Part shown: one piece after another, positions 1 to 64,000 of the stretch | Layout: each line of letters starts with the position of its first letter | How positions within the stretch are numbered: position 1 is the stretch's first letter | Source: an uncultured Desulfobacterales bacterium | Lineage (GTDB): Bacteria; Desulfobacterota; DSM-4660; Desulfatiglandales; HGW-15 | Length of the DNA: 64,000 bases | Direction: 5' to 3' | Assembly: GCA_964443135.1 (NCBI GenBank) | Contig: CAYUBQ010000017.1 | Location: 726-64,725 of the forward strand | Made by a program: the position numbers and the translations under genes | Notes under the pieces: model-generated | What the model saw: the letters and a program-made list of their open reading frames with translations, nothing else | What the model was told of the DNA's origin: nothing | The model's database searches: none

Positions 1-136
1 CGCCTTCCTGCGTCTCCGATCGCCCCGGCCCATCCGGCGATCCGGGACCCGCTCACCGGCAAATGAGGCCGTCCGGCCCGACCCGTCCGCCAAACCGGCT
101 TCCAGCAAAGGGAGCGGTCACAAGAGGACCCGCACG

Positions 137-1747
137 ATGAACCGCACTGAAGACCCCGCGCATCCCCCCCGGGAGGAGACGTCCGCCCGATCGCAGGGCC
201 GGGTCAAGACCGTCCGCGATCGTCGATCCGGGCTGGAGCGTCGCAGCGGCCGGGATCGGCGTTCCGGATTCGACCGCCGTCGGCAGGAGGAGGCCCACCG
301 GAGTCCGGATCGGCGCACGGGTGTGGAAAGGCGCTCCGGGCGGGAACGCCGGGAAGAAGGCGATCGCCGGGGCCGGAGCGGGCTGCGGATTCCGATTTTC
401 ATCAAGATCGCCATCATGGCCACCACCCTGATCCTGGTGGAGATCGCCGCGATCGGCTTCGTGGTGCTCGAGAGGGAAAAGAGTCAGTACGTGGAGCAGC
501 TGATCGGCCTGGGAGAGAGCATGGTTCGGATCCTCACCACCAACGTCCCGGACAAGCTTCTGGGCGAGGAGGATTTGAGCCTTTACAGGCTCATGGAGGA
601 CATGGCCAGGGACGACCAGGTGGTCTTCGCCATGGTGACGGACGTGCACAAGGTCATCCGGGCCCACAGCGATCTCGAGCGGGTCGAACGGGTTTACACC
701 GCGCCGGCCGGCCTGACCTTTCTGCGCGCGTCGGAGGGCGTCATCCTGAGCACCTTCGAGCTCGGGGGGAAGGAGGTCCTGCTCTTCGAGTCGCCCCTGA
801 CCTACCAGGGTTTGGACGTGGGCCGCGTGCGCCTGGCCCTGTCCAAGGCGCAGATCCTCGAGAGCGTCCGGGAGGGCAGATCGTTTTTCCTCTACCTGGC
901 CGGGATCATGGTCGTGGTGGGGATCCTTCTGAGCCTGGCCATCAGCCTCTACTTCTCGCGCCCCATCAACAAGCTGCGGGAGAGCGTCCTCGCCGTGGGC
1001 AAGGGGGACTTCAGCCATCGGGTCGTGCTCGACCGGAAAGACGAGCTGGGCGAGCTGGGGGAGGCCATGAACCGGATGGCCGAGGGCCTGGCCCTGAAGG
1101 AGCACATCCAGGACTCCTTCGGGAAGTACGTGGCCCCGGAGATCGTGGAGATGATCCTGGCGCATCCGGAGCGACAGTGGATGCGGGGGGCACGGGTCAA
1201 TGCATCGATCCTGTTCGTCGACATCCGAGGGTTCACCACCCTGTCCGAGGACAAGGACCCCGCCTGGATCGTGGACATGCTCAACAACTACTTCACCCGG
1301 GTGACCGACACGGTCATCAGCCACGGCGGAAGCATCAACAAGTTTCTCGGGGACGAGGCCATGGCCATTTTCGGGGCGCCGATCGCCAACCGCCACCACG
1401 CAGACTCCGCGGTTCGTGCGGCCCTCGAGATCCAGAAGTCCGTCCGGCAGATCGGTGCCGAGCAGGGGCTCGGGCGGGCCGAGATCCGGGTGGGCGTGGG
1501 CGTGAACTCGGGAAACGTCGTGGCCGGCAACCTCGGTTCCGAAAAGCGGATGGAGTACACGGTCGTCGGCGACGACGTCAACGTGGCGTCCCGCTTGACG
1601 GCCATGGCCAAGCCCGGGGAAATCCTCATCAGCAAACAGACCTACGACCAGATGCGGAACAAAAACGGTCTTCGCGTGGAAGCCCGCGGCAGCGTGGCGG
1701 TCAAGGGACGCAGGATGCAGATCTCGGTGTACAACGTGGTCGCTTGA
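137..1747 (+). CDS. Membrane class III adenylate/guanylate cyclase with HAMP linker and Arg-rich repeat N-terminus
   Basis: 536-aa ORF. Two hydrophobic segments flank a ~170-aa putative sensor region. HAMP-like SRPINKLRESVLAVGKGDFSHRV..ELGELGEAMNRM. Cyclase core ILFVDIRGFTTLSE, KFLGDEAMAIFGAP, EYTVVGDDVNVASRL. Confidence 0.85.
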   Translation: MNRTEDPAHPPREETSARSQGRVKTVRDRRSGLERRSGRDRRSGFDRRRQEEAHRSPDRRTGVERRSGRERREEGDRRGRSGLRIPIFIKIAIMATTLILVEIAAIGFVVLEREKSQYVEQLIGLGESMVRILTTNVPDKLLGEEDLSLYRLMEDMARDDQVVFAMVTDVHKVIRAHSDLERVERVYTAPAGLTFLRASEGVILSTFELGGKEVLLFESPLTYQGLDVGRVRLALSKAQILESVREGRSFFLYLAGIMVVVGILLSLAISLYFSRPINKLRESVLAVGKGDFSHRVVLDRKDELGELGEAMNRMAEGLALKEHIQDSFGKYVAPEIVEMILAHPERQWMRGARVNASILFVDIRGFTTLSEDKDPAWIVDMLNNYFTRVTDTVISHGGSINKFLGDEAMAIFGAPIANRHHADSAVRAALEIQKSVRQIGAEQGLGRAEIRVGVGVNSGNVVAGNLGSEKRMEYTVVGDDVNVASRLTAMAKPGEILISKQTYDQMRNKNGLRVEARGSVAVKGRRMQISVYNVVA

Positions 1748-1825
1748 CAGGCCCGTTTTTTGCACTCATCTGGCGGAAAAGAGCCGGCCGAACCCGCGAT
1801 TCGGCCGGCTCATGGAAGGAGACCG

Positions 1826-2878
1826 ATGAAACGCCCCCCGATAGCGGTCCCTCGTGAGTGGAGCAGGATGCTGGCGTTCTGCCTGTTCCTGTTCCCTCTC
1901 ACGCTGTTTTCCTGTGCATCGCTCGCACCGAAGCAGGAACGAGAGTCCCCTCGCGCCGAACCCGCGGTGGAGCGCAGGATCTTCAGCTCGGACCGCTACC
2001 TGGTGTGTGTCCCGGGCGAAGAGACCACGGCCGAAGCGCTGGCTGCGGAGCACCTGGACGACCCCGGGGAGGCCTGGCTCGTCGAGGAGGCCAACGACGG
2101 GGCGTCCTTCGCCGCGAGCGACGCGATCGTGATTCCCCTTCGCGAAGAGAACCCCGGAGGGTTGACCGAGGACGGGTACCAGACCGTGCCGATCCTCTGT
2201 TATCACCGCTTCGGCAGGAAAAACAACGGCCCCTTGTGCGTCTCAGAGGAGACGTTCGCACGCCAGATGGCCTTCCTGGCGGAGAACGGCTACCATGCGA
2301 TCGGGATCGAGGAGCTCCTGGGCTTTCTGAACTACCGGCGGAGCCTGCCGGAGAAATCCGTTTTGATCACCATTGACGACGGTTACCGCTCGGCCTACGA
2401 GATCGCATATCCCATTCTTCGGAGGCACGGTTACACCGCCGCCCTGTTCGTGTACACCGACTTCATCGGGTCGAGCGTCAAGTCTCTGACATGGGAGCAG
2501 CTGGAGGAAATGAAGGCCGCGGGATTCGATGTGGGCTCCCACACCCTGACCCACTGCGACCTCTCGGAGAAGAGGGCGGGAGAGGACGACAGGTCCTACC
2601 GCGAGCGCGTGAGGCGGGAGCTTCTGGTGTCCAAGCGGATTCTCGACGAACGGCTGAACCAGGACACCATCGCCCTGGCCTACCCCTATGGGAACGCGTC
2701 CCCGGAGATCCTTCCGCTCTGCCACAGCCTGGGCTACCGTCTGGGTGTGACCGTCCGGCCGGGCGCCAACCCCTTTTTCGCCGATCCCCTGGCCTTGCGC
2801 CGCGAGCAGATCGTGGGGGACCAGGGTCACGACTTCCGAGATCGGCTGAAGCATTTCGAACCCGCTTCGCTTCAGTAG
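1826..2878 (+). CDS. Polysaccharide deacetylase family lipoprotein (NodB homology, PgaB-like)
   Basis: ATG at 1826 is preceded by GGAAGGAG. Lipobox LTLFSC. NodB-type motifs VLITIDDGYRSAYE and GSHTLTHCDL. Confidence 0.8.
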   Translation: MKRPPIAVPREWSRMLAFCLFLFPLTLFSCASLAPKQERESPRAEPAVERRIFSSDRYLVCVPGEETTAEALAAEHLDDPGEAWLVEEANDGASFAASDAIVIPLREENPGGLTEDGYQTVPILCYHRFGRKNNGPLCVSEETFARQMAFLAENGYHAIGIEELLGFLNYRRSLPEKSVLITIDDGYRSAYEIAYPILRRHGYTAALFVYTDFIGSSVKSLTWEQLEEMKAAGFDVGSHTLTHCDLSEKRAGEDDRSYRERVRRELLVSKRILDERLNQDTIALAYPYGNASPEILPLCHSLGYRLGVTVRPGANPFFADPLALRREQIVGDQGHDFRDRLKHFEPASLQ

Positions 2879-2885
2879 GGGATCC

Positions 2886-4103
2886 ATGAGAAGAAGCATC
2901 CTCATCGCAGCTCTCGCCCTCTTCCTGGGGCTCACCTGGTCGGGCTGTGTGACGCCGGGCGGGGAACCGGCGGCATCCGTGTCGGCCGTGAGCTCCGAGG
3001 GAGGGATCGCCGGGGAGTTTCTCTCCCGGGCGCGCGACCTGGAGAACCGGGGATTTCCGGTGCGCGCCCTGCGCCGGTACCGGATCGCTCTTACCGTCGA
3101 CCCGGAGAACCCGGAGGCCCTCGAGGCGGCCGGCCGGCTGGAGTCCCGCCTGGACGCGCGGGCCGACGAGCACTGCCGGGTCGGCCTGGCGTTTCACAAG
3201 GAGGGAAAGTACGCGCAGGCCCGGCACGAGTTCCTCACGGCGCTCCGGCTCGACCCGGATCACCCGACAGCCGCCGGGATGCTCGTCTCGCGGGAGCGGG
3301 TGCGGAGCACGCGTTACATCGTTCATCGGGTGGTTCCCGGGGAAAGCCTGTCCGCCCTGGCACAGCGCTACTACGGGGACTACCGCATGTTTCCGGAGAT
3401 CGCACGGTACAACCAGTTGAGGGATGCGACCCGGTTGACGGTGGGGCAGGAGCTCCGGATCCCGGAGATCGAAGGGGCCCCGTTTCTCACGGGCGAGGTC
3501 CCGGTGGAGACCGAGGAGAAGGCCCCGCCCGAGTACGGTCTCTGGGAGTGGGGAGCGTACGAGGCCGCGGCCGGCCGTGAGGCGGACGAGGTCGCCGGGG
3601 AGGCGGAGGAATCGGCCCGCATCACGTCCTGCCTGGCGCACGGGATCGCCCTGTTCGATCGCAGGAAGTACCGGCAGGCCGTCGTGGAGCTCGAACGGGT
3701 CCTCCATGCGAGGCCGGGCGACGAGACCGCCCGGGACTATGCGTCCAAGGCCCACTTCCGGCTGGCCGAGGATCTGTTCGAGAAACAACAGTTCCTCGCT
3801 GCACGCGAAGGATTCATGGAAGCGCTGCGCATCCGGGGGGACTGTGCCGAGTGCCACCGGTATGCCGAGAAGAGCGAGGATCTCTACAAGGAGTCCCACT
3901 ACCGCAGGGGCATGCAGTACTACAACCAGGAAAGGCTCAGAGAGGCCATGGGGGAGTGGGAGCGTGTCCGGGCCCTCGACCCGGGCTACAAGCGGGTGGA
4001 TTACCTCATTGAAAGGTCGAGGAAAATCCTTTCGAACCTCGAGGCCTTGAAAAGACACCAGGGAAAAAGCCCTGAGGAGGACGGCGGAAGCCGTCCCGAT
4101 TGA
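2886..4103 (+). CDS. TPR-repeat / LysM-domain lipoprotein
   Basis: Signal peptide plus lipobox LTWSGC. LysM-like YIVHRVVPGESLSALAQRYYGDYRMFPEIARYNQLRDATRLTVGQELRIP. TPR-like helical repeats. The stop codon TGA (4101-4103) lies inside repeat copy A. Confidence 0.8.
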   Translation: MRRSILIAALALFLGLTWSGCVTPGGEPAASVSAVSSEGGIAGEFLSRARDLENRGFPVRALRRYRIALTVDPENPEALEAAGRLESRLDARADEHCRVGLAFHKEGKYAQARHEFLTALRLDPDHPTAAGMLVSRERVRSTRYIVHRVVPGESLSALAQRYYGDYRMFPEIARYNQLRDATRLTVGQELRIPEIEGAPFLTGEVPVETEEKAPPEYGLWEWGAYEAAAGREADEVAGEAEESARITSCLAHGIALFDRRKYRQAVVELERVLHARPGDETARDYASKAHFRLAEDLFEKQQFLAAREGFMEALRIRGDCAECHRYAEKSEDLYKESHYRRGMQYYNQERLREAMGEWERVRALDPGYKRVDYLIERSRKILSNLEALKRHQGKSPEEDGGSRPD

Positions 4104-4201
4104 CGCATTCGCAGAAACCGCTCACGCGCCGCTGGAAGCGCTGGTACCCGTTGAAAACCCACGGGCAGATCTCGAGGCTTCGGGTTTTTTGCGACGTCAT
4201 C
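4098..4201 (+). repeat. Structured interspersed element, copy A (full length)
   Basis: GATTGACGCATTCGCAGAAACCGCTCACGCGCCGCTGG..GGGCAGATCTCGAGGCTTCGGGTTTTTTGCGACGTCATC. Imperfect terminal inverted repeat. Flanked by CCCGAT at 4095-4100 and 4201-4206. Confidence 0.85.
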
Positions 4202-4206
4202 CCGAT

Positions 4207-4887
4207 TCAGCGGCCTCGCAGCAGGACGTACACCGCCCCCGCTCCCCCGTCGTAGGGTCGGGCGGTGGCGAAGGCCAGGACGATCTTGCGCACGGAGCCG
4301 CTGCTGAACCAGACGGGAAGCTGCTCCTTCAGCACCGGAAAGCTCGAAGGCGAGTTCAGCCCCCGACCGTGGATGACGAGCACGCATCGCAGGCCGAGCC
4401 GGTGGCTTTCCCGAAGGAACTCCCGCACCCGGAGCCGGGCCTCGCTCTTCGTGAGCCCGTGAAGATCCACGTGGTCCTGGATCGGAAACCTCCCCTGCTT
4501 CAAGCGCCTCATCACCTTTCTTCCGACGCCCTTCACCGAGCCCTCCATGTACTCGTCCGTGAAGCTGATGTCCATCTCCACGGACCCGTGGACCAGCCGG
4601 CTGAGGTGCTCCAGGACCTCGCGGTCCTCGTCCGGGGCCGGGTGCGCCGGCCGGGGCGAGGCGGACGGGGATCTCGGTTTCCTCTTCCGCCCTCCGCGGA
4701 GGGGTTTCACGTCGGCCACGGCCTCGAGGAACGTTCTCGTCTGCTCCGAGACCGGGTCCGATTCCGGCGTCGATTCCGGCGCATCTCCGGCCGGGGCCGG
4801 TGACGGTTCTTCCGGGGGCGGTTCGACCTTCAGGTCCCGTCCCTCGAGCACGGGATTGAACACGTTCCTGCCTCTGGACTTTTTCAT
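4207..4887 (-). CDS. Smr (MutS2 C-terminal-like) domain protein
   Basis: C-terminal Smr signature VDLHGLTKSEA..CVLVIHGRGLNS. Start chosen at MKKSRGRN (4887); the longer ORF to 5028 would overlap the divergent gene's start. Confidence 0.75.
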   Translation of the reverse strand: MKKSRGRNVFNPVLEGRDLKVEPPPEEPSPAPAGDAPESTPESDPVSEQTRTFLEAVADVKPLRGGRKRKPRSPSASPRPAHPAPDEDREVLEHLSRLVHGSVEMDISFTDEYMEGSVKGVGRKVMRRLKQGRFPIQDHVDLHGLTKSEARLRVREFLRESHRLGLRCVLVIHGRGLNSPSSFPVLKEQLPVWFSSGSVRKIVLAFATARPYDGGAGAVYVLLRGR

Positions 4888-5026
4888 GAGCTCCCCCGGC
4901 CGGCGGTTCGGGTCCGATTGCACGGCCGGTGTCCGCCTTCCCTTGATTCGACCCTGTATTTCCATTATAACAGTCCCATTTCCGTGTGTGAACCCGGAGA
5001 ACCCCCAACAGAAGCGAGGAATCATC

Positions 5027-5674
5027 ATGGCGCGAGAGGACGACTACCGGAACGCCGCGGCCATCGCAAGGTCCGACCTGGCTGAAAAGGACCCGGTCCT
5101 CCTGGCGGAGCGGTGCGGGGCCGAGATCGTGGAGGAAGGGAGCGGGGCGAGGCTCGAGCTGGGGTTTCTGGGAAGACGAGTCCAGGCGGCCTGGCCCGGT
5201 GTGGTTCTTTCCCGCCCGGATTCGGACGAGGAGGTCCCGATCCAGCAGCAGGTGCTGATCCTACACTATCTCCAGGGAGCCTGGAGGTCGAGCGGGCCCC
5301 CGGTCGCCGGGGACTGGGTGGCCTTTCAGGACGTCCCTGACGGGAAGTTCTACCAGGATGCCTTCCAGAGACGGGCCAAGCTTCCACTCCTGAAGGCGTT
5401 CGGGGAGCGTCCGGAGCTCCTGGCCGACCTGGCCCGGACCGCTTACGGCGCCGAGCGGATCGATCTGGGGGACGTGGCGGTCGCCGTGGAGGCCCTGCCC
5501 AGGATTCGCGTGGCCCTGGTGGTCTGGGCCGGGGACGAGGAGTTCCCTCCGGACGGCAACATCCTGTTCGACCGCAACATCGCTTCCTACTTCTCCGCCG
5601 AGGACATCGCCTGGCTCGCCGGAATGATCGTCTACCCCCTGATGGGGATGGCGGCGGCCTCCGCAAAGGAATGA
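5027..5674 (+). CDS. DUF3786-like protein
   Basis: ATG at 5027 within ORF 4547..5674. The sequence MAREDDYRNAAAIARSDL..FQDVPDGKFYQDAFQRR..WAGDEEFPPDGNILFD resembles the DUF3786 family as I recall it. Confidence 0.6.
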   Translation: MAREDDYRNAAAIARSDLAEKDPVLLAERCGAEIVEEGSGARLELGFLGRRVQAAWPGVVLSRPDSDEEVPIQQQVLILHYLQGAWRSSGPPVAGDWVAFQDVPDGKFYQDAFQRRAKLPLLKAFGERPELLADLARTAYGAERIDLGDVAVAVEALPRIRVALVVWAGDEEFPPDGNILFDRNIASYFSAEDIAWLAGMIVYPLMGMAAASAKE

Positions 5675-5732
5675 ACGGGGCCGGCCCCGGTCCGGCCCGC
5701 GGCCCGAACCCCCGAACGACGAGGAGACGAAC

Positions 5733-6236
5733 ATGACCGAGGAGAAGAAGCCGCTGGTGTGCGTGGCCATGGGATCCGCTTCGGATGCCGATGTGATGGG
5801 CGGGTGCACGGATACCCTGAAGGAGCTGGCCATCCCCTACGAGGTCCGGGTGATCAGCGCCCACCGGACGCCCGACCGGGCCCGCGAGGTGGCCGAGGGG
5901 GCCGCCGGCCGGGGGATCGAGGTCGTCGTGGCCGGCGCCGGCTGGGCGGCCCATCTGGCCGGTGTGATCGCCGCCCACACGCCGCTCCCCGTGATCGGCG
6001 TGCCCATCGACTCGTCGCCCCTCCAGGGGCTCGACGCGCTGCTGGCCACCGTCCAGATGCCGCCCGGCGTCCCTGTGGCCACCATGGCCCTGGGAAAAGG
6101 CGGGGCCAAGAACGCGGCGGTCATGGCCGCCCGGATCCTGGCCCTCAACCACCCCGACGTCCGGTCCCGGTTGGACGCCTATCGGGAGGAGATGACCCGC
6201 AAGGTGCTCGAGGCGGCCGAAGGACTGGAGTCCTAG
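5733..6236 (+). CDS. purE: N5-carboxyaminoimidazole ribonucleotide mutase
   Basis: 167 aa. VAMGSASDADVM, VISAHRTPDR, AGAGWAAHLAGVIAAHTPLPVIGVP and VATMALG are typical PurE motifs. Confidence 0.95.
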   Translation: MTEEKKPLVCVAMGSASDADVMGGCTDTLKELAIPYEVRVISAHRTPDRAREVAEGAAGRGIEVVVAGAGWAAHLAGVIAAHTPLPVIGVPIDSSPLQGLDALLATVQMPPGVPVATMALGKGGAKNAAVMAARILALNHPDVRSRLDAYREEMTRKVLEAAEGLES

Positions 6237-6281
6237 CGCGGTCGTGGCTCGGGGCAGGCGGGGACGGGAAGGTTGCGCGTC

Positions 6282-6929
6282 ATGGGAACGATGCTCTCCC
6301 TGGAGACCCGCGAGGAACGGGAAGCGGGACTGGCGGAGGCCTGCGAGGTCCTGAGACGGGGCGGTCTGGTGGCCTTTCCGACGGAAACCTTTTACGGCCT
6401 GGCCGCGGATCCCCGGCAGGACCACGCCCTGATGCGTCTTTTCGCCGTGAAGCGCAGGAGCCCGGAGCTTCCCCTCCTCCTCCTCCTTCCTTCGAGAGAG
6501 CGCGTCGACGGGTACGCCGCTCGGACACCGGCTTCGGCCCAACGGCTCATGGACCGGTTCTGGCCCGGGGGGCTCACCCTGGTCTTCGAGGCCCTCCCTT
6601 CGCTGAGCCCGCTGCTCACCGCGGGGACCGGAACCATCGGGCTCCGCCTCTCCAGCCGGCCCCTGGCCGTGGACCTGGCCCGGCGGTTCGGGTCCGCGGT
6701 CACCGGAACGAGCGCCAACCCCTCGGGCCTCCCCCCCGCCTGCACCGCGAGGGAGGTCGCCGCCTTCCTGTCGTGTGAACCGGCGCTGATCCTGGACGGG
6801 GGAGCCACACCGGGAGGGCCGGGCTCCACGGTCCTGGACGTCACCGTCGATCCGCCGCGGATCCTCCGGGAGGGGCAGGTCTCCAGGGACGCCCTGGCCG
6901 CCTGCCTCTCCCCGGTGGTTCCGTCCTGA
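6282..6929 (+). CDS. tsaC: L-threonylcarbamoyladenylate synthase (YrdC/Sua5 family)
   Basis: VAFPTETFYGLAADP, WPGGLTLV, GTSANPSG motifs. ATG at 6282 follows GGGAAGG. Confidence 0.85.
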   Translation: MGTMLSLETREEREAGLAEACEVLRRGGLVAFPTETFYGLAADPRQDHALMRLFAVKRRSPELPLLLLLPSRERVDGYAARTPASAQRLMDRFWPGGLTLVFEALPSLSPLLTAGTGTIGLRLSSRPLAVDLARRFGSAVTGTSANPSGLPPACTAREVAAFLSCEPALILDGGATPGGPGSTVLDVTVDPPRILREGQVSRDALAACLSPVVPS

Positions 6930-7193
6930 GCGTCACCTCCGTCAATCAGAGCCCCCTCCACTCCCTGAACGGCTCTTCGAGCAGGCCGAAGCGCAGCATG
7001 CCCTGAAATCCGGGAATCTGATCGGAGAGGCCCGCATCAGGTTTGCGACAAGCGCGGCGGGGTGCAAAACCCCGCCCTGCGAAAACACCGGTTTTCATCA
7101 GCGGGGGGGTGACCGGACGCCGGTCATGGACGTTTGGAGATTGATTCCTGTGGTGAAAAGAGGTAATGAGGGCTTGGTTCGGAAAACAGAGGA

Positions 7194-7297
7194 GATGGAG
7201 TCGAAAAAGCCACAAGCCTCGAGATCTGCCCCGGAACCGTCCGAGGGCGACACCGTTTCCAGCGGCGGGTGAGCGGGTCTTTGCGAATCCGTCAGAG
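7194..7297 (-). repeat. Structured interspersed element, copy B (full length)
   Basis: Minus-strand reading CTCTGACGGATTCGCAAAGACCCGCTCACCCGCCGCTGGAAACGG..GGGGCAGATCTCGAGGCTTGTGGCTTTTTCGACTCCATC. Flanked by GAGGAG at 7189-7194 and 7295-7300. Confidence 0.85.
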
Positions 7298-7311
7298 GAG
7301 GGATGCGCGTG

Positions 7312-7551
7312 ATGAACATTCGCTGGTCCGAGGTCATGGTCGTCTTGATGGTGGCCGCCTGCCTGGGGCTCTTCGCCCCGGCATGCTCCCCCCCGGCCCC
7401 GCCGCCCGGGGTGGAATCCGGCTCTTCGGCCGGGACCTCCGAGGAGGAGGCCCCGCTGAACCGGCCCGGTTCCGCCATGGAGCCACAGGCCGACCGGGGT
7501 GAGCCGGCGCCGGCACCACCAGAGGGGGTCCCCGACGCCCACCACAACTGA
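7312..7551 (+). CDS. Small Pro-rich putative lipoprotein
   Basis: GGAGGG RBS. Signal-like MNIRWSEVMVVLMVAACLGLFAPAC. G/C-biased third codon positions. No family recognised. Confidence 0.4.
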   Translation: MNIRWSEVMVVLMVAACLGLFAPACSPPAPPPGVESGSSAGTSEEEAPLNRPGSAMEPQADRGEPAPAPPEGVPDAHHN

Positions 7552-7709
7552 GGCCTGTCCCTGACCATCGGTTCGGAATGTGAGGAGTGACCCGCTCGAG
7601 CCTCCCCTTCCGCCGATTTCGTCCCCCCGGAGGGGGGACCGGCCGCATTCCCCTGCACCGCCCGCTTTCCGGCGTCCGGTAGGCTGCTGTTCGGCCGGCC
7701 GGGGCCGTC

Positions 7710-7883
7710 TTACTTCTTCTGCCCCTGGCGCACCCACTCCCGCAAGGCTTCCCGCTCGAAACGCCACTTGTTCAGGACCATCTTCGCCGGGATTTTTCCG
7801 GCCTTGGCCAGCTTGTACACGGACCGCTTCCCCAGACGCAGAAACTCTGCGGCCTCTTCAATGGTCAAAATGTCCTTTTCCAT
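7710..7883 (-). CDS. Excisionase/AlpA-type helix-turn-helix DNA-binding protein
   Basis: MEKDILTIEEAAEFLRLGKRSVYKLAKAGKIPAKMVLNKWRFEREALREWV. AGGAG RBS upstream of the ATG at 7883. Confidence 0.75.
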   Translation of the reverse strand: MEKDILTIEEAAEFLRLGKRSVYKLAKAGKIPAKMVLNKWRFEREALREWVRQGQKK

Positions 7884-7954
7884 CTCTTTTCTCCTTTGTA
7901 ACGGATAAGTTTGATGTCCAAACATCTACAAATATCGTGCCAAAAAAGGCGAAT

Positions 7955-8235
7955 GCAGAATCTCTCCGGCCTTGGCCAGCTTGTGCCCATCCATATACGA
8001 ACGTCGGGCATGGTTGCGTTTCCAATTCAGAAAGGAGGAATTTTTGTCAAGATCAAGGAGATCGAGAGGTGACGCGGAGGCGTACTGGAGTACGCCGCAC
8101 AAGGAACCTCGCCGATCGACGATGGGATTGGCAAAAAAGACCCTTTCTGGATGGAAACCAGCTTGTACACGGATCGCTGTCCCAGCTGAGGAGCTCCGCG
8201 GCCTCCTCGATGGTCAGGATCTCCTTGTCTGCCAT
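7955..8235 (-). pseudogene. Degraded tandem copy of the HTH gene
   Basis: The 5' part (8235-8158) reads MADKEILTIEEAAELLS and then loses 1 nt relative to the intact copy. It is interrupted by 173 bp. Only ~30 nt (7984-7955) of the downstream part remain. Confidence 0.6.
7985..8157. mobile_element. 173-bp insertion inside the HTH pseudogene, flanked by a 9-bp direct repeat
   Basis: CCAGCTTGT occurs at 7976-7984 and 8158-8166, and the intact paralog has one copy at the equivalent site. Short inverted termini (CCATCCA). Internal hairpin GGCGTACTGGAGTACGCC. Confidence 0.4.
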
Positions 8236-8255
8236 GACGCGAACCCCCCAAACTT

Positions 8256-8360
8256 GACGGCGTCGCAAAAAGCCCGAATCCTCCAGATCTGCCCCTGGGA
8301 TCTCAACGGGTGATATCGTCCCCAGCGGCGGATGAGCGGGCTTTTGCGAACCCGTCGATC
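8256..8360 (-). repeat. Structured interspersed element, copy C (full length)
   Basis: Minus-strand reading GATCGACGGGTTCGCAAAAGCCCGCTCATCCGCCGCTGGGGACGATATCACCCGTTGAGATCCCAGGGGCAGATCTGGAGGATTCGGGCTTTTTGCGACGCCGTC. Confidence 0.85.
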
Positions 8361-8707
8361 ACCCGAACGAGAACGTCGGGTGTGAACGGCTTCTCGAGAT
8401 AGTCCGACACACCGGCCCACTCGGCCTCCTCCCGGAGCCCTTCGTTCCCGTATCCCGTGATCAGCACGGTGCTCAACTCCGGCAGAAGGGCCTTGGCCTC
8501 CCGAATCAGCTGCAGGCCGTCCATCCGGGGCATCCGGAAGTCGGAGATCAGAAGACGAACGGGGTCGTTTCGGGCCACCGATTCACGGATGATTTCCATG
8601 GCGCCGCCGCCGCTCCCGGCGGCCACGATCTGGAACCCGTAACTGTGGAGTCCGATTCTCAGGGCATTGAGGGTGCCCGGATCGTCGTCCACCAGGAGGA
8701 TCTTCAT
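8303..8707 (-). CDS. Single-domain response regulator (REC)
   Basis: MKILLVDDDPGTL..LLISDFRMPRMDG..LITGYG..YLEKPF. The last ~18 codons (IDGFAKARSSAAGDDITR) and the stop codon are encoded by repeat copy C. Confidence 0.85.
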   Translation of the reverse strand: MKILLVDDDPGTLNALRIGLHSYGFQIVAAGSGGGAMEIIRESVARNDPVRLLISDFRMPRMDGLQLIREAKALLPELSTVLITGYGNEGLREEAEWAGVSDYLEKPFTPDVLVRVIDGFAKARSSAAGDDITR

Positions 8708-9056
8708 GCCGGCCCGCCTCCGGGTCGAGGGTCTGGAACAGGCGCTCTCGCGGGCAACGGTCCGCTTCCGGCGGACCGCGGAACATGGGCCGAGGTCGAT
8801 CGGTAGATCGGCCCTCCCGCATAACAAACGGAACAGAGGAGCAAGGATCGTTCCACCCGGAAGGGTGAAAGGGAGAGAACGGTTCCGGGCTTCGAACGCC
8901 AGTGGGCTCGAAGGCTTACAGGGATGCATGAAAGGGTGCCTAGGGCAACAAAGAGTTCAGGCTTCGAGTCAAAATGGCGTACTCAAATGGCCATGTGAGG
9001 ATACAGGTCCTTCACAGCCCTGCGGATGGGCCGGCGCGCCATAATGGCGGCCTACG

Positions 9057-10490
9057 TCAGTTTGGCGTATAGGATTTGAGCCGTCGCTGGAGGGTGCGGA
9101 GACCGATTCCGAGGATCCGGGCGGCTCGCGTGCGGTTCCCGCCCGTGGCCTGGAGAACCGCCTCGATGTGGCGCTTTTCCACCTCCGAGAGGGGCAGGAG
9201 GTCCGAATCCCAGGCGGCAACGGACGGGCCGTCGCTCGAGGCCTCGGTCGCCAGCGATCCGGCCGTCAGGCGCCCGCCGCTTTCGACCAGGACCGCGGAC
9301 GCCACCAGGTTTTCCAGCTCGCGGACGTTGCCCGGAAACGCATAGGAATGGAGCCTCCCGGCCGCCTCGGCGTCCAGGCCCCGGATGATCTTTCCGGTTT
9401 TCGCCGCATGCTTGGAAAGGAAATGTCTGGCCAGCGGAAGGATGTCCCGTCTCCTTTCCCGCAGGGGCGGGATGTGGATGTGGCAGACATTGAGACGATA
9501 GTAGAGATCGCTTCGAAAACGGCCCCGGCGCACCTCTTCCTGGAGGTCCCGATTGGAGGCGGCGATGATCCTCACGTCCACCTTCTTGGCCCGGGTGCTG
9601 CCGAGCCGGTACAGCTCGCGCTCCTGGATGACGCGGAGGATGGCGCCCTGCAGCCCCGGATTCAGCTCGGTGATCTCGTCCAGGAACAGGGTCCCGCCGT
9701 TGGCCTCTTCGAAGAAGCCTTTCTTCTCTCCAACCGCCCCGGTGTAGGCCCCCTTGGAGTGGCCGAAGAGATCGTTCTCGAAGAGGGTCTGGCTGAGGGC
9801 CGGCATGCTGACGGGCGTGAACGGCCCCGAGGACCTCGGGCTGAGGCGGTGGATGATGTGCGCCAGCATGTCCTTCCCGACCCCGGTTTCCCCGGTAATG
9901 ACCAGGTTGTAGTCGTTGGCGGCGTAGGTTTCGGCCTCGTGGAACACCCGGGCCATGGAGGGGTCCTCGGAGATCATGTCGGAGAAGGCCTCGGGGCGGC
10001 CGAGCTCCGAGAACAGGGGACCCCTTTCGAGCATGCTCACCTTGTGGAGGAGATCGTGTCGCTGGAGGGCGTTCTGAACGGCGATGATCAGCTTCTCCCG
10101 CTTCAGGGGCTTGACGAGATAGTCGAACGCACCGTACTTCATGGCCTCCACGGCGGTGGGGGCGTCGTCCAGGGCGGTGATCACCAGGCATTCCACATCG
10201 GGATACTCGATCTTCATCCTGCGCAGAAGCTCGATGCCTCGGGTGTCGGGCAGGATCAGGTCGAGCAGGACCAGGTGGAAGGGGTGCTCCGAGAGGAGCT
10301 CCATGACCCGGTTTCCGTCGGAGACCAGGGCCGGTTCCGGCAGCCCGGCGCTTTCCAGGACGGCGCGGGTGCTCAGCAGGAGCCCCGGATCGTCGTCCAC
10401 GATCAGGATGGGGGTGTGGGCGTCCGGTACGGACTCCAGCCCCGCACCCGCCTCTCCGGCGGCGGCCGGCATGTCGGTCCTCGCGCTCAA
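9057..10490 (-). CDS. Sigma-54-dependent response regulator (NtrC/AtoC family)
   Basis: REC domain (ILIVDDDPGLL), AAA+ activator (GETGVGKDMLA, GAYTGA loop, LFLDEI) and a C-terminal Fis-type HTH (RTRAARILGIGLRTLQRRLK). Confidence 0.9.
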   Translation of the reverse strand: MSARTDMPAAAGEAGAGLESVPDAHTPILIVDDDPGLLLSTRAVLESAGLPEPALVSDGNRVMELLSEHPFHLVLLDLILPDTRGIELLRRMKIEYPDVECLVITALDDAPTAVEAMKYGAFDYLVKPLKREKLIIAVQNALQRHDLLHKVSMLERGPLFSELGRPEAFSDMISEDPSMARVFHEAETYAANDYNLVITGETGVGKDMLAHIIHRLSPRSSGPFTPVSMPALSQTLFENDLFGHSKGAYTGAVGEKKGFFEEANGGTLFLDEITELNPGLQGAILRVIQERELYRLGSTRAKKVDVRIIAASNRDLQEEVRRGRFRSDLYYRLNVCHIHIPPLRERRRDILPLARHFLSKHAAKTGKIIRGLDAEAAGRLHSYAFPGNVRELENLVASAVLVESGGRLTAGSLATEASSDGPSVAAWDSDLLPLSEVEKRHIEAVLQATGGNRTRAARILGIGLRTLQRRLKSYTPN

Positions 10491-11752
10491 CGGTCCCGTC
10501 TCTCCAGTCGGGGGAACGAGACGTGAAAGGTCGTGCCCTCGTCCCGGCGGGACTCGAACCGGATCTCCCCGTCGTGGGCCCTCACCAGGTCGTGGGTGAC
10601 CGAAAGCCCCAGGCCGGTCCCCCCCTCTTCCTGGCGGTCCGTGACGAACGGATCGAAGATCCGATCCGCAACGGCGTCGGGGACCCCCCGGCCGGAGTCC
10701 GAGACGGAGAGGAGCAGGCGGGTGCCGTCGATGCGGGTCCGGATCCGCACCTCTCCGGTCCGGCCCTCCATGGCCTGAAGGGCGTTGAGGAGAAGGTTCA
10801 GGACGATCTGCTCGAGGTTCCGGTCGTTCCCCTCCATCAGGGGCAGGGACTCGTCGAGATCCGCCCGGAGGCTCGTCCCCGCCTTGCGGAGCGTGGTCTG
10901 GGCGAGCCGCACCGCGTTTTGGACGGCCGAGTTCAGCTGGACCGGGGCCTTGTCCTTCGGGCTCGAGTTCCGGGAGAACTGCTTGAGGTCGGAGACGATC
11001 CTGGCGATGCGGTTTGCGGCCATGTCCATGTTGGCGAGGAGCTGCGGCATGTTCTCGTGGAGGAAATCGAAGGAGAGCCCGCCGTAGGTCTCCTGCGGGT
11101 GCTCGAGGGACCAGGTCCTCAAGGCGGGCTCGAGATCCTGCCAGACCCGCTGGAGCAGCGGCGTGTTGAACATGATCTGGTTGACGGGGTTGTTGATCTC
11201 GTGGGCCACGCCGGCCACGAGGAGGCCGAGCGCCTCCATCTTCTGGGACTGCAGGAGCGCCTCCCGGCTCTTGGTGAGCGCCTTCTCCGTCTCGAGCCGG
11301 TCGGTCACCTCCCTGAGCATCAGGATCAGTCCGTCCGGCCGGGCGTCCGCGCCTCGGACCGGCACCAGGGTCCAGTCCCAGTAGGTGGGGCCTTCGCCGG
11401 CCCCTTCCGCCCCTGCCGGCGGTTGGGCGAGGACGAACCGGGGCTCCCCCGAGGCCAGGGCCTCCCTGAGGGTCTCCAGGGTCCCCGGGGCCTCCGGGAA
11501 CGCGTCGAAACCCCGCCCCTTCATCTCCGCGGGACGCAGGCCGCGGAAGGCCGCGTACGGGCCGTTGACCCGAACGTAGTTCAGGTCCCGATCGAGAAGG
11601 GCGATCTGCTGGCCGGCGTTGTCGAGAATCGTTTCCAGGAGCCGGTTCGCGTCCTGGAGAAGGTCGCCGTCGCGCCGCTTCGTGAAGGAAATCGCCTCGG
11701 GCGGCCCGGCTTCTCTCCGCGCCGCCCTGTGCTTGTGCTCTCCCGTGCCCAT
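10487..11752 (-). CDS. Cytoplasmic PAS-domain sensor histidine kinase
   Basis: H-box GVAHEINNPVN, N-box LNLLLNALQAM, G-boxes DSGRGV and GTGLGLSV. Start chosen at MGTGEHK (11752) after AGAGGAAAG. Overlaps the downstream regulator by 4 nt. Confidence 0.85.
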   Translation of the reverse strand: MGTGEHKHRAARREAGPPEAISFTKRRDGDLLQDANRLLETILDNAGQQIALLDRDLNYVRVNGPYAAFRGLRPAEMKGRGFDAFPEAPGTLETLREALASGEPRFVLAQPPAGAEGAGEGPTYWDWTLVPVRGADARPDGLILMLREVTDRLETEKALTKSREALLQSQKMEALGLLVAGVAHEINNPVNQIMFNTPLLQRVWQDLEPALRTWSLEHPQETYGGLSFDFLHENMPQLLANMDMAANRIARIVSDLKQFSRNSSPKDKAPVQLNSAVQNAVRLAQTTLRKAGTSLRADLDESLPLMEGNDRNLEQIVLNLLLNALQAMEGRTGEVRIRTRIDGTRLLLSVSDSGRGVPDAVADRIFDPFVTDRQEEGGTGLGLSVTHDLVRAHDGEIRFESRRDEGTTFHVSFPRLERRDR

Positions 11753-12191
11753 CGACTTTCCTCTACGCTTCCTTTCGGGTCCGGTATCGAGGCTTTGCCC
11801 GGCTCCACAGCCTCTTCGACCGTCGGTGTCTGCCGGTTCCACCGGTTGCCGCGTCCCGCGTTCGGCGTTCCTGAAGATCCCCCCGAGCCGGACCGGGGGT
11901 CTGCGCGGTCCGCCGGGCGGACGGGTACGGAAAAGAGACGACGGCGGGTGCATGGAATCCAAATCGTCCGGCATGAACACGACTTGCCAAAACCCGGTTG
12001 TCTTCTCCGCGGTTGTGTCGAAGTGAAGATTCGACCCAGTAGTTACCACAAGAGAGCCCCAATGTCCATGGCGATTTGGCATGGGCACCGGGAAGGGACC
12101 CGCTGCGGCGCAAAGAAAGCACACAGGACGGGAAGGGCGGAGGGGTTCGTCGATTCGGGAAAAGGGCGGCGGGGTTCCGGGTACAGGGGGG

Positions 12192-13382
12192 TCAGAGCGC
12201 CGCCAGGGTGTCCGGGAACGAGTTCAGCCGCTCCATACCCCCGGGTTCGACGACGAACGTGTTCTCCACGCCCACCACGCCTTCCCCCGGGAACACCACC
12301 TTGGGCTCGAGGGCCAGGGTCATGCCCTCCTGGAGGGAGAAGTCGGCCCGGCGGGTGATGACGGGCCATTCGTCCAGCTCCAGTCCCAGGCCGTGCCCCA
12401 CGAAAGGGACGGGACGGGGAAATCCCATGAACCCCTCGACGAGACCGGCCCGCTCCACGATACGGAGGGCCCGGTCGTAGAGATCGCCGGCCCGGACGCC
12501 GGGCCGTCCGGCCCCGGCGAGCTCGTTCTGGACCTCCACCATGACCGCGTAGGCCCGCTCCATCTTTGCGGGGAGGGGACCGATGGAGAAGACCCGCGCC
12601 TGATCGGAAAGGTATCCGTCCGCGCAGGCGGTGTAGTCCACCATGACGGGCTGTCCGGGAAGGATGGGGGTCCATCCGGCGCCCTGGCTGAACCAGGGCC
12701 CCAGGCCGGCGCCCCCCGTGGGACCCACCGTACCGCTGGGTTCGGCGCCGCCGGGGCCGGCCATGATGTGACCGTAGATGCTCTCCATGTTGAAGGCCCG
12801 GGTCCGGGACAAGCCGGGGTGCCCGTGCCTCCGGTAGAACGCCTCGGAGCGGATCGCCAGCTCGGTCTCGTTCGCGGACTCCCGAATGAACGCCGGAATC
12901 CTCTCGTAGAGCCGGTCGGCGATCCGGGCCGCCGCACGCATGCGGGAGAGCTCGTACCCGGACTTGATCATCCGGAGGTTCCGCACCATGGGCGAGGCGT
13001 CCAGAAGCTCCGCCTCGGGCAGCAGGCGTCCGTACTGCAGATAGAGCGCCGCGGGGATCACGTCCAGCTCGAGACCGACGCGCCGGGGTGGTCCCTGCGA
13101 AACCTCCTCCATCCGTTCCGGGAGCTCCCGAAGGCTCTCCAGGGGGACGATCCGATCGATCCGCGCGTCCCGCCGGGCCCGCTCCAGGCTCTTGCGCACC
13201 AGGAGAAGCGGCTCGCCGGAGACCGGCACCCAGAGGTGGGCGTCCTGGTCGGTTCCAGTGAAGTAGTACAGGTCCACCTTCTGGACCAGGAGCGCGCCGT
13301 CGGCTCCCTGCGCGGCGAGGGCGTCCCGGAGACGGGAGATCCGCCCCTGGATTTCCTCCCGGTCGGGAAGAACGGGATTCAT
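12192..13382 (-). CDS. M24-family Xaa-Pro aminopeptidase/creatinase-like peptidase
   Basis: N-terminal creatinase-like domain, then the M24 pita-bread core (VMVDYTACADGYLSDQARVF, HGLGLELDEWP, EPGGMERL). Start at MNPVLPD. Confidence 0.85.
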   Translation of the reverse strand: MNPVLPDREEIQGRISRLRDALAAQGADGALLVQKVDLYYFTGTDQDAHLWVPVSGEPLLLVRKSLERARRDARIDRIVPLESLRELPERMEEVSQGPPRRVGLELDVIPAALYLQYGRLLPEAELLDASPMVRNLRMIKSGYELSRMRAAARIADRLYERIPAFIRESANETELAIRSEAFYRRHGHPGLSRTRAFNMESIYGHIMAGPGGAEPSGTVGPTGGAGLGPWFSQGAGWTPILPGQPVMVDYTACADGYLSDQARVFSIGPLPAKMERAYAVMVEVQNELAGAGRPGVRAGDLYDRALRIVERAGLVEGFMGFPRPVPFVGHGLGLELDEWPVITRRADFSLQEGMTLALEPKVVFPGEGVVGVENTFVVEPGGMERLNSFPDTLAAL

Positions 13383-13582
13383 GCCATCGGGCTCCTTTTC
13401 CGGCCAAGCGGTTCGTGAGGGTCTCGGCGGTGCGGCTCCCGCGAGGCCGTCATTCTTATGTCCCGGGATCGTTCTGTCAAACCCTTTCTTCCCCGGCCTG
13501 GACCTCCCTTGACTTCGGGCGAAAAAACCCCTATGGGACAGGGGAGCGCCGCTGTCGCCGGAAAAGAGAGGACTGAGCCGAG

Positions 13583-14494
13583 ATGAACGATCTGCACGCA
13601 AGGATTCGAAAGCTCGTGGAGGAGCGGAACGCCGTCATCCTCGCGCACAACTACCAGGTCCCGGAGGTCCAGGACGTGGCCGACATGTGCGGGGACTCCC
13701 TCGAGCTCTCCATGAGGGCCGCCCGGACCGAGGCCGACGTGATCCTCTTCTGCGGGGTGAGGTTCATGGCGGAGACCGCCGCCGTCCTCTCCCCGGACAA
13801 GACGGTGATCCTGGCCGCGGAACAGGCGGGATGCCCCATGGCCGATATGATCAACGAGGAGGACGTGCGGCGCAGGAGGGCGGATCGGCCGGATCTCTTC
13901 GTGCTCAGCTACGTGAACACCACCGCCGAGGTGAAGGCGGAGAGCGACATGTGCTGCACCTCGGCCAACGCCGTACAGGTGGTGAGGAGCATCGATCCCG
14001 AACGGCGGATCTTCATGACCCCGGACCGCAACCTGGCCCGGTACACCATCCGAGCAACCGGCCGGGAGATGGACTACTGGGACGGGTACTGCATCGTTCA
14101 CCACAGGCTGACCGCCGATCGCGTGAAGGCGGTCAAGGCGGAACACCCGGACGGCCTGTTCGTGGCCCACCCCGAGTGTCGCCCCGAGGTCATCGACCTG
14201 GCGGATGCCGTTCACAGCACCTCGGGCATGATCGCCCTGGCCCGCGAGTCCGATCACCGAAAGTTCATCATCGGGACCGAGACCGGGCTCCTCTATCCCC
14301 TTTCCAAGGCCGCTCCCGACAAGGAGTTCGTCCCCGCCGACCCCGGCATGGTCTGCAAGAACATGAAAAAGACCGGGCTTCCCGAGGTCCTGAGCGCCCT
14401 GGAGCGGCTCTCCCCCGTCGTGTCCGTGGCCGAGGAGGTCCGGGTCCGGGCCAGGCGGGCCGTGGACCGCATGCTGGCCGTCCCCCGGGAGTGA
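13583..14494 (+). CDS. nadA: Quinolinate synthase
   Basis: VILAHNYQVPEVQDVAD..GDSLELS, VRFMAETA, SYVNTTAEVKA, CTSANA are typical NadA motifs. Confidence 0.95.
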   Translation: MNDLHARIRKLVEERNAVILAHNYQVPEVQDVADMCGDSLELSMRAARTEADVILFCGVRFMAETAAVLSPDKTVILAAEQAGCPMADMINEEDVRRRRADRPDLFVLSYVNTTAEVKAESDMCCTSANAVQVVRSIDPERRIFMTPDRNLARYTIRATGREMDYWDGYCIVHHRLTADRVKAVKAEHPDGLFVAHPECRPEVIDLADAVHSTSGMIALARESDHRKFIIGTETGLLYPLSKAAPDKEFVPADPGMVCKNMKKTGLPEVLSALERLSPVVSVAEEVRVRARRAVDRMLAVPRE

Positions 14495-14514
14495 AGGGGT
14501 GAGCGCGAATCCCC

Positions 14515-16149
14515 ATGCCTGACAGCCCCCGGGAAATCAAGGCCACCGTGGAGACCCTCCGGAAGCTGTTCATCATGCCGGACTCGCCGGACAAGTTCGT
14601 CGAGTTCGGGAACGAGCTCCTGGAGATGATCCACGACTTCTTCCGCGAGAAGGGGGGAATCCACAGCAGCGTCTCCCTGCCCGAGCTGAGCCGGATCTTC
14701 AGCCGGACCGCCGTTCCCGGCCACCCCATGCTCATCAAGGACGTCCTGGCGGAGATCAAGGACGAGGTCATCGCCCACTCCGTGAAGGTGGGGAACCCCT
14801 ACTACATCGGCCACATGATCAGTCCCGTGCCCTACTTCATGATCCTGCTCGAGATGATCATCGCCGCCCTCAACCAGAACCAGGTGAAGATCGAGACCGC
14901 CAAGGCCTCCAGCTTCGTGGAGCGGGAGCTCGTCACCTGGTTTCACCGGCTCGTGTTCGGCCGCACCGACCGCTTCTACGAGAAGAACGTGCAGAACCCC
15001 CGGGTGAGCCTGGGAAACGTGACCTCCGACGGGACCCTGGCCAACTTCACCGCCCTGGCCGTGGCCCGGGAAAAGGCCTTTCCGGCCGAGGGCGGCTTCG
15101 GCGGGGTCCGAAAGGAGGGCATGGCGCGGGCCCTCGCGCACCACCGGTGCCGCCGCGGCGTGATCCTGGTGTCGGCCCGCGGGCACTACTCCATCGCCAA
15201 GGCGGCCAACCTGCTGGGCCTGGGATCGGACAACGTGCTGAGCGTGCCCGTGGACCCGGACAACCGCATGGACCCGGCCAAGCTGAGACGCCGGGTGCGA
15301 TCCCTGGGAACGGACGAGCGGGTCGTCGCCGTCGTGGGGGTGGCCGGCACCACGGAGACCGGGAACATCGACGACCTGGAGGCGGTGGCGGAGATCGGGC
15401 GGGAGGCCGGAGCTCACGTGCACGTGGACGCCTGCTGGGGAGGAAGCGTGCTGCTCGTGGACGACTACCGGCCCCTCTTCCGGGGCGTCGAGCGGGCCGA
15501 CTCCGTGTCCATCGACGCCCACAAGCTCCTCTACTGCCCCATGGCCATGGGCATGGTCCTGTTCCGGAGCGAGCGGGACCTGAACCTCCTGAAGCACACC
15601 TCCAACTACATCATCCGCCGGAACTCCGTGGACACGGGGCGGTTCACGATCGAGGGCTCCCGCCCCTTCTCGGCGCTCAAGCCCTGGGCCTCCCTGAAGA
15701 TCCTCGGACGGCAGGGGTACCGGCTCCTGTTCGAGAGCGCCCGCAGGAACACGGAGACCCTCCGGGACCTCCTGGAGCGGGACGGAAACTTCGAGGTCAC
15801 CAACCGTCCGGAGCTCTTCATCCTGAACTACCGGTTCGTGCCCGGGACGGTGCAGGCGTTCCTGCCCGGGGCGGAGGCCGACACCCGGAAGGTCAACCGC
15901 CTGGTGAACGCCCTCAACGTCAAGCTCCACAAGGCGCTTCGAAGGGACGACACCACGTTCGTCTCCCGCACCACGCTGGAGTCCACGCGGTACCGGCCCC
16001 AGCGGATCGTGGTCCTGCGGGCCGTTCTCTCCAACCCCTTGACCGACCGGGGCGTGCTCGAGGAGATCGTCAGGACCCAGGCCCGGATCGGGCTCGAGAT
16101 CTGGCGGGAGTTCGAGCCCGCCTTCCGCAGAACTGTAATGGCGTCGTAA
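14515..16149 (+). CDS. Group II PLP-dependent decarboxylase
   Basis: 544 aa. PLP-lysine motif SIDAHKLLYCPMAMGMVLF and GNVTSDGTLANFTAL. The stop codon TAA (16147-16149) lies inside repeat copy D. Confidence 0.85.
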   Translation: MPDSPREIKATVETLRKLFIMPDSPDKFVEFGNELLEMIHDFFREKGGIHSSVSLPELSRIFSRTAVPGHPMLIKDVLAEIKDEVIAHSVKVGNPYYIGHMISPVPYFMILLEMIIAALNQNQVKIETAKASSFVERELVTWFHRLVFGRTDRFYEKNVQNPRVSLGNVTSDGTLANFTALAVAREKAFPAEGGFGGVRKEGMARALAHHRCRRGVILVSARGHYSIAKAANLLGLGSDNVLSVPVDPDNRMDPAKLRRRVRSLGTDERVVAVVGVAGTTETGNIDDLEAVAEIGREAGAHVHVDACWGGSVLLVDDYRPLFRGVERADSVSIDAHKLLYCPMAMGMVLFRSERDLNLLKHTSNYIIRRNSVDTGRFTIEGSRPFSALKPWASLKILGRQGYRLLFESARRNTETLRDLLERDGNFEVTNRPELFILNYRFVPGTVQAFLPGAEADTRKVNRLVNALNVKLHKALRRDDTTFVSRTTLESTRYRPQRIVVLRAVLSNPLTDRGVLEEIVRTQARIGLEIWREFEPAFRRTVMAS

Positions 16150-16240
16150 AAAGCCCCGAGCCTCGGGATCCGCCCCTGGGATTTCAACAGGTGATACCGC
16201 TGCCGGCGGCGCGTGAGCGGGTTCTGCGAATGCGTCAACC
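16137..16240 (-). repeat. Structured interspersed element, copy D (full length)
   Basis: Minus-strand reading GGTTGACGCATTCGCAGAACCCGCTCACGCGCCGCCGGCAGCGGTATCACCTGTTGAAATCCCAGGGGCGGATCCCGAGGCTCGGGGCTTTTTACGACGCCATT. Sits between convergent genes. Confidence 0.85.
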
Positions 16241-16251
16241 GCGGGGAGAGG

Positions 16252-17010
16252 TCAGCCGTCCCGGTCCCGCTTCTGGAGCTCCTCCAGCCGGCCGGTGTAC
16301 CAGTCGATCTGGCGGCAGACCCCCCGGATCACCCGCACCTCCCGGGCCCGGAGGGGCAGGCGGGAGAGGAACCGCCGGATGTTGAGCATCCAGTGCTCCG
16401 GGTTCTGGGGGTCCAGAAAGCCGATCTTCTGGAGGACGTCCCGGAGGTGGTCGTACATGCCCTCGAGCTCGAACCGGTCGGCAAGGCGGGGAACCGTCTT
16501 CGTGCCGGGCTCACGGCTCGCGAGGGAGATCTCGTAGCAGAAGACCAGGACCGCCTGGGCCAGGTTGAGCGAGGAAAACCCGGCCGACGGGATGGTGGCG
16601 ATGGTGTGGCAGTACCGCAGGTGCTCGTTGCTCAACCCCCGGTCCTCGGGGCCGAAGAGCAGGGCGACCCGGTTCTCCCGGGTGAGCGCGATCAGGTCGG
16701 ATGCGAGCTCCCGGGGGCTGGTGAGGGCGGGGCGGTTGGACCCGATGCGGGCGGTGGTCCCCACCACCCAGCCGTAGGGGCCGATGGCGGGCAGGAGCTC
16801 GTCGTGGACCTCCATCGCCTCCACCAGATCGATGGAGGGCCCGGTGGCCGTCTTGAGCACCCGGCTCAGGTCGCAGTTCCCGGGCCGGACCAGCGAGAGC
16901 CGCCGGATGCCCATGTTGGACATGGCGCGCGCCGCAGCCCCGATGTTCTCGGGGATCTGAGGCTCCACCAGGACGATGCCGATGTGATCGAGTAGGAGGT
17001 TGTCGGTCAT
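16252..17010 (-). CDS. trmJ: SpoU/TrmH-class tRNA 2'-O-methyltransferase
   Basis: IGIVLVEPQIPENIGAAARAMSNMG, LLFGPEDRGLSNE, IPSAGFSSLNLAQAV. Start at MTDNLLL (17010). Confidence 0.8.
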   Translation of the reverse strand: MTDNLLLDHIGIVLVEPQIPENIGAAARAMSNMGIRRLSLVRPGNCDLSRVLKTATGPSIDLVEAMEVHDELLPAIGPYGWVVGTTARIGSNRPALTSPRELASDLIALTRENRVALLFGPEDRGLSNEHLRYCHTIATIPSAGFSSLNLAQAVLVFCYEISLASREPGTKTVPRLADRFELEGMYDHLRDVLQKIGFLDPQNPEHWMLNIRRFLSRLPLRAREVRVIRGVCRQIDWYTGRLEELQKRDRDG

Positions 17011-17163
17011 CAACGAGCTCCTGAAGAGGGTTGTGCATCTCCGGTCACCTTCGCAGGCATCATAGGTCAAACGGGACGCCCCTTCAAGTCGTGTGCATGC
17101 CCCTCTTCTTCTCAACGCTTCCGGGATTCACCGTCGCTCTGGTCGTCCTGCCGCTCCCCGGGC

Positions 17164-17211
17164 GATTGCGCTGCCGGTGGCGCGTGAGCGGCTTCTTTCG
17201 AATGCCTCAAA
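17164..17211 (-). repeat. Structured interspersed element, 5'-arm fragment (copy H)
   Basis: Minus-strand reading TTTTGAGGCATTCGAAAGAAGCCGCTCACGCGCCACCGGCAGCGCAATC matches the first ~48 nt of copy D and then diverges. Confidence 0.6.
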
Positions 17212-17253
17212 ATTGTCCTTTCCAATCGGGCCGACTTCGGCTAAGTTATCCCT

Positions 17254-18537
17254 GTGAATAGTGACAACTTGAAATACGTCCTTCGCCAGTTCGCCGAGCG
17301 AAGCCTCCCCCCATGCCGTCCCCGGACTCTGGTGCTGCCCGTTGATACGGGCAAGGTGATCGGCCTGGCCGGGGTTCGGCGTTCGGGGAAGACCTTTCTC
17401 TTTTTCGATACCATCCGGCGACTGGAAGAGCAGGGCGTGGACCGACGCTCTGTGGTGTACCTCAATTTCGAGGACGACAGACTGCACCCGCTTCGCTCCG
17501 AGGAGCTGGACCTGATCCTTCGTTGTCTCGAGGAGCTGTTTCCAGAGGTGATGGGCCGGCGTGTCTACCTGTTTCTCGACGAGGTGCAGAATGTGCCGGG
17601 CTGGGAGCGCTGGGTTCGGCGGATCCACGACACCGAGGATGCCGCCGTTTTTGTGACCGGTTCTTCTTCGAAGATGCTCTTTCGGGACTTGGCCACGGCA
17701 CTTCGGGGGCGGAGCATCACCTTCGAGGTGTTTCCCCTCAGCTTCCGCGAGTCCCTGGACTTTCGAGGCATCGAAACCGTGCCATACAGTGCGGAGAACG
17801 AAAGCCTGCTGCGCCGGGCCCTGGAGGAGTACCTCGCATGGGGAGGGTTTCCCGAGATCGTGCTGGCCGAGGAGACCCTGCGCCCGCACATCCTCACGGA
17901 ATATGCCTCTCTCATGTTCTACCGGGACGTGGTGGAGCGGTATGGAGTGCGCAATGAGCCACTCATGCGCGGGCTCCTCAGGCATGCCTTCCGCAACACC
18001 GCCACCCTGATCAATGTGAGCAAGCTCCACCGTGATTTTCGTTCTCAGGGGTTCAGCATCTCCAAAAACACGCTGTTCGAGTACCTCGGGTACCTGGAGG
18101 ATGCCTTTCTCGTTTTTCCCATTCCCCGGCTCGCACAGTCACTGCGCAAGCAGGCCCACAACCCGAAGAAGCTGCATGTCATCGACCCGGGCTTGGTGTC
18201 CGCATTCAAGGCGCGCACGGGGCCGGATTCCGGACGGCGGCTCGAAACGGCCGTGTTCCTGGAGATGCGCCGTGCTCACAAGGAGCTTTTCTATCATGCC
18301 GATGGAGGCGAGATTGACCTCTGCGACGGGGAAGGCACGGTGTTCGTCAATGTCTGCTGGAGCCTGGCCGAACTCGAGACCCGGCAGAGAGAGGCCAGGC
18401 AGATGGCCCTGGGACGAAGCCTGTGGCCCCAGGCCGATGGACGCCTGGTGTTTCACGAATATGCCCCCGAGCCCCCGGATCACGGCATCCCGGGCGCCCA
18501 GCCGGCATGGCGGTTCCTGACCACTGACCCCCTTTGA
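17254..18537 (+). CDS. COG1373-type AAA ATPase with DUF4143-like C-terminal domain (paralog 1)
   Basis: GTG start. Walker A GVRRSGKT, Walker B LFLDEVQ. In the C-terminal region the EID..VNVC segment aligns with the EVD..EIK of paralog 2. Confidence 0.8.
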   Translation: MNSDNLKYVLRQFAERSLPPCRPRTLVLPVDTGKVIGLAGVRRSGKTFLFFDTIRRLEEQGVDRRSVVYLNFEDDRLHPLRSEELDLILRCLEELFPEVMGRRVYLFLDEVQNVPGWERWVRRIHDTEDAAVFVTGSSSKMLFRDLATALRGRSITFEVFPLSFRESLDFRGIETVPYSAENESLLRRALEEYLAWGGFPEIVLAEETLRPHILTEYASLMFYRDVVERYGVRNEPLMRGLLRHAFRNTATLINVSKLHRDFRSQGFSISKNTLFEYLGYLEDAFLVFPIPRLAQSLRKQAHNPKKLHVIDPGLVSAFKARTGPDSGRRLETAVFLEMRRAHKELFYHADGGEIDLCDGEGTVFVNVCWSLAELETRQREARQMALGRSLWPQADGRLVFHEYAPEPPDHGIPGAQPAWRFLTTDPL

Positions 18538-18726
18538 GGATCGCTTCATTTCAATGCGGCGACCTTCAAGACGGGCCGAAGTGGTCAAAATAGATACAGC
18601 CCTTGCGGTCATTCTCTCCTTGCGCTTGCGCGAGGAGGTCGGCCCGCGTTCATCGACGGAGTTCGGGGAAAGATTTTTTCGACTGAACATGGTGTAAAAT
18701 TTGCCACGAAACGGTCAATGATCAAC

Positions 18727-18840
18727 CCTCCATCTTCTCCAGAAGATCGAAAGAGGGGCCGGTGGCCGTCTCGAAGACCCGTCTCTCAGACCGCAGTTCC
18801 TGGGCCGGACCAGGGAGAGTCGAAGTTGTGCGCGCACGCC
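18727..18840 (-). pseudogene. Displaced fragment of the trmJ 5' region
   Basis: The nucleotide run ggccggtggccgtct..cagttcc.gggccggaccag.gagag parallels 16809-16935. It translates to ..VFETATGPSFDLLEKMEG, against trmJ ..VLKTATGPSIDLVEAMEV. Confidence 0.6.
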
Positions 18841-18874
18841 TTTCCGCGGAGGGGCTCCGAAGCGGCAAAAGCGT

Positions 18875-18903
18875 TTGACAATCCCATGGGCGGTCGATAG
18901 AAT
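18875..18903 (+). promoter_or_regulatory. Sigma-70-like promoter upstream of the lipoprotein operon
   Basis: TTGACA (18875-18880), 17-nt spacer, TAGAAT (18898-18903). Confidence 0.5.
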
Positions 18904-19057
18904 GCCCTCGATTCCGAGACCGCCTCCGCTGCAGGGACGGCCTGATCACCCCAACGCTTCCGCTCGAAGACAGGATCGAAGGAAGGCCATATCCCAACCG
19001 ACCCAAGGCATCATCATTGCCTCTCGCACGGCCATCCGGCCCAGGTGAGGATCAACC

Positions 19058-19738
19058 GTGAAATCGTCGAACTGGTTCACCGTCCTCGTGGTCGTTCTGC
19101 TCGCCGCCTGCCTGCTCGCCCCCGCGGGGAGCCGGGGCTTCTCCTTCCGGGAGAGCGAGGACCGAGAAGCCGAGGAGCGCCGCCGGTCGGCGGAGCAACG
19201 CGCCGCGGAGATCGAGCGCCTGCTCGCCGTCCCCTGCGACGAGAAGCTGAAGAAACGGAAGATCGCCCTGATCATCGGGGAGCAGGTGGAGACCCAGGGC
19301 ATCGTCTACGAGCCCGGTAAGTACGGCCCCCTGTTCCGGGAGATCAGCCGCCGCCTGAGGGATCTCGGGCTGAGGACCTACACCCGGGAGCAGATCCGGG
19401 CCCAGATCGCCGCGGAGGAGGTCAAGGCCTTCCTGAACAACGACGTGGACGCGGCGGCCACCGCGGCGCAGAGGCTCGGCGCCGGCTACTTCCTGCGCGG
19501 GATGATCCGTTCCAAGGTGCGGATGAACCCCGTGGTCCGGACCGAGGAGGTGTTCGTGACCATGGCCTTCACCCTGGTGGACGCGTCGGGCCGGACCCTC
19601 TCGACCGTGACCGCCGGAGGGGACGCCTACTCGGGTCCGGACCCCATGGAGACGGCGCTTCGCATCGTTCGAAACGAGGCCGACCTGGCCGTGGCCAGGC
19701 TCTATCACGACTTCTGCCTGAACGGGCCCAAGCGGTGA
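19058..19738 (+). CDS. Secreted protein of unknown function (first gene of envelope operon)
   Basis: GTG start. Signal-like MKSSNWFTVLVVVLLAACLLAPAG. Coding-type composition. No family recognised with confidence. Confidence 0.6.
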   Translation: MKSSNWFTVLVVVLLAACLLAPAGSRGFSFRESEDREAEERRRSAEQRAAEIERLLAVPCDEKLKKRKIALIIGEQVETQGIVYEPGKYGPLFREISRRLRDLGLRTYTREQIRAQIAAEEVKAFLNNDVDAAATAAQRLGAGYFLRGMIRSKVRMNPVVRTEEVFVTMAFTLVDASGRTLSTVTAGGDAYSGPDPMETALRIVRNEADLAVARLYHDFCLNGPKR

Positions 19739-19779
19739 GGGGCTGCGCACAGGTCAGTCCGGGAGAGACGGGAAGAACC

Positions 19780-21177
19780 ATGAGCAAAGAGACCATGACC
19801 ATGGAACAAAACGCGGCAGGCCGTCGCACCCGGGCCTTTCTCGGGATCGGCGCACTCTGCCTTGCGCTGCTCCTGTCTCCCCTGCCGGGGCGCGCGCAGC
19901 CCGAGTCGATCGTGGTGTCGGCGGAGGGGCTGGCCGATCCGGAGGCCGAGACCTACCAGCGCGACAAGGGGCTCATCCTGGACGCGCTTCGCGAGGACGC
20001 GCGGCGTCAGGTGGTCGAAAAGGCCGTGGGCACGTTCGTGGAGAGCGCCACCCTGGTCGAGAACTACGAGCTGATCCACGACCGGGTGCTCACCCGATCC
20101 AAGGGCCTCATCAAGAGAATCGTCAAGGAGAGCGATCCCTGGCTGGGGGAAGACGGCTTCATGCACATGCTCCTGAAGGCCGAGGTCTACCTGACCGGTG
20201 TCCGGGAGGCGGTCGAGACCATGAGCCGGGCCGAGCGGTTGAACCTGATCCAGGAGCACGGCAACCCCCGCATCGCCGTCTCCGTGAGCGTCCGGGACGC
20301 GGAGCGGGGCACGAACGTCCCGCCCGAGCGATCGGCCATCGCGGAGAACGTCGTCAAGGAGCGCATCTCCGGCTTCGGCTACCGGGTCTGGTCGGAGCGG
20401 GAGAAAGGGCAGGGAGAAGAGGACTTCGAGATCCACGGCGAGGTCAAGTTCATGCCCCGCAGCGTGAGGCTCGAGGCCTCCGGCCTGACCCTCACCAAGT
20501 ACGTGCTCACCTCATGGACGGTCAACTGCACGGCGAGCGACACCGGGGAGGAGATCTACTTCAACACCAAGGTCCCCAAGAGCAAGGGCTGGGCGAGCGA
20601 GGACGAGGCCCTGGAGGAGATCGGACGGCTCATCGGGCGGGAGTTCTCCCGGGAGTTCTTCGAGGACCACCTCATGCGGCCGTCCCGCATCTTCCAGCTG
20701 CAGGTGGCCGGTCTTCCCGACTACGACACGGGCATGCTTCTCAAGAAGGAGCTGATCGGGCTTCGCCCCGTCCTGAACGTGGACCTGAGAGATTTCGACG
20801 CGGACGGGCAGTCGGTGTACGAGGTGGAGTTCTCGGGAAAACGGGGGAACTTCGTACGGATCGTGAACGACACCGTGGTCAAGCCCCTGAACCTGAAGCT
20901 CGAGGCCGACGTGTTCCGTCTGACGGCGGCCCGGGGGGACTCGGTGGACCTGGCCTTCCGCCCGGAAGGGGACGTGGACGAAGTCGTCAGGAAGTTCGAG
21001 GAGATGCCCCCGGCTTCGCTCGCCGACGCTCCCGCGGGACGACTGGAGAGCCTGGATCTGGCCGAGGCCTCCATGAAGAAGGTGGCCGAGATCAACCCCG
21101 ACGCGGCCCGAAAGCTCGGCGGCGGGGAACCGGATCCGCCCGCAGCGGGCGGAATGAAAGCGGTCGAGGAGTTTTGA
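19780..21177 (+). CDS. Secreted protein with LPP20/FlgT-N-like N-terminal region
   Basis: ATG at 19780 follows GGGAGAGACGGGAAG. Signal GIGALCLALLLSPLPGRAQP. The start is uncertain; a GTG at 19735 would overlap the upstream stop. Confidence 0.6.
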   Translation: MSKETMTMEQNAAGRRTRAFLGIGALCLALLLSPLPGRAQPESIVVSAEGLADPEAETYQRDKGLILDALREDARRQVVEKAVGTFVESATLVENYELIHDRVLTRSKGLIKRIVKESDPWLGEDGFMHMLLKAEVYLTGVREAVETMSRAERLNLIQEHGNPRIAVSVSVRDAERGTNVPPERSAIAENVVKERISGFGYRVWSEREKGQGEEDFEIHGEVKFMPRSVRLEASGLTLTKYVLTSWTVNCTASDTGEEIYFNTKVPKSKGWASEDEALEEIGRLIGREFSREFFEDHLMRPSRIFQLQVAGLPDYDTGMLLKKELIGLRPVLNVDLRDFDADGQSVYEVEFSGKRGNFVRIVNDTVVKPLNLKLEADVFRLTAARGDSVDLAFRPEGDVDEVVRKFEEMPPASLADAPAGRLESLDLAEASMKKVAEINPDAARKLGGGEPDPPAAGGMKAVEEF

Positions 21178-21267
21178 GCCGCCGGCCGGGGAGACCCGGC
21201 GGGCGGGTGTCATGAGGTTTTTCCCGGACCGGTGCGTCCGGACATCTTTTCCATCGAGGAGGAGTCC

Positions 21268-22038
21268 ATGAAAGGGTTTTCCGTTTCCATTGTTCTGCTG
21301 TTCGTTGTGGGCCTGCTTGCCGGATGCACCACCACCGGCGCCGGAAGCAGCCCGTCCGCCCGGGCCAACGCCCAGGCGGACGCCGCCATGTACCAGCCGG
21401 TGGAGTACCTGAACGCCGGCGTCCAGGGTCCGCCCCTGATCGTGCTTCCAGGCCAGATCAAGAGCAACAACGCCACCTTCACCCAGCGCATCACCGCCAA
21501 CAACATCGCGGACTACGGCGAGCTCGAGCTCTCCCAGGCCAACTTCCGGGTCCTGGAGCGGACCGACCTGGGTCCCCTGCTGGACGAGGTGACCCTGGCC
21601 GCGAACATGGGGGACCCCCAGGCCCTCGAGAAGTTCAAGCGGGGCAAGTTCAAGTCCACCAAGTGGTTCGTCAAGTTCGACATCCTCAAGGCCGAGCCCG
21701 TGGCCGAGGCCCAGCGGGGCTTCGACGGCCGCGCCGCCGGCGCCATCCTGGGTACGGTGATCGGCGGCCGGAGCGGTGCGGTGACCAGAACCGGGGTCGG
21801 CTCGGTCAGCGCGGGCGAGGCCGCGGGGGTCTGGATCGTGGGGCTCCGGTACAAGGTCCTGGACGCCTCCACCACCGAGCAGATGGCCACCGGGTACTTC
21901 GAGCAGAAGATGGAGATGGGTTCCAGCGCGGGGTCGATCCTGGGCTTCTCCTCGGGCGAAAGCCACCAGATCACCCTCGACACCATGGTCCAGCGGCTCG
22001 TCCAGGAGGCCGTGCAGGAGATCGACCGGCAGAAGTAG
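21268..22038 (+). CDS. CsgG-like lipoprotein
   Basis: Lipobox LLAGC. GELELSQANFRVLERTDLGPLLDE and a Gly-rich GTVIGGRSGAVTRTGVG segment resemble the CsgG/curli-assembly family. Confidence 0.65.
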   Translation: MKGFSVSIVLLFVVGLLAGCTTTGAGSSPSARANAQADAAMYQPVEYLNAGVQGPPLIVLPGQIKSNNATFTQRITANNIADYGELELSQANFRVLERTDLGPLLDEVTLAANMGDPQALEKFKRGKFKSTKWFVKFDILKAEPVAEAQRGFDGRAAGAILGTVIGGRSGAVTRTGVGSVSAGEAAGVWIVGLRYKVLDASTTEQMATGYFEQKMEMGSSAGSILGFSSGESHQITLDTMVQRLVQEAVQEIDRQK

Positions 22039-22079
22039 CGCCGCTGGAGCAGGGACCCGGTCGACCGAAGAAAGGGAAC

Positions 22080-23171
22080 ATGGACTCAGGCGATTCCCGG
22101 CAACAAAGGCGCCGCCCGGTCTCGAGGGCGGCGCTTTTCACCGCACTGGCCGTGGCGCTCTTTGCGCTTTCCGGGCCTTCCGCGGCCCAGGAGGTGCCGT
22201 TCGAGCCCTATGTGGAGCCCCACCCGGACGGGCGGATCGACTGGGACCGCGGCCTCGTCTACGGCGTGGGCAAGGGGTACCTGCATTTGAACCGCGGTTC
22301 CAGGCCGAACGCCCTGCGCGCGGCCCGGGCCCTGGCCCTCCAGTCCATCCTCGAGACGGCCGCGGGCGTGCGGCTGGACGACCGGGACACCCTGGAGAGC
22401 CTGGGTGCCTCCGGCCGCGTGGAGATCCGGCTCGAGGCCCTGGTCCGCTACGAGGAGCACGAGACGGCCTGGGTGAAGGAGGGGGACCGGCCCCACGTCC
22501 GCGTGGTCTACCGGGCGCCCCTCAAGGGGGTCGAGGGGTTGACCCGCCGCCTGATCTCCCACCTCCGGGAGGCCCCCTCCGAGTGGGACCGTTTCCCCGT
22601 GCAGCAGCCGGCGCCCGCCGGCCCCGACCGCGCCGGCCCCTGGCTGGTGGTGGACGCCCGGGACCTCCCCTCCGGCGAGACCGTCCAGCCCGCGCTCTTT
22701 CCCCGCCTCCTCACGCCGGAAGGCGACACCCTCTACGACCTGGAATCGGTCCGCGAGGCGGCTCTGGTGGAACGCGGCATGGCCCGGTACGTCACGCTCA
22801 GCCGCGCCCACGACGAGCTTCTGGCCACGGGGGCCCGGTTCCTGGCCCGCCTGCGCAGCCTCCTCTCGGTGCGGGGGGCCTGGGCCCAGGACGGCCGGAA
22901 GCGGAAGAAGCGGGGCGCGTTCGTCATCACCAGCGCCAAGCAGGCGCAGGGGCTCGAGAAGACCAACCTGATCATCAGCGAGGAGGATGCCGGGAAGATC
23001 CGCGCCGAGGACGCCTCGAGCGACATCCTCCGGGAGTGCCGCGTCATCGTGATCGTCTCCGGCACGGTCGGAGGCATCGAAGGAAAGCTGAGGTCGATCC
23101 CGGCCTGGACGACGGCCGCGAACGAGAAGGGGGTCGACGGGAGCATCGCGAGCGCGTGGCCGGGACGTTGA
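22080..23171 (+). CDS. Secreted LPP20-like protein
   Basis: ATG at 22080 after GAAAGGGAA. Signal ALAVALFALSGPSAAQE. ALRAARALALQSILETAAGV pattern. Confidence 0.6.
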   Translation: MDSGDSRQQRRRPVSRAALFTALAVALFALSGPSAAQEVPFEPYVEPHPDGRIDWDRGLVYGVGKGYLHLNRGSRPNALRAARALALQSILETAAGVRLDDRDTLESLGASGRVEIRLEALVRYEEHETAWVKEGDRPHVRVVYRAPLKGVEGLTRRLISHLREAPSEWDRFPVQQPAPAGPDRAGPWLVVDARDLPSGETVQPALFPRLLTPEGDTLYDLESVREAALVERGMARYVTLSRAHDELLATGARFLARLRSLLSVRGAWAQDGRKRKKRGAFVITSAKQAQGLEKTNLIISEEDAGKIRAEDASSDILRECRVIVIVSGTVGGIEGKLRSIPAWTTAANEKGVDGSIASAWPGR

Positions 23172-25288
23172 AACCCCGTCAGCCGCAGAGCCGTCTCGTC
23201 CGAAACCATCTCCTCCTGTCCATCTTTCTCACCCTCCTGATCACGGCCGCAGCCGCGGCACTCTACCGCTCCAACGGTTTTCGCAGCGCCGACCAGGCCC
23301 TCTACGACGCCCACTTCCGATGGCGCGGTCCGGGAAAGGTCACCGGAAAGACGGTCCTGGTCCTCATGGACCAGGAGAGCGCGGAGCGGCTGGGACGAAA
23401 AAAGGGCTCCTGGAGCCGGTCCCACATGGCCCGCGCCCTGGAGAACCTCCGCAACGCCGGGGCCGGCGTGATCGGCCTGGACCTGGTGTTCTTCGCGCCC
23501 GGCGACGACCCGGGGACGGACCGGGCCCTCGCCGCCGCCATGGAGCGCTGCTCCAACGTGGTCCTGGCCTGGTACGTGGCCGTGGAGGGACGAAGTGAGG
23601 TCCGGCCCCTGCCCCTGTTCCGGGAGGCCATGATCGGGGACGGGTTCGTCAACATGGTGCCCGACCCGGACGGCGTGCTCCGCAAGATCCCCTTTCTGAG
23701 CATCAAACCGGTGGCGGAAGGGGTGGCGGTCTTTCCCAGCTTTTCCCTGGAGATGGTCCGGGCCTACCGCAACCTGGACTTCGCCCTCGACTTCAGCCAC
23801 CAGGACCACTTTCTCCTGGGCGGCCAGGACGAGTCCCGCCTTCGCCTGCCCTTCCCGGACCTGCGCATCAACTACGCAGGAACGGAGGATGCGTTCGACC
23901 GCCTCACCTACGCGGATGTGGTGGAGGACCGGATCGAACCGGACCGGGTGCAAGGCAAGATCGTCCTGATCGGAAGCGCCCTTCCCACGGACAAGGACTT
24001 TTTCGCCACGCCCTTCTCCGGCACCTCCGGGGTGGAGGAGCGGTACGGCGAGACCTTCGGGAAGGTGCTCACCGGCGAGTTCGAGCGGAAGACGGCCGGG
24101 GTGGCCTGCCACGCCCACGCCGTCGAGACCATCCTGATGGAGAAGCAGATCCGCCGCGCCGGATCGAGCAGCGTCCTGATCCTGATCCTGCTCTCGGGTC
24201 TGCTGGGACTGGTCTTCTACCCCCAGAGGCCGGGTGCGTTCTGGGGTCTGCTGATTCTGGCGGCGGCCTCCGGCCTCGCCCTGTTCCTGGCGCACCGGGC
24301 CTTCGCGGTGGACCGCACCTGGATCGAGATCGTGCCGGCCCTCTCGGTCCTGGGGGCCCAGTACGTGGCCGGCATCTCCGTCCAGCGGGCCTACAGCCGG
24401 AAGCGGGCCCAGGTCGTCACGGGCCTCTTCGGCAAGTACGTCTCCCGGGGGGTGGTGGACGATCTCCTCCGCGGCCGCATCGACTCCAGCCTGGAAGGGC
24501 GAAGCGTCGAGGTGACGGTCCTCTTCTCCGACCTCCGCGGCTTCACCTCCATCTCGGAGAGCCTCTCCCCCCGGGAGACCGGTCTCCTCCTGAACAGCTA
24601 CTTCGACGCCATGATCCCGACGGTCTTTCACCACGGCGGCACCCTGGACAAGCTGATCGGGGACGCGGTCATGGCCTTTTTCGGGGCCCCGGCCGAGCTC
24701 CGGGATCACCCGTCCCGGGCGGCCCTGACCGCGCTGGACATGGTGCGTTCCCTGGAGGAGCTCCGAGCGCGTTCGGACGTGCCGGGCGTGGAGCGGCTGG
24801 CCATGGGGATCGGGCTCAACACGGGGCAGGTGACGGCCGGGAACCTCGGGAGCCAGAGCTTCATGGACTACACCGTGATCGGGGACACGGTGAACCTGGC
24901 CTCCCGCCTCGAGGGATTGACCAAGCCCTACCGGACCACCGTGATCGTGAGCGGAGAGACCGCGGAGCGGCTGGACGAGCGGTTCCTGCTCCGGGAGCTG
25001 GACCGGGTGCGGGTCAAGGGCAAGGACCGTCCGGTGACCGTCCATGAGCTGGTGGGGCTGGAGGAGGAGGTGGACCCGGCCCGAAAGCAGGCCGTCCGGG
25101 TCTTTGAGGAAGGCCTTTCCTTCTACCGGAAGCAGGAGTGGGGCCACGCGGAAAAGGCATTCCAGGAGGCCCTGGCCCTGGATCCCGGCGACGGGCCGGC
25201 CGCCCTTTACCAGGAGCGCGTCAGCCGTTTTCGCAACGCTCCGCCCCCCCTGGAGTGGGAGGGCGTCACCGTGTTCGACAGCAAGTGA
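23168..25288 (+). CDS. CHASE2-domain class III adenylate/guanylate cyclase with C-terminal TPR-like tail
   Basis: No in-frame ATG is available; candidate starts are TTG 23168 (overlapping the upstream TGA) or GTG 23156. N-terminal TM plus a CHASE2-like region, three TM helices, cyclase core VLFSDLRGFTSISE, KLIGDAVMAFFGAP, DYTVIGDTVNLASRL. Confidence 0.85.
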   Translation: MKPRQPQSRLVRNHLLLSIFLTLLITAAAAALYRSNGFRSADQALYDAHFRWRGPGKVTGKTVLVLMDQESAERLGRKKGSWSRSHMARALENLRNAGAGVIGLDLVFFAPGDDPGTDRALAAAMERCSNVVLAWYVAVEGRSEVRPLPLFREAMIGDGFVNMVPDPDGVLRKIPFLSIKPVAEGVAVFPSFSLEMVRAYRNLDFALDFSHQDHFLLGGQDESRLRLPFPDLRINYAGTEDAFDRLTYADVVEDRIEPDRVQGKIVLIGSALPTDKDFFATPFSGTSGVEERYGETFGKVLTGEFERKTAGVACHAHAVETILMEKQIRRAGSSSVLILILLSGLLGLVFYPQRPGAFWGLLILAAASGLALFLAHRAFAVDRTWIEIVPALSVLGAQYVAGISVQRAYSRKRAQVVTGLFGKYVSRGVVDDLLRGRIDSSLEGRSVEVTVLFSDLRGFTSISESLSPRETGLLLNSYFDAMIPTVFHHGGTLDKLIGDAVMAFFGAPAELRDHPSRAALTALDMVRSLEELRARSDVPGVERLAMGIGLNTGQVTAGNLGSQSFMDYTVIGDTVNLASRLEGLTKPYRTTVIVSGETAERLDERFLLRELDRVRVKGKDRPVTVHELVGLEEEVDPARKQAVRVFEEGLSFYRKQEWGHAEKAFQEALALDPGDGPAALYQERVSRFRNAPPPLEWEGVTVFDSK

Positions 25289-25357
25289 TGTGCGGAAAAG
25301 CCGACTCCTTCTTGGTCCTCGCGAGGTTTTCACACCCAAGTCCTCCAGGAATTTTAT

Positions 25358-25624
25358 GTGACTGTCACGGGCAAGCTTGACGTGCCCCTGGATCCGAAAA
25401 CCGCCGAAGAGGTTGTTCGAAATTTGGCCGTTTTGCCGCTTGTACAAATCGACGCCGAAATCATTCTTGCAGCGATCGGCAGGGGTCGCCTCCTGCGGTT
25501 TTCCTTTTGGGACGCGCTCATTGTGGAAGCCGCAGTTGCCGGTGGCGCCGACCGGCTGCTTTCCGAGGATCTGCAGCACGGCCAAGTCATAGATGACCTC
25601 AAAGTTGAAAATCCTTTCATATGA
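25358..25624 (+). pseudogene. Orphan N-terminally truncated PIN-domain (VapC-like) fragment
   Basis: 88-aa GTG-start ORF carrying only distal PIN motifs (SFWDALIVEAA..LLSEDLQHGQ). No antitoxin gene nearby. Locally lower G+C. Confidence 0.5.
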
Positions 25625-25666
25625 AAATGGTTATCGACTGAGAGATGGGGGACGCCCTTCAAATTT

Positions 25667-25722
25667 GATGGAGTCGTAAATAGCCTGAATCCTGTGAGCG
25701 GGTTTTTGCGAATGCGTCAATG
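25667..25722 (-). repeat. Structured interspersed element, 56-nt internally deleted mini copy
   Basis: Minus-strand reading CATTGACGCATTCGCAAAAACCCGCTCAC|AGGATTCAGGCTATTTACGACTCCATC. Both arms are retained and the central ~48 nt are absent. Confidence 0.7.
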
Positions 25723-25829
25723 ATGGGGCCAAGACGGTCCTAGGGATCTACTCGAACAAGCTGCTGAGCCGCCTGTATTTGAAAAGCTTCATGGAGCTGC
25801 AGGCCAAGGGAGAGGATGTTTTTTTGGGC

Positions 25830-25860
25830 TTGACATGGGCGTGGGGTTCTGGGATAGATA
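25830..25860 (+). promoter_or_regulatory. Sigma-70-like promoter for the ilv leader
   Basis: TTGACA at 25830-25835, then GATAGAT/TAGATA 17-19 nt downstream. Confidence 0.45.
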
Positions 25861-25892
25861 CCCCACACTCGGAACGATAGGCGCGAGAAGAG

Positions 25893-26015
25893 ATGAAAGA
25901 CATTTTGGACAGCATCATCCGCATTACCAGCGCAGCAGGGATCCTCGCATCCTTGTTGCTCGCGGTAGTTGTACGCGTACTCGGACGCGGATCCGGGGGC
26001 CTGGCGATGACCTGA
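25893..26015 (+). CDS. Candidate ilvBNC leader peptide (40 aa, 16 Ile/Leu/Val)
   Basis: MKDILDSIIRITSAAGILASLLLAVVVRVLGRGSGGLAMT. It uses A/T-ending Val/Leu codons (GTA, GTT, TTG) that look rare here, and an intrinsic terminator follows. Too short for the ORF track. Confidence 0.5.
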   Translation: MKDILDSIIRITSAAGILASLLLAVVVRVLGRGSGGLAMT

Positions 26016-26041
26016 TCGTGCTGTAGATGTTCGACGACAAG

Positions 26042-26079
26042 ATCCGCTGCCAGGCTCCTCCCGGCAGCGGATTTTTTTT
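26042..26079 (+). terminator. Intrinsic terminator (attenuator) between leader and ilvB
   Basis: ATCCGCTGCC (26042-26051) pairs with GGCAGCGGAT (26063-26072); the run of 8 T (26072-26079) begins at the last stem base. Confidence 0.65.
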
Positions 26080-26190
26080 GCAAGGCTGCCGGCCGGCAGC
26101 CACACCGAGAGAACGCTTGCACCGGGCGACCCTTCATGGGGTGGGCCGGAACCGACCCGGAACGACCGGGTGGACGAAAGGGAGAGAAAC

Positions 26191-27969
26191 ATGAAAGCGG
26201 CAAACCCATCGATCGAGCCAGTGCGGAAGACCCAGCCTCGAATCAAACCGGCTCCCGAGGGCGCGGACATCCAGGCCGGCGCCGTCGAGGTCCCGGGCGC
26301 CCGGGTTCTGTTCGAGGTCCTGCGCGAGGAGGGCGTGGAGTGCGTCTTCGGGTACCCCGGGGGGGCGGTGATCGACATCTATCACGAGCTCGCTCGGACC
26401 GACCTGCGCCACATCCTGGCGCGGCACGAGCAGGGCGCGGTTCACGCGGCCGACGGTTACGCGCGGGCGTCGGGCAAGGTGGGCGTCTGTCTGGTGACGT
26501 CGGGTCCCGGCGCCACCAACACGGTCACGGGGATCGCCACCGCCTACATGGACTCCTCTCCGCTGGTGGTGCTCACGGGGCAGGTGCCCACGAGCCTCAT
26601 CGGGAACGACGCGTTCCAGGAGGTGGACATCGTGGGAATCACCCGGCCCTGCACCAAGCACAACTACCTGGTGAAGGACGTGCGGGACCTGGCCAGGATC
26701 CTGAGGGAGGCCTTTCACATTGCCAGGTCGGGCCGCCCCGGACCGGTGCTGGTGGACCTCCCCAAGGATTTGGTCCAGGCGACGGTCGCGTACAGGCCGG
26801 GCGAGTCGGTTCGGCTCAAGTCCTACAGCCCCACCTACGATCCCAACGTGAAGCAGCTCCAGAAAGCGGTCAAGCTGATCAAGGAGGCGGAGCGTCCGCT
26901 GGTCTTCGCCGGCGGGGGCGTGATCCTCTCGCGGGCATCCGGGGAGCTCACCCGTCTGGTGCAGACCATCCACGCCCCGGTCACGACCACCCTCATGGGG
27001 CTGGGGGCGTTTCCGGCGAGGGACCCCCGCTGGCTGGGGATGATCGGCATGCACGGGACTTACCGCGCCAACATGTCCACGGCCGAGTGCGATCTCATGG
27101 TGGCCGTGGGCGTGCGGTTCGACGACCGGGTGACCGGGAGGACCGACGCCTTCGCACCCAACGCGAAGATCGTCCACATCGACATCGATCCCACCTCCAT
27201 CCGGAAGAACATCCCCGTGGCGGTGCCCATCGTCGGGGACTGCCGCAGCACCCTCGACCGGCTGCTCGGGCTGCTGGAGAAGGAGGAGTTGGGAGACCTG
27301 GAGGCGAAGCGGAGGCCCTGGCTGGAGCGCATCGAGGGGTGGAAGGCCTCGAAGCGGCTCTCCTACGACCAGAAGGAGGTGATCAAGCCCCAGTACGTGG
27401 TGGAGACGCTCCACCGGATCACCGAAGGCGATGCGGTGGTCACCACGGAGGTGGGGCAGAACCAGATGTGGGCGGCCCAGTACTATCACCTGAACGGCCC
27501 CAACTGCTTCATCACCTCGGGGGGGCTGGGGACCATGGGCTTCGGCCTGCCTGCCGCCCTGGGCGCGCAGATCGCCCGGCCGGACAAGCTGGTGGTGGAC
27601 ATCGCGGGGGACGGGAGCATCCAGATGAACATCCAGGAGATGGCCACGGCCGTGCAGTACAACCTCCCCGTCAAGGTGGTCGTCCTGAACAACGGCTATC
27701 TGGGCATGGTGCGGCAGTGGCAGGAGCTGTTCTACGACCGCTGCTACTCCTGCACCGAGATGTCCCATGCCCCGGACTTCGTGAAGCTGGCCGAGGCCTA
27801 CGGGGCCAAGGGGTTTCGCGCAACGAGGCCCGAGGAGGTGGAGGCGGTTCTCCGGGAGGGGCTGTCTGCGGAGGGGCCCGTGATCATGGAGTTCGCGGTG
27901 GAGCCCGAGGAGAGCGTCTACCCCATGGTGCCGGCCGGCGCGCCCATCACCGAGATGCTGCTGGTGTGA
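26191..27969 (+). CDS. ilvB: Acetolactate synthase large subunit
   Basis: ATG at 26191 after AAGGGAGAG. ThDP enzyme motifs GYPGGAVIDIY, TSGPGATN, GGLGTMGFGLPAALGA, DGSIQMNIQE. Confidence 0.95.
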   Translation: MKAANPSIEPVRKTQPRIKPAPEGADIQAGAVEVPGARVLFEVLREEGVECVFGYPGGAVIDIYHELARTDLRHILARHEQGAVHAADGYARASGKVGVCLVTSGPGATNTVTGIATAYMDSSPLVVLTGQVPTSLIGNDAFQEVDIVGITRPCTKHNYLVKDVRDLARILREAFHIARSGRPGPVLVDLPKDLVQATVAYRPGESVRLKSYSPTYDPNVKQLQKAVKLIKEAERPLVFAGGGVILSRASGELTRLVQTIHAPVTTTLMGLGAFPARDPRWLGMIGMHGTYRANMSTAECDLMVAVGVRFDDRVTGRTDAFAPNAKIVHIDIDPTSIRKNIPVAVPIVGDCRSTLDRLLGLLEKEELGDLEAKRRPWLERIEGWKASKRLSYDQKEVIKPQYVVETLHRITEGDAVVTTEVGQNQMWAAQYYHLNGPNCFITSGGLGTMGFGLPAALGAQIARPDKLVVDIAGDGSIQMNIQEMATAVQYNLPVKVVVLNNGYLGMVRQWQELFYDRCYSCTEMSHAPDFVKLAEAYGAKGFRATRPEEVEAVLREGLSAEGPVIMEFAVEPEESVYPMVPAGAPITEMLLV

Positions 27970-28070
27970 CCTCTCGAGCCTCGCAAAGAAGCCCAGGCGC
28001 CACGGGGGGGAAGGAAGAAGAGCGGCCGGACCCACGAGTTCGAGCATGAGGGACTGGAAGGGACGCAAGG

Positions 28071-28583
28071 ATGAACAGCCGAAGAGAAGAGAAGCACGTG
28101 CTCAGCCTGCTGGTGCAGAACGAGCCGGGGGTCCTGTCCAGGATCTCCGGGCTCTTCAGCGGGCGGGGGTTCAACATCGAGAGCCTGGCCGTGGCCGAGA
28201 CCGAGGAGGGCGGGATCAGCCGGATCACCCTGATGACCAAGGGCGACCAGGCGATCATGGAGCAGATCAAGAAGCAGCTGAACAAGATCATCAACGTGCT
28301 CAAGGTCATCGATTTCGAGGACACCCCCTGCGTTCGCCGTGAGATGGCCCTGATCAAGGTGCGGGCCAAGCCCGAGCACCGTTCCGAGATCCACCGGATG
28401 GTGGAGGACTTCCGGGGCCGGGTGGTGGACGTGGGCCGGGACTTCTACACGATCGAGGTCACCGGGCGCGAGGACAAGATCGAGGCGTTCCTGGATTTGA
28501 TCCAGCCCCGGGGGATCAAGGAGGTCGCGAGGACCGGGGTCATCGCCCTGGGGAGGGAGGCTCGGAAGGAAAAACGGGGATAG
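28071..28583 (+). CDS. ilvN: Acetolactate synthase small (regulatory) subunit
   Basis: ACT domain HVLSLLVQNEPGVLSRISGLFSGRGFNIESL. Confidence 0.95.
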   Translation: MNSRREEKHVLSLLVQNEPGVLSRISGLFSGRGFNIESLAVAETEEGGISRITLMTKGDQAIMEQIKKQLNKIINVLKVIDFEDTPCVRREMALIKVRAKPEHRSEIHRMVEDFRGRVVDVGRDFYTIEVTGREDKIEAFLDLIQPRGIKEVARTGVIALGREARKEKRG

Positions 28584-28712
28584 GAGAGGGGGGTAAACCT
28601 TGCGGCGGCATGCAAATGCCGCCCTGCTTGGATGCGGCTTTTACGGCAGAGACCCGGAGACGAATGTTGGAGCAACCCCCACAATCAGAGACAGAGAACA
28701 ACAAAGGAGAGC

Positions 28713-29762
28713 ATGATGGCGGAGATCGATTTTGGAGGCGTGAAGGAGAACGTGGTCACGGCCGACGAGGTTTCCCTGGACAAGGCCCGGGAACTGCTCG
28801 GGGACGAGACCGTGGCGGTGCTGGGATACGGCGTGCAGGGCCCGGGCCAGGCGTTGAACATGCGGGACAACGGCATCCGGGTGATCGTGGGCCAGCGGGA
28901 GGGGGGCGAGTCGTGGGAGAAGGCCGTCCGGGACGGGTTCGTTCCGGGCGAGACCCTGTTCCCCATCGAGGAGGCCGCCCGGCGGGGGACCATCCTCCAG
29001 TTTCTCGTGTCCGACGCCGGGCAGGTGGCCTCCTGGCCGGAGGTGAAGGCCGGGCTGGCCCCGGGCGATGCGCTCTACTTCAGCCACGGGTTCGCCATCA
29101 CCTACCGGGACCAGACCGGGGTGATCCCCCCGGACGACGTGGACGTGATCCTGGTGGCGCCCAAGGGGTCGGGCCGGACGGTGCGGACCAACTTTCTGGA
29201 CGGAAGCGGCATCAACGCCAGCTACGCGGTGTTTCAGGACGCCACGGGCCGCGCCGAGGAGCGCACCCTGGCCACGGGGATCGCCATCGGATCGGGATAC
29301 CTGTTTCCCACCACCTTCGAGAAGGAGGTGTTCAGCGACCTGGTGGGGGAGCGCGGGGTGCTCATGGGGGCCCTGGCCGGCGTGATGGAGGCCCAGTACG
29401 ACCTGCTCAGGAGAAATGGGCACAGCCCGAGCGAGGCGTTCAACGAGACCGTGGAGGAGCTCACCCAGAGCCTCATCCGCCTGGTGGCCGAGAACGGCAT
29501 GGACTGGATGTACGCCAACTGCAGCACCACGGCCCAGCGGGGGGCCCTGGACTGGCGGCACCGGTTCCGTGAGGCGGTGGCGCCGGTCTTCGAGGAGCTT
29601 TACGACAGCGTGGCCTCGGGCAAGGAGACCCGCATCGTGCTCGAGGCGAACAGCGCCCCGGACTACCGGCAGCGGCTTCGCAGGGAGCTGGACGAGATCC
29701 ACGACTCGGAGATGTGGCGGGCCGGCGCGGCCGTGCGAAAGCTCCGTCCCGAGAACCGTTGA
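28713..29762 (+). CDS. ilvC: Ketol-acid reductoisomerase
   Basis: ATG at 28713 after AAAGGAGAG. GYGVQGPGQALNMRDNG, SHGFAI, LVAPKGSG, FEKEVFSDLVGERGVLMG. Confidence 0.95.
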   Translation: MMAEIDFGGVKENVVTADEVSLDKARELLGDETVAVLGYGVQGPGQALNMRDNGIRVIVGQREGGESWEKAVRDGFVPGETLFPIEEAARRGTILQFLVSDAGQVASWPEVKAGLAPGDALYFSHGFAITYRDQTGVIPPDDVDVILVAPKGSGRTVRTNFLDGSGINASYAVFQDATGRAEERTLATGIAIGSGYLFPTTFEKEVFSDLVGERGVLMGALAGVMEAQYDLLRRNGHSPSEAFNETVEELTQSLIRLVAENGMDWMYANCSTTAQRGALDWRHRFREAVAPVFEELYDSVASGKETRIVLEANSAPDYRQRLRRELDEIHDSEMWRAGAAVRKLRPENR

Positions 29763-29787
29763 AGCCCTTGTCAGACCGGGATGTTCA

Positions 29788-29892
29788 AGTTGACGCATTC
29801 GAAAAAACCCGCTCACGCGCCGCTGGGGACGATACAATCTGTTGGAATCTCAGGGGCAGATCTCGAGGCTTGGGGCTTTTGGGGACGCTATC
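29788..29892 (+). repeat. Structured interspersed element, copy E (full length)
   Basis: AGTTGACGCATTCGAAAAAACCCGCTCACGCGCCGCTGGGGACGATACAATCTGTTGGAATCTCAGGGGCAGATCTCGAGGCTTGGGGCTTTTGGGGACGCTATC. Confidence 0.85.
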
Positions 29893-29955
29893 AAAATATG
29901 ATTTGACAAAATGACCTGGTCTGGTCAGACTAAATGGATCAAGGAGGGTTGTTTT

Positions 29956-30201
29956 ATGCAAATCACCAATATTTCAGAGGCAAAGGCCCAGTTGTCCGCA
30001 CTCGTTGAACGGGTTCGGGCCGGGGAGGATATCATCATCGGAAAGGCCGGCCGGCCTGTCGCCCGGCTCGTCAAATACGAAAACAGCCGTCAGGCACGGC
30101 GGCCTGGGGCGCTGAAGGGCAGGATAAGGCTTTCAGATGATTTTGACGAGCTGCCCGAAGATCTGGCAGAAGCGTTCGGCATGGAGATGGAGAAAGAGTG
30201 A
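29956..30201 (+). CDS. Phd/YefM-family antitoxin
   Basis: MQITNISEAKAQLSALVERVRAGEDIIIGKAGRPVARLV. AAGGAGGG RBS. 4-nt overlap with the toxin gene. Confidence 0.85.
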   Translation: MQITNISEAKAQLSALVERVRAGEDIIIGKAGRPVARLVKYENSRQARRPGALKGRIRLSDDFDELPEDLAEAFGMEMEKE

Positions 30202-30575
30202 ATCTCTTCATTGACACCCACGTGCTGTTATGGTGGCTTGATGACAGCCCGAAGCTCTCCGAAGCCGGGCGAACCGCCATTTCAGATCCAGGCAATCTGA
30301 TCGTCTTGAGTGCCGTCGTGGTTTGGGAGATCCGGATCAAGCAGGCCCTGGGGAAGCTGGAAATCCCTCCGAGTTTTTACCGGGTGGTACAAGAACAGGG
30401 ATTTGAACTGTTATCGATAACGGGGGATCACGCATACGCTGTGGGTGACCTTCCCATGCACCACCGGGACCCCTTTGACAGAATGATCATTGCCCAGGCC
30501 AAACTCGAAGGCCTTACGGTGGCGACCCGCGACACTGTCTTCAACCAATACGACATCCCGGTTCTCAGGGTCTGA
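30198..30575 (+). CDS. vapC: PIN-domain toxin
   Basis: LFIDTHVLLWW, LSAVVVWEIRIK, HRDPFDRMIIAQA. Confidence 0.85.
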   Translation: MNLFIDTHVLLWWLDDSPKLSEAGRTAISDPGNLIVLSAVVVWEIRIKQALGKLEIPPSFYRVVQEQGFELLSITGDHAYAVGDLPMHHRDPFDRMIIAQAKLEGLTVATRDTVFNQYDIPVLRV

Positions 30576-30576
30576 C

Positions 30577-30594
30577 AACCCGCTCACGCGCCGC
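30577..30594 (+). repeat. 18-nt fragment of the structured element (copy I)
   Basis: AACCCGCTCACGCGCCGC is identical to 29806-29823 of copy E. It starts 2 nt after the vapC stop codon. Confidence 0.5.
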
Positions 30595-30618
30595 CATCAG
30601 GCTCCGTCCCGAGAACCG

Positions 30619-32268
30619 CTAGTAGTCCGTCCCGCCCCTGGCGATGGGATACCGCCTCCCGTACCCGAAGGCCTTGCTGGTCACCTTGAGGCCGGGCGGC
30701 GCCTGGCGGCGCTTGTACTCGTTGAGGTTCAGGCGCCGAAAGACGTCCGCCACCACGGCCGGGTCGAACCCCCGGGAGGCGATCTCCTCCTGGGACAGGT
30801 TCTTCTCCAGCGCGTCCTCCAGGATCCGGTCCAGCACGTCGTAGGGGGGGAGCGTGTCCTGGTCGGTCTGGTCGGGGCGGAGCTCCGCGGAGGGCGGCCT
30901 GGTGATGATGCGCTCGGGGATGATCGGCCCGCTTTCGTTGATCCGGTGTGCGATCCGGTAGCAGAGGGTCTTGGGCACGTCGGAGATCACCGCCAGCCCC
31001 CCGCTCATGTCGCCGTACAGGGTGCAGTATCCCATGGCCAGCTCGGACTTGTTCCCCGTGGAGAGCAGCAGGGCGCCCAGCTTGTTGGAGACGGCCATGA
31101 GGAGGGTTCCTCGAACCCGCGCCTGGATGTTCTCCTCGGTCGCGTCCTCCTCCATGTCCCGAAAGAGCGGGGCCAGCACCTCCTTGAAGCGCTCGAACAG
31201 GTCCTGGATGGGGATCTCCTCGAAGCGGATGCCGAGGTTCCCGGCCAGCCGCCGGGCGTCCTCCCGGCTCATGGCCGACGTGTACTCCGAGGGCATGGAG
31301 ATCCCGATCACGTTCTCGGGGCCCAGGGCGCGGGCCGCGATGACCGCCGCCAGGGTGCTGTCGAGCCCCCCGCTCAGCCCCACCAGGGCCTGTCTGAACC
31401 CGCACTTGCGCGTGTAGTCCCGGGTGCCCATGACCAGGCCTTTCAAGACGGACGCGGTCCGGTCCAGCCAGGGCTCGGCTACGGGCGGAGCGTCCTCCTC
31501 CGTGTCCCAGTAGAGGACGGCTTCTTCGAACTCGGGGGCGGCCTGCACCAGGCGGCCCTTCCGGTCCACGGCCATGCTGGAGCCGTCGAAGAGAAGGTCA
31601 TCGTTCCCGCCCGCCTGGTTGCAGTAGGCGATCGCGACGCGGTAGCGGGTGGAGAGCCGCTCCAGGATGCCGGCCCGGAGAGCGGGCTTTCCCATGGTGT
31701 AGGGAGAGGCGGAGATGTTCACCAGGAGGTCCATCCCCCGGGAGGCCAGATCCTCCACGGGATGGAGGTCGTAGAGGGGGAGCGGGACGCCCGCGATGTC
31801 CCCGACGTTCCAGATGTCCTCGCAGACGGTGACGGCCACCCTGAGCCCCTGGAGCTCGAAACGGAGGCTTCGGGGGGCGGGCTCGAAGTAGCGCGCCTCG
31901 TCGAAGACGTCGTAGGTCGGCAGGAGACGTTTCCCTCCGCTCTTCAGCACCCGGCCCTCCCCGAGGAGCGCGGCTCCGTTGATCAGCCGGTTCCGGCTGC
32001 GGCCCGGCTCCACGAACCCGCAGAGCACGTGGATGCCCCGCACCTCCCGTGCGAACCGTTCCAGGGCGTCTCGACTCTCCCGGACAAAGGCGGGTTTCTC
32101 GAGGAGGTCCCTGGGCGGGTAGCCGATCAGGCTCAGCTCGGGGAACACCGCGAGGGCGCATCCCTGCGCCCTGGCCTCCTCGAGCCGGCTGCGCAGCATG
32201 GCCGTGTTGTGCTCGAAGTGGCCGATGATCGGGTTGGTCTGGCAGAGGGCGATCTTCATGGGTCTCAC
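30619..32268 (-). CDS. nadE: Glutamine-dependent NAD+ synthetase
   Basis: N-terminal CN-hydrolase domain (IALCQTNP..FPELSLIGYPP) plus the NAD synthetase domain (GLSGGLDSTL, SELAMGYCTLYGD). Confidence 0.95.
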   Translation of the reverse strand: MRPMKIALCQTNPIIGHFEHNTAMLRSRLEEARAQGCALAVFPELSLIGYPPRDLLEKPAFVRESRDALERFAREVRGIHVLCGFVEPGRSRNRLINGAALLGEGRVLKSGGKRLLPTYDVFDEARYFEPAPRSLRFELQGLRVAVTVCEDIWNVGDIAGVPLPLYDLHPVEDLASRGMDLLVNISASPYTMGKPALRAGILERLSTRYRVAIAYCNQAGGNDDLLFDGSSMAVDRKGRLVQAAPEFEEAVLYWDTEEDAPPVAEPWLDRTASVLKGLVMGTRDYTRKCGFRQALVGLSGGLDSTLAAVIAARALGPENVIGISMPSEYTSAMSREDARRLAGNLGIRFEEIPIQDLFERFKEVLAPLFRDMEEDATEENIQARVRGTLLMAVSNKLGALLLSTGNKSELAMGYCTLYGDMSGGLAVISDVPKTLCYRIAHRINESGPIIPERIITRPPSAELRPDQTDQDTLPPYDVLDRILEDALEKNLSQEEIASRGFDPAVVADVFRRLNLNEYKRRQAPPGLKVTSKAFGYGRRYPIARGGTDY

Positions 32269-32310
32269 CGGGGTCGGGAAGGAGCGGGCTCGAATCGGCC
32301 GGCGCGGTGC

Positions 32311-33516
32311 TCAGAGGACCGCGCCGGCCGCTTTGTCCAGGGCTTTGATCAGGACCGGCAGCTGCTCGTCCATCTGAATCCCGATGGGCAGGGTCAGGGC
32401 GCGGGAGAGGATCCCGGCGGTCCTCGGGAGGGCCCCGGGATCGAACGCGCACCGGAGGCCGCCGTCGGGCGATCGGAACGGCCATCCGCCGGACAAGGGG
32501 GTCCGTCCCTCGAGGAGGTGCTCCCACTGCCCGTAGGCATGCCAGAGATTGTCGTGCCAGTACACCGCGCCGGCGCCTTGGTCCGACAGGACCCGGTTGA
32601 ACGCCCGAGCCTTTTCGGCGGTGGGGAGAAAGAAGACGAGAAAGGTGGCGCTGTCCCCGGCCGGGTCCGGCAGATCGCGGAAGGCGATCCCGTCGTGCTT
32701 CTGGAGGGCTTCCCTGAGAACGCGCTTGTTTTCCCGCTGCCCGGGAAGGATGACCGGCTCCAGCTTTCGCAGCTGGGCCAGGCCCAGGGCGCCCTGGAGC
32801 TCCATCATCCGGTAGTTGAAGCCGAAGAAGCGCCGCTTCTCCAGGCCCCGGCCGACGGCGGGATCGTGGTCGTGCCCGTGGTCGTGGTACTCGGAGGCCC
32901 GCAGATAGAGCTCCTCGTCGTCGGTGATCACCATGCCTCCCTCGCCCGTGGTCAGGGTCTTCACGGAGTCGAACGAGAAGGTTCCCAGGGCGCCGAAGGA
33001 GCCGAGCGCGCGCTGTCCCAGGCGGCCGCCGCAGGACTGGGCCGTGTCCTCGATCACGGGGACGCCGTGACGGCCGGCGGCCGCGACGATCTCCTCCACG
33101 CGGGCCTGACCGCCGCACATGTGAACCGGGATCACGGCCTTGGTGCGCGGCGTGATGCGCGCTTCCAGGTCGTTCGGATCGAGACAGAGGGTTTCGTCGA
33201 TCTCCGCGAACACGGGCACGGCCCCGGCGTCCAGGATCGCCTCCCAGGTGGCCACGAAGGTGAACCCCTGGGTGATCACCTCGTCGCCCGGCCCGACGCC
33301 GAGCGCGGCCAGGGCCACACGGAGCGCGGCCGTACCCGAGCTGACGGCGAGGGCTTGGCGGACCCCGCAGTACCGGGCGAACTCCCTCTCGAACGTCTCG
33401 ACCTTGTACACGCCTTCCCGCCGGTCTTCGAACTCGTAGCGGAAGAGCACCTTTCTGGACAGGACGTCCAGGATTTCCTTCTGTTCCTCTTCACCGATGA
33501 TCTCGTGTCCCGGCAT
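32311..33516 (-). CDS. DegT/DnrJ/EryC1/StrS-family sugar aminotransferase
   Basis: ALAVSSGTAALRVAL, GDEVITQGFTFVAT, FSFDSVKTLTTGEGG (PLP lysine). Start at MPGHEI (33516). Confidence 0.9.
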   Translation of the reverse strand: MPGHEIIGEEEQKEILDVLSRKVLFRYEFEDRREGVYKVETFEREFARYCGVRQALAVSSGTAALRVALAALGVGPGDEVITQGFTFVATWEAILDAGAVPVFAEIDETLCLDPNDLEARITPRTKAVIPVHMCGGQARVEEIVAAAGRHGVPVIEDTAQSCGGRLGQRALGSFGALGTFSFDSVKTLTTGEGGMVITDDEELYLRASEYHDHGHDHDPAVGRGLEKRRFFGFNYRMMELQGALGLAQLRKLEPVILPGQRENKRVLREALQKHDGIAFRDLPDPAGDSATFLVFFLPTAEKARAFNRVLSDQGAGAVYWHDNLWHAYGQWEHLLEGRTPLSGGWPFRSPDGGLRCAFDPGALPRTAGILSRALTLPIGIQMDEQLPVLIKALDKAAGAVL

Positions 33517-33590
33517 ATCCGGCTCCTCGTTTCGATGGGGTTCGACCGCCCCGGCCTCGCCGGGGTCGGCTGCATACGGCCTTGAAACCT

Positions 33591-33695
33591 GATGGGGTCG
33601 CAAAACGCCCTTGGCCTCGAGATCTGCCCTCGGAATATCGATAGATGATACCGTTTCCAGCGGCGGGTGAGCGGGTTTTTGCGAATCCGCCAAAC
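33591..33695 (-). repeat. Structured interspersed element, copy F (full length)
   Basis: Minus-strand reading GTTTGGCGGATTCGCAAAAACCCGCTCACCCGCCGCTGGAAACGGTATCATCTATCGATATTCCGAGGGCAGATCTCGAGGCCAAGGGCGTTTTGCGACCCCATC. Flanks are AACCTG and AACCTA. Confidence 0.85.
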
Positions 33696-33853
33696 CTAGC
33701 GCAGATCCGGAACATGAATCAAGGGGGAAAAGAAAGTGTCATGGATCCAACCCGCGTCAAGGGCATGACGTGTGCCGGTGGGGCCGAAGGGTCTCGATTC
33801 GCCCGGCCGGGCGCCGGATCCGGCCGCACGGGTCTCCTTTTCCGCGAGGCTTC

Positions 33854-33869
33854 AGGCACGGAATGTGCA
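33854..33869 (+). promoter_or_regulatory. Sigma-54-like promoter upstream of cheD
   Basis: AGGCACGGAATGTGCA with canonical GG/GC spacing (12 nt), ~50 nt upstream of the ATG at 33920. Confidence 0.4.
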
Positions 33870-33919
33870 AATCAGAGCCCCGACAACCGCTCACTCACTG
33901 TTCCAGGTCGTGGAAAGCC

Positions 33920-34432
33920 ATGTTCAACAAGTCGGACGTACCTGCCCCGTCGAACTACTTCCTGAAGCCCGGGTACATCTATCTCCCTTCGGAGCCCACC
34001 GTGGTGTCGACCGTGCTCGGTTCCTGCGTGGCCGTGATCCTGTGGGACAAAAAGCGCAAGGTGGGGGGAATCAACCACTTCCAGCTGCCCACCTGCAAGG
34101 ACGCCGACACGGCCACGGCGCGGTTCGGAGACGCCTCCACGGGGATGCTCATTCGAATGATGATCGAGGACGGATCGAGGAAAACGCACCTCGAGGCTCA
34201 GGTCTTCGGAGGGGCCTACAACCGCTCCGTCTCGTCCCGGAACGTGGGCGGGGAGAACATCCTCACCGCCCGGCGGGTGCTGGCCCGGCACGGCATCCGC
34301 ATCGTTTCCGAGGACGTCGGCGGAGAGCGCGGGCGCAAGATCGTCTACGACGCCGTGCTCAACGAGGTGGCGGTCCTGAAGGTGGAGAACCTCCGAAAAG
34401 GTGACTGGCACCCCTACCAGGGCGATCGATAG
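33920..34432 (+). CDS. cheD: Chemoreceptor glutamine deamidase CheD (copy 1)
   Basis: TVLGSCVAVILWD..GGINHFQLP and VFGGA..NVGGENI..EDVGGERGRKI. Confidence 0.85.
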   Translation: MFNKSDVPAPSNYFLKPGYIYLPSEPTVVSTVLGSCVAVILWDKKRKVGGINHFQLPTCKDADTATARFGDASTGMLIRMMIEDGSRKTHLEAQVFGGAYNRSVSSRNVGGENILTARRVLARHGIRIVSEDVGGERGRKIVYDAVLNEVAVLKVENLRKGDWHPYQGDR

Positions 34433-34473
34433 TCCTTCCACGGCCGCGACGTCCCCGGCGTCGTCGATGCGCC

Positions 34474-34565
34474 GATTTGACGGTTTCGCAGGAACCCGCC
34501 CACCCGCCCCCATGCCCGTCGAAACCCAGGCTCGACTTGTGGCCGGATCGCCGGAGATTCCCATC
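34474..34565 (+). repeat. Structured interspersed element, degenerate copy G
   Basis: GATTTGACGGTTTCGCAGGAACCCGCCCACCCGCC matches ~30 of 35 nt of the 5' arm. The later segments GTCGAAACCCAGG, CTCGACTTGTGGC and TCCCATC are recognisable. Confidence 0.5.
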
Positions 34566-34709
34566 ATGTGGGGCTTCTGACCGGGGCGACGGCCGCACTC
34601 CTTGCCCGCCGGGGGGGATCGGCCATGGGGGCGGACGAAAAGGGCATGAGAATTGCAGCAGCATCGCTCCACCTGATCCCGCTCGGCCGAACGGGCCGAG
34701 CGTAAACCG

Positions 34710-35594
34710 ATGGAGCAACATGTCATGAACAGATCGCACGTCCTTTGGATTCCCCAGCACGGGTCCGGAAAGGTGAGAAGCGTTCTTCTGCGGCCCGGCT
34801 ATCTTCGCGTCCTCCTCGCCGTGGTCCTCCTGTGCCTCGCTTCCATCCCCGTCCTGGAGAGCGGCGTTCTCTCTCTGGCCGAAAGGATTGGTGAGCTGGA
34901 GGAGGCCCGCGGAAAGCTCCAGGAAGAGATCTCCAGGCTCGAGTATGTCAAGCGCGAGCTCGCACGCATCACGGAGAAGGAGCAGAGACTGAAGGATTAC
35001 TTCGGCATGGCCCGCTTCCGCTCGCTCGAACAGGTGGTGGGCGGGGGACCGGACGGACCGGAGGATTTGGTGGGGAAGGCCGTGGGCCGCTCCGCCCCCG
35101 AAGGTCTTCCCGAGCGGTTGGAGACCCTGGCCGGGAACTTCGAGGCGTTCGGGGACCTGATGATCCGCCAGGCCGACGGCTGGAACGAGACGCCCAGCAT
35201 CATTCCGGTCGACCTGAAGAATCCGGTGATCTCCTCGCCCTTCGGGTGGAGGAAGAGCCCCTTCACCAACAAGCGGGAGTTCCATGCCGGCATCGACGTC
35301 ATCGGTCGCACCGGGACGCCGGTGGTGGCTCCTGCGGCGGGAGCGGTGATCAACCTCGGCCACGACCGGTGGCTGGGAAACTACGTCGTGCTCCAGCACT
35401 CGGGCGAACTGAAGACCATTTACGGTCACCTGCACGAGGTCTCGGTGAACAAGGGAGACCGCGTCGGGAGGGGCGACGTCATCGGTCAGGTGGGAAACAC
35501 CGGGCTCTCCACGAGCAGCCATCTGCACTACTCCGTGCTGGAACGAAACCGGGCCGTGAATCCCATGCAGTACATCCTGGACGTGTCCGGTTGA
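34710..35594 (+). CDS. M23-family (LytM/EnvC-like) peptidase with N-terminal TM and coiled coil
   Basis: FHAGIDVIGRTGTPVVAPAAG, VLQHSGELKTIYGHL, GNTGLSTSSHLHYS. Confidence 0.85.
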   Translation: MEQHVMNRSHVLWIPQHGSGKVRSVLLRPGYLRVLLAVVLLCLASIPVLESGVLSLAERIGELEEARGKLQEEISRLEYVKRELARITEKEQRLKDYFGMARFRSLEQVVGGGPDGPEDLVGKAVGRSAPEGLPERLETLAGNFEAFGDLMIRQADGWNETPSIIPVDLKNPVISSPFGWRKSPFTNKREFHAGIDVIGRTGTPVVAPAAGAVINLGHDRWLGNYVVLQHSGELKTIYGHLHEVSVNKGDRVGRGDVIGQVGNTGLSTSSHLHYSVLERNRAVNPMQYILDVSG

Positions 35595-35620
35595 GGCCGC
35601 GAGGCCGTCACGAGGCAGGA

Positions 35621-36292
35621 ATGAAGCGGTTCGCCCATGCCACGAGCGCGTTCGTCGGGCTCCTCCTGGTCCTCGCGCTGATCCCTGCGGGATCGGGCCG
35701 CGCCTCGTCCGCTCTTCCGGAGCTGGATCGGGCGGCGGTCTTCTGCACGTTTTACGCCTTGAGCGGAGAGCAGCCGGAGGACCGGGACATCGAGGATTTC
35801 CGCTGGAGCACGGGAAAGCCCACCTTCTCCGCCTTCAAGCCGGCGGAGATGTTCTCCCGGAAAGGGCTTCGAGAGGCAAGGCGGGAGCTCGACCGCCGCG
35901 TGGAGAGCGTCGGTCCGGACACCCTCTTCCGGTGGGCGGCCGAGGGGATCGTCGTCCCGGGGGGCGGAGGCGGCTTCTCCTTTCGCTCCGGCACGGGCCG
36001 AACGGACCTCCCCCACGCCACGCCCCTCATCCAGGCCGAAATCTCTTCTGACGGGTGGAAGCGGCTCCAGCGCGCCCTGAAGCGGCTTCCGCCCTCTTCC
36101 GAACCGAATGCCTCCGGGAAGGGACCTTCTCCCCGGATCCTTCTCGAGCCCCTGCGGGTGGAGAACCGGATGGAGCGGCGGAACATCGCGCTCGAGGAGG
36201 TGACCATCCCCGTCCGCGTGGTGGTGTTTCGGCCCGTGGCCCTCGAGACCGCGGATGCGACGGGCTGGAAGACGATTCCCGTATCTCCGTAG
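35621..36292 (+). CDS. Secreted protein of unknown function
   Basis: ATG at 35621. Signal MKRFAHATSAFVGLLLVLALIPAGSGRA. Coding-type composition. Confidence 0.5.
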   Translation: MKRFAHATSAFVGLLLVLALIPAGSGRASSALPELDRAAVFCTFYALSGEQPEDRDIEDFRWSTGKPTFSAFKPAEMFSRKGLREARRELDRRVESVGPDTLFRWAAEGIVVPGGGGGFSFRSGTGRTDLPHATPLIQAEISSDGWKRLQRALKRLPPSSEPNASGKGPSPRILLEPLRVENRMERRNIALEEVTIPVRVVVFRPVALETADATGWKTIPVSP

Positions 36293-36430
36293 CCATGGAC
36301 GCGCAGCGCGGATGTCCGGAGACCCGGGCACGTCAAAAGGATGACGGGACGGGGGCGCCTGTTCGCCCCGGGGATCTTGAAACGGTCCCGGGCCCTGTGC
36401 AGGCAAGCGGCGCGGGGCGGAATGCTTTGG

Positions 36431-36446
36431 TGGTACAACTTTTGCT
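36431..36446 (+). promoter_or_regulatory. Sigma-54 promoter upstream of the cheZ-like/cheY/cheA operon
   Basis: TGGTACAACTTTTGCT, against consensus TGGCAC-N5-TTGCW, ~60 nt upstream of the ATG at 36507. Confidence 0.55.
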
Positions 36447-36506
36447 TTGTCTCGGGGAAAAGGACAAGCCGCGTCCCGAGCGGCGCGTTGGCAAGGAGGA
36501 GGGGGT

Positions 36507-37907
36507 ATGCAGAATGCGGTCATGGGAAGCCTGGACGGAGACCTCGAAAACATCGCGTTCGACGTGACGCAGGTGAAGCGGATCCTGAACCGGGCCGGGG
36601 CCAACATCGTCAACTCGGACAACGGCGCCATATTCCTCGAGCTGGAAGGCGACGTCTACTCCGTACCGGTGGGAACGGAAAGGGACGTGAAGCCCTACTT
36701 CATCGTTCTCGACTCCGCCGAGGCCTTCAACGTGTCCGACTATCGCATGCTCTTCGACGTCCGGGATCTTCCCAACGCCCTGGTGATGGGAAAGGACATC
36801 ACGGGTAGGGAGCATCTGTGCCGGTGGCACGGCCTCTCGAGGGTGGCAGGGCCCGGTGCTGCGCCCGCAAACGACGTCTGCCTCGAAAGAATCGAGGAGA
36901 GGCTCGAGGCGCAGGACCTCTCCCAGGCCGACCTGGAAGAGGTCCGGAACATGGTCCGGAACCTCCGCAACGGCCATTTCTTCGAGGCGCTGACCAGTGA
37001 GTTCTCCAGCAAGATCAAGGAGATCGCCCTGGAGCTGATCGACTTCAGGAAGGACATCAAGAAGCGGATCGAGCCCGGCATCGTGGAGATCGCCTCGAAG
37101 GACATCCCCGAGGCGAGCAACCAGCTCGAAGGGATCAACGAGACCCTCGAGCAGAGCACCATGAAGATCATGGACATCAACGACGAGCAGATGGACCTGG
37201 CCAACAACCAGCTGGCGCAGCTCCAGGCCCTGCTTGCCGGGGACGGCGGGGGCGCGCGGGAGACGGCGTGCGAACACGCCGCATCGCTTCTGGAGCAGAT
37301 GACGAGCCTGGTGCCGGACCTCCCCGGCGAGGCTCGCCAGGTGATGGAGTTCGTCATGCCGGGCATGGTGAACGCGCGCGAGCTGGCGGCGGGGCGGGGC
37401 GAGACGGCTTCCATTCTGGAGGCGCTCAACGAGCCCATGGAGACGGTCCGTGAGCTCTGCCGGGACGTCGGGGACGGCGATCCGTGCATTCAGAGACTGA
37501 CCGGGCTTCTCGGCAAGCTCGACGAGGCGCTGGAGGCGTGCGGCGGGGCGGGAGAGACCGACGCTCCCGGACCGGAGGCGCTGGGGAAGGCCCTGGAGGG
37601 CCAGGTGGAGGCGTTGCGGTCCATGGCGGGCCTTTCCCTGAAGATGATGGAGCCGCTCAGCTTTCAGGACCTGGTGGGACAGCGAATCCAAAGTATCGTC
37701 CGGCTCGTCAAGTCCATGGAGCTGAGGATCGAGGACCTCATCATCTCGTTCGGGATCAAGATCCAGAAGCACAAGGAGGACCCGTCCCGGACGTACGAGG
37801 ATCTGTCTCAAGAGGTGGAGCACTACAAGAGCGAGCTCAAGGGCCCCCAGCTCCAGGGCGAAGGGCTCGACCAGGACGGCATCGACGACCTCCTGGCGAG
37901 CCTTTGA
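36507..37907 (+). CDS. cheZ: CheZ-like CheY-P phosphatase with ~250-aa N-terminal extension
   Basis: The catalytic-type motif LSFQDLVGQRIQ and the C-terminal QDGIDDLLASL parallel E. coli CheZ DFQDLTGQ and DDLLDSLGF. RBS AAGGAGGAGG. Confidence 0.7.
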   Translation: MQNAVMGSLDGDLENIAFDVTQVKRILNRAGANIVNSDNGAIFLELEGDVYSVPVGTERDVKPYFIVLDSAEAFNVSDYRMLFDVRDLPNALVMGKDITGREHLCRWHGLSRVAGPGAAPANDVCLERIEERLEAQDLSQADLEEVRNMVRNLRNGHFFEALTSEFSSKIKEIALELIDFRKDIKKRIEPGIVEIASKDIPEASNQLEGINETLEQSTMKIMDINDEQMDLANNQLAQLQALLAGDGGGARETACEHAASLLEQMTSLVPDLPGEARQVMEFVMPGMVNARELAAGRGETASILEALNEPMETVRELCRDVGDGDPCIQRLTGLLGKLDEALEACGGAGETDAPGPEALGKALEGQVEALRSMAGLSLKMMEPLSFQDLVGQRIQSIVRLVKSMELRIEDLIISFGIKIQKHKEDPSRTYEDLSQEVEHYKSELKGPQLQGEGLDQDGIDDLLASL

Positions 37908-37979
37908 CGGTGCGCGGGGCGCCGCTCCGGCGGCGAGGACAACTCGAGCGATACGAACGAACCAAAGGAGGATGGACGG

Positions 37980-38360
37980 ATGGCCATCGACACATCAATG
38001 AAGGTCCTCGTGGTGGACGACTTCGCCACCATGCGGCGGATCGTCAAGGGCGTCCTGAAACAGCTCGGTTTCAGCAACATCGTGGAGGCCGAGGACGGTA
38101 CCGCGGCCCTGGACGTTCTGAAGAAGGAAAAGGTCGGCTTGATCGTCTCCGACTGGAACATGCCCAAGATGACGGGGCTGGACCTGCTCAAGGCCGTCCG
38201 GTCGGACGAAGGCCTCCAGGGGACGCCGTTCATCATGGTGACCGCCGAAGGGCAGAAGGAAAACGTCATCGAGGCCGTCAAGGCCGGGGTCAGCAACTAC
38301 ATCGTGAAGCCCTTTACACCCGAGACCTTCAGCGAAAAGCTCGAGAAGGTCTTCGACTGA
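37980..38360 (+). CDS. cheY: Chemotaxis response regulator CheY
   Basis: KVLVVDDFATMRRI, LIVSDWNMPKMTG, YIVKPFT. Confidence 0.95.
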   Translation: MAIDTSMKVLVVDDFATMRRIVKGVLKQLGFSNIVEAEDGTAALDVLKKEKVGLIVSDWNMPKMTGLDLLKAVRSDEGLQGTPFIMVTAEGQKENVIEAVKAGVSNYIVKPFTPETFSEKLEKVFD

Positions 38361-38475
38361 TCCACCGGACCCCCGGTCCGGCCGGAGGAGACCGGGTCGC
38401 ATCGGGCCTGAACGAACGACGGCTTCACTGTGAGCCTCCGGGTCAACAGCACATCGAGTTCGGGAGAATGAAGAC

Positions 38476-40740
38476 ATGTCGGAGCGGATCGAGCGAATCG
38501 GAGAGCGTCTGGAGGGGATCGCCCTGGAGGCGGTGACCCTGGAGGCGGGAGACATCCCTGCACTGGGGAACCTGATGAACGGGCTCGAGGCGCTGGGGGC
38601 GGATGCAGAGGATCTGAGCGACCCCCGCTTCCAGCAGATCGCCCGTGCGGTCAAAACCTACCTGGAGAGGCTGATCCTTGCGGAGTCCACGGACCTCGGT
38701 CCCCTGGAGGAAGGCGTCACCGTCCTCCAGAGCCTCCAAAGGGACCTGGCCAACGGGTCGACGCCCCAGCTGGAGGTGGGCGGCCTGCTCCAGAAGCTCG
38801 GCGCGGAGGAAGGCCGGGGCGATGCGCCCGCCGGGGACCCAGCCTGTCCGCAGGGGGCTTCCGATGAGGCCGGGGACGATTCCCCCGCGCCCGGAGCCGT
38901 GAGCTCCGAGGGCCTGGAAGAAGCGGCTGAGGCGTCCCTTTCGGCCGCCGACCTTTCGGAGGAGGATCGGCAGATCCTCCAGGACTTCGTGGGAGAGTCC
39001 AAGGAGAACCTGGGGACCATCGAGGTCAACCTGGTCAACCTGGAGCAGGACCCCGGCGACCTGGAGACCGTGAACTCCATCTTCAGGCCCTTTCACACCA
39101 TCAAGGGCGTGAGCGGGTTCCTCGACCTCGAGCAGATCAACCGGCTTTCCCACAGCGCGGAAAACCTCCTGGACAAGGCCCGCAACGGGGACCTCCAGGT
39201 GGGCGAGGGCATCATCGATCTCGTGCTCGAGTCGGTGGACACCTTGAAACGAATGATCGACGGGGTGCAGGAGGGCCTGGACAACAACGGCCCGCTGACG
39301 TCCGGGGTGGACATCGGGCCCCTGGTCCAGAAGCTCGACCTGGTGAACGAGGAGCAGGAGAAGTGGGGCGACAGCCGGGTGGGCGAGATCCTGATGCGAA
39401 AGGGCGCCATCACCCAGGAGGACCTGGACAAAGGCCTCGAGAAGCAGAAGTCCCAGCCGGACCGGAAGCTGGGCGAGATCCTCCTGGAGGAGAAGAAGAC
39501 CGAGTCCAAGGAGGTCATCTCCGCGCTCCGGGACCAGAGGAAGTACGGCAAGGGCCACGTGGACCTCCAGGTGAAGGTGGACACGGTCAAGCTGGACAAC
39601 ATGGTGGATCTGACCGGCGAGCTCGTCATCGCCCAGTCCATGCTGCGGCAGAACCCCTACATCACCAGCAGCAACGACCAGAAGCTCTACCACAACCTGG
39701 GGCAGCTGAACCAGATCACCTCGGGGCTTCAGCGGACCGCCATGTCCATGCGGATGGTCCCCATCAAGAGCACCTTTCAGAAGATGGTGCGGCTGGTTCG
39801 CGATCTCGCCAAGAACTCCCAGAAGGAGGTCGGGCTGGAGATGTCGGGAGAGGACACCGAGATCGACCGGAACGTGGTCGACGAGCTGTACGAACCCATG
39901 GTCCACATGATTCGGAACGCCGTGGACCACGGGCTGGAACCCCCGGACGAGCGGGAGGCCGCCGGCAAGGAGCGCCGGGGCTCCGTTCTGCTGCGCGCAT
40001 TTCACCGCGGCGGCAACATCGTGATCGAGATCGAGGACGACGGGCGGGGATTGAACCGCGAGGCGATCCTCGAGAAGGCCGTGTCCCGCGAGCTGATCCC
40101 GGAGGACCACAATCTCACGGACGCCGAGATCTGCAACCTGATCTTTCACCCGGGCTTCTCCACGGCCAAGCGGGTCACGGACGTCTCCGGCCGCGGCGTG
40201 GGCATGGACGTGGTGAAAAAGGCGATCGAGAAGCTTCGGGGACGTGTGGAGATCAACACGAGGCCGGGACAGGGCTCCACGTTCGTGATCAGTCTGCCCC
40301 TCACCCTGGCCATCATCGAGGGAATGCTGGTGCGCGTCGGCCGGGAGCGCTACATCATTCCCGCGCTGGCCATCCTGGAGTCGTTCCGCCCGTCCAGGGA
40401 GCAGTACTCCACCGTGGAGGGCAAGGGCGAACTGATCCGGACCCGGGGCAGCCTGGTCCCTCTCGTGCGTCTGCACAAGATCTTCGAGGTGGAGAGCGAC
40501 TTCGAGCAGCCCTGGGAGGGGCTGGTGGTGGCCGTGGAGCACGAGGACAAGAAGATGTGCCTCCTGCTGGACGAGCTTCTCGGAAAAGAGGAGGTCGTGA
40601 TCAAGAGCCTCGGGGGCGGGCTCAGGAACATCAAGGGGATCGCGGGAGGGGCCATTCTGGGCGACGGCCGCGTGGGCCTCATTCTCGACATGTCGGGCAT
40701 CTTCGACGTGGCCAGGGGGAACGGTCGTCCGTCCCACTGA
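38476..40740 (+). CDS. cheA: Chemotaxis histidine kinase CheA
   Basis: Hpt FRPFHTIKGVSGF, dimerisation/HATPase HMIRNAVDHG, DDGRGL, GRGVGMDVV, and a C-terminal CheW-like domain. Confidence 0.95.
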   Translation: MSERIERIGERLEGIALEAVTLEAGDIPALGNLMNGLEALGADAEDLSDPRFQQIARAVKTYLERLILAESTDLGPLEEGVTVLQSLQRDLANGSTPQLEVGGLLQKLGAEEGRGDAPAGDPACPQGASDEAGDDSPAPGAVSSEGLEEAAEASLSAADLSEEDRQILQDFVGESKENLGTIEVNLVNLEQDPGDLETVNSIFRPFHTIKGVSGFLDLEQINRLSHSAENLLDKARNGDLQVGEGIIDLVLESVDTLKRMIDGVQEGLDNNGPLTSGVDIGPLVQKLDLVNEEQEKWGDSRVGEILMRKGAITQEDLDKGLEKQKSQPDRKLGEILLEEKKTESKEVISALRDQRKYGKGHVDLQVKVDTVKLDNMVDLTGELVIAQSMLRQNPYITSSNDQKLYHNLGQLNQITSGLQRTAMSMRMVPIKSTFQKMVRLVRDLAKNSQKEVGLEMSGEDTEIDRNVVDELYEPMVHMIRNAVDHGLEPPDEREAAGKERRGSVLLRAFHRGGNIVIEIEDDGRGLNREAILEKAVSRELIPEDHNLTDAEICNLIFHPGFSTAKRVTDVSGRGVGMDVVKKAIEKLRGRVEINTRPGQGSTFVISLPLTLAIIEGMLVRVGRERYIIPALAILESFRPSREQYSTVEGKGELIRTRGSLVPLVRLHKIFEVESDFEQPWEGLVVAVEHEDKKMCLLLDELLGKEEVVIKSLGGGLRNIKGIAGGAILGDGRVGLILDMSGIFDVARGNGRPSH

Positions 40741-40809
40741 AGCCCGGCGCTTCGTCTTCATGAACCTCTTCCCCGTCAGGGGCCGCTGCAAGAGAATGGA
40801 ACGACTGCC

Positions 40810-41289
40810 GTGAAAATCATCGTGGGTGTCGCGGACATGAAGGTGAGCAACGATCCCCAGGCGACGCTCGTCACCTACTCGCTCGGCTCGTGCATCGGGA
40901 TCGCCGTGTACGATCCGGCGGCCCGGGTCGCGGGCATTCTCCACTTCATGCTTCCGGACTCCTCGCTGGATCCGGCCAAGGCCAAGTCAAAACCCTTCAT
41001 GTTCGCCGACACGGGCATCCCGCCCCTGTTCAAGGAGGCCTACCGGCTGGGGGCCAATAAGCAGCGGATGCGGATCGTCGTCGTCGGGGGGGCGCAGGTC
41101 CTGGACCAGCAGGGGTTCTTCAACATCGGGAAGAGGAACCACATGGCCGTGAGAAAGATCTTCTGGAAGAACAAGGCCATGGTGAGCTACGAAGACGTGG
41201 GTGGGAACGTGAATCGAACCGTCAAGCTGGCCGTGAAGGACGGATCCTGTCTGCTGAAGGTGTCCGGGAAGGGGGAGTTCCTGGTATGA
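40810..41289 (+). CDS. cheD: Chemoreceptor glutamine deamidase CheD (copy 2)
   Basis: GTG start. TYSLGSCIGIAVYD..AGILHFMLP and VVGGAQ..NIGKRN. Confidence 0.85.
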   Translation: MKIIVGVADMKVSNDPQATLVTYSLGSCIGIAVYDPAARVAGILHFMLPDSSLDPAKAKSKPFMFADTGIPPLFKEAYRLGANKQRMRIVVVGGAQVLDQQGFFNIGKRNHMAVRKIFWKNKAMVSYEDVGGNVNRTVKLAVKDGSCLLKVSGKGEFLV

Positions 41290-42134
41290 AAAAGGACATC
41301 GGCGACATCCTGGCCCGGATCGACACCCTGAAACCCGTCCCGCAGGTGGCCAACAAGGTCATGGCCGTCTCCAGGGACCCGCAGAGCTCCATGGGCATGC
41401 TCTCCGAGATCATCCAGTACGATCAGGCCCTGACCGCAAACCTGCTGAAGGCCGCCAACTCCGCCTACTTCGGGCTGAGCAAGAAGGTGGACTCCCTCCA
41501 CCAGGCGATCGTCTACCTGGGCATGGACCGGGTGGTGGACCTCGTGCTGCTGGGAGCGAGCGGCGAGAACTTCGGCCAGGCCCAGGAAGGCTACGACCTG
41601 GACAGCGGCGAGCTCTGGCGCTACTCGGTCTCCTCGGCGCTGATCGCGAGGGACCTGGCCGAAAAAAAGAAGATCGACGACACCCATGCCGTCTTCACGG
41701 CGGCCCTGGTCAAGGACATCGGCAAGGTGGTGCTGAGCCAGTACGTGGCCGAGTCGTTCGACAAGATCAACTTCCTCGTGTCCGGGCACGGGTTCAGCTT
41801 TCGGGAGGCCGAGAAAGGCGTCCTGGGGATCGACCACGCCGAGCTGGGGGGTATGATCGCCCAGCGGTGGAAGTTCAGCGAGAAGATGGTCGACATCATC
41901 GAGCACCACCATCTCCCCATGCAGGCCCGGTTCGAGACCGAGGCCGCCATCGTCTACCTCGCAGACACCCTGTGCATGACCATGGGGATCGGCGTGGGCT
42001 CGGACGGGCTGGCCTACCGTTTTCAAAAGGACGCCCTGAACGGGCTGGGTTTCACCGACCGGGACTTCCAGGAGGTGATCGCAGGGTTCGGGGAGCAGAT
42101 CTCCCACGTGGAGGATCTCATCGGTGCAACCTGA
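41286..42134 (+). CDS. HDOD-domain signalling protein
   Basis: LKPVPQVANKVMAVSRDPQSS..IIQYDQALTANLLK and GIDHAELGGMIAQRWKF are typical of HDOD. Confidence 0.8.
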   Translation: MKKDIGDILARIDTLKPVPQVANKVMAVSRDPQSSMGMLSEIIQYDQALTANLLKAANSAYFGLSKKVDSLHQAIVYLGMDRVVDLVLLGASGENFGQAQEGYDLDSGELWRYSVSSALIARDLAEKKKIDDTHAVFTAALVKDIGKVVLSQYVAESFDKINFLVSGHGFSFREAEKGVLGIDHAELGGMIAQRWKFSEKMVDIIEHHHLPMQARFETEAAIVYLADTLCMTMGIGVGSDGLAYRFQKDALNGLGFTDRDFQEVIAGFGEQISHVEDLIGAT

Positions 42135-42557
42135 TCGTCGCCGGCAAAGAAGCACAACGCTGAGGGGTTGAAAAGATGGCCTACAACATTCTGATCGTGG
42201 ACGACTCCCCTCCCATGAGGGCCGTCATCAAGAAGACCGTCAAGGTCTCCGGCTTCAATGTGGGACAGGTCTTCGAGGCCTCCAACGGCAGGGAGGCGCT
42301 GGACGTCCTGCGGCGGGAGTGGATGGACCTGGTGGTCTCCGACCACAACATGCCGGAGATGAACGGCCTCGAGATGCTCGAGGAGATGAAGAAGGACGAG
42401 CTGCTCCGATCCGTGCCCGTGGTCATGGTCACGACCGAAGGCAGCCGTGAGCGGGTCGAGACGTTCCGCAGCATGGGGATCGCCGACTACATCAAGAAGC
42501 CGTTCACCCCCGAGGAGATTCGTTCCAAGCTGAACCGCATCATGGGAGAGGAGGAAC

Positions 42558-44152
<1,595 letters not shown>

Positions 44153-44356
44153 TTCCTTCCGGCACCGGTTTCCCCCTCGGCGGAAAAAAGTTCCCCGACC
44201 CCTCCCGAGTCCGGCGGACCCGGACAATGCCCCGGCCGTTTTCCGGAGCCGCCGAGCCGGGAGCCCCCACGGGCGGCCATGAAAAAACCAGTGTAAACGA
44301 AAGGATGCAAGGCTGAGACTGGAAACATCACGCCTTCGGCCCCGTGAACGGGCTCA

Positions 44357-44372
44357 TGGCAGCCATTTTGCA
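44357..44372 (+). promoter_or_regulatory. Sigma-54 promoter
   Basis: TGGCAGCCATTTTGCA, ~57 nt upstream of the ATG at 44429. Confidence 0.55.
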
Positions 44373-44428
44373 TCGACCGGGGGCAGAACGACGCTGGTGA
44401 AAAACCAAGCCTCCAAGGAGATCCGAGC

Positions 44429-44905
44429 ATGAAGATCACCGACACACAGCAGAGCCGGGTTCCGGGCCCGGTCAACGACAAGACCACCCGGCGGGGCGAG
44501 GAGGGCGGGTTTCAGAAGATCATGGAGCAGGCGGCGCAGAAGGATCGCGCCGGCGGTCCCGGTGTGCCGGGTGCGGCCGGCGCGCCCCCACCGGACGGGG
44601 TGCAGATCGTTCCCGGTCTGGAGAAGGCCGACGGTGTGCATCCCGGAGGACCCAAGGAGATGCTCCTGGCGGAAATCCGCGAGACGCTGGACGTGATCGA
44701 TCACTACGCGACCGACCTCGGCGACAGGAACCTGTCCACCGCGGAGATGAGGCCGCTGGTGGAGCATCTGGAAGGGCGGCTCGAGGGTCTTCGGCGGATG
44801 GAAGAGAACGCGGAGCTTCCGGAACCCGTTCGAGACGTGGTCTCCGACCTGGTGATCACGATCGGGACGGAAGTGGCCAAGTTCGGCCGGGGGGACTACG
44901 AGTAG
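44429..44905 (+). CDS. Hypothetical protein (probable flagellar/chemotaxis accessory)
   Basis: 158 aa with AAGGAG RBS. The N-terminus MKITDTQQS resembles that of ORF 55735. Function unknown. Confidence 0.5.
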   Translation: MKITDTQQSRVPGPVNDKTTRRGEEGGFQKIMEQAAQKDRAGGPGVPGAAGAPPPDGVQIVPGLEKADGVHPGGPKEMLLAEIRETLDVIDHYATDLGDRNLSTAEMRPLVEHLEGRLEGLRRMEENAELPEPVRDVVSDLVITIGTEVAKFGRGDYE

Positions 44906-44946
44906 GGCGGGGTTTCCACCCCACCGAGACCCCGCCTCCACCGGGG

Positions 44947-45669
44947 CTACCCCAGCACCAGACGAATCCGGGTGCCCTCCGCTCCCGCTTCCACCCCGGG
45001 CGAAATGCCGGCGCGCGACAGCATCAGGGCGGCATGGGCGGCCGTCATCCGGTCCGCCGAAATCCTTCGCGGTTCTTCCTTCGCGGCCGCCCGACTCAGC
45101 TCCTCGAGGAGCGTCTCGGACAGAAATCCTTTCCCCGCAGTGACCTCGATCAGGACGCCCGACCCGCCGGCCGCGGCCTTCAGGCCGAACAGGGTCATCT
45201 CCCGCCTTTCCAGGTCTTCCATCACGGCATTCAGAAGGCTCCGCAGCCCTTCGGGCACGCTGTCGGGCAAGGTCTTCAGCTCGGGAAGCCCCTCCTCCAG
45301 GTCGACGGTCTTCTCCACGTGGTGCTTGAAGTAGAGGTTGGACTGGAGGAAGGTCACCTCCCGATCGAGAAAGTCGCCCAGGGAGAGGAAGGCCTGGTCC
45401 GCGTCCGGCGCGGCCCTCGAGGCGGCGATTCGAATCAGCCGGTTGATCTGCTCGAACTCCTCCTCCATCCTGGCGATGCGGGTCCTGAGCTCCTCCCGGA
45501 GCTCCTGCACCGACCCCTCCCCCGTTTCCAGGGAGTACCCGATCATGTCCATGTCCATGCCCAGGTTCTGCAGGGGGCCGTTCAGGTTGTGAATCAGCCC
45601 CTGGACCAGCCTGCCGACGGACATCAGCCGGTGGGCTTCGGCGAAGTCGTCTGCAGAGAGCTCGATCAT
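44947..45669 (-). CDS. Histidine-kinase-like protein lacking recognisable G-boxes
   Basis: H-box-like GLIHNLNGPLQNL and N-box-like LRSLLNAVMEDL, but no DxGxG or GxGLG. Start at MIELSADD, overlapping the upstream PilZ stop codon (ATGA). Confidence 0.6.
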   Translation of the reverse strand: MIELSADDFAEAHRLMSVGRLVQGLIHNLNGPLQNLGMDMDMIGYSLETGEGSVQELREELRTRIARMEEEFEQINRLIRIAASRAAPDADQAFLSLGDFLDREVTFLQSNLYFKHHVEKTVDLEEGLPELKTLPDSVPEGLRSLLNAVMEDLERREMTLFGLKAAAGGSGVLIEVTAGKGFLSETLLEELSRAAAKEEPRRISADRMTAAHAALMLSRAGISPGVEAGAEGTRIRLVLG

Positions 45670-46235
45670 GATCCTTCTCCGTCCTGGGAGCCCCGGTCCT
45701 TTCGGATCTCCTGACGCTGCTTCTTGAACACGGCCTGGACGATCGCGTCTCGAAACTCCTCGTCGATGGCCACGATGCCGGCCGCGACCTGGGACCGGTC
45801 CTCCGCTTCCTCCACCCGGACCACCTCGGCAAGGAGCTCCATCCGGTAGTGGAAGCTCTCGGGCACCAGGAGATCCATCCTGAGGAGATCGCCCACCGAG
45901 AGCGGCTCGCCGGTGATGAACTTCAGCCCCGATCCGCTGATCTCGATCACGTCGTCGAGGCACCGCTCCTCCTCGGATCGGTTCACCATCCGGTCGATGA
46001 CGAAATCGAGCTTGTTGTTGACCAGCTGAAGGCACCGGTAGATGCGCTTCTCCTCCGACCCCGGCTCCGCCTGGGAGAGGTACTCGTCAATGGGGCTCAC
46101 CAAACCGCCCTTTTTCAAGAGACTGGACCCCTGTCCCTGCTCCACCAGGTCCTTGGCATCCCGGTCCAGACGCTCCCAGCTCACCGGCAGAACGATTCTC
46201 GCCCGGTAATACTTTCTGCGGTTTCCCGACTCCAT
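45666..46235 (-). CDS. PilZ-domain protein
   Basis: RRKYYR (RxxxR) at the N-terminus and EISGSGL (D/NxSxxG-like) about 100 residues later. Confidence 0.7.
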   Translation of the reverse strand: MESGNRRKYYRARIVLPVSWERLDRDAKDLVEQGQGSSLLKKGGLVSPIDEYLSQAEPGSEEKRIYRCLQLVNNKLDFVIDRMVNRSEEERCLDDVIEISGSGLKFITGEPLSVGDLLRMDLLVPESFHYRMELLAEVVRVEEAEDRSQVAAGIVAIDEEFRDAIVQAVFKKQRQEIRKDRGSQDGEGS

Positions 46236-46361
46236 GGGCCTGCCTCCTGCCCGCTTGATGTTGCACGGGAACGGGTGGGGATCCAGCACCGTCGTATTGG
46301 GTAATGAAGCACAAATGCCGGGCTTTTGCAATCGGTTCGAGCGTTGCGACCGGGTGGGCCT

Positions 46362-47864
46362 TCAGACCCCCAGCACCGGAAGCGCGGCCTCGACCACGCG
46401 GGGGTCGAACTGGGAGCCGCTGTTGTCGCGAAGCTCGCGCAGGCAGACCTCCAGGGACAGGGCGCTTCGGTAGGCCCGGTCCGAGCTCATGGCGTCGAAG
46501 GAGTCGGCCACGGCCAGGATGCGCGCCTGCAGGGAAATCTCCTCGCCCCTCAGGCCGTCCGGGTAGCCCCGCCCGTCCCACCGCTCGTGATGGTTCCGGA
46601 TGATGCAGAGCTCCTGCTCCTCCAGCCCCAGGGGGGCGACGATGTTCACCCCGATGAGGGGATGGGCCCGGATCATGTCGAACTCCTCGTCGGTCAGGCG
46701 GCCCGGCTTGTTCAGGACGTTGTCCTGGATCCCGATCTTGCCGATGTCGTGAAGCGGCCCGCTCGACTTGAGCATCTCGAGCTCCTCGTCGCTGCAGCCC
46801 ATCCGGTCGGCGATGCGGACCGCGTAGTCGGTGACGCGGGTCGAGTGCTGCTGGGTGTAGGCGTCCTTGGCCTCGATGGCGCTGACCAGGGAGAGGAGCG
46901 TGGCGATGAAGCTCTGCTTCAGGTTGTCGTAAAGGGCGATGTTTTCGACGTTCAAGGCGGTCTTCTCGGCCAGAAACCCGAGGACGAACCGGTCCTCCGG
47001 GTCGAAGGGCGCGGACCCGGCCTTGTCCCCCACGATGAGCAGGCCGAAGGGCTCGCTGCGGATCCGGAACGGCACCACGACCAGGCCGGGATGGTGCGTG
47101 ACCCGGTCCAGGGCGATCCCCTTGCCGTTGGGGGTCCCGAAGTGGCGGTGGAGGAACCGGCTGTCGAGGGTGGGCCGCCCGTCCTCGCCGAGGACCAGGC
47201 CCGCCTGGGTCCCGGGGCGCAGGCCGTTCATCCCGTGCTGGGCGAGGACCAGGAACAGCGGGCTCGCGTCGTCGTAGAACAAAAAGCAGGATTTGGAGGC
47301 GCTGCAGGACTCGGCCGCCTTCTGTGCCAGGAACTGGTAGAGGTCCTCGGAGCGGTTGATCTTGGAGAGCGAGTCGATGATGTTGTAGAGGAGCGCCTGG
47401 TGCTTGATCCGCTTTTCCAGCTGCCGGTTGAGCTCCTCCACCTCCTTCTTCTTCTCCAGCTCCTGGTGGAGCTCCCAGTTCCGCTTCATCAGGGAGTGAA
47501 GGCGTTGGATCCGGTTGAGCGTCAGCTTGATGTCCTGGAACCCGAAGGGCTTGACCAGGAAGTCCGACGCCCCGTGGTGCATGGCGTCGATGGCGATCTC
47601 CATGGAAGGGTAGCCGGTCATGATGATCACGTTGACCAGCTTCTGCCAGCCCTGGAGCGTCTTGAGCACGTCCATCCCGGTCATCCCGGGCAGCATGATG
47701 TCCAGGAACACGTAGTCGTAATGCCGCTTTTCGAGCTTGTCGAGGGCGGAACGGCCGTCATTGGCGGAATCCGTGCCCTCGACACCCAGATGCTGGAAGT
47801 AGAGCTGGAGGGTCTCGCAGATCGTGGGCTCGTCGTCCACCACCAGGATGCTCAGGGACTCCAT
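46362..47864 (-). CDS. REC-GAF-HD-GYP response regulator (c-di-GMP phosphodiesterase type)
   Basis: ILVVDDEPTI..FLDIMLPGMTG. HD-GYP core HSTRV..PLHDIGKIGI..HHERWDGRGYPDGL. Start at MESLSI (47864). Confidence 0.85.
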   Translation of the reverse strand: MESLSILVVDDEPTICETLQLYFQHLGVEGTDSANDGRSALDKLEKRHYDYVFLDIMLPGMTGMDVLKTLQGWQKLVNVIIMTGYPSMEIAIDAMHHGASDFLVKPFGFQDIKLTLNRIQRLHSLMKRNWELHQELEKKKEVEELNRQLEKRIKHQALLYNIIDSLSKINRSEDLYQFLAQKAAESCSASKSCFLFYDDASPLFLVLAQHGMNGLRPGTQAGLVLGEDGRPTLDSRFLHRHFGTPNGKGIALDRVTHHPGLVVVPFRIRSEPFGLLIVGDKAGSAPFDPEDRFVLGFLAEKTALNVENIALYDNLKQSFIATLLSLVSAIEAKDAYTQQHSTRVTDYAVRIADRMGCSDEELEMLKSSGPLHDIGKIGIQDNVLNKPGRLTDEEFDMIRAHPLIGVNIVAPLGLEEQELCIIRNHHERWDGRGYPDGLRGEEISLQARILAVADSFDAMSSDRAYRSALSLEVCLRELRDNSGSQFDPRVVEAALPVLGV

Positions 47865-47878
47865 CTCGTCCCCCGGTG

Positions 47879-48580
47879 TCACCGCCTCGAGTTTTTGAGC
47901 AGCCGTTTCTTGCATAGCTCGAATTCGTCTTCCGAGAGAAATCCCTTTTGTCTCAATGACGCGATCCGCTCGAGGTCGGAGGTGAGGGCCTCGCCGCCCC
48001 CGAAGCCGCTCTCGACATAGGAGTGGGGCAGCAGGCTGCCGGCGATCAGGGGGCCGTTCCGGGAGGGGTCCGCAGCCGTCCCGTTCGACTCGTCCGGGAC
48101 TCCGGGCTCGGCGCCCATGATCTTCTTGACGATGCGGATCTGCTCGTAGGCCTCCTGCAGCTCGCCCAGGAGCCGCTGGTTCTCCCGGAGGAGCCGGATC
48201 TGCTCGCCCGCGTTCCGGACGACGATCTTCATCTCCTCCATCTTGAACGGCTTGGTGATGTAGTCGTACGCGCCCTCGCGAATGGCCTGGATGGCGGTCT
48301 CCAGGGAGGCGAAGCCCGTGATGAGCACCACGAGCGTCTCGGGGTGGGCCTGCCGGCAGGCCTTGAGCACGTCGATGCCGCTCGCCCCGGGCATCATCAG
48401 GTCGGTGATGACCATGTCGAAGGCGGTCTCCCCGCACCGGGATATCGCCTCCAGCCCGTCCGCGCAGACGGTCGCCGCGTGCCCCTCCTCGGCCAGCAGG
48501 CTCTTGAGGACGGACCGCATCCGCTTGTCGTCGTCGACGACGAGGATCTGCAGCCCGGTTTCTTGACCCTGCTCGGCCAT
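47879..48580 (-). CDS. Response regulator with C-terminal SHOCT-like motif
   Basis: ILVVDDDKRMR, VITDLMMPGASG, YITKPF. C-terminus LERIASLRQKGFLSEDEFELCKKRLL. Confidence 0.8.
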   Translation of the reverse strand: MAEQGQETGLQILVVDDDKRMRSVLKSLLAEEGHAATVCADGLEAISRCGETAFDMVITDLMMPGASGIDVLKACRQAHPETLVVLITGFASLETAIQAIREGAYDYITKPFKMEEMKIVVRNAGEQIRLLRENQRLLGELQEAYEQIRIVKKIMGAEPGVPDESNGTAADPSRNGPLIAGSLLPHSYVESGFGGGEALTSDLERIASLRQKGFLSEDEFELCKKRLLKNSRR

Positions 48581-48597
48581 GGACCCCCCGGCGTGCG

Positions 48598-48993
48598 TCA
48601 CACGCTTTTGCGGAAGAGCACGCCGGCCATCTCTTCCATTTTCACGGCGAGGTCCAGCATCTCCTCGGGCGGGATCTCACGGATGACCTCGCCGGTTTCC
48701 TGGGAGACCACCTTGATCAGGATGCGTCCGGTCCCCTCGTGGATCTTGATCTCCAGATCGTGCTGGGTGGATCGAACGTAGTTGTCCATGGCCTCGGCCA
48801 CCCGCTTCATCATGCCCTCGGTGGACTGGGCCTTGGCCTGAAGTTTTTCGGCCTTCTCCAAGGATCCCATGGAGTCCGTTCGAGGGACGGACTCCACGGC
48901 CGCGCCCTTTCGTCCGGACGAGGCCTTGGCCGAGCCCGCCTCCGAGGTTGGGCTTTGCACGTGTTGAATTTGGATCGAGTTCAAGGCTTCCAT
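48598..48993 (-). CDS. flaG: Flagellar protein FlaG
   Basis: DLEIKIHEGTGRILIKVVSQETGEVIREIPPEEMLDL is typical of FlaG. Confidence 0.85.
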   Translation of the reverse strand: MEALNSIQIQHVQSPTSEAGSAKASSGRKGAAVESVPRTDSMGSLEKAEKLQAKAQSTEGMMKRVAEAMDNYVRSTQHDLEIKIHEGTGRILIKVVSQETGEVIREIPPEEMLDLAVKMEEMAGVLFRKSV

Positions 48994-49075
48994 GCCTGTT
49001 TACCTCCTTTTTGTAGTTTTTTCGCATCCTTGCGAAATGGCGGAAAGGGGTGCAGCGGACTTACCTTCATCCCTT

Positions 49076-49103
49076 GAATCGGCAGACAAACGGAAGAACT
49101 TGA
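49076..49103 (-). promoter_or_regulatory. Sigma-28 (FliA)-type promoter for flaG
   Basis: Minus-strand reading TCAAGTTC-N12-GCCGATTC, ~80 nt upstream of the flaG ATG. Confidence 0.55.
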
Positions 49104-49254
49104 ATCGAACGCGGGTTTTCCCGGAAAAAGGTGTGATCGCCTCAATCGCGTCCGGGGCCGATCCAGGCGCAGTCGTGCCGGATGCGGGCCGCAGCGGCGG
49201 GCTCTCGGCCCGTGAGGCCGACAGGCTGGGAATCGAACGCGACCGGAACCGGGG

Positions 49255-49575
49255 TCACCGCCGGGAACCGTAGACCCGGTGAACCTTCCGCCGGGTGTTG
49301 AGGGTGTGAAGCTCCTCGGCCAGTTCGTTCCGGTTTTGTTCGAGGCGGCCACGGGTCTCCCGGATCCGATCCACGACCTCCTTCAAGCGACCCTGCGCCT
49401 GGGGGTCGATTCGTGGTGGAAGGGTTTCCGCGCCCAGGGCCGTGGAGATCCGGCGGTTCTCCGCGGACAGGTCGTCCAGGGCGTCCAGGTTTCCCGCTTC
49501 GAGCGCCGCGCAGACCCTCTCGTTCACGTCGAGAAGCTCGTGAATCAGGCTTTCGTACCGCTCAGACAGCGGCAT
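49255..49575 (-). CDS. Small helical protein, possible FliT/FlgN-like flagellar chaperone
   Basis: It sits downstream of fliS and overlaps it. 106 aa and coiled-coil-like. The family assignment is positional only. Confidence 0.4.
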   Translation of the reverse strand: MPLSERYESLIHELLDVNERVCAALEAGNLDALDDLSAENRRISTALGAETLPPRIDPQAQGRLKEVVDRIRETRGRLEQNRNELAEELHTLNTRRKVHRVYGSRR

Positions 49576-50026
49576 GGAAACCTCCTTCGGCCGCGGCCCG
49601 CGGCTCGGCCGGTTCCAGTCCCGCTTTCTCCGCACCCGAAGCAACCCTGCGCACCTGCTCCGCGGCCCCCTGGAAGGCCTCCTGGAGGTCCTTGAGCAAG
49701 GGCGGCACCGTGTCCAGGACGGCCGTGTCGTTCTTGACGCTGGCCGTGGTGAGCTGCCGGATCATGTACCCGTAAAGATCGGAGAGCTGGTCCACCAGGG
49801 GGAGCTCCCGGGTCCGGTCCAGGCCGCAGTCCAGCTCCGTGAGGATGGCAATGGCCTTGGAGACGTGCTCCCCGCGCGTCTTGGGATCGCCCCTTTCGAT
49901 CCCCTCGCGGGCTTCTTCCACGTGCCGGACCACGGCGTCGAGCAGCAGGAGCAGGATGTCCTCCTTCTGCTCGGTGGACTGCATCTGGACGCGATTGTAG
50001 GCGGTTGCGTAAGTTCCCAAGGGCAT
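49562..50026 (-). CDS. fliS: Flagellin-specific chaperone FliS
   Basis: AYNRVQMQSTEQKEDILLLLLDAVVRHV and KAIAILTELDCGLD. Confidence 0.9.
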   Translation of the reverse strand: MPLGTYATAYNRVQMQSTEQKEDILLLLLDAVVRHVEEAREGIERGDPKTRGEHVSKAIAILTELDCGLDRTRELPLVDQLSDLYGYMIRQLTTASVKNDTAVLDTVPPLLKDLQEAFQGAAEQVRRVASGAEKAGLEPAEPRAAAEGGFHAAV

Positions 50027-50038
50027 ACGGGTTTTCTC

Positions 50039-51457
50039 CTATTTGCTCGAGATGGAATTGTTCAAGTTCTCCAGCGAGCTGAGCTGCTGCGTGAGCATGC
50101 TCTCCGTGGTCTGATACTCGGCAAGCAGCACCTCCAGCGACTCGAACTGGTTTCTGAGGTTCTCCTCCCGCTGGACAAAGCGGGCCTCCTTGCTCTCGAT
50201 CTGGTCCTCGATGTCGTCCACCGAGCTCTGAAGGCCGTCTGTTTTGGTTTCGATGATCCCGCCGGTCTTGACGTATCCATCCACGGTCTCGTGGAGCTGA
50301 ACGGCAAGGCCCTGTTTCCCCTCCTCGTCCTGGCTGAAAAAGGCCAGCACGTCGTCCCGGTGCTCGTCCAGGGCCTGGGTGAGGACGTCCTGGTCCACGC
50401 TCAGATGCCCGTCCTGGTCCACGGTGATCCCCAGCCGGCTGAGCCCGTTCACCTCGCCGGCGACCCCGTCCACCTGCTCCGAGAGCAAGCGTCTGAGACT
50501 GGACCGCAGCATGGTCGTGGTCCGATCCCCCAGGAGAAGGCCGGCCTCCTCGCTTTCCGAGTCGTAGGACTGGAGGCCCTTGAAGGTGTCCACGACGGCG
50601 TTGTAGGTCGTCACAAATCCCTGGATCCTTTTCACGGCGCTGTTCGCGTTCTCGGCCACGTCCACGGTGACCGGGCTCCCGGGGGCGGCCTCGTTCAGGG
50701 TGAAGCTCAGGCCCTCCACCACGTCCTCCACCGTGTTGGAGGCCCGCTCCACGGGCATGCCGTTCACGGTCAGCTGGGCGTTCCGGGCCTCCTGGGTCTC
50801 GGTGAGGGCTTGCGTGGCCGGGTCCGTGTACAGGCTCGAGAGCCCGCTGGCATCGTCGTTCACCCCGTCGTCGTCGGCCATGGTGAGCGTGATCGTGTTG
50901 TCCGAGCCGGTCTCCCGGCTGAAAAGGGTGAGGTAGGCGTTCCCGGCGCCGTCGTCCATCACCTGAGCCGTGACCCCGGCATCGGCGTCGTTGATGGCTT
51001 GGGCAATGCCGGAGAGGGTGTCGCTGTCCGCGTCGATCGCGATGTCCGTGCTGGCGTCGCCCACCTCCAGGGTGAGCGTGCCGGTCCCCACGGCGGCGTC
51101 CCCGCTACCGAAGGCGGCGCTTCGGACCTGCTGGGCCTGGGCGAGCTGGGTCACCTCGACCCGGTAGGTCCCGGCCGCGGGCTCTCCGGAGACAGCCGCG
51201 GACAGGGCGTCCTCGTTGCTGGAGGTCACGCCGTAGGACAGGAGGTTGCCCTCCTCCTTGAGGGCCCCTGCCGCCCCCTGGAGCTCGGACAGGGCCGACT
51301 TCAGGGTCCCGAACGCGGAGATCTCCGCGAGGTGGTCCGCTTCCCGCTGTTGCAGGAGCCGGACCGGGCGCTTCTCCAAATCCATGAGCTGGCTGATGAG
51401 GGACTCCGTGTCCATGCCGGACATCAGGCCCCCTGTGGTGATCGACCCGACAGCCAT
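50039..51457 (-). CDS. fliD: Flagellar filament cap protein FliD
   Basis: N-terminus GLMSGMDTESLISQLMDLEKRPV and the C-terminal heptad region RFVQREENLRNQFESLE. Confidence 0.9.
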   Translation of the reverse strand: MAVGSITTGGLMSGMDTESLISQLMDLEKRPVRLLQQREADHLAEISAFGTLKSALSELQGAAGALKEEGNLLSYGVTSSNEDALSAAVSGEPAAGTYRVEVTQLAQAQQVRSAAFGSGDAAVGTGTLTLEVGDASTDIAIDADSDTLSGIAQAINDADAGVTAQVMDDGAGNAYLTLFSRETGSDNTITLTMADDDGVNDDASGLSSLYTDPATQALTETQEARNAQLTVNGMPVERASNTVEDVVEGLSFTLNEAAPGSPVTVDVAENANSAVKRIQGFVTTYNAVVDTFKGLQSYDSESEEAGLLLGDRTTTMLRSSLRRLLSEQVDGVAGEVNGLSRLGITVDQDGHLSVDQDVLTQALDEHRDDVLAFFSQDEEGKQGLAVQLHETVDGYVKTGGIIETKTDGLQSSVDDIEDQIESKEARFVQREENLRNQFESLEVLLAEYQTTESMLTQQLSSLENLNNSISSK

Positions 51458-51539
51458 GACGTAACCTCACGCAAAGGAAGTGGTCTTGAAGCCGTCCCGG
51501 GCGGGGACGGCAAACGGTCCTCGAGGCGGTGTTGAGAAT

Positions 51540-51573
51540 CCGGGGACCCCGCCGAACTCAGCAGGGTCCCCGG
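51540..51573 (-). terminator. Hairpin downstream of the flagellin gene
   Basis: CCGGGGACCC (51540-51549) pairs with GGGTCCCCGG (51564-51573). No strong T-run follows, so its function as a terminator is uncertain. Confidence 0.35.
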
Positions 51574-51590
51574 GGCAAAGGGTGATCGAA

Positions 51591-53852
51591 TCAGCCCTGG
51601 AGCAGGGTGAGCGCCGCCTGCGGCAGGGTGTTGGCCTGGGCCAGCATGGCGGTTCCGGCCTGCTGCAGGATCTGGGCCTTGGTCATGGATGCGACCTCCG
51701 CGGCGTAGTCCGCATCCAGGATGCGGGATCGCGCTGCAGAGATGTTCTCCGCGACGTTGCCCAGGTTGGCGATGGTGGACTCGAACCGGTTCTGGACCGC
51801 ACCCAGGTCGCCTCGAATGGAGTCGATCTGGCCGATCGCGCCGTCAATGACATCAATGGCATCGTTGGCGCCTTCCTGGCTGCTGATGTCGATCTGGTTC
51901 ACGCTGGAGAGCTCCGAAGCGTTCGCAGCGCCGGCATCCGCGTTGAACAGGGAGGAACCGGCGGAGGCGTCCCCATCCACGCTAGAGGTGATGTTGAAGG
52001 TGTCCTGGGAGTCGAACTTGACCTCGCCCCCCACCACCGTGGAGTCGGCACCGTTTCGGTCCCCGCCGTCGTAGAGCTTGACCGTGGTCGTGGCCGTGTC
52101 GTTGTCCGCGCCCACGTCCCCGCCGGTCACGCTGATGGAGACCTCGTTCTCGGGCACAATCGTGGATCCGTCACCAGATACTTTGTTTGTAGATGACACA
52201 TCGGTTTGATAATCGACTGCAGCGCTGTGCTGGAAGCCGGAGATCTTGATGTCTGCCCCTTCACTGTGCTCCAGCACGATCTCCGAGGTGCTGCTGCCGA
52301 TCTTGGCCGTGATGCCCGTGTTGCCGGAGAGATCGTTGATGGCGTCCACCAAGGCGCCCAAATCATTGCTCGTCACCGTGGCTTCCACCGACACCGCCTC
52401 GGCGTTGTCGCCCCGCAGGCCGAAACTGACCGTCCCGTCCTCACTCAGGCCGGAGAGGGTCACTTCGGTGGAGGCCGTGGCGCTGACGCCCGTGGAACCT
52501 TCCACTGCGTTCACCGCCTTAGCGATGCTTTCGGCTGAATCTCCCGCCGCGACCTCCACGGTTTCGGTGCCCATGGAGCCGACGATGGTCAAATCCTGCT
52601 TTTCCACGCCGTTGTTGGTTGCAGCGGTTTGTCCAACAACAGACGTGATGCTAGTATCACTTTCATTCTGAAAAATTGTATCGTTGGCATCATCAATAGT
52701 GTATCCTTCTTGTAGATACACTTCGACGCGTCCACCGAAAGTTAACTGGCTTTCATTACCATCATCCAAAAGTTCAGAGTCTCCTTTAAGTCCAGTAATT
52801 GTGAAGCCATCATCTTCAGTACCTGCTGTTGATACCTCAAAATACAGATCTCGTCCATCCAAAGCGTGTACATCAACAGTGCCACTATCATTCACAGTAG
52901 CATATATTCCTGCATCAGCTAGAGTGTCATTGTTATTGATATTTTCAGCAACCTTGCTCAATGTAAAATCAGAACCATCAGCGGTTTCATCAAAAACATT
53001 TTGTCCTTCAAGTTGAATTATAGTATCTGAAGTAGTATCATCAAGTTTAAGGTTGCTTAATGTGACTTTATTATAGGCAGTTGCTGACTCTACACCACTG
53101 GTGCCGGTCAGGGCGGTAGCGATATCTGATGCCTGATCGCTTCCATCGACAGCCACATCATTCGAATCAGTTACACCAGCCTTAGTAGTGCCGCTAATAG
53201 TCAATGTGGTTGCTGTATAACCGTTATCATCAGCTGCTGCAGAAACCTGTCCAACCTCGGTACCTTGATTTCCACTTCCAAGAAACGTCCGGCTAGTCGC
53301 CGCCTCGATGCCGTTGTCATTGTCCGTACGCACCGTGTTGGTCCCCAGGGCCGTGGACTGGGCATCGTCGATGGAAACGCCAATGGTCTCGTTCGCATTG
53401 GCGCCGACCTGGAACAGGGCGTTGCTCAGGCTGCCGTCCAGAATCTTCTGGCCGTTGAAGGTCGTGCTGGTGGCGATGCGCTGGATCTCCTGCTTGAGCA
53501 GATTGACCTCGGCCTGCAGGGAGGCCCGGTCGGAGGCGCTGTTCGTGTCGTTGGCCGACTGGACGGACAGCTCGCGCATGCGCTGGAGCAGGTTCGTGGT
53601 CTCCTGCAAAGCGCCTTCCGCGGTCTGGGCCATGGAGATGCCGTCGTTGGCGTTCCGCGATGCCTGGTTCAGGCCGCGGATCTGGGCGGTCATCCGGTCG
53701 GAGATGGCCAGGCCGGCCGCGTCGTCCTTGGCGCTGTTGACCCGCAGGCCCGATGAAAGCCTCTGAAGAGAGGTGTTCAGGGTCCCCTGGGACTTGGTAA
53801 GGTTTCTCTGGGCGTTCAGTGCCGCGATGTTCGTGTTGATTGAAATAGCCAT
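51591..53852 (-). CDS. fliC: Flagellin (753 aa) with large central variable region
   Basis: N-terminus [43 protein letters not shown]-terminus [34 protein letters not shown]. Confidence 0.95.
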
Positions 53853-53979
53853 GGTTGTATCCTCCTTGATGTTGTTCTCTAGGCGTCAATGCCCGGATTC
53901 GATGTCGTTTCTTCCGATCTGGACCTGTCGTTCGTTTCCCTCCTTTCCCGGCCCGGCTTTTCCAGCATGGTTACCCCTC

Positions 53980-54006
53980 TCATCGGCATGGGGGCGGGGA
54001 ACTTGA
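53980..54006 (-). promoter_or_regulatory. Sigma-28 (FliA)-type promoter for flagellin
   Basis: Minus-strand reading TCAAGTTC-N11-GCCGATGA, against the E. coli-type consensus TAAAGTTT-N11-GCCGATAA. ~128 nt upstream of the ATG. Confidence 0.65.
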
Positions 54007-54087
54007 AGGGAAAAGCGGAGGGGAAATGGAAACGGGCAAGGAAACCCGGGAGCGCCGGCCGGGAGAACAGGCCGTCCTGTCGCCTGT

Positions 54088-55449
54088 TCAGAGCCGGGCA
54101 AGGAGCGCCGCGTGGGCAAGGTCCTGCATGCCCTGCTCGGACAGGGTCTGCTCCAGGTCGGGCAGGAAGCGTTTGTTGTGCTCGATGCCGCGGGCCAAAC
54201 GGAACACGGAGTCGACCAGGGCCCGGGTCACCAGCTCCTCCGGATCCTCCTGGTCCTTACCCCCTTCGCCCCCTGCGCTCTCGCCTGACGACAGGATGGG
54301 ACTCACCAGGGGGTGGCTCACGAACAGAAACTTGACCAGAGCGGTTTGCAGGATCAATCGGTGGACGTAGTTCAAGAGGTTCGGGAAGTCCATGTACACC
54401 TTGGTAAACACGAACTGCCTGGCGTAGTTCCCCATGCACCCGTCGATTTGCGGCTGGAAGCGGTCGAACAGGTGGTCGCGACGGGTGCGGTACCCGGCCA
54501 CGATGTTGTCGCAGGCCAGGGTGACCGCGTCTTCGCCCTGCTGGGTGGACAGGAAGGCGCGCTCCGCGCTCTCGCCGGTGTACGCGGACCAAGCCGGGAA
54601 GAGAAGGGCGCGGAGCTCCGGGACAGACCTGCGAAACGCGCTCAGGAACAGGGCCTGCACCACGGTCATGGGGAGGGCCAGGGGCACCTCCATCCCTTGG
54701 ATGGACTCGGCCCAGGCCGTCTCGTAGACGCGGTCCGCGGCCTTGTCCACCTCCAGGGCCAATCGGTCCTCGCTGAAGTCTTTCGTTCCCTTGAAAAAGA
54801 AGGGGGCCGTGTTCCCGGCAAACGAGGCCAGGCTGAACAGGCGGGCCTCCAGGGGAAACCGGTCCCTGGCCAGGATGGTGAGGAGGATGTCCCGGATGGT
54901 GTCCGCATAGGTGTAGTAGGGGTCCGAGGCCTCCTGAAGCTCTCTTTTGAACCGGTGCCCCACGTACCCGGCGTTTTCGTAAAGGGAGGGGTCGAGGGCG
55001 ACCAGGGTGGCGCCTTCCGGGTCCAGGAGGCAGCGCCGGGCCGCCTCGGGGCAGGACAGGGTGCCGCTCACTTCCAAACGGCGGCCGTGCCAGGCCAGGA
55101 GCCGGGGGTAGGTGCGGCAGACCTGGCTGAGCATGGACTCCCCGAACCGGCGCTGGATTTCGCACAGGCCACCGGGCTCCAGAAAGGGGCAGTGGCCGTT
55201 CTCGAGAACCATCTGGGCAAAAGAATAATCGGACCGCTCTTCGGTGCGGTTGCGGCGGAGGGCGTGGCGAAAGCGCTCCCGGTCCGCGCGGGAGTGGCTC
55301 ATGGCCTCCTTGAGCCGGGTATAGTGTTTCTTGTCCATAGCAATGGTCCAGTTGGCGCAGCAGTTCGCCTCGCACCGGTCCCCGATGCAGGAGAACCCGG
55401 TCATGTACTTGAGGGCGATTCCCTGCCGCTCGAGCGGGCCTTGATCCAT
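54088..55449 (-). CDS. fliB: Flagellin lysine-N-methylase-like protein
   Basis: FSCIGDRCEANCCANWTIAMDK, GHCPFLEPGGLCEIQRRFGESMLSQVCRTYPR and LSCPEAARRCLLDPEGA parallel Salmonella FliB motifs as I recall them. Start at MDQGPL (55449). Confidence 0.75.
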   Translation of the reverse strand: MDQGPLERQGIALKYMTGFSCIGDRCEANCCANWTIAMDKKHYTRLKEAMSHSRADRERFRHALRRNRTEERSDYSFAQMVLENGHCPFLEPGGLCEIQRRFGESMLSQVCRTYPRLLAWHGRRLEVSGTLSCPEAARRCLLDPEGATLVALDPSLYENAGYVGHRFKRELQEASDPYYTYADTIRDILLTILARDRFPLEARLFSLASFAGNTAPFFFKGTKDFSEDRLALEVDKAADRVYETAWAESIQGMEVPLALPMTVVQALFLSAFRRSVPELRALLFPAWSAYTGESAERAFLSTQQGEDAVTLACDNIVAGYRTRRDHLFDRFQPQIDGCMGNYARQFVFTKVYMDFPNLLNYVHRLILQTALVKFLFVSHPLVSPILSSGESAGGEGGKDQEDPEELVTRALVDSVFRLARGIEHNKRFLPDLEQTLSEQGMQDLAHAALLARL

Positions 55450-55611
55450 GGTGAACTCCTTTGGGTGCACGTTTCTCGAGGACAAAAGCGGTTCCGTTGC
55501 CGTTGAATACTCATGCAATTCATGTACCGGGAGGACCGTGAGGGTCCAGAGAACCCGGGGCCGGCCCGGCGCGGGGGCCTGTCCAGCTTGTCGGATTTTC
55601 AGCAGAGGTCC

Positions 55612-55639
55612 TCATGCTCTCGTCGGAAACGGCCGATGG
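55612..55639 (+). promoter_or_regulatory. Sigma-28-like promoter
   Basis: TCATGCTC-N12-GCCGATGG, ~96 nt upstream of the ATG at 55735. Confidence 0.4.
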
Positions 55640-55734
55640 AGGGAACAGGTTGCGGGTCTTGAACGGATGGGGCAAGACCGGACCCATCCGTCCAGGGAAG
55701 GGCGGAGGCAAGAGAAAACGGAGGTTCTGGACCC

Positions 55735-56745
55735 ATGAAGATCACGGATTCGCAGGTGGCGATGACGGCCGCCTGGAGCAAGACCGAAACGCTCGAGGAG
55801 AAGGAGTCGCTTCAGATCCTTGTGAGACCGCCCGCACGGCAGGGGGATCGCGTGGAGATCTCGCAGGAACCACGACTCGAGCCCGGGTACAAGCTCGGGA
55901 AGCGGACTCGAGGCTTTCATGGAGAGATGCGCCACACGCTCAAGGCCTTGATCGTGGAGATGCTCACGGGGCGCAGGGTCGAGACCGTGGACCCTTCCTC
56001 TCTGGAAGGGTGCCCGGGGGAGGGGGCCTCTGAAGCCCCTGCCGGGGAGGCCTCTCAGACGAAACCCCGGGAAGGATCCGGCTGGGGCCTGGTCTACGAG
56101 CAGTCCCGGACCTACACCGAGCAACAGGAGGTCGCCGTGGCCGGTGCGGGCTTGGTGCGGACGGCCGACGGCCGGGAGATCGCGTTTCAGGTGGAATTGA
56201 GCATGAGCCGGGAGTTCGTGGAGCATCACCGTCTGACGGTTCGGGCCGGGGATCCGGCCCTGACCGATCCGTTGGTGTTGAACTTCGGCGGGAAGGCGGC
56301 GGAGCTCTCGGACGTCCGGTTCGCCTTCGACCTGGACGGCGACGGGACCGATGACGACATGCCCGGCCTGGCCCCGGGGAGCGGGTACCTGGCCCTGGAC
56401 CGGGACGGGAACGGCGAGATCGACGACGGGAGCGAGCTTTTCGGGCCGGAGACGGGGAGCGGGTTTCAGGAGCTCGCCGCGCACGACGAGGACGGAAACG
56501 GCTGGATCGACGAGGGGGACGGGATCTTCGAGCGGCTCAGCCTGTGGGAGGTGGACGCGCAGGGCGAGCGGTTGAGCTCCCTCTCGGATCGGGGCGTGGG
56601 GGCGATCTTTCTGGGCAGCCTGGACGCGCCCTTTGACCTCAAGGACGAGGAAAACGCGTTGGAGGGCCGCATTGCCCGGCACGGGCTGTTCCTGGGGGAG
56701 GACGGCAGCGCGGGTTCGGTGCAGGAGCTGGACCTGAAGGTGTGA
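55735..56745 (+). CDS. Hypothetical protein with three EF-hand-like Asp/Gly loops
   Basis: DLDGDGTDDD, DRDGNGEIDDGSELFG, DEDGNGWIDEGD. N-terminus MKITDSQ. Confidence 0.6.
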   Translation: MKITDSQVAMTAAWSKTETLEEKESLQILVRPPARQGDRVEISQEPRLEPGYKLGKRTRGFHGEMRHTLKALIVEMLTGRRVETVDPSSLEGCPGEGASEAPAGEASQTKPREGSGWGLVYEQSRTYTEQQEVAVAGAGLVRTADGREIAFQVELSMSREFVEHHRLTVRAGDPALTDPLVLNFGGKAAELSDVRFAFDLDGDGTDDDMPGLAPGSGYLALDRDGNGEIDDGSELFGPETGSGFQELAAHDEDGNGWIDEGDGIFERLSLWEVDAQGERLSSLSDRGVGAIFLGSLDAPFDLKDEENALEGRIARHGLFLGEDGSAGSVQELDLKV

Positions 56746-56819
56746 GGGGGAGACGGCCTCAGGCGTGGACTTCCCCAAGGACCTGATCAATGGCCAATCA
56801 GCCTGAGGTTTGCCTGCCC

Positions 56820-56848
56820 TTGACAGAAAGGAATTCCGATTGTAAGAT
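56820..56848 (+). promoter_or_regulatory. Sigma-70-like promoter of the AbrB/PIN module
   Basis: TTGACA, 17-nt spacer, TAAGAT. Confidence 0.45.
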
Positions 56849-56881
56849 TTCCTTGTTTTCTGTTAAAAAGGAGGCCGCCTT

Positions 56882-57109
56882 ATGCTGACCAAGCTCACGA
56901 GTAAAAATCAAATCACGATCCCCAAAGCCATTCTGTCCAAGGTGCCGGAGACCACCCATTTTGATGTCACCCTTGAGGACGGGACCATCATCCTGAAACC
57001 GGTCCGCGTCTCGGAAGTTGATCTCGAGGGCGTTCGACAAAAGATGAAATCCTTGGGGCTTGATGAGGATTCCGTGTCCGAGGCCGTTCGATGGGCACGG
57101 GAACGTTAG
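56882..57109 (+). CDS. AbrB/SpoVT-fold antitoxin
   Basis: MLTKLTSKNQITIPKAILSKV. RBS AAAGGAGG. Confidence 0.8.
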   Translation: MLTKLTSKNQITIPKAILSKVPETTHFDVTLEDGTIILKPVRVSEVDLEGVRQKMKSLGLDEDSVSEAVRWARER

Positions 57110-57511
57110 ATGAAACGGGTCGTCCTCGACACCAATGTCGTGGTGAGCGGCCTCCTGTTCGGCGGACGTCCCGGAGAACCGGTCTCCCTGTGGAAAAAGG
57201 GTCACATGCTTCCCTTGTGCTCCAAGCCCATGGTGCAAGAGATCCTGCGGGTGCTTGCCTACCCCAAGTTTCAACTCTCCGAACGGGAAATCCAATCGCT
57301 TCTCTTTCAGGAGATTCTGCCCTGGTTCGAGACCGTTCCGTTTGAACCCGGCAAGGCGTATGTGCGGGATGCCCCTGCGGACGACAAGTTCATCTGGTGC
57401 GCGCTTTCGGGCCAAGCCGAGGCCATCGTCTCAGGAGACACCCACCTCCTCTCCCTTCCCAATCCACCTGTCCCCATCCTCACCGTACAGGCCTATCTGG
57501 ATGCTTTATGA
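57110..57511 (+). CDS. PIN-domain toxin
   Basis: RVVLDTNVVVSGLLF and DDKFIWCALSGQAEAIVSGDTHLL. Confidence 0.85.
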   Translation: MKRVVLDTNVVVSGLLFGGRPGEPVSLWKKGHMLPLCSKPMVQEILRVLAYPKFQLSEREIQSLLFQEILPWFETVPFEPGKAYVRDAPADDKFIWCALSGQAEAIVSGDTHLLSLPNPPVPILTVQAYLDAL

Positions 57512-57531
57512 GGCGTGTGAAATCGCTATTC

Positions 57532-57612
57532 GGAATCCTGCACCACGATGTGGAAGACCTCCGGGGCTTCGCCCGGGAGATCCTGGATCGTCTCCCCCAC
57601 ATCGCTTCTCGA
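57532..57612 (+). pseudogene. 3' remnant of a DUF86/HEPN toxin gene
   Basis: Near-identical to 63454-63534 (..ILHHDVEDLRGFAREILDRLPHIAS). The stop codon is mutated (TGA to CGA). Confidence 0.65.
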
Positions 57613-57615
57613 GCG

Positions 57616-58416
57616 CTATCTTTTTCGAGGAATGCGCAAGGCCGTCCTCGAGCTCTCGCGCCACGGCGGCAGGCTGATGCCGAAGGACCTGTGGATTCGT
57701 GCACAGCTCAGGACCGAGTAGGGGGGCCGTGCGGCCGGGGTGGGGTAGTCCTCGGTGGAAATGGGGTGAACGTTTTGAACCCGCAGGGCCAGAGCCTGCG
57801 GGGCCAGCTCGAAGATGCCTTCGGCAAAGCCGTACCAGGTGGTTTGCCCCTGATTGGAGCAGTGATAGGTCCCCCAAGGGGAGGGGGTTCGGGGCAGGGC
57901 CTCTGCGATTTGGAGGATCGCCCGGGCGAGGTCTCTTGCCCAAGTGGGGCAGCCCACCTGGTCGTTCACCACGGAGAGGGTGTCGCGCTCCCGCCCCAGG
58001 CGGAGCATGGTGGTGAGGAAGTTGCGGCCGTAGGCGTTCAGGGGGGAGACCGGGTCCTCTTCTCGGTAGGGCCGCGTGCCCCGGCCGTCGAACACGTAGT
58101 CCGTGGAGACGTGGATCAGGGGAACGTTCGCTTGTGAGCAGGCCGCGGCCAGGTTCTCGGCGCCGTCCCGGTTCACGGCAAAGGCGAGGCCGGGTTCGGA
58201 CTCGGCCCGGTCCACGTCGGTGTAGGCCGCTGCGTTGACGAGGATGTCGGGTTTTTGACGGGTGAGGGCCTGCCGGACCGCCTCGGGGTCGGTGATGTCC
58301 AGGTCGGTCCGGGTGAGGGGGAGGACGGTCACGTCCGAGCCGGGACGGGATCCGGCCTCTTGGATCTCCCTTCCCAGCTGCCCGCCCGCCCCGGTCAGGA
58401 GGAGGCGCAGGGTCAT
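57616..58416 (-). pseudogene. rfbD: dTDP-4-dehydrorhamnose reductase with in-frame internal deletion
   Basis: N-terminus LLLTGAGGQLG. The sequence reads ..PLNAYG|RNFLTTML.., whereas copy 2 reads ..ILRTSWLYATHGRNFLTTML. About 30 residues are missing, including the Lys of the YxxxK motif. Confidence 0.65.
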
Positions 58417-58790
58417 GGCGTCTTTTCCGCGTACACGGGCAGTTGATCCGCGGGAACGTCCCTCAGCCGGGGGAGGTCCCGGTCCTTGGGGGAGAGGAGC
58501 GGGTCGTCCACGGGCCAGTCGATGCCGAGGTCCGGATCGGACCAGAGGATGCCCGCGTCGCAGTCGGGCGCGTAGACGTCGCTGCACTTGTAGAGCACCA
58601 GCGCCTCCTCGGTCAGGGCGCAGAACCCGTGGGCGAACCCCTCGGGGACAAAGAGCTGGCAAGGGTCTTGGGCGGAGAGCCGCATCCCGAACCAGCGGCG
58701 GAAGGTGGGGGAGCCCAGCCGGATGTCCACGCAGACGTCGAAGACCTCTCCCTGAATCGCCTGGATCAGCTTGGCCTGGGGGCTCAGCCC
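58413..58790 (-). pseudogene. rfbC: dTDP-4-dehydrorhamnose 3,5-epimerase lacking ~65 N-terminal codons
   Basis: The frame is open only from 58790 ([30 protein letters not shown]..). The first canonical start is a GTG at 58730. The fragment abuts the rfbA stop codon. Confidence 0.7.
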
Positions 58791-59671
58791 TCATCCGGCG
58801 GACCTCCGTCTCTCAGAAGGCCCAGCAGGTAGCGGCCGTAGTCGTTTTTCTCCAGGGGCCGGGCGAGCCGCTCCACCTGCTCATCGTCGATGTACCCCAT
58901 GCGCCAGGCGATCTCCTCCACGCAGGCCACGCGCAGGCCCTGGCGCTCCTGGATGACCTGGATGAAGTGGGCCGCCTGGAGGAGGCTCTCGTGGGTGCCC
59001 GTGTCCAGCCAGGCGATGCCCCGGCCGAGCTTCTCCACGGCCAGCTCCCCGCGCTCCAGGTAGGCGCGGTTGACGTCCGTGATCTCCAGCTCCCCCCGGG
59101 GGGAGGGCTCGAGCCCGGCCGCGATCTCCAGCACCCGGTTGTCGTAGAAGTAGAGGCCGGTGACGGCCCAGTTGGAGGGGGCCTTTTGGGGCTTCTCCTA
59201 AATGCCCACGGGCCGGTCCTTCGGGTCGAAGGCCACCACGCCGTAGCGCTCGGGGTCGCGCACCCAGTAGCCGAAGACCGTGGCGCCGGTGGTCCTTCGG
59301 GCCGCCCGGTTCAGGAACCCGGGCAGGCCGTGGCCGAAGAAGATGTTGTCCCCGAGGATCATGCAGACCCGGTCCTCCCCCACGAAGTCCCGGCCGATGA
59401 GGAAGGCCTGGGCCAGCCCCTCGGGCCGGGGCTGCTCGGCGTAGGCGAACCGGAGGCCCCACTGGGAGCCGTCCTGGAGCAGGTCCTGGAACCGGGGGAG
59501 GTCCACCGGGGTGGAGATCACCAGGATCTCCCGGATGCCCGCCAGCATGAGGACGCTGAGCGGGTAGTAGATCATGGGCTTGTCGTAGACCGGGAGCATC
59601 TGCTTGCTCACCCCCTGGGTGATGGGGTAGAGCCGGGTGCCCGATCCGCCGGCCAGGATGATGCCTTTCAC
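58784..59671 (-). pseudogene. rfbA: Glucose-1-phosphate thymidylyltransferase interrupted by an in-frame TAG
   Basis: GTG start at 59671 ([18 protein letters not shown]). TAG at 59198-59200 falls within ..[26 protein letters not shown].. The same frame continues to 58784. Confidence 0.75.
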
Positions 59672-59769
59672 GGGTTCTTCCTCTTTTCCACCATTGCTTC
59701 GTTCGATTCTATCCTGTCGTCGCGAGTACCATAGCAAGCATCGACATCGAGGACCACAGCTGCCGCTGA

Positions 59770-60174
59770 TCAGGAAACGGGTAGCCGCGGTGCAGGCCGA
59801 ACATCGGTCTTGGAGAAATCGTCGCCTTTGAACAGGAGCGGTTCGCCGCTGTATACGGAAAGGGCGTACGCACAGCAATCGCCGATGTTCAGGGAGGCCG
59901 GGTGTCTGCCTTTGCCGTATTTTCTCCAGGCGGTCCTGGCCAGCTCATACTGGCGGAGGTCCATGGGCACAATATCAATGGTGGAGTGGTGGAGAAGAAG
60001 GTCGAGCTCACGTCCCCCAGGTTCGCCTTTCTTGGCCTCAATGACGATGCCGGCCTCGAGCGCGGAGAATGCGCTCAGGAGCCTCTTGGGGTCTGCGGCA
60101 ATGGTTCGAGCGAATGATTCTGCATCGGCTTCGCCGAGCAGAATGGCCATCAGCGCGGACGTGTCGATGACCAT
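59770..60174 (-). CDS. vapC: PIN-domain toxin
   Basis: [15 protein letters not shown] and [11 protein letters not shown]. Confidence 0.85.
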
Positions 60175-60428
60175 CAGGCGGGCGCTCCATCCCTGTCGTA
60201 GCCCAGGATGGTATCAGCGGAGCGGGGGTCGATGTCGGGGAGGTTCCGGCAGCGCAAGGAAATGGCCATGATCTCGTCGACAGTGTTTTGAGGGGTTCGC
60301 CGGCCGCGTAGGCGCTCCAGCCTTTCCTCCAGGGCATGTATCACGGCCTGTGTCAGGTTCTCGCCGCTTTCCTCGGCCACCTCCCTTGCCAGCTTCTCGG
60401 CTCGTTCATTTCGAATGCTGAGCGCCAT
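60174..60428 (-). CDS. vapB: VapB-type antitoxin
   Basis: MALSIRNERAEKLAREVAEESGENLTQAVIHALEERLER. Its stop codon abuts the vapC start. Confidence 0.8.
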   Translation of the reverse strand: MALSIRNERAEKLAREVAEESGENLTQAVIHALEERLERLRGRRTPQNTVDEIMAISLRCRNLPDIDPRSADTILGYDRDGAPA

Positions 60429-60555
60429 GGTTTTTCTCCAGAAATGTATTGAATATATCAAAAAATATAGAATACAGAAAGCTGTCCGTCAAGGGGAAAA
60501 ACTTCAAGAGTTGCAGGATGGACTGGACCGCCGGCAACCGGGAAAGGTGTTGTCG

Positions 60556-60915
60556 CTATGGAAGCGTCCAGGAGAGTCCCATGACCCAGCCGACACTCTC
60601 CACGATCTCCCGGGTCCTCCGGGGGGAGAGGGTGCCGATTTTCTCGAGCAGGCGGTTCTTGTCGATGACCATGACATGGGTTCCCCTTGCCAGACTGGGC
60701 CTGGGGAGGTTCGCTTCCCCTTTCTCGAGCAGGACGTTTCCGGGAAGCGCGGCATGATGGGTGCTTTTCGTCAGAGGAACCACCAGGACCGTGCGAAAGC
60801 GGCTTCGGTTGATGGCATTCCTCTGCACGACCACCATGGGTCGATTGTAGGCCGGCTCTGAGCCGGTATTTGCAGCAAGGCTTCCACAGAAGACGTCCCC
60901 CTGCTGGATCACCAT
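60556..60915 (-). CDS. mazF: MazF/PemK-family endoribonuclease toxin
   Basis: MVIQQGDVF..NRPMVVVQRNAINRSRFRTVLVVPLT..LPGNVLL..VMVIDKNRL. Confidence 0.85.
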   Translation of the reverse strand: MVIQQGDVFCGSLAANTGSEPAYNRPMVVVQRNAINRSRFRTVLVVPLTKSTHHAALPGNVLLEKGEANLPRPSLARGTHVMVIDKNRLLEKIGTLSPRRTREIVESVGWVMGLSWTLP

Positions 60916-61163
60916 GACTCCTCCGGCTCGCCCGCGATGCCCAGCATCTCCTCGGCCAGGTCCTGGTCGTAGGCCGCGGTGCCTGGATCCGAACACACCT
61001 CATTGAATTGTCGGGTGATTTCCTCTTCCTCGAGCCTCTCGATCTGTTGCGCCACGGCCTGGACGACAAAGCGGCTCCTGGAGATGCCCTGCTTTTTGGC
61101 CCATGCATCCAGCTTCTCGAGGCATGGAGGGGGGATGGTGATCGCAATTCGCTGTGCTGACAT
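60909..61163 (-). CDS. Ribbon-helix-helix (CopG-like) antitoxin
   Basis: RIAITIPPPCLEKLDAWAKKQGISRSRFVVQAV. Overlaps mazF by 7 nt. Confidence 0.8.
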   Translation of the reverse strand: MSAQRIAITIPPPCLEKLDAWAKKQGISRSRFVVQAVAQQIERLEEEEITRQFNEVCSDPGTAAYDQDLAEEMLGIAGEPEESW

Positions 61164-61290
61164 GAGACGCTCCTATGTCCATGATCAGTATGATCAATCG
61201 TAATCGGGTAGAATCTCCAAGTCAAGCAGGGGATCCTGATCGCAGGTTGGGGTTGACATCGCTCCAATTTTACCGTACAAATTTGGAGTC

Positions 61291-62487
61291 ATGTTCTCGA
61301 GGCAGATCCAGCCTGTTGCGACGAAGAGCTTTTTCCTGTTCGGCCCTCGGCAGACCGGGAAGAGCACCTATGTTCGTTCGTTGTTGTCCTCCGAGGACCT
61401 GTACATCGATCTGTTGCCCCAGCGGAGCTACCTGGACTATGTCCGAAATCCCGGTAGCGTGCGGGAAGAGATTCTGGCCCATCTGGATCGGCATCCCGGG
61501 GCGATGTGTGTCATTGACGAGATCCAAAAGATCCCCGCGCTTTTGGACGAGGTACACGAGCTGATCGAGTCGCGGGGGGCCAGGTTCATTCTCACCGGGT
61601 CCAGCGCCAGGAAGCTTCGCAGGGGCGCTGCCAACCTTCTGGCGGGGAGGGCCTATACCTATCGCCTCTTTCCCCTGACCTTGCTGGAGCTGGGAGAGCG
61701 TTTCGATCTGGACCGGGCCCTCCGGGTCGGGACCCTTCCCGTGTTGTGGGGGGATGACCGCGAGGACCCTGCCGAGTTCCTGCGATCGTATGCCGAGACC
61801 TACCTGAAGGAAGAGGTGGCGGCCGAGGGCCTGGTACGGGATATCGGCCCTTTTGCGCAGTTCCTCGACATGGCTGCCGCCAATGACGGGGAGACCGTCA
61901 ACTTCAGCAACATGGCCCGAGAGTGCTCGGTGTCCAGCAAGACGGTGCAGCAGTACTATCAGATCCTTGAGGACACCTTTCTGGCCGTGAAGCTCTCGGC
62001 ATGGAGGCGCAGTGCCCGAAGGCGTCTCGTTTCCAACCCCCGGTACTACCTCTTTGACCCCGGCGTGACCAATGCCCTTGCCCACACCCTGACAGACCGG
62101 ATGGGGGGAAGCCTTCTCGGCCGGCGCTTCGAGCAGTTCGTCATCGGCCAGCTGACGGCCGCCATCCATTACCAGCGGCTGGACTACACCCTGCACTACT
62201 GGCGCACGAACCACGGCGCGGAGGTGGATGTCCTGCTCTGCGCCGGGAACCGCATCGTCTGCGCGCTCGAAATCAAGGCCTCCCGGCGAATCGCCTCGGA
62301 GTCCCTGACGGGGCTCAAGAGCTTTCTGGAGGACAACCCTGAGGTTGCCGCCTATGTTCTCGGGATCCAGCAGAAAAGGCGTAAGCTGGCCAACGGTGTC
62401 ACCGTGATGGACTGGAAGGACTTCATTGCGGAGCATTTGGAATCCGAGGGAGGTGGTCTTCAGACTCGGAGTTCACGAAGGACCTGA
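61291..62487 (+). CDS. COG1373-type AAA ATPase with DUF4143-like C-terminal domain (paralog 2)
   Basis: Walker A GPRQTGKS, Walker B CVIDEIQ. C-terminus HYWRTNHGAEVDVLL..ALEIKAS (D..ExK-like). Promoter TTGACA-N17-TACAAA at ~61254. Confidence 0.85.
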   Translation: MFSRQIQPVATKSFFLFGPRQTGKSTYVRSLLSSEDLYIDLLPQRSYLDYVRNPGSVREEILAHLDRHPGAMCVIDEIQKIPALLDEVHELIESRGARFILTGSSARKLRRGAANLLAGRAYTYRLFPLTLLELGERFDLDRALRVGTLPVLWGDDREDPAEFLRSYAETYLKEEVAAEGLVRDIGPFAQFLDMAAANDGETVNFSNMARECSVSSKTVQQYYQILEDTFLAVKLSAWRRSARRRLVSNPRYYLFDPGVTNALAHTLTDRMGGSLLGRRFEQFVIGQLTAAIHYQRLDYTLHYWRTNHGAEVDVLLCAGNRIVCALEIKASRRIASESLTGLKSFLEDNPEVAAYVLGIQQKRRKLANGVTVMDWKDFIAEHLESEGGGLQTRSSRRT

Positions 62488-62580
62488 TCAATGGACTCGA
62501 CGAATGCATCGACCTCATATTGGAGCTCTGGCATCTGATTGGCGAGGCGGGAGCAGGACGTTTCCGGGAAGCGCGGCATG

Positions 62581-62615
62581 CGGCGCATGAGCGGGTTTTT
62601 GCGAATGCGTCAATC
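62581..62615 (-). repeat. Structured interspersed element, 5'-arm fragment (copy J)
   Basis: Minus-strand reading GATTGACGCATTCGCAAAAACCCGCTCATGCGCCG, joined directly to a 30-nt mazF-derived segment. Confidence 0.65.
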
Positions 62616-62690
62616 GTCTGGCTCGGAAGGCGTTTCCGTGTGGGAGGGGAATGTGGTATATTCTTTCACGTCGTGATCAGGAGGGCGATC

Positions 62691-63113
62691 TTGCTGTCTG
62701 AGGAGCAAAAAAGGAAGGCATCGAGGTTTCTTGAGGGCTTCGACGCCATTGCTTCGGCCTACCTTTTTGGGTCCACAAGCGTGGGATGCGCTCGAAGCGG
62801 CAGCGACATCGATATTGCCGTCCGTGTTCGGAACGGGGTTCCTTCGGAAGAGCGGTTCGAGATCAGGATGGCGTTGCTTTCCGACCTGGAGCCGCTGTTC
62901 GATGCCCCTGTGGACGTTCTGGTGATGAACGATGCCTCCCTGGCCATCCTCCACCAGGTCCTTTCCTACGGCGTTCCCCTTTTCATCCGAGACCCCGAGG
63001 AAGAGGAACAGTTCCGGGTGAATCGGCTCAAGGCGTTTTTCGATTTCCGTTACTACCTCGACAGGGATTTTGACGAAACGGAACGGTTCTTCAGGAAGGC
63101 GAGTCATGGTTGA
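62691..63113 (+). CDS. Minimal nucleotidyltransferase (MNT) antitoxin
   Basis: TTG start after AGGAGGG. AYLFGSTSVGCARSGSDIDIAV motif (GS..DxD). Confidence 0.8.
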   Translation: MLSEEQKRKASRFLEGFDAIASAYLFGSTSVGCARSGSDIDIAVRVRNGVPSEERFEIRMALLSDLEPLFDAPVDVLVMNDASLAILHQVLSYGVPLFIRDPEEEEQFRVNRLKAFFDFRYYLDRDFDETERFFRKASHG

Positions 63114-63534
63114 TGCGGATGTGATCCAATCCAAGCTGCGGTTCCTGCGCGAGTACCTCCAGGATCTGGACGAGTACCGGCAGATCACGACGGCGGATTA
63201 TATCAGACAGAAAAAGGATCAGCGTTTCATCGAGCGGACCCTCCATCTGGCCTGCGAGTGCTGCATCGACATCGCGGCACACGTGATATCCAGAAAAAAC
63301 CTTCGGCCCCCCAAGGACAACAAAGACCTTTTCCTCATTCTCTACGAGAACGGCCTCATTTCAGGATCCATGGAATCCGCAATGCGTAAGATGGTGCAGT
63401 TCAGAAACATCGTGGTTCACGACTATGCCCGCATCGATCCGGAGATCGTCGTAGGAATTCTGCACCACGATGTGGAAGACCTCCGGGGCTTCGCCCGGGA
63501 GATCCTGGATCGTCTCCCCCACATCGCTTCTTGA
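63106..63534 (+). CDS. HEPN/DUF86 toxin
   Basis: Rx4-6H motif FRNIVVHDY. Its ATG overlaps the MNT stop codon. Confidence 0.85.
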   Translation: MVDADVIQSKLRFLREYLQDLDEYRQITTADYIRQKKDQRFIERTLHLACECCIDIAAHVISRKNLRPPKDNKDLFLILYENGLISGSMESAMRKMVQFRNIVVHDYARIDPEIVVGILHHDVEDLRGFAREILDRLPHIAS

Positions 63535-63537
63535 GCG

Positions 63538-64000
63538 CTATCTTTTTCGAGAAATGCGCAAGGCCGTCTTCAGGCTCTCGCGCCATGGGGGCAGGCTGAT
63601 GCCGAAGGTCCTGTGAATTCGTGCACAGTCCAGGACCGAGGAACGGGGCCGCTCGGCCGGGGTGGGGTAGTCCTCGGTGGGGATGGGGTGAATTTCTTGA
63701 ACCCGAAGCCCCTGATCCTGCGGGGCCAGCTCGAAGATGGACTCGGCGAAGCCGTACCAGGTGGTCTCCCCCCGGTTGGAGCAGTGATAGGTCCCCCAGG
63801 GGGAGGGGGTTCGGAAAAGGGCCGCGGCGATGTGCAGGATCGCCCCGGCCAGGTCCCCGGCCCAGGTGGGGCAGCCCGACTGGTCGTTCACCACGGAGAG
63901 GGACTCACGCTCGCGTCCCAGACGGAGCATGGTGGTGAGGAAGTTGCGGCCGTGGGTGGCGTAGAGCCAGGAGGTGCGGAGGATCACGTGCTCCGGGTGG
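63538..64000 (-). CDS. rfbD: dTDP-4-dehydrorhamnose reductase, copy 2 (partial, runs off the window)
   Basis: ..ILRTSWLYATHGRNFLTTMLRLGRERESLSVVNDQSGCPTW..YHCSNRGETTWYGFAE. Unlike copy 1, the segment around TSWLY is intact. Confidence 0.85.
   Translation of the reverse strand, partial: HPEHVILRTSWLYATHGRNFLTTMLRLGRERESLSVVNDQSGCPTWAGDLAGAILHIAAALFRTPSPWGTYHCSNRGETTWYGFAESIFELAPQDQGLRVQEIHPIPTEDYPTPAERPRSSVLDCARIHRTFGISLPPWRESLKTALRISRKR

Follow-up and report, generated by a model that had tools for sequence, protein, structure and literature searches.

With high probability, the 104-nt repeat dispersed along the analysed stretch of 64,000 nucleotides (the window) is a MITE, a non-autonomous element whose insertion duplicates 6-7 bp of host DNA. 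The family is new; its kind is ordinary and well known. The assignment relies on flanking target-site duplications (TSDs) of 6-7 bp and on insertion polymorphism. Both had been missed by the original prediction, which presented the repeat as an unrecognised kind of element; by these two properties it is a textbook MITE.

Ends and copies of the element

The element is about 101 bp long (100-101 bp), begins with GACG and ends with CATC (consensus GACGCATTCGCAAAAACCCGCTCACGCGCCGCTGGGAACGCTATAACCTGTTGAAATCCCAGGGGCAGATCTCGAGGCTTCGGGCTTTTTGCGACTCCATC). It is non-coding, interspersed and imperfectly palindromic; the dispersal of the copies and the inversion of their termini bear out the last two points, already made from inspection. 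Several features by which a MITE is recognised are present: a length below 500 bp without coding capacity, inverted repeats at the termini, host DNA directly repeated on either side, and orthologous sites whose filled and empty forms are distinguished by the element and one repeat. Read from its left end, the consensus has stop codons in each of the three forward frames, and ORFs overlapping copies contained no Pfam family.

The 5' end had been placed 4 nt too far out. We moved this boundary 4 nt inward because the first four nucleotides (GATT, CTTT etc.) belong to the host duplication, which recurs right after ...CCATC. The termini form an imperfect inverted repeat of 21 bp, with GACGCATTCGCAAAAA-CCCG facing GATGGAGTCGCAAAAAGCCCG (17/21, one 1-nt indel). 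Across 36 copies, 88.6% of the cells of this repeat are paired. The inverted termini of the original prediction are therefore retained; the 3-nt bulge drawn in them is made unneeded by this alignment.

All six full copies align where they had been located, with E = 1e-27 to 1e-30 against the nhmmer profile built from those six. A two-block pattern finds exactly these six sites in the window and none in 100 shuffles. The same profile recovered the predicted degenerate copy, the internally deleted copy and two of the left-arm fragments (Table 1). The remaining fragment, predicted at 30577-30594, is not significant alone and is plausible as a probable remnant with two deletions, judging from its sequence. 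Copies thus decay by internal deletion and by truncation. The degenerate copy at 34479 probably predates the split from the related contig L028, since the block around it aligns with L028 without interruption.

Table 1 Copies and remnants of the element in the window, with matches to the nhmmer profile
Feature	Position	Strand	TSD	Context or profile match
Full copy	4102..4201	+	CCGATT, 4096-4101 and 4202-4207	Between TPR/LysM gene and Smr gene
Full copy	7194..7293	-	AGAGGA (+ strand; TCCTCT in element orientation), 7188-7193 and 7294-7299	
Full copy	8256..8356	-	Not intact	In 3' end of response-regulator gene
Full copy	16137..16236	-	Decayed (cGGTT / cAGTT)	Between convergent PLP-decarboxylase and SpoU methylase genes
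Left-arm fragment, 3'-truncated	17157..17208	-		Match 17157-17211, E = 1.4e-6
Internally deleted copy, 52 nt	25667..25718	-		Left 27 nt joined to right 25 nt; both arms match (25667-25722), E = 1.4e-4 and 0.37
Full copy	29792..29892	+	None	30 nt after ilvC; within an 840-nt insertion absent from relatives
Probable 25-nt remnant	30574..30598	+		GAC + AACCCGCTCACGCGCCGC + CATC; E = 0.47 alone; weakest member
Full copy	33591..33691	-	AAACCT (+ strand; AGGTTT in element orientation), 33585-33590 and 33692-33697	Divergent DegT/CheD spacer
Old degenerate copy	34479..34566	+		Match 34476-34508 (left 33 nt), E = 9e-4
Left-arm fragment, 3'-truncated	62570..62611	-		Match 62570-62614, E = 2e-8

Two of the full copies supply codons to host genes. 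The last 18 codons of the response-regulator gene (8303-8929) now come from the copy at 8256. This copy is common to a closer relative, L033, and absent in L031, whose version of the gene has a longer native C-terminus; the native C-terminus has really been replaced by the element. The PLP-decarboxylase takes its last 4 codons and its stop from the copy at 16137. At this position, L033 carries an MNT/HEPN cassette instead of the element.

Target sites and insertion polymorphism

Perfect TSDs flank 43 of 95 non-redundant copies (35 of 6 bp and 8 of 7 bp), exactly at the GACG/CATC boundaries. Shuffled pairings of flanks give a perfect 6-bp TSD in 1.3% and a 7-bp one in 0.15% (together about 1.4%). 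In a permutation with 37 copies, the TSD score was 3.65, as compared with 0.97 +/- 0.21 for 1000 shuffles, none of which exceeded 2.03 (z about 12). About half of the copies have no intact duplication. The target, S|ANNWTT|S, is strong and asymmetric (A 31/35, W 34/35, T 33/35, T 35/35, flanking S 34/35), and it is used in a fixed orientation, with TT always adjoining the GACG end. Simple transposons with symmetric TIRs do not typically show such a fixed orientation at an asymmetric target. Tandem junctions number 14; every one is head-to-tail and has an ANNWTT-type spacer, an arrangement explained by re-insertion of the element into its regenerated target. Three copies are truncated at about position 85-87; a longer element shared by them was rejected because the sequences downstream are unrelated.

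Presence or absence at orthologous loci gave clean empty sites, with one hexamer each, for three window copies. The relatives carrying these sites are syntenic and show 86-89% nucleotide identity to the window. The empty site of the 4102 copy contains a single CCGGATT (CAYVVQ contig L031/L032), that of the 7194 copy a single AAAGGA (L031) and that of the 33591 copy a single cAACCT (L028/L029). Reciprocally, an independent copy is present in L031 at a distance of about 100 bp from the 7194 site, at a position that is empty in the window. One orthologous insertion is common to two MAG species (L003/L011). Within CAYVVQ and Ga0207797, copies are up to 98-99% identical, which suggests recent activity in both.

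Copies occupy spacers and gene 3' ends, as had been described, and 2/95 lie inside gene calls (the calls are rough). This intergenic restriction may reflect purifying selection against disruptive insertions. That copies abut accessory cassettes is true descriptively, but the three clean empty sites show that the element was inserted alone and not with a cassette. vapBC-like, MNT/HEPN and AAA_14-DUF4143 cassettes share the same permissive spacers, for example at 29.8-30.6 kb of the window; in L028, three copies are found among DUF433/PIN genes at 2.8-7.2 kb. A composite transposon made of MITE, vapBC and remnant (29792-30598) was rejected, its outer flanks forming no duplication. Left arms standing alone next to AAA_14/DUF4143 genes were likewise discarded as IS ends: a matching right end is absent, and the side of the fragment on which the gene lies differs between the two cases.

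Internal pairing and alternative readings

The compensatory change noted earlier in the inner stem is real: one pair co-varies as G-C / A-T / T-G (G-C 38, A-T 18, T-G 8, C-G 6). Positions 5/26 covary almost perfectly (C-G 56, G-C 37, 2 exceptions; MI 0.97 bit), and several pair types are seen at each of the pairs 36/58 and 78/96. Folding energies are mostly no better than those of shuffles (z +0.7 to -1.1 in six of eight folds). The term "structured" used in the original prediction thus holds, weakly, for a few covarying pairs and mostly fails against shuffled sequences. Compensatory changes in the internal stems may correspond to a requirement of the transposition machinery or to a side effect at the RNA level.

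Internal asymmetric blocks CCGCTCA, CGCCGC and GATCTC are conserved. The predicted AGATCTCGAG core is present; the copies having been gathered by sequence patterns, which inflates per-column conservation, its part conserved at 90% or more is GATCTC alone, and CTCGAG reads CTCAAG in many copies. Near the right end, a weak terminator-like hairpin, CTCGA(GGCT)TCGGG, is followed by a T-run. At the left junction, TT+GACG gives a -35-like TTGACG; a promoter reading was rejected since no -10 is found at the right spacing in the consensus or the copies.

A structured RNA kept for the host (sRNA gene, 3'-UTR stabiliser or bidirectional terminator), with the repeat character being secondary, would agree with the compensatory changes at the inner-stem pair, 5/26 and 78/96, with the conserved asymmetric blocks and with the weak hairpin and T-run. 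It would also agree with the many copies located just 3' of stop codons, one of which takes the place of the normal terminator hairpin after ilvC. We consider it quite improbable. Nothing was found at the copies in Rfam even at E = 5, the folds are as described above, and the copies show no orientation preference relative to the upstream gene (12 same, 10 opposite), 18 of them lying in divergent promoter spacers. Moreover, TSDs and empty sites show spread by transposition, and a single event dividing two deep subfamilies can account for the co-variation at 5/26. Mirrored end hairpins can also be drawn (3-7/24-28 and 76-78/96-98), each with co-variation, and the left end always adjoins WTT in orientation-specific insertions. 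These features recall single-strand, hairpin-dependent elements of the IS200/IS605 (PATE) or REP/RAYT type, in which an HUH transposase reads subterminal hairpins and inserts beside a short specific sequence. However, the IS200/IS605 family makes no target-site duplication. The real 6-7 bp duplication and the empty sites with one hexamer contradict this reading, which becomes very improbable. There is no guide-like pairing either, as target sequence and variable positions of the element show no significant coupling (top MI 0.40 versus a 95% null of 0.46), and the window ORFs scanned contain no Y1/HUH gene. REP units are 20-40 nt long; an element of 101 nt with a duplication and no match in E. 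coli genomes carrying REP/BIME belongs neither to these nor to the IS200/IS605-derived PATEs.

The imperfect palindrome of about 100 nt and the proximity of several copies to toxin-antitoxin or other accessory cassettes could evoke an integron attC-like or other site-specific recombination site marking gene cassettes. We give this almost no credence: copies are scattered between housekeeping genes, point in both directions and form no single array, the element inserted alone in three clean cases, and the duplicated hexamers vary, unlike a fixed crossover core. As read from the sequence, the GACG...CATC termini lack RYYYAAC/GTTRRRY boxes, and no integrase was found in the window ORFs scanned. 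Termini, dispersal and solo insertion thus place the element outside attC sites. ERIC and Correia are also set aside by the absence of a blastn match in E. coli and by a duplication of 6-7 bp rather than TA, Correia being judged by its duplication and not by its consensus.

A MITE that was a pure "junk transposon" would not require the co-variation at 5/26, 36/58 and 78/96. There is a small chance that the family reveals something more. It could depend on a type of transposase that is uncharacterised or barely characterised, distinguishing the two ends, using the asymmetric 6-7 bp S|ANNWTT|S target in one orientation and needing mirrored end hairpins; alternatively, folded copies could have been co-opted in this lineage as RNA hairpins at mRNA 3' ends. 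Such a transposase would explain both the complementarity kept at the three pairs and the exclusively head-to-tail arrays.

Known families and the presumed mobilising enzyme

Exact-pattern scans located the family in four MAGs of uncultured, sulfate-reducer-like Desulfobacterales/Deltaproteobacteria and in one metagenome, and nowhere else. That no known family matches was upheld in Rfam, E. coli genomes, plasmids and phages. Rfam gave 0 matches at gathering thresholds, its sole sub-threshold match being ar14 elsewhere (23.9 versus 58.8 bits). No blastn match was obtained in 5,426 complete E. coli genomes, which carry ERIC/REP/BIME, nor in PLSDB plasmids and INPHARED phages, and two pattern scans of viral contigs gave 0 matches. 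A literature search returned no paper connecting MITEs with Desulfobacterales.

Correia elements duplicate TA, whereas the duplication made by the new family measures 6-7 bp and its asymmetric target, ANNWTT, is used in fixed orientation. Prokaryotic MITEs such as Chunjie of Geobacter uraniireducens (178-235 bp), Correia/NEMIS of Neisseria and ERIC of enterobacteria are small and non-coding, with TIRs, direct repeats around young copies, mostly intergenic locations, size variants, many dispersed copies, truncated copies and hairpin-forming sequences (PMC10969869). The new family matches all these features, including dispersal and truncated copies, and is likewise AT-richer than its host (57% GC for the consensus versus 65% for the genome). 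It differs from them by its head-to-tail arrays and by having no known partner IS. Rickettsia palindromic elements and pneumococcal BOX, RUP and SPRITE are MITE-like palindromic repeats that can come to lie inside gene 3' ends and add codons, or that cluster (PMC10969869). The codons supplied to the response regulator and the decarboxylase, and the 14 tandem junctions, are similar. In contrast to this group of repeats, systematic in-frame insertion into genes is not observed.

A transposase encoded elsewhere would act on the element in trans, cutting with a 6-7 bp stagger and distinguishing its two non-identical ends. The window and 79 loci (about 720 kb) yielded no autonomous IS bounded by these termini, and MAG assemblies usually lose IS copies; a search for the termini with up to 4 mismatches in 20 nt returned remnants and no IS-sized pair. 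The window ORFs scanned contain no transposase or integrase domain. A 2.8 kb segment specific to L011 was considered as an IS and rejected because it corresponds to a sensor-phosphatase gene. The ISDol1 group was first described from Desulfococcus oleovorans, a member of the Desulfobacterales, and its direct repeats are listed as 6-7 bp in ISfinder. This duplication length and the host order make the group a possible lead to the parent. The 720 kb contained neither an ISDol1-like transposase nor an element of IS size carrying these ends, and published papers mentioning ISDol1, an ISNCY subfamily (PMC8147514), give no end sequences. The asymmetric target and the head-to-tail arrays provide a handle for finding the transposase.

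Beyond this mechanistic use and consequences for annotation, assembly and typing, the family is an ordinary selfish repeat. Its presence/absence polymorphism at 86-94% nucleotide identity is a fine-scale marker for strain typing and population genomics in this uncultured Desulfobacterota lineage. ORF callers run into copies and predict C-termini that are false, the "...DGFAKARSSAAGDDITR" tail being an example. Copies also interrupt the assembly of MAGs, with several contigs terminating in one and gaps of 100 N found beside copies.

Termini, target site and kind of element

An alignment of about 104 nt is common to the six near-full copies in the window. Its first four bases (GATT, CTTT, CATT and others), which the original prediction had included in the element, differ among copies and recur in each right after CCATC. 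Thus, the element proper is GACG...CATC, 100-101 nt long. Alignment of the copies with their flanks shows that the four variable bases are part of a direct repeat of 6-7 nt. The element ends, in pattern form, are GACGSRTTCGCAAAAA ... TTTTTGCGAC(N)CCATC. The two ends are imperfect inverted repeats of each other, GACGCATTCGCAAAAA-CCCG versus GATGGAGTCGCAAAAAGCCCG, and 88.6% of the terminal stem cells are paired (36 copies).

In the first 37 copies, the direct-repeat matching score was 3.65, versus 0.97 ± 0.21 for shuffled left/right pairings (maximum 2.03 in 1000 shuffles). A perfect 6-bp duplication lies exactly at the boundaries in 35 of 95 copies and a 7-bp one in 8 of 95, as compared to 1.3% and 0.15% of shuffled pairs. 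The duplicated sequence has the consensus S|A-N-N-W-T-T|S (A 31/35, W 34/35, T 33/35, T 35/35, following S 34/35). Its outermost bases are symmetric, T|GAYG being read at both junctions. The inner bases are asymmetric, indicating use of the target in a single orientation. No covariation was seen between target sequence and internal positions of the element.

The element has no coding capacity. It would be mobilised in trans by a transposase making staggered cuts of 6-7 bp and distinguishing between the two ends, which are not identical. A search of the ca 720 kb formed by the window and the collected loci gave no IS-sized pair of termini, and no transposase or integrase domain was found among the window ORFs scanned. 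Repeats of 6-7 bp are listed for the ISDol1 group of ISNCY, whose type host belongs to the Desulfobacterales.

The original prediction presented the element as unrecognised, matching no RNA family, REP/BIME, ERIC, Correia or attC consensus known to it. Comparison with Rfam indeed returned no family. Tests for membership of REP/BIME, IS200/605 PATEs, attC and ERIC/Correia were negative as well. Its kind is nevertheless a familiar one, since it shows each tested defining feature of a prokaryotic MITE as given in PMC10969869. We conclude that these repeats are a MITE family not described before, although of a well-known kind. Mildly unusual, and worth a note, are its asymmetric oriented target, its head-to-tail arrays and a few covarying pairs; they do not make a new kind of element.

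Copies, arrays and internal structure

The window is chromosomal DNA of ca 65% GC with housekeeping and chemotaxis/flagellar genes (ilvBHC, nadE, purE, nadA, cheA/D/Y/Z, fliD, flagellin). The six predicted near-full copies were recovered by alignment and by a profile built from them (E = 1e-27 to 1e-30 each). The two-block pattern CGCTCAYNCGCCGC-N28-34-GCRGATCYNGAGG matches exactly these six sites, with 0 matches in 100 dinucleotide-preserving shuffles. Four of the predicted fragments are supported by the profile and a fifth is plausible, though not significant alone. The profile search (nhmmer), extended to the window and collected loci, yielded 100 full copies, of which 95 are non-redundant with usable flanks.

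MITE fragments in the window, and full copies with an empty site in a relative (L028/L029, syntenic contigs; L031, contig of the CAYVVQ genome)
Feature	Coordinates	Strand	Window flanks	Empty site	Remarks
MITE remnant	62570-62614	-			E = 2e-8, profile
MITE remnant	17157-17211	-			E = 1e-6, profile
Internally deleted MITE	25667-25722	-			both arms recovered
Degenerate MITE, left third	34476-34508	+			E = 9e-4, profile
Doubly deleted remnant, plausible	30577-30594				reads GAC|AACCCGCTCACGCGCCGC|CATC; E = 0.47 alone, not significant
Full copy	33591-33691		AAACCT	L028/L029: one cAACCT	
Full copy	4102-4201		CCGATT	L031: one CCGGATT	
Full copy	7194-7293		AGAGGA	L031: one AAAGGA	

All 14 junctions between neighbouring copies are head-to-tail, with ANNWTT-type spacers mostly of 6-7 nt. 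ATGATT occurs three times around one dimer (L005), and another locus (L079) holds a trimer. Such arrays are explained by re-insertion into the regenerated target, and the lack of head-to-head pairs speaks for targeting in a specific orientation. Decay of copies takes the form of internal deletion (25667-25718, 30574-30598), truncation, or the nested insertion of another small element. The nested insert, ca 124 bp long (L003 1283-1406, in the MITE at 1196-1429), has an 8-bp duplication, CTTAGGGC, on its flanks. The orthologous MITE of L011 lacks it, and a sequence related to it adjoins another MITE (L052 7778-7919). The insert probably represents a second small mobile element of these genomes. 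Scaffold gaps of exactly 100 N (L010, L014, L016, L020, L022, L026, L031) and contig ends often fall at or beside MITE copies, for instance at L020 2663, L031 13785, the end of L033 and the start of L031. The repeat breaks MAG assemblies.

The predicted structure of the element is only partly supported: a few pairs covary, folding is mostly unremarkable (z from +0.7 to -1.1 in 6 of 8 folds) and no orientation bias is observed. As expected for inverted repeats, the terminal stem contains no compensatory changes. Positions 5 and 26 show almost perfect covariation, far above other pairs of variable columns: C-G in 56 copies and G-C in 37, with 2 exceptions (mutual information 0.97 bit). A small hairpin, 3-7 paired with 24-28, is closed by this pair and 6/25. 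Pattern-based ascertainment inflates per-column conservation in the left arm. The 5/26 covariation is not such an artefact because the collecting patterns allowed any S at both positions; the switch may be a single event separating two deep subfamilies. The compensatory change claimed in the inner stem is found again at 36/58, with G-C 38, A-T 18, T-G 8 and C-G 6. The mirrored right-end pair 78/96 shows C-G 23, A-T 21 and wobbles, and also 19 mismatches.

Another repeat, X, of ca 105-160 nt and 73-80% identity, occurs at window 8000-8158 (+), L024 296-451, L039 63-166 and L070 5530-5637, without Rfam match. Its hairpin, GGCGTACT..AGTACGCC, has compensatory stem changes between copies. In both L039 and L070, X is interrupted by a MITE at an identical position, after ...CGACGCAGAGATT, and in L024 a MITE lies just upstream of X. 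A sub-threshold match to Rfam ar14, an alphaproteobacterial family (26026-26108, +, upstream of the acetolactate synthase gene; 23.9 bits versus a gathering threshold of 58.8, E = 2.4), is most likely due to chance.

Distribution and empty sites

Among 185,579 species genomes scanned, the two-block pattern matched 27 loci, all within four uncultured Desulfobacterales/Deltaproteobacteria MAGs and most of them in CAYVVQ (GCA_964454455.1). In JGI metagenomes, the left-end pattern gave 46 loci from one metagenome only, Ga0207797. The element was not found in viral contigs by pattern scans, nor in plasmids, phages or E. coli genomes. By these searches, the family is confined to one small clade of uncultured Desulfobacterota.

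Syntenic contigs were reached via IlvC and histidine-kinase searches. Nucleotide identity with the window is 86.6-92.6% for L028/L029/L030, mostly about 85-89% (80-92% across blocks) for L031 and its microbial-mat twin L032, and 94% for L033. Comparison of orthologous loci, suggested in the original prediction, revealed clean empty sites with a single hexamer for three window copies. Reciprocally, L031 has its own copy ca 100 bp away in the spacer of copy 7194, where the window carries a single ACGTTT. Copy 8256-8356 is common to L033 and missing from L031, and L003 and L011, from two MAG species, share one orthologous insertion. Copies are up to 98-99% identical within CAYVVQ and within Ga0207797. 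Among the six of the window, pairwise identity is only 72-80%, each being nearer (84-90%) to a copy of another genome. Together with the empty sites, these identities show that the family is old, has several subfamilies and was active after these lineages split. At L032 13843-13870, where the window has no insert, a lone left terminus of 20 nt, GACGCATTCGCAAAAACCCG, stands between CTTT and TTTT; it looks like the footprint of a copy that has mostly been lost.

Gene context

According to rough GC3-based gene calls, 37 copies are in tandem, 18 in divergent and 12 in convergent spacers, 2 are inside genes and 26 at locus edges. Where a stop codon lies no more than 60 nt away, the copy has the same orientation as that gene in 12 cases and the opposite one in 10. 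Several ORFs terminate inside a copy, some at a TGA made of the flanking T and GA and others at internal stops, and two real window genes take their last codons from a copy. In a receiver-domain response regulator (8303-8929, -), the native C-terminus, ca 27 residues in the CAYVVQ orthologue, has given way to 18 residues encoded by the MITE, ...IDGFAKARSSAAGDDITR. This replacement is also seen in L033, the relative with 94% identity, and L031 keeps the longer native C-terminus.

Most copies had been described as abutting accessory cassettes. Accessory cassettes, including toxin-antitoxin (TA) ones, do occupy the same permissive spacers, but clean insertions consist of the element alone. In this lineage, MITEs and TA cassettes seem to land in the same spacers. 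In the decarboxylase-SpoU spacer, L033 has an MNT-HEPN (nucleotidyltransferase/HEPN) TA cassette (1571-2525) exactly at the MITE site (window 16129-16281). The ilvC-nadE spacer (29781-30620, 840 nt) contains a MITE, a vapBC-like pair (PIN gene 30198-30575) and a 25-nt MITE remnant; at the borders of this insertion, the ilvC 3' end is directly repeated over ca 20 nt (29740-29762 versus 30599-30619). In relatives, the spacer is 77 nt long, with an ordinary terminator hairpin. A variable segment of 4.4 kb in L028 (2793-7153) contains DUF433, PIN and small ORFs, among which lie two MITE copies and one fragment. Its counterpart in the window is 513 nt long (25304-25816) and holds only the 52-nt deleted MITE. 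An excisionase-family HTH_17 gene (7710-7925, -, 71 aa) and its degenerate, frame-broken tandem paralogue (8053-8268, -) sit between two MITE copies of the same orientation; the second unit (7955-8255) is missing from CAYVVQ.

Two AAA_14 + DUF4143 ATPase genes (17254-18537 and 61291-62487, both +) each adjoin a truncated MITE left arm; the geometry differs between the two, and neither has a second terminus to match. The former has no counterpart in L033 and the latter lies in a lower-GC stretch. The sole markedly lower-GC stretch of the window (55%) holds a flagellin gene of 753 aa (51591-53852, -).

Follow-up and report, generated by a model that had tools for sequence, protein, structure and literature searches.

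The flagged sequence is very probably one copy of a non-coding MITE of about 100 bases, which belongs to a newly described family of an ordinary, well-known type. For this family, the precise termini, the length of the duplication, the preferred target, empty sites and indications of recent activity have been documented, which gives a little-studied uncultured group (Desulfobacterales-like MAGs) a well-documented MITE family. The window, i.e., the whole 64-kb stretch of DNA analysed, contains about ten occurrences of the element: six full copies, one internally deleted copy and three fragments or degenerate copies. This corresponds to a density of about one copy per 6 kb. The occurrences are as follows:

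4102-4201, plus strand: MITE copy A, 100 bp, GACG...GTCATC
7194-7293, minus strand: MITE copy B, 100 bp
8256-8356, minus strand: MITE copy C, 101 bp, flanks without match
16137-16236, minus strand: MITE copy D, 100 bp, flank match 3/6
29792-29892, plus strand: MITE copy E, 101 bp, flanks without match
33591-33691, minus strand: MITE copy F, 101 bp
25667-25718, minus strand: internally deleted copy, 52 bp, both ends retained, centre gone
17161-17208, minus strand: left-arm fragment of the element
34479-34508, plus strand: short left-end fragment of the element
62490-62611, minus strand: degenerate copy, left arm intact, interior diverged, right end recognisable

Full copies range from 98 to 103 bp, with 100-101 bp being typical. 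The initial annotation had described a repeat family with an internally deleted derivative and no coding capacity, and both points were borne out. No conserved reading frame was found in the element copies: the frame from the terminal ATG contains stops in many copies, and indels between copies shift it. A coding mini-protein (MTSQK...CPW...) was ruled out by these indels and stops. In protein searches with the peptide from the terminal ATG, no protein was found to begin with this peptide, and the sole return was a gene call for a Na+/H+ exchanger that extends into a copy.

In about 730 kb of related loci, nhmmer returned 130 matches to the element, and the degenerate copy at 62490-62611 has an orthologous copy in one related locus (L126). 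For the analysis of flanks, 82 non-redundant full copies were assembled from the window, three related MAGs and JGI metagenomes. Among the related assemblies are GCA_964454455.1 and bins from JGI 3300027962 and 3300012002. A scan of a genome collection with the loose pattern CCGCTCAYSCGCCGCYGG yielded mostly random GC-rich DNA, with true copies in 8 of 113 loci among the matches listed. The hosts are genomes of some uncultured sulfate-reducer-like (Desulfobacterales-like) bacteria, and the element was found only in such lineages.

The evidence for transposition starts with the flanks. As previously noted, copy A is flanked by CCCGAT (4095-4100 and 4201-4206) and copy B by GAGGAG (7189-7194 and 7295-7300), while AACCTG (33586-33591) and AACCTA (33693-33698) flank copy F. 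At a per-copy chance rate of about 0.008, two perfect matches in seven window copies have a p of about 1e-3. Scoring the flanks of many extracted copies, which had been proposed as a check, gave duplications far above the permuted expectation. With the boundary as first drawn, 20 of the 82 copies had perfect 6/6 matches and a further 20 had one mismatch, as compared to 0.64 perfect matches on average, and 4 at most, when left and right flanks were paired at random (2000 permutations). Chance is excluded as the source of the flank matches.

The position of the boundary required correction. The flanking duplication and the inverted termini claimed in the initial annotation were confirmed, but the proposed element ends TGRCG...CNYCAT were not, since the true boundary is shifted by one base. 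It was assigned from a position-specific matrix of left/right flank matches. The C that follows ...CAT, present in 78 of 82 right flanks, agrees with the left flank no more often than by chance (0.39) and is therefore part of the element. Conversely, right-flank position +7 carries a T in 79 of 82 copies, which repeats the T of 'TGACG'; the latter is therefore part of the duplication. In the corrected frame, half of the set has a perfect duplication (41/82; 33 copies with 6 bp and 8 with 7 bp; permuted mean 1.2). Thus, the target-site duplication is 6 bp long, and 7 bp in a minority of copies. Copy F, which had been scored as a 5/6 match, scores 6/6 in this frame. The duplications of the window copies are located as follows:

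4096-4101, plus strand: left target-site duplication of copy A, CCGATT
4202-4207, plus strand: right target-site duplication of copy A, CCGATT
7188-7193, plus strand: target-site duplication of copy B, AGAGGA (TCCTCT in element orientation)
7294-7299, plus strand: second target-site duplication of copy B, AGAGGA
33585-33590, plus strand: target-site duplication of copy F, AAACCT (AGGTTT in element orientation)
33692-33697, plus strand: second target-site duplication of copy F, AAACCT

Copies C, D and E have no matching flanks even in the corrected frame. In the 82-copy set, a perfect duplication is absent from half of all copies.

The element termini read 5'-GAYG...CRTC-3', within imperfect terminal inverted repeats of about 20 bp (GAYGSAKTCGCAAAAA(S)CCCG). 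The left end GACGCATTCGCAAAAACCCG and the reverse complement of the right end GATGGAGTCGCAAAAAGCCCG match without gaps at 13 of the first 16 positions, and past a 1-nt indel both ends match again at CCCG. Inverted termini therefore exist as had been claimed, but the TGACG/CGTCA symmetry taken for the end of the family is peculiar to copy A. Two shorter duplication models were considered. A 4-bp duplication with TGA...TCA ends fails, since base +2 co-varies with the left flank; where right-flank +2 is not A, the left-flank match persists in about 9 of 16 such copies, as tallied by hand from the flank table. Flank matching does not separate a 5-bp duplication with TGACG...CATC ends from the 6-bp model, and the latter was preferred because a gap-free symmetry of the inverted ends is obtained only with 6 bp.

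Related genomes were then examined for empty sites, and at sites A and B a single copy of the 6-mer remains, as had been predicted for transposition. Site A is empty in the related loci L114-117 and L119-121; the empty site in L119 has a single CCGATT. In L118, the same insertion is present and carries a 38-bp deletion; this copy is orthologous, was inherited and lost the 38 bp secondarily. L114 has no element at site B and is exactly 106 bp shorter than the window there. When copy B and one repeat are removed from the window, the remainder is colinear with L114 and of equal length over the junction of about 24 bp, with two substitutions. An approximate third case of presence and absence was observed between L070 and L157. 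Within one metagenome, copies that lie at separate loci and have different flanks differ at only 1-2 of 101 positions, and such near-identity indicates recent activity.

The 32 perfect sites gave the target consensus (C)A-N-(G)-W-T-T(C/G). At least 12 head-to-tail tandem junctions were found, with spacers of 6-8 bp and a shared duplication, a frequency of arrays that is unusually high in comparison with other prokaryotic MITEs. Neighbours in these arrays differ by only 1-2 bases and their spacers are identical, as would also be seen if the element had spread by local duplication or recombination, i.e., unequal crossing-over between short repeats, with the flank matches being scars or chance. 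As an account of the family this is scarcely credible: most copies stand alone at unlinked loci, where the duplicated 6-mer differs from copy to copy, near-identical copies lie at different loci with different flanks, orthologous sites show precise presence and absence, and the permutation controls exclude chance. Local duplication may nevertheless contribute to the arrays.

Under transposition of a MITE, the copies would be moved by a transposase supplied in trans that recognises their inverted ends and cuts with a stagger of 6-7 bp, and repair of the gaps would generate the target duplication. Judged only by this duplication, the enzyme would most probably be of the DDE type and encoded elsewhere in the genome. 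Every insertion would recreate the preferred target at both junctions (C-ANNWTT-G), and re-insertion beside an existing copy would yield frequent head-to-tail arrays with one common spacer.

In agreement with the initial annotation, no transposase was found in the window, and none beside any copy, among the about 20 window ORFs that were scanned with Pfam. The search was extended to about 730 kb of related DNA, where neither inverted TIR pairs at IS-like spacing (130-4000 bp) nor multi-copy repeats longer than 250 bp (all-vs-all BLAST) were found. A blastn search of plasmids returned no autonomous element, and a TIR pattern scan of viral contigs gave random matches only. An extra segment of 1.1 kb in L157 was considered as a candidate parent IS and proved to be an ordinary gene.

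Prokaryotic MITEs include Correia/NEMIS of Neisseria, ERIC of enterobacteria, RUP of S. pneumoniae and MITEAba12 of Acinetobacter (PMC10969869). The element shares with prokaryotic MITEs a length below 500 bp, the lack of coding sequence, terminal inverted repeats and a predicted stem-loop, as well as direct repeats in younger copies, a multitude of copies, some of them truncated or internally deleted, and sites between genes or at their 3' ends. Sequence similarity to Correia/NEMIS, ERIC, RUP or MITEAba12 was neither detected nor expected. Whereas Correia and RUP duplicate TA, the duplication here is 6-7 bp at an A...TT target; in a further difference from prokaryotic MITEs, the element itself is not AT-rich, although its target is. 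The Geobacter uraniireducens MITE family Chunjie (178-235 bp), from a related group (the former Deltaproteobacteria), tolerates insertion within operons (PMC10969869). Like the element, Chunjie has conserved inverted ends, direct repeats and many partial copies; the element, with 100-101 bp, is set apart from it by description. A search of the literature library with the element sequence string gave no match.

With respect to possible mobilisers, the IS481 family makes duplications of mostly 6 bp and has TGT...ACA (TG...CA) ends (PMC10045372). The 6-bp duplication fits, whereas the ends here are GA...TC and not TGT...ACA; they read TGA...TCA if one duplication base is counted on each side. Derivation from IS481 with TG...CA termini was rejected, since it implies a 4-bp duplication, which is contradicted by the matches at right-flank +2. 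The ISNCY/ISDol1 group, first found in a Desulfobacterales genome, makes duplications of 6-7 bp, and those of IS1634, IS21 and Tn552 measure 5-6, 4-8 and 6-7 bp, respectively. Since the 6-bp and occasional 7-bp duplication is in the range of IS481, ISNCY/ISDol1, IS1634, IS21 and Tn552, these are candidate mobilisers. For ISNCY/ISDol1, which was compared by duplication length, this length fits; a literature search on the group returned passing mentions only. A resemblance of the ends to Tn3, which makes a 5-bp duplication, is superficial only and was dismissed.

Abundant intergenic hairpin-forming repeats also include the REP/BIME (RAYT) and IS200/IS605-derived elements. These insert beside a fixed tetra- or pentanucleotide and are not known to make a target duplication. 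The element could be a palindromic element of this kind, moved as single-stranded DNA by an HUH enzyme (RAYT/TnpA): it is hairpin-forming, intergenic and very abundant, and its left-arm hairpin, with the compensatory changes described below, would suit a hairpin-recognising enzyme. Such an origin is highly improbable, however, because a variable target of 6-7 bp is duplicated here and is single at empty sites, and no RAYT or TnpA (HUH) gene was seen near the copies.

The interior of the MITE was analysed for base pairing. Covariation was detected in two short internal helices (columns 5/28, 6/27 and 38/60), with a score of 0.250 as compared to a shuffle mean of 0.136; none of 500 shuffles reached 0.250, and slid controls scored 0.10 or less. 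At columns 5/28, CG occurs in 44 copies and GC in 32, so that 76 of 81 copies are paired. On a tree built from the remaining columns, this coupling required 17 parsimony changes and is therefore not explained by subfamily structure. The whole element can fold back with about -33 kcal/mol as RNA (z = -2.0 as DNA), and terminator-like matches of a hairpin followed by a T-run lie inside copies A and D. Selection on the long foldback was rejected, since compensatory pairs were not in excess (8 vs. 7-10 in slid controls). Pairing did not differ between young copies, i.e., those with a perfect duplication, and old ones.

The covariation beyond subfamily structure, the foldback and the terminator-like matches would fit a sequence that is primarily a structured RNA gene or a cis-regulatory RNA family (small RNA, terminator or mRNA-stability hairpin) with incidental flanking repeats. 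This is very unlikely. At gathering thresholds, Rfam 15 gave 0 matches in the window, and at E up to 10 only chance-level matches were obtained over copy E. The orientation of the copies towards neighbouring genes was not clearly biased (13 anti vs. 7 co), and the long foldback lacks a compensatory excess. Mobility is demonstrated by the target duplications, the empty sites and the near-identical dispersed copies. An RNA function is, moreover, compatible with a MITE, as it could describe selection acting on one. Watson-Crick pairing at these columns has been kept through two-sided changes, largely independently of the rest of the element. A rather doubtful proposal drawn from this is that the element would not be just a decaying parasite, and that the left-arm and central hairpins would be needed either for a hitherto unrecognised transposase that reads folded DNA yet duplicates 6-7 bp, or for an exapted RNA role in termination or transcript stability. 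Base-pair covariation is not required of a purely selfish, neutrally decaying element.

Three other functional assignments were discarded. An outward promoter on TTGACG is not followed by a -10 element, a sigma-54 motif has the wrong spacing and no conservation, and an integron attC site would stand here without cassette structure.

The element is a substantial shaper of intergenic DNA and alters gene ends, namely tails, stop codons and a predicted ribosome-binding site. In annotation, it accounts for spurious small ORFs and odd gene extensions; in assembly and binning, it marks collapse-prone sequence such as tandem arrays. Copy A is flanked by a TPR/LysM gene and an Smr gene (Pfam) whose 3' ends converge on it; the Smr stop codon (minus strand) has the last T of the right duplication as its first base. 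Copy B lies in the ribosome-binding-site region upstream of a lipoprotein-like ORF of 82 aa (7303-7551). Its second duplication (7294-7299) overlaps the GAGGAG Shine-Dalgarno-like motif of this ORF; judged from the sequence, the insertion of copy B is predicted to have duplicated the ribosome-binding site. Copy C lies within the 3' end of an ORF that encodes a response regulator, where the 23-aa tail of the L114 orthologue is replaced by 17 element-encoded residues and a stop. Copy D lies between a PLP-decarboxylase gene and a SpoU-methylase gene that converge on it; the ORF of the decarboxylase extends into the copy and uses a stop codon inside the element. Copy E lies 30 bp downstream of ilvC, and copy F is upstream of a gene for a DegT-type aminotransferase, in the divergent promoter region. 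The copies in the window are intergenic or at gene ends. Of 34 copies classified in the wider set, 10 share more than 10 nt with an ORF from a crude prediction.

Ten copies of a 100-101 bp element, about one per 6 kb, were defined by repeat finding, profile search and manual alignment in the 64-kb window, which has a G+C content of 65%.

Copies of the element in the window
4102-4201, + strand, full copy A
7194-7293, - strand, full copy B
8256-8356, - strand, full copy C
16137-16236, - strand, full copy D
29792-29892, + strand, full copy E
33591-33691, - strand, full copy F
25667-25718, internally deleted copy
17161-17208, fragment or degenerate copy
34479-34508, fragment or degenerate copy
62490-62611, fragment or degenerate copy

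All ten were intergenic or located at gene ends. The TPR/LysM and Smr genes converge, and copy A occupies the space between their ends. The natural stop of the TPR ORF lies at about 4073-4075, before copy A, and the TGA of the element appears to serve as its stop only via a 1-nt frameshift relative to the orthologues. The insertion site of copy B was the ribosome-binding region (GAGGAG) of a small, lipoprotein-like ORF, and the duplication keeps one GAGGAG motif properly spaced from the start codon. Copy C breaks a response-regulator gene within its non-conserved tail, where it contributes 17 new residues and a stop, and a PLP-decarboxylase ORF ends inside copy D, from which it takes its final codons and stop. 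Of 34 copies classified in the wider set, 10 shared more than 10 nt with an ORF from a crude prediction. Orientation relative to neighbouring genes showed no clear bias (13 anti, 7 co). Frameshifted or split-looking genes were noted at about 4060-4103 (TPR/LysM gene, 1-nt deletion close to the natural stop), 7710-7925 and 8027-8251 (duplicated HTH_17, excisionase-like gene, second copy frameshifted) and 58784-59878 (NTP-transferase, rmlA-like gene, broken into two ORFs); genuine pseudogenes and assembly indel errors are the two possible explanations.

A profile made from the window copies was used to pick true copies in genome-collection loci. These occurred in at least three MAG species, i.e., binchicken_co8_385 and SRP332253_co2_163 (both 'uncultured Desulfobacterales') and Tobar14m-G17 ('Deltaproteobacteria'). 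A specific left-end 22-mer retrieved 66 metagenome contigs, the majority from JGI Ga0207797 and some from Ga0272444. In about 730 kb of related DNA, 130 profile matches were obtained, 95 of them full length, and 82 non-redundant full copies with both flanks were used for flank analysis.

The initial annotation had described the element as TGRCG..CNYCAT, with direct repeats at copies A (CCCGAT/CCCGAT), B (GAGGAG/GAGGAG) and F (AACCTG/AACCTA), and all three pairs were found in place. In this frame (TGACG...CCAT plus 6 bp), identical 6-mers flanked 20 of the 82 copies, and 20 more showed one mismatch. When left and right flanks were re-paired at random, with composition and any target bias kept, perfect pairs numbered 0.64 on average and at most 4 in 2000 trials. 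Thus, the flanking repeats are real. The proposed boundary, on the other hand, was off by one base, as judged from a position-by-position match matrix of the 82 copies. The base after ...CAT was C in 78 of 82 right flanks and matched the left flank at chance (0.39), while the T starting TGACG had a counterpart T at right-flank position +7 in 79 of 82 copies. Therefore, the C was counted as part of the element and the T as part of the duplication.

With the corrected frame, 5'-GAYG...CRTC-3', the ends align gap-free as inverted repeats: GACGCATTCGCAAAAA and GATGGAGTCGCAAAAA agree at 13 of 16 positions, followed by CCCG after a 1-nt indel. Perfect duplications were then observed for 41 of 82 copies (33 of 6 bp, 8 of 7 bp), compared to about 1.2 expected. 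Copy A is flanked by CCGATT/CCGATT and copy B by TCCTCT/TCCTCT. The 5/6 match described for copy F held in the original frame and becomes 6/6 in the corrected one (AGGTTT/AGGTTT in element orientation, AAACCT on the + strand). Copies C, D and E, initially described with only 1-3 of 6 flank positions matching, lacked matching flanks in the corrected frame too. For copy C, a likely explanation is that its right-hand side borders on a duplicated HTH_17 pseudogene region, which is rearranged and non-colinear with relatives. The target consensus from 32 reconstructed sites was (C)A-N-(G)-W-T-T(C/G). Flank matching fits a 5-bp duplication plus an invariant T and a 6-bp duplication alike; the latter is the preferred reading because of the symmetry of the ends. 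A 4-bp duplication with TGA...TCA ends was disfavoured, since a right-flank +2 base other than A still agreed with the left flank about 9 times in 16 (hand tally).

Empty sites carrying a single 6-mer were identified in relatives for both copies A and B. Relatives of the Smr-domain protein beside copy A (84-89% identity) were encoded on contigs syntenic with window positions 1-16,000. At site A, contigs L119-121 have just one ATCGGG (CCCGAT on the opposite strand) between the Smr stop codon and the TPR/LysM gene end, without an element; L114-117 carried ATCCGG in place of ATCGGG, also without an element. The copy A insertion is shared by L118, which at 93% nucleotide identity is the closest relative. 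Since copy A is common to the window and L118 and absent from L114-117 and L119-121, it was inserted before the window and L118 split and after their split from the other two lineages. The L118 orthologue (3819-3899) has lost 38 bp, with the GACG end and one repeat, which shows the decay of copies to one-armed fragments like those at 17161-17208 and 34479-34508 in the window. At site B, L114 reads CATCCCTCCTTTGATTTCCGAACC, and the window minus the element and one repeat reads CATCCCTCCTCTGTTTTCCGAACC. Both are of equal length, with two substitutions; thus, the window has exactly 106 extra bases, i.e., 100 of the element and 6 of the duplication. A further, approximate presence/absence case was L070 versus L157. 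L114 has its own independent insertion (7743-7841, corresponding to window positions of about 7040-7110) approximately 70 bp from empty site B, and the intergenic region between the Sua5 gene and the small ORF was thus hit independently in two lineages.

On average, two copies differed in about 20 of 104 aligned columns. Just 1-2 differences separated several pairs whose members lie at different loci and have different flanks (for example L134/L163, L145/L151 and L171/L181). Thus, the element moved recently in the Ga0207797 population. In addition, at least 12 head-to-tail junctions were observed, in which a right end is followed by a 6-8 bp spacer and the left end of the next copy.

Arrays of two or three copies in related contigs
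L164, 1652-1858
L187, 1821-2136
L180, 625-832
L138, 6219-6428
L159, about 4313-4431
L145, about 2911-3120
L131, about 10380-10590

The spacer is identical to the outer flanks in several arrays (for example, L164 has AAGATT three times), and array neighbours can differ by only 1-2 bases. Each insertion generates C-ANNWTT-G at the left and C-ANNWTT-C/G at the right junction, i.e., the preferred target. Arrays probably arise when a further copy inserts into the duplication beside a resident one; unequal crossing-over could lead to an identical arrangement.

The frame starting at the terminal ATG (reverse strand, MESQKAR.LEICPW...) was open through the element in some copies. It was stopped in many others and shifted by indels, in agreement with the non-coding nature assigned initially. 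No database protein started with this peptide except one Na+/H+ exchanger gene call entering a copy (P0121; 173 aa, Pfam PF00999, JGI contig; 88% identity to the peptide), the product of which apparently extends into the element.

Folding of the whole element gave a foldback of about -33 kcal/mol as RNA and -18.5 kcal/mol as DNA (z = -2.0). The foldback was rejected as a covarying structure, with 8 compensatory pairs versus 7-10 in slid controls and many one-sided disruptions. Three column pairs of the copy alignment (in copy A roughly 4106/4128 and 4137/4158) were coupled. Columns 5/28 were C-G in 44 copies and G-C in 32, with 5 exceptions, and their mutual information of 0.88 bit was the top of the alignment, well above adjacent polymorphic sites. 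Columns 6/27 formed standard pairs in 24 of 24 variant copies, and columns 38/60 were G-C (29), A-U (18), C-G (5), U-G (5) or G-U (3). The covariation score was 0.250 versus 0.136 for shuffles (reached by 0 of 500), with slid partners at 0.10 or less. The 5/28 states were not monophyletic (17 changes on a tree from the other columns), within-state and between-state distances were similar, and the coupling is not explained by subfamily structure. Copies with perfect duplications did not pair better than other copies. The two short helices were treated as a real constraint, which may concern the mobility of source copies or the transcripts of resident ones. In a simple scan, a short hairpin followed by a T-run was found inside copies A and D and was not conserved across the family.

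REP/BIME and IS200/IS605-derived elements make no duplication and were ruled out, as the element copies have one. A known RNA family was ruled out likewise, with no Rfam match in the window at gathering thresholds and none over copy E at a permissive E-value. Prokaryotic MITEs are small, with inverted ends, direct repeats in younger copies, a stem-loop, intergenic location, many copies including truncated ones, and a parent IS (PMC10969869); the element shows every one of these features except an identified parent IS. Its sequence was not mentioned in the literature searched. The earlier reading as a non-autonomous, MITE-like transposable element is supported, with the boundary corrected by one base, and the element represents a new MITE family of an already known type. 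It would gain in significance only if an unusual mobilisation mechanism proved to lie behind the paired positions or the transposase.

Neither inverted TIR pairs at IS-like spacing (whole window and about 730 kb of related DNA) nor multi-copy segments above 250 bp (related DNA) were detected. No transposase was present among the approximately 20 of about 50 predicted window ORFs scanned against Pfam, and the search for a parent IS in plasmids and viral contigs found nothing. The duplication length points to IS families with duplications of about 6 bp as candidate mobilisers. The ISNCY/ISDol1 group duplicates 6-7 bp, and IS1634, IS21 and Tn552 are also in the range of about 6 bp. IS481 members mostly generate 6 bp (PMC10045372), and their TGT...ACA ends do not fit those of the element.

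A 330-bp variant (L007, 576-905) has both arms intact and about 225 bp extra in the central loop, with a small ORF (MTLGHEKLLSRL...) and GATTTCGAT-type short repeats; the insert may be a second element nested within the first. Compared to L126 (flanks 92-96% identical), the window has an extra 4.6-kb segment (57530-62176), by either duplication/insertion in the window or deletion in L126. It is bounded by a 300-bp direct repeat (57532-57831 and 63454-63753, 90% identity) and contains fragmented rml genes (rmlC- and rmlA-like pieces), an RHH antitoxin-like ORF and most of an AAA_14/DUF4143 ATPase gene.

Follow-up and report, generated by a model that had tools for sequence, protein, structure and literature searches.

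Between ilvC and nadE in the 64-kb stretch of DNA analysed here (hereafter the window) lies a toxin-antitoxin (TA) module enclosed by two nested pairs of exact 18-bp direct repeats, which raises the question of whether the segment is a single mobile cassette delimited by attachment sites or was assembled in some other way. On comparison with related sequences, we consider it probable that the spacer is a fast-evolving scar built in layers and not one cassette bounded by attachment sites. The two repeated 18-mers would, on the same comparison, have arisen in separate events, one pair reflecting a decayed copy of a dispersed repeat that we call E and the other a 22-nt copy of the end of ilvC.

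The gene for ketol-acid reductoisomerase, ilvC (28716..29762, + strand; Pfam KARI_N and KARI_C), has its native 3′ end and a TGA stop, and is followed on the opposite strand by nadE (30619..32259, − strand; Pfam CN_hydrolase and NAD_synthase), which encodes a glutamine-dependent NAD+ synthetase of 546 aa. Two small genes on the + strand occupy the spacer, the antitoxin gene being upstream and overlapping its partner by 4 nt. The product of the phd/yefM-type antitoxin gene (29956..30201; 81 aa) matches Pfam PF02604 (PhdYeFM_antitox) at 43.5 bits against a cut-off of 29.8, and that of vapC (30198..30575; 125 aa), a PIN-domain toxin, matches PF01850 (PIN) at 67.1 bits against a cut-off of 23.6. 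VapC has more than 4000 homologues, which among the matches listed are 123-126 aa long with a conserved C-terminus, KYDIPVLxV, and its acidic PIN residues D6, E44, D94 and D112 are invariant in an alignment of 21 homologues. Judged by domain thresholds, gene order and these acidic residues, the pair is predicted to be a type II TA module of the Phd/YefM-VapC kind. The predicted promoter/operator region (29894..29955, + strand), retained alongside the module across five distinct flank contexts, contains TTGACA at 29903-08 and a palindrome, TGACCTGGTCTGGTCA, at 29912-27. Where the module lies in unrelated flanks, in L089 and L091, homology begins ~10 nt before TTGACA and ends with the vapC stop. 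By such comparisons the conserved unit comprises only promoter to vapC stop, and the C-terminus of VapC is kept throughout its family.

An exact search of the window recovered both 18-mer duplications at the positions given in an earlier note on this DNA. The two copies of repeat A (GCTCCGTCCCGAGAACCG) lie at 29741-29758 and 30601-30618, and no further copy was found in the 64-kb window at up to two mismatches (chance expectation 0.01). As the earlier note had read them, the left copy (+ strand) supplies the genuine last codons of ilvC (..KLRPENR, with TGA at 29760-62), and the right copy, a duplicate of the ilvC terminus, encodes LRPENR followed by a TAG (30620-22) that shares two bases with the nadE stop (CTA on the + strand, 30619-21). 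The visibly lower G+C that it had described was likewise recovered, falling from ~0.68 to 0.49-0.57 across 29800-30500. Repeat B (AACCCGCTCACGCGCCGC) has exact copies at 29806-29823 and 30577-30594, and with up to two mismatches it occurs eight times in the window, as part of E; it is not specific to the ilvC-nadE locus. Because B belongs to a dispersed repeat, the duplication of B weighs much less than A's does. Nor would one expect A-B...B-A as the order left by a single duplication.

The E repeat is ~100-104 bp long, with six full and five partial copies in the window (about one per 6 kb), internally deleted derivatives elsewhere in the window and further copies in the relatives L090, L092, L093 and L097. 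The 6-bp target AGGTTT stands duplicated on either side of the copy at 33590-33693, whose empty site is found in L083, L085 and L086; candidate 6-bp target duplications accompany other copies at 4.1 kb (CCGATT) and 7.2 kb (TCCTCT). Short, non-coding, dispersed in multiple copies and associated with a target duplication at a verified empty site, E is a mobile MITE-like repeat. In a consensus fold its 5′ end (GCATTCGCAAAAACCCGC) pairs imperfectly with its 3′ end (GGGGCTTTTTGCGACGC), with weak covariation (three compensatory pairs). No partner IS or transposase with ends matching E was seen in the window and no Rfam family matched it; judged against Rfam, the family appears to be undescribed.

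The full copy that includes the left B, E-left (29790..29893, + strand; nhmmer E = 8e-31), has a degenerate target duplication and an ortholog in L001, L002 and L097, and is missing from L088. In L090 the module has an inverted E upstream and a direct one downstream, and in L093 a fragment of E lies within a decayed module; the insertions of E around the TA module were thus independent in different lineages. Right B (30577..30594, + strand), just past the vapC stop, most likely represents what is left of a second E that inserted there and later lost both its ends. This reading draws on the 18 nt themselves, which alone match the E model weakly (nhmmer E = 0.94), on the analogy of L090, where the 5′ end of E begins 3-4 nt past the vapC stop, and on the internally deleted derivatives of E found at other places in the window. 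Given that the ancestral spacer end (CTCTCACCGCCCTTCAG) weakly resembles right B, a conversion-type event is a possible alternative. The adjoining CATCAG (30595..30600, + strand) is probably the displaced original nadE stop context, in which TCA is TGA on the nadE strand and is followed by G; alternatively, CATC would be the 3′ tip of E.

The comparison covered about ten lineages, and the order of events is only partly resolved because the relatives are all metagenome contigs and their tree is nearly star-like at 89-92% identity. Two pattern scans of a metagenome collection gave no match, although the first of the patterns is present verbatim in JGI contigs L083 and L097; the collection evidently lacks this clade. 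The earlier note had supposed that ilvC once directly abutted nadE, and the relatives do not bear this out. An uninterrupted LRPENR-stop/nadE arrangement, which would be the attB-like empty site, was not found among the ~ten lineages: the module-free L083, L085 and L092 have a TGA stop and spacers of 93, 123 and 26 nt, respectively, before nadE, and in the distant relatives (L086 and L094-96) ilvD lies between the two genes. The spacers of L083 and L085 (NadE 88-89% identical) contain a strong terminator hairpin, also found in L093 (fold z = −5.6 in L083 and −3.4 in L093). In all relatives except L086 (..RG-TAG), ilvC ends in CG(T/C)-TGA, as in the left copy of A. The DNA that follows in the window, AGCCCTTGTCAGACCGGGATGTTCAAG (29763..29789, + strand), is a remnant of native ilvC downstream sequence, homologous at equal offset from the stop in L083, L093, L088 and L097; it includes the left arm of the ancestral hairpin, the rest of which has been lost in the window.

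Relatives that carry the module differ in what surrounds it. Two independent metagenome assemblies, L001 and L002 (~96-98% identical), have the full arrangement with both copies of A. The nearest outgroup, L097 (ilvC 96.1%, nadE 96.7% and TA 95.8% identical to the window), contains E-left and the module and lacks both right-hand repeats; after the module comes a 106-nt spacer, the last ~50 nt of which are identical to the L083 spacer, and nadE stops with TGA. The module is at the same site in L088, without E, right B or right A. In L093 the decayed module is accompanied by an intact hairpin and a right A copy, with no E-left. The 26-nt spacer of L092 matches the right flank of the module in L093, its 98% sister, which points to a secondary loss of the module in L092. 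Thus the earlier note's claim that everything between the A copies is inserted stands to the extent that phd/vapC and E are insertions with respect to outgroups (L083 and L085 have no TA), and falls in that, as L097 and L088 show, they do not form one unit.

We propose that the spacer was built in five steps. The first would have been loss of ilvD from the ilvC-nadE spot in the window's clade, leaving ilvC with its TGA, a strong GC-rich terminator hairpin, a spacer of 45-75 nt and a TGA stop for nadE. The lower-G+C phd-vapC module, with its own promoter, would then have entered just 3′ of the hairpin, in the ancestor of several lineages now ~90% identical, after which the hairpin was deleted in some lineages, including that of the window. 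Fourth, E would have inserted around or inside the module repeatedly and independently in each lineage, E-left representing one insertion common only to the closest relatives and right B the residue of another E. The separate fifth step set the 22-nt copy of the ilvC terminus between ..TCAG and TAGTCC, displacing the old TGA and creating the TAG. Comparison with relatives shows the first four steps, and likewise that the 22-nt insertion exists and where it lies; the manner of the module's original entry, and the mechanism of the fifth step, we infer.

The 22-nt insertion (GCTCCGTCCCGAGAACCGCTAG; 30601..30622, + strand) consists of right A plus CTAG and provides the new nadE TAG stop. The window, L001 and L002 carry it, as does L093 with 21/22 nt identical, and it is missing from L097, L088, L092, L083, L085 and L086. 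In a right-aligned table of junctions it falls at the nadE stop, after ..TCAG and before TAGTCC, the uninterrupted junction being ..TCAG|TA(A/G)TCC in L097, L088, L083, L092 and L086 and ..TCAA|TAGTCC in L085; by this alignment, it replaced the TGA of nadE by TAG with neither protein changed. No ilvC similarity was found further upstream of the copy (p = 0.29). Its distribution is patchy, since it occurs in the ~90%-related L093 and not in the 96%-related L097 nor in L092, the 98% sister of L093, and this requires recombinational allele exchange, repeated precise loss or recurrent origin. We tentatively favour a short templated duplication, in which ilvC sequence lying a few hundred bases off was copied by template switching or as gap-repair 'filler' and entered at AG/CAG microhomology, although among the mechanisms considered we would give it somewhat less than half of the weight. 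The duplication-mediated capture that the earlier note had offered as a second possibility may apply to the 22-nt copy alone and does not extend to the whole segment.

A different history, which we regard as unlikely, is that a deletion fused ilvC to nadE (..AACCGCT|AGTAGTCC) with both proteins kept, and that E and the TA module were then re-installed from a related strain. This could have happened by homology-facilitated illegitimate recombination with ilvC as the anchor and an illegitimate joint at ..TCAG/CAG|GCTCC, or by crossing over both in ilvC and in a copy of E used as portable homology; by either route the recipient's last 22 nt of ilvC would remain beside nadE. Such re-capture accounts for the terminus of a gene being duplicated directly, for the CAG microhomology where the parts join, and for the copy's own in-frame stop overlapping that of nadE. 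The patchy distribution fits exchange between strains, L090 has E copies on both sides of the module, and recombination of this type leaving orphaned 3′ gene regions has been documented elsewhere (PMC5361080, PMC3240628). However, at least two rare events are needed, and the abutting allele was seen in none of the ~ten lineages, the shortest spacer being the 26 nt of L092, with a TGA stop. Moreover, in the window and L093 alike the nadE sequence adjoining the copy matches the local lineage, which leaves the copy as the only point at which an imported tract could end. Were the 22-nt copy nonetheless the footprint of E and phd/vapC shuttling from strain to strain into a lineage with fused ilvC-nadE, the terminus, the MITE copies or both serving as portable homology, a proposition to which we give equally little credence, MITE-flanked TA modules would act as recombination-mobilised cassettes within a species complex.

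In bacteria, tandem duplications commonly arise and collapse, and an illegitimate one that began at the ilvC terminus and reached the nadE stop, with ..TCAG joined to GCTCC, would explain both the direct orientation and why the joint falls precisely on the old stop context of nadE. We nevertheless think it very improbable: two events are needed, in the second of which a fortuitously neat deletion would have cut the second copy to 22 nt and recreated an in-frame nadE stop, no intermediate occurs among the sampled relatives, and the patchy distribution is as troublesome here as for re-capture.

The main reading of the earlier note, in which the ~840-bp segment of E and phd/vapC is a trans-mobilised, integrase-less element integrated site-specifically into the ilvC 3′ end, fares slightly worse still. 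Repeat A would be the attL/attR core and its right copy the displaced original ilvC terminus, and excision by A x A recombination would yield the empty junction GCGAAAGCTCCGTCCCGAGAACCGCTAGTAG and the circle junction CATCAGGCTCCGTCCCGAGAACCGTTGAAGCCC. An exact 18-bp direct repeat does surround a low-G+C segment, the right copy retains its frame and stop, and the left copy completes ilvC, much as gene ends carried by an element complete the gene at tRNA-type integration sites. However, the identical core is not found at both ends of a unit that is present or absent, since L097 and L088 have the module at the same site with an ancestral nadE flank and no right A, and no module-free site has a single core abutting nadE. 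The DNA just 3′ of the left copy is native to ilvC and common to module-free relatives, the conserved unit does not coincide with the repeats, and in L093 the right copy belongs to a locus with a different layout. Among 20 accessory-looking, low-GC3 ORFs of the window, none matched an integrase or transposase family of Pfam, no recombinase lies between the repeats, and no phage link was found. A mobile insertion cassette or composite transposon was also rejected, as the island ends have no inverted repeats (left flank in L093 against the reverse complement of the right flank in L097 no better than shuffles, p = 0.70). Finally, misjoining at repeats in a metagenome-type assembly or a chimeric contig, an artefact that the earlier note had named, can be dismissed as the source of the repeats, because the three independent assemblies of the window, L001 and L002 agree and L093 independently has the 22-nt copy.

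The layered reading carries a caution, in that a perfect 18-bp gene-terminus repeat around low-G+C DNA mimics attL/attR, and a handful of related sequences reveals that the att-like repeat probably arose from small events with no connection to one another. What was gained is modest: a MITE-like family of ~100-bp repeats, apparently undescribed, whose members have repeatedly hit and eroded a TA locus, a clean natural series of phd-vapC gain, decay and loss in one spacer, and a 22-nt duplication that rewrote a stop codon and left both proteins unaltered. These results leave the understanding of such systems as it was, and the ilvC-nadE locus is an ordinary spacer, if a heavily rearranged one.

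Among known systems, elements of the tRNA/tmRNA att type insert at a gene's 3′ end and bring with them a copy of that end which makes the gene whole again. The locus resembles such integrative elements, including those of the CIME/IME kind, in that a repeat of terminal bases surrounds foreign-looking DNA and the upstream copy completes the gene; it differs in that the repeat does not bound the unit that varies among relatives, native DNA follows the left copy with no single-core empty site, and no recombinase was found among the ORFs tested. Integron gene cassettes are promoterless and have a conserved attC at the 3′ end. Like the TA cassettes of chromosomal integrons, the module is a TA unit that is small, integrase-less and present in more than one genomic setting, but we rejected this class, since the module has its own promoter region, its homology ends at the vapC stop in five flank contexts with no conserved attC-like sequence, and no integron integrase or cassette array is nearby. 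With two small overlapping genes, its own promoter with a palindromic operator-like site, a G+C below that of the host and near-identical modules in unrelated flanks, it resembles chromosomal Phd/YefM-VapC type II TA systems, from which the module itself shows no notable predicted difference. Bacterial MITEs and small intergenic repeats have been reviewed (PMC3184786), and E is like them in being ~100 bp, non-coding, present in many copies in intergenic DNA only and imperfectly complementary at its termini; it also duplicates 6 bp of its target and has derivatives that are truncated or have lost internal sequence. It differs in that no IS or transposase sharing its ends was seen in the window. 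In Rhs and T6SS effector arrays, homology-facilitated illegitimate recombination leaves orphaned 3′ gene regions (PMC5361080, PMC3240628), and the locus shares with them a displaced or duplicated terminus downstream of new DNA and microhomology at the joint. Here, however, the orphan is only 22 nt, the recipient allele was not seen in the ~ten lineages, and a one-step templated insertion fits the 22-nt data equally well.

The earlier note claimed that two 18-mers are duplicated around the phd-vapC toxin-antitoxin (TA) genes between ilvC and nadE, and this holds. Repeat A (GCTCCGTCCCGAGAACCG) occurs in the whole window, at up to two mismatches, only at 29741-29758 and 30601-30618 (chance expectation 0.01), and repeat B (AACCCGCTCACGCGCCGC) matches exactly at 29806-29823 and 30577-30594. 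The left copy of A does encode the last codons of ilvC (..KLRPENR, with TGA at 29760-29762), and the right, nadE-side copy does read LRPENR-stop, its TAG at 30620-30622 sharing two bases with the nadE stop codon (CTA, 30619-30621). Pfam agrees on the identities of ilvC, the Phd/YefM antitoxin, the PIN (VapC) toxin and nadE, and the drop in G+C is confirmed, from ~0.68 to 0.49-0.57 over the TA genes. The concern that the duplication is an assembly artefact is removed by L001 and L002, independent metagenome assemblies ~96-98% identical to the window, which show the same arrangement including both copies of A. From the copies in the window, A x A recombination is predicted to leave GCGAAAGCTCCGTCCCGAGAACCGCTAGTAG at the site of deletion and CATCAGGCTCCGTCCCGAGAACCGTTGAAGCCC at the joint of the excised circle.

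The junction was compared across 10 informative lineages, found via NadE and VapC homologues and the contigs encoding them (L numbers). An IlvC search of GTDB species representatives gave a best match of 81% identity and none with nadE nearby, so these genomes are uninformative on this junction. Exact scans of metagenome contigs with the conserved nadE-end pattern and with the 22-nt insertion that constitutes the right copy of A gave zero matches each, which carries no weight because the nadE-end pattern is present verbatim in L083 and L097, and the clade is evidently absent from the collection. In the more distant relatives L094-L096 (NadE 76%) and L086 (NadE 86%), nadE is followed by ilvD (~5116-6858 and 3430-5115, respectively) and then by convergent ilvC. 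In the window's clade ilvD has disappeared from this position, which makes the spacer between ilvC and nadE itself the scar of a deletion. The TA-free relatives L083 and L085 (NadE 88-89%) read ilvC-TGA, ~10 nt, a strong hairpin (folding z = -5.6 in L083), 45-75 nt and the nadE stop TGA. Window positions 29763-29784 are native ilvC downstream DNA, common to TA-free relatives, and include the left arm of this ancestral hairpin. Every relative except L086 (..RG-TAG) ends ilvC with CG(T/C)-TGA, and the left copy of A is the native ilvC end.

The relatives with TA sequences differ in their repeats. L088 (~91%) reads ilvC-TGA-AGCCCTTGTCCGACCGGGGACG, the TA module, TCTTCCGAA and TCAG-nadE, and carries the module without the ~100-bp repeat E that contains B, without right B and without right A. 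In L090 (~92%) one E lies inverted on the 5' side of the module and another, in direct orientation, begins 3-4 nt past the vapC stop, where the contig ends. L097 is the nearest outgroup (ilvC 96.1%, nadE 96.7% and TA 95.8% identical to the window); it has an identical left 18-mer, the orthologous upstream E copy (E-left) and the TA module, followed by a spacer of 106 nt that is identical to the L083 spacer over its final ~50 nt and ends ..CACCGCCCTTCAG and TAGTCC with a TGA stop, and both right B and right A are missing. L093 (nadE ~90% at the DNA level) reads ilvC-TGA, the intact hairpin, ~90 nt and the TA promoter; on its right lie the module remains, 45 nt and then ..GCGCCGCAATCAG, TCTCCGTCCCGAGAACCGCTAG and TAATCC in succession. 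Those remains are a decayed TA copy (4798-5028 plus flanks) in which a 16-nt piece from the 3' end of E (CTTTTTACGACGCGAT) bridges phd (76 aa) and the final 10 nt of vapC, and the 98% sister L092 has lost the module entirely, keeping a 26-nt spacer that matches the TA right flank of L093, and a TGA stop. A decayed E upstream of the L093 module was considered on a local alignment z of ~2.9, yet nhmmer finds nothing there.

With up to two mismatches, B occurs eight times in the window and is located within E. An nhmmer profile built from five full copies and run on the window and relatives finds six full and five partial copies in the window, ~1 per 6 kb and all intergenic. The full copies lie at 4100-4202 and 29790-29893 (E-left) on the plus strand and at 7193-7294, 8255-8356, 16135-16238 and 33590-33693 on the minus strand; the partial ones include 5'-only copies at 17159-17210 (-) and 62570-62613 (-), an internally deleted copy at 25666-25720 (-) and a 5' half at 34477-34508 (+). 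The copy at 33.6 kb is missing from the orthologous CheD-DegT spacer of three relatives (L083, L085 and L086) and is flanked on both sides by AGGTTT, a 6-bp target duplication. The ends of E (GACGCATTCGC and GCGACGCCATC) pair imperfectly, Rfam holds no family for E or for the region at gathering or permissive thresholds, and no partner transposase was seen within the window. In its behaviour E is thus MITE-like, with a target duplication of 6 bp, and the presence of B on both sides of the TA genes is no specific sign of a cassette boundary. Both AAA_14/DUF4143 ATPase genes of the window (17254-18534 and 61291-62484) directly adjoin the 5'-only copies, which looks as though accessory genes had inserted into E copies or deleted part of them.

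What recurs in L089 and L091, whose flanks are unrelated, is only the stretch from ~10 nt 5' of TTGACA to the vapC stop (~29894-30576 in the window). With its shared left junction, the TA module was present before the lineages split to ~90% identity. E-left inserted later, into A-rich sequence immediately 5' of the promoter, and occurs only in the window, L001, L002 and L097; the E copies in L090 were acquired independently, and the L093 fragment lies within the decayed module. Relative to the TA-free L083 site (~7680-7695, ..CCCCGGGTTCTTCACTTCC), the left junction of L093 (~5165-5180, ..CCCCGGGTCCTC then GGTAGG) and the right junction of L097 (~4395-4410, ..CCCCACGGGCTCT then TCACTTCC) both keep an 8-mer resembling GGGTTCTT. 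This possible ~8-bp duplication, pieced together from two different lineages, may be the target duplication of the original TA insertion; no inverted repeats were found at the ends of the original island. The VapC C-terminus (KYDIPVLxV) is conserved family-wide, including in homologues from unrelated contexts, and on this ground the idea that the vapC 3' end is the right arm of a split native terminator was rejected. Nor is a substitute terminator proposed from pairing between the 3' end of vapC and right A: the 11-bp stem has a z of only -1.7 to -2.0 and does not correlate with loss of the native hairpin, which L093 keeps. Native DNA just 3' of ilvC (TTGTCAGACCGGGATGT, 29768-29784) matches the vapC 3' coding end (30553-30578) in inverted orientation at 17/17 positions with one 9-nt gap, less strongly in L088 and L097; this could be chance or microhomology used at module entry. 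In L091, phd-vapC (VapC 89% identical) lies between REP-like palindrome copies (GGGGACGTTGTTTGA...TCAAACAACGTCCCC; 33-57, 95-109, 969-999 and 1038-1068), which suggests that such modules tend to be found amid hairpin repeats in intergenic DNA. Further TA modules cluster at 60559-63531 in the window. One pairs a MazF/PemK toxin (60559-60996, -) with an RHH antitoxin (60912-61163, -), the other a HepT RNase (63070-63531, +) with a nucleotidyltransferase of the MNT type (62520-63110, +).

Right B alone (18 nt) matches the E model weakly. The most likely reading is that an E landed just past the vapC stop, the placement seen in L090, and was later stripped of its 5' tip and of two-thirds of its length at the 3' end, so that right B is its stump; copies at 25666-25720 and 34477-34508 have been shortened by comparable deletions. 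Right A is a 22-nt insertion (GCTCCGTCCCGAGAACCGCTAG) between ..TCAG and TA(G/A)TCC. At the exact insertion point, relatives without it read TCAG directly followed by TA(A/G)TCC (TCAA and TAGTCC in L085). The old nadE stop (TCA on the plus strand) persists at 30597-30599, and the insertion supplies a new TAG stop that leaves NadE unaltered. Upstream of the copy in L093, similarity to ilvC is not significant (p = 0.29), and an ilvC relic longer than 22 nt was rejected on this ground.

The data show a layered history, in which ilvD was lost from the nadE-ilvC position, the TA module entered just past the terminator hairpin, the hairpin was deleted in some lineages, E inserted repeatedly and decayed, and a 22-nt duplicate of the ilvC terminus was placed on the nadE stop. 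For the origin of this duplicate we favour, tentatively, a one-step templated insertion by template switching or gap-repair filler synthesis. The template would be ilvC, which lies some hundreds of bases upstream and has the same orientation, and the entry point shows AG/CAG microhomology. A less probable alternative is that E and the TA genes were re-installed into a hypothetical allele with ilvC fused to nadE, which could have occurred by homology-facilitated illegitimate recombination, for which analogues exist (PMC5361080, PMC3240628), or by crossovers in E copies. Such an allele would read ..GAGAACCGCTAGTA preceded by genuine ilvC, and the abutment of ilvC and nadE inferred in the earlier note, an uninterrupted LRPENR-stop/nadE arrangement, occurs in none of the relatives sampled. 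Tandem duplication followed by deletion is a further, improbable source. The window, L001, L002 and L093 carry the copy, whereas L097 and L092 do not. Simple vertical descent fails to explain this patchy distribution, and strain exchange, repeated precise loss or recurrence is therefore needed; recombinational shuttling of the MITE-flanked TA segment between strains is improbable. Although the repeats are real, a cassette with attL/attR-like sites is not supported, as the repeats do not bound the variable unit and no empty site with a single core was seen. Among the 20 low-GC3 ORFs of the window that were screened with Pfam, none matched an integrase or transposase. An integron cassette does not fit either, since the TA unit brings no attC-like sequence with it, and no link of the TA locus to phage contigs was found, IMG/VR holding no VapC relatives and the 68 matches to a 16-mer of B being chance, none fitting the E model convincingly.

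The intergenic spacer at this locus has been heavily rearranged and contains an old insertion of the TA module, copies and debris of MITEs, and a small gene-terminus duplication. Novelty is limited to the E family, which is probably undescribed, and to the 22-nt duplication. The TA module itself is predicted to be an ordinary Phd/YefM-VapC type II system, with domains above threshold, conserved acidic PIN residues and its own predicted promoter with a palindromic site. E, with weak terminal inverted repeats and no partner IS seen in the window, conforms to bacterial MITEs (PMC3184786) in copy number, size and target duplication.
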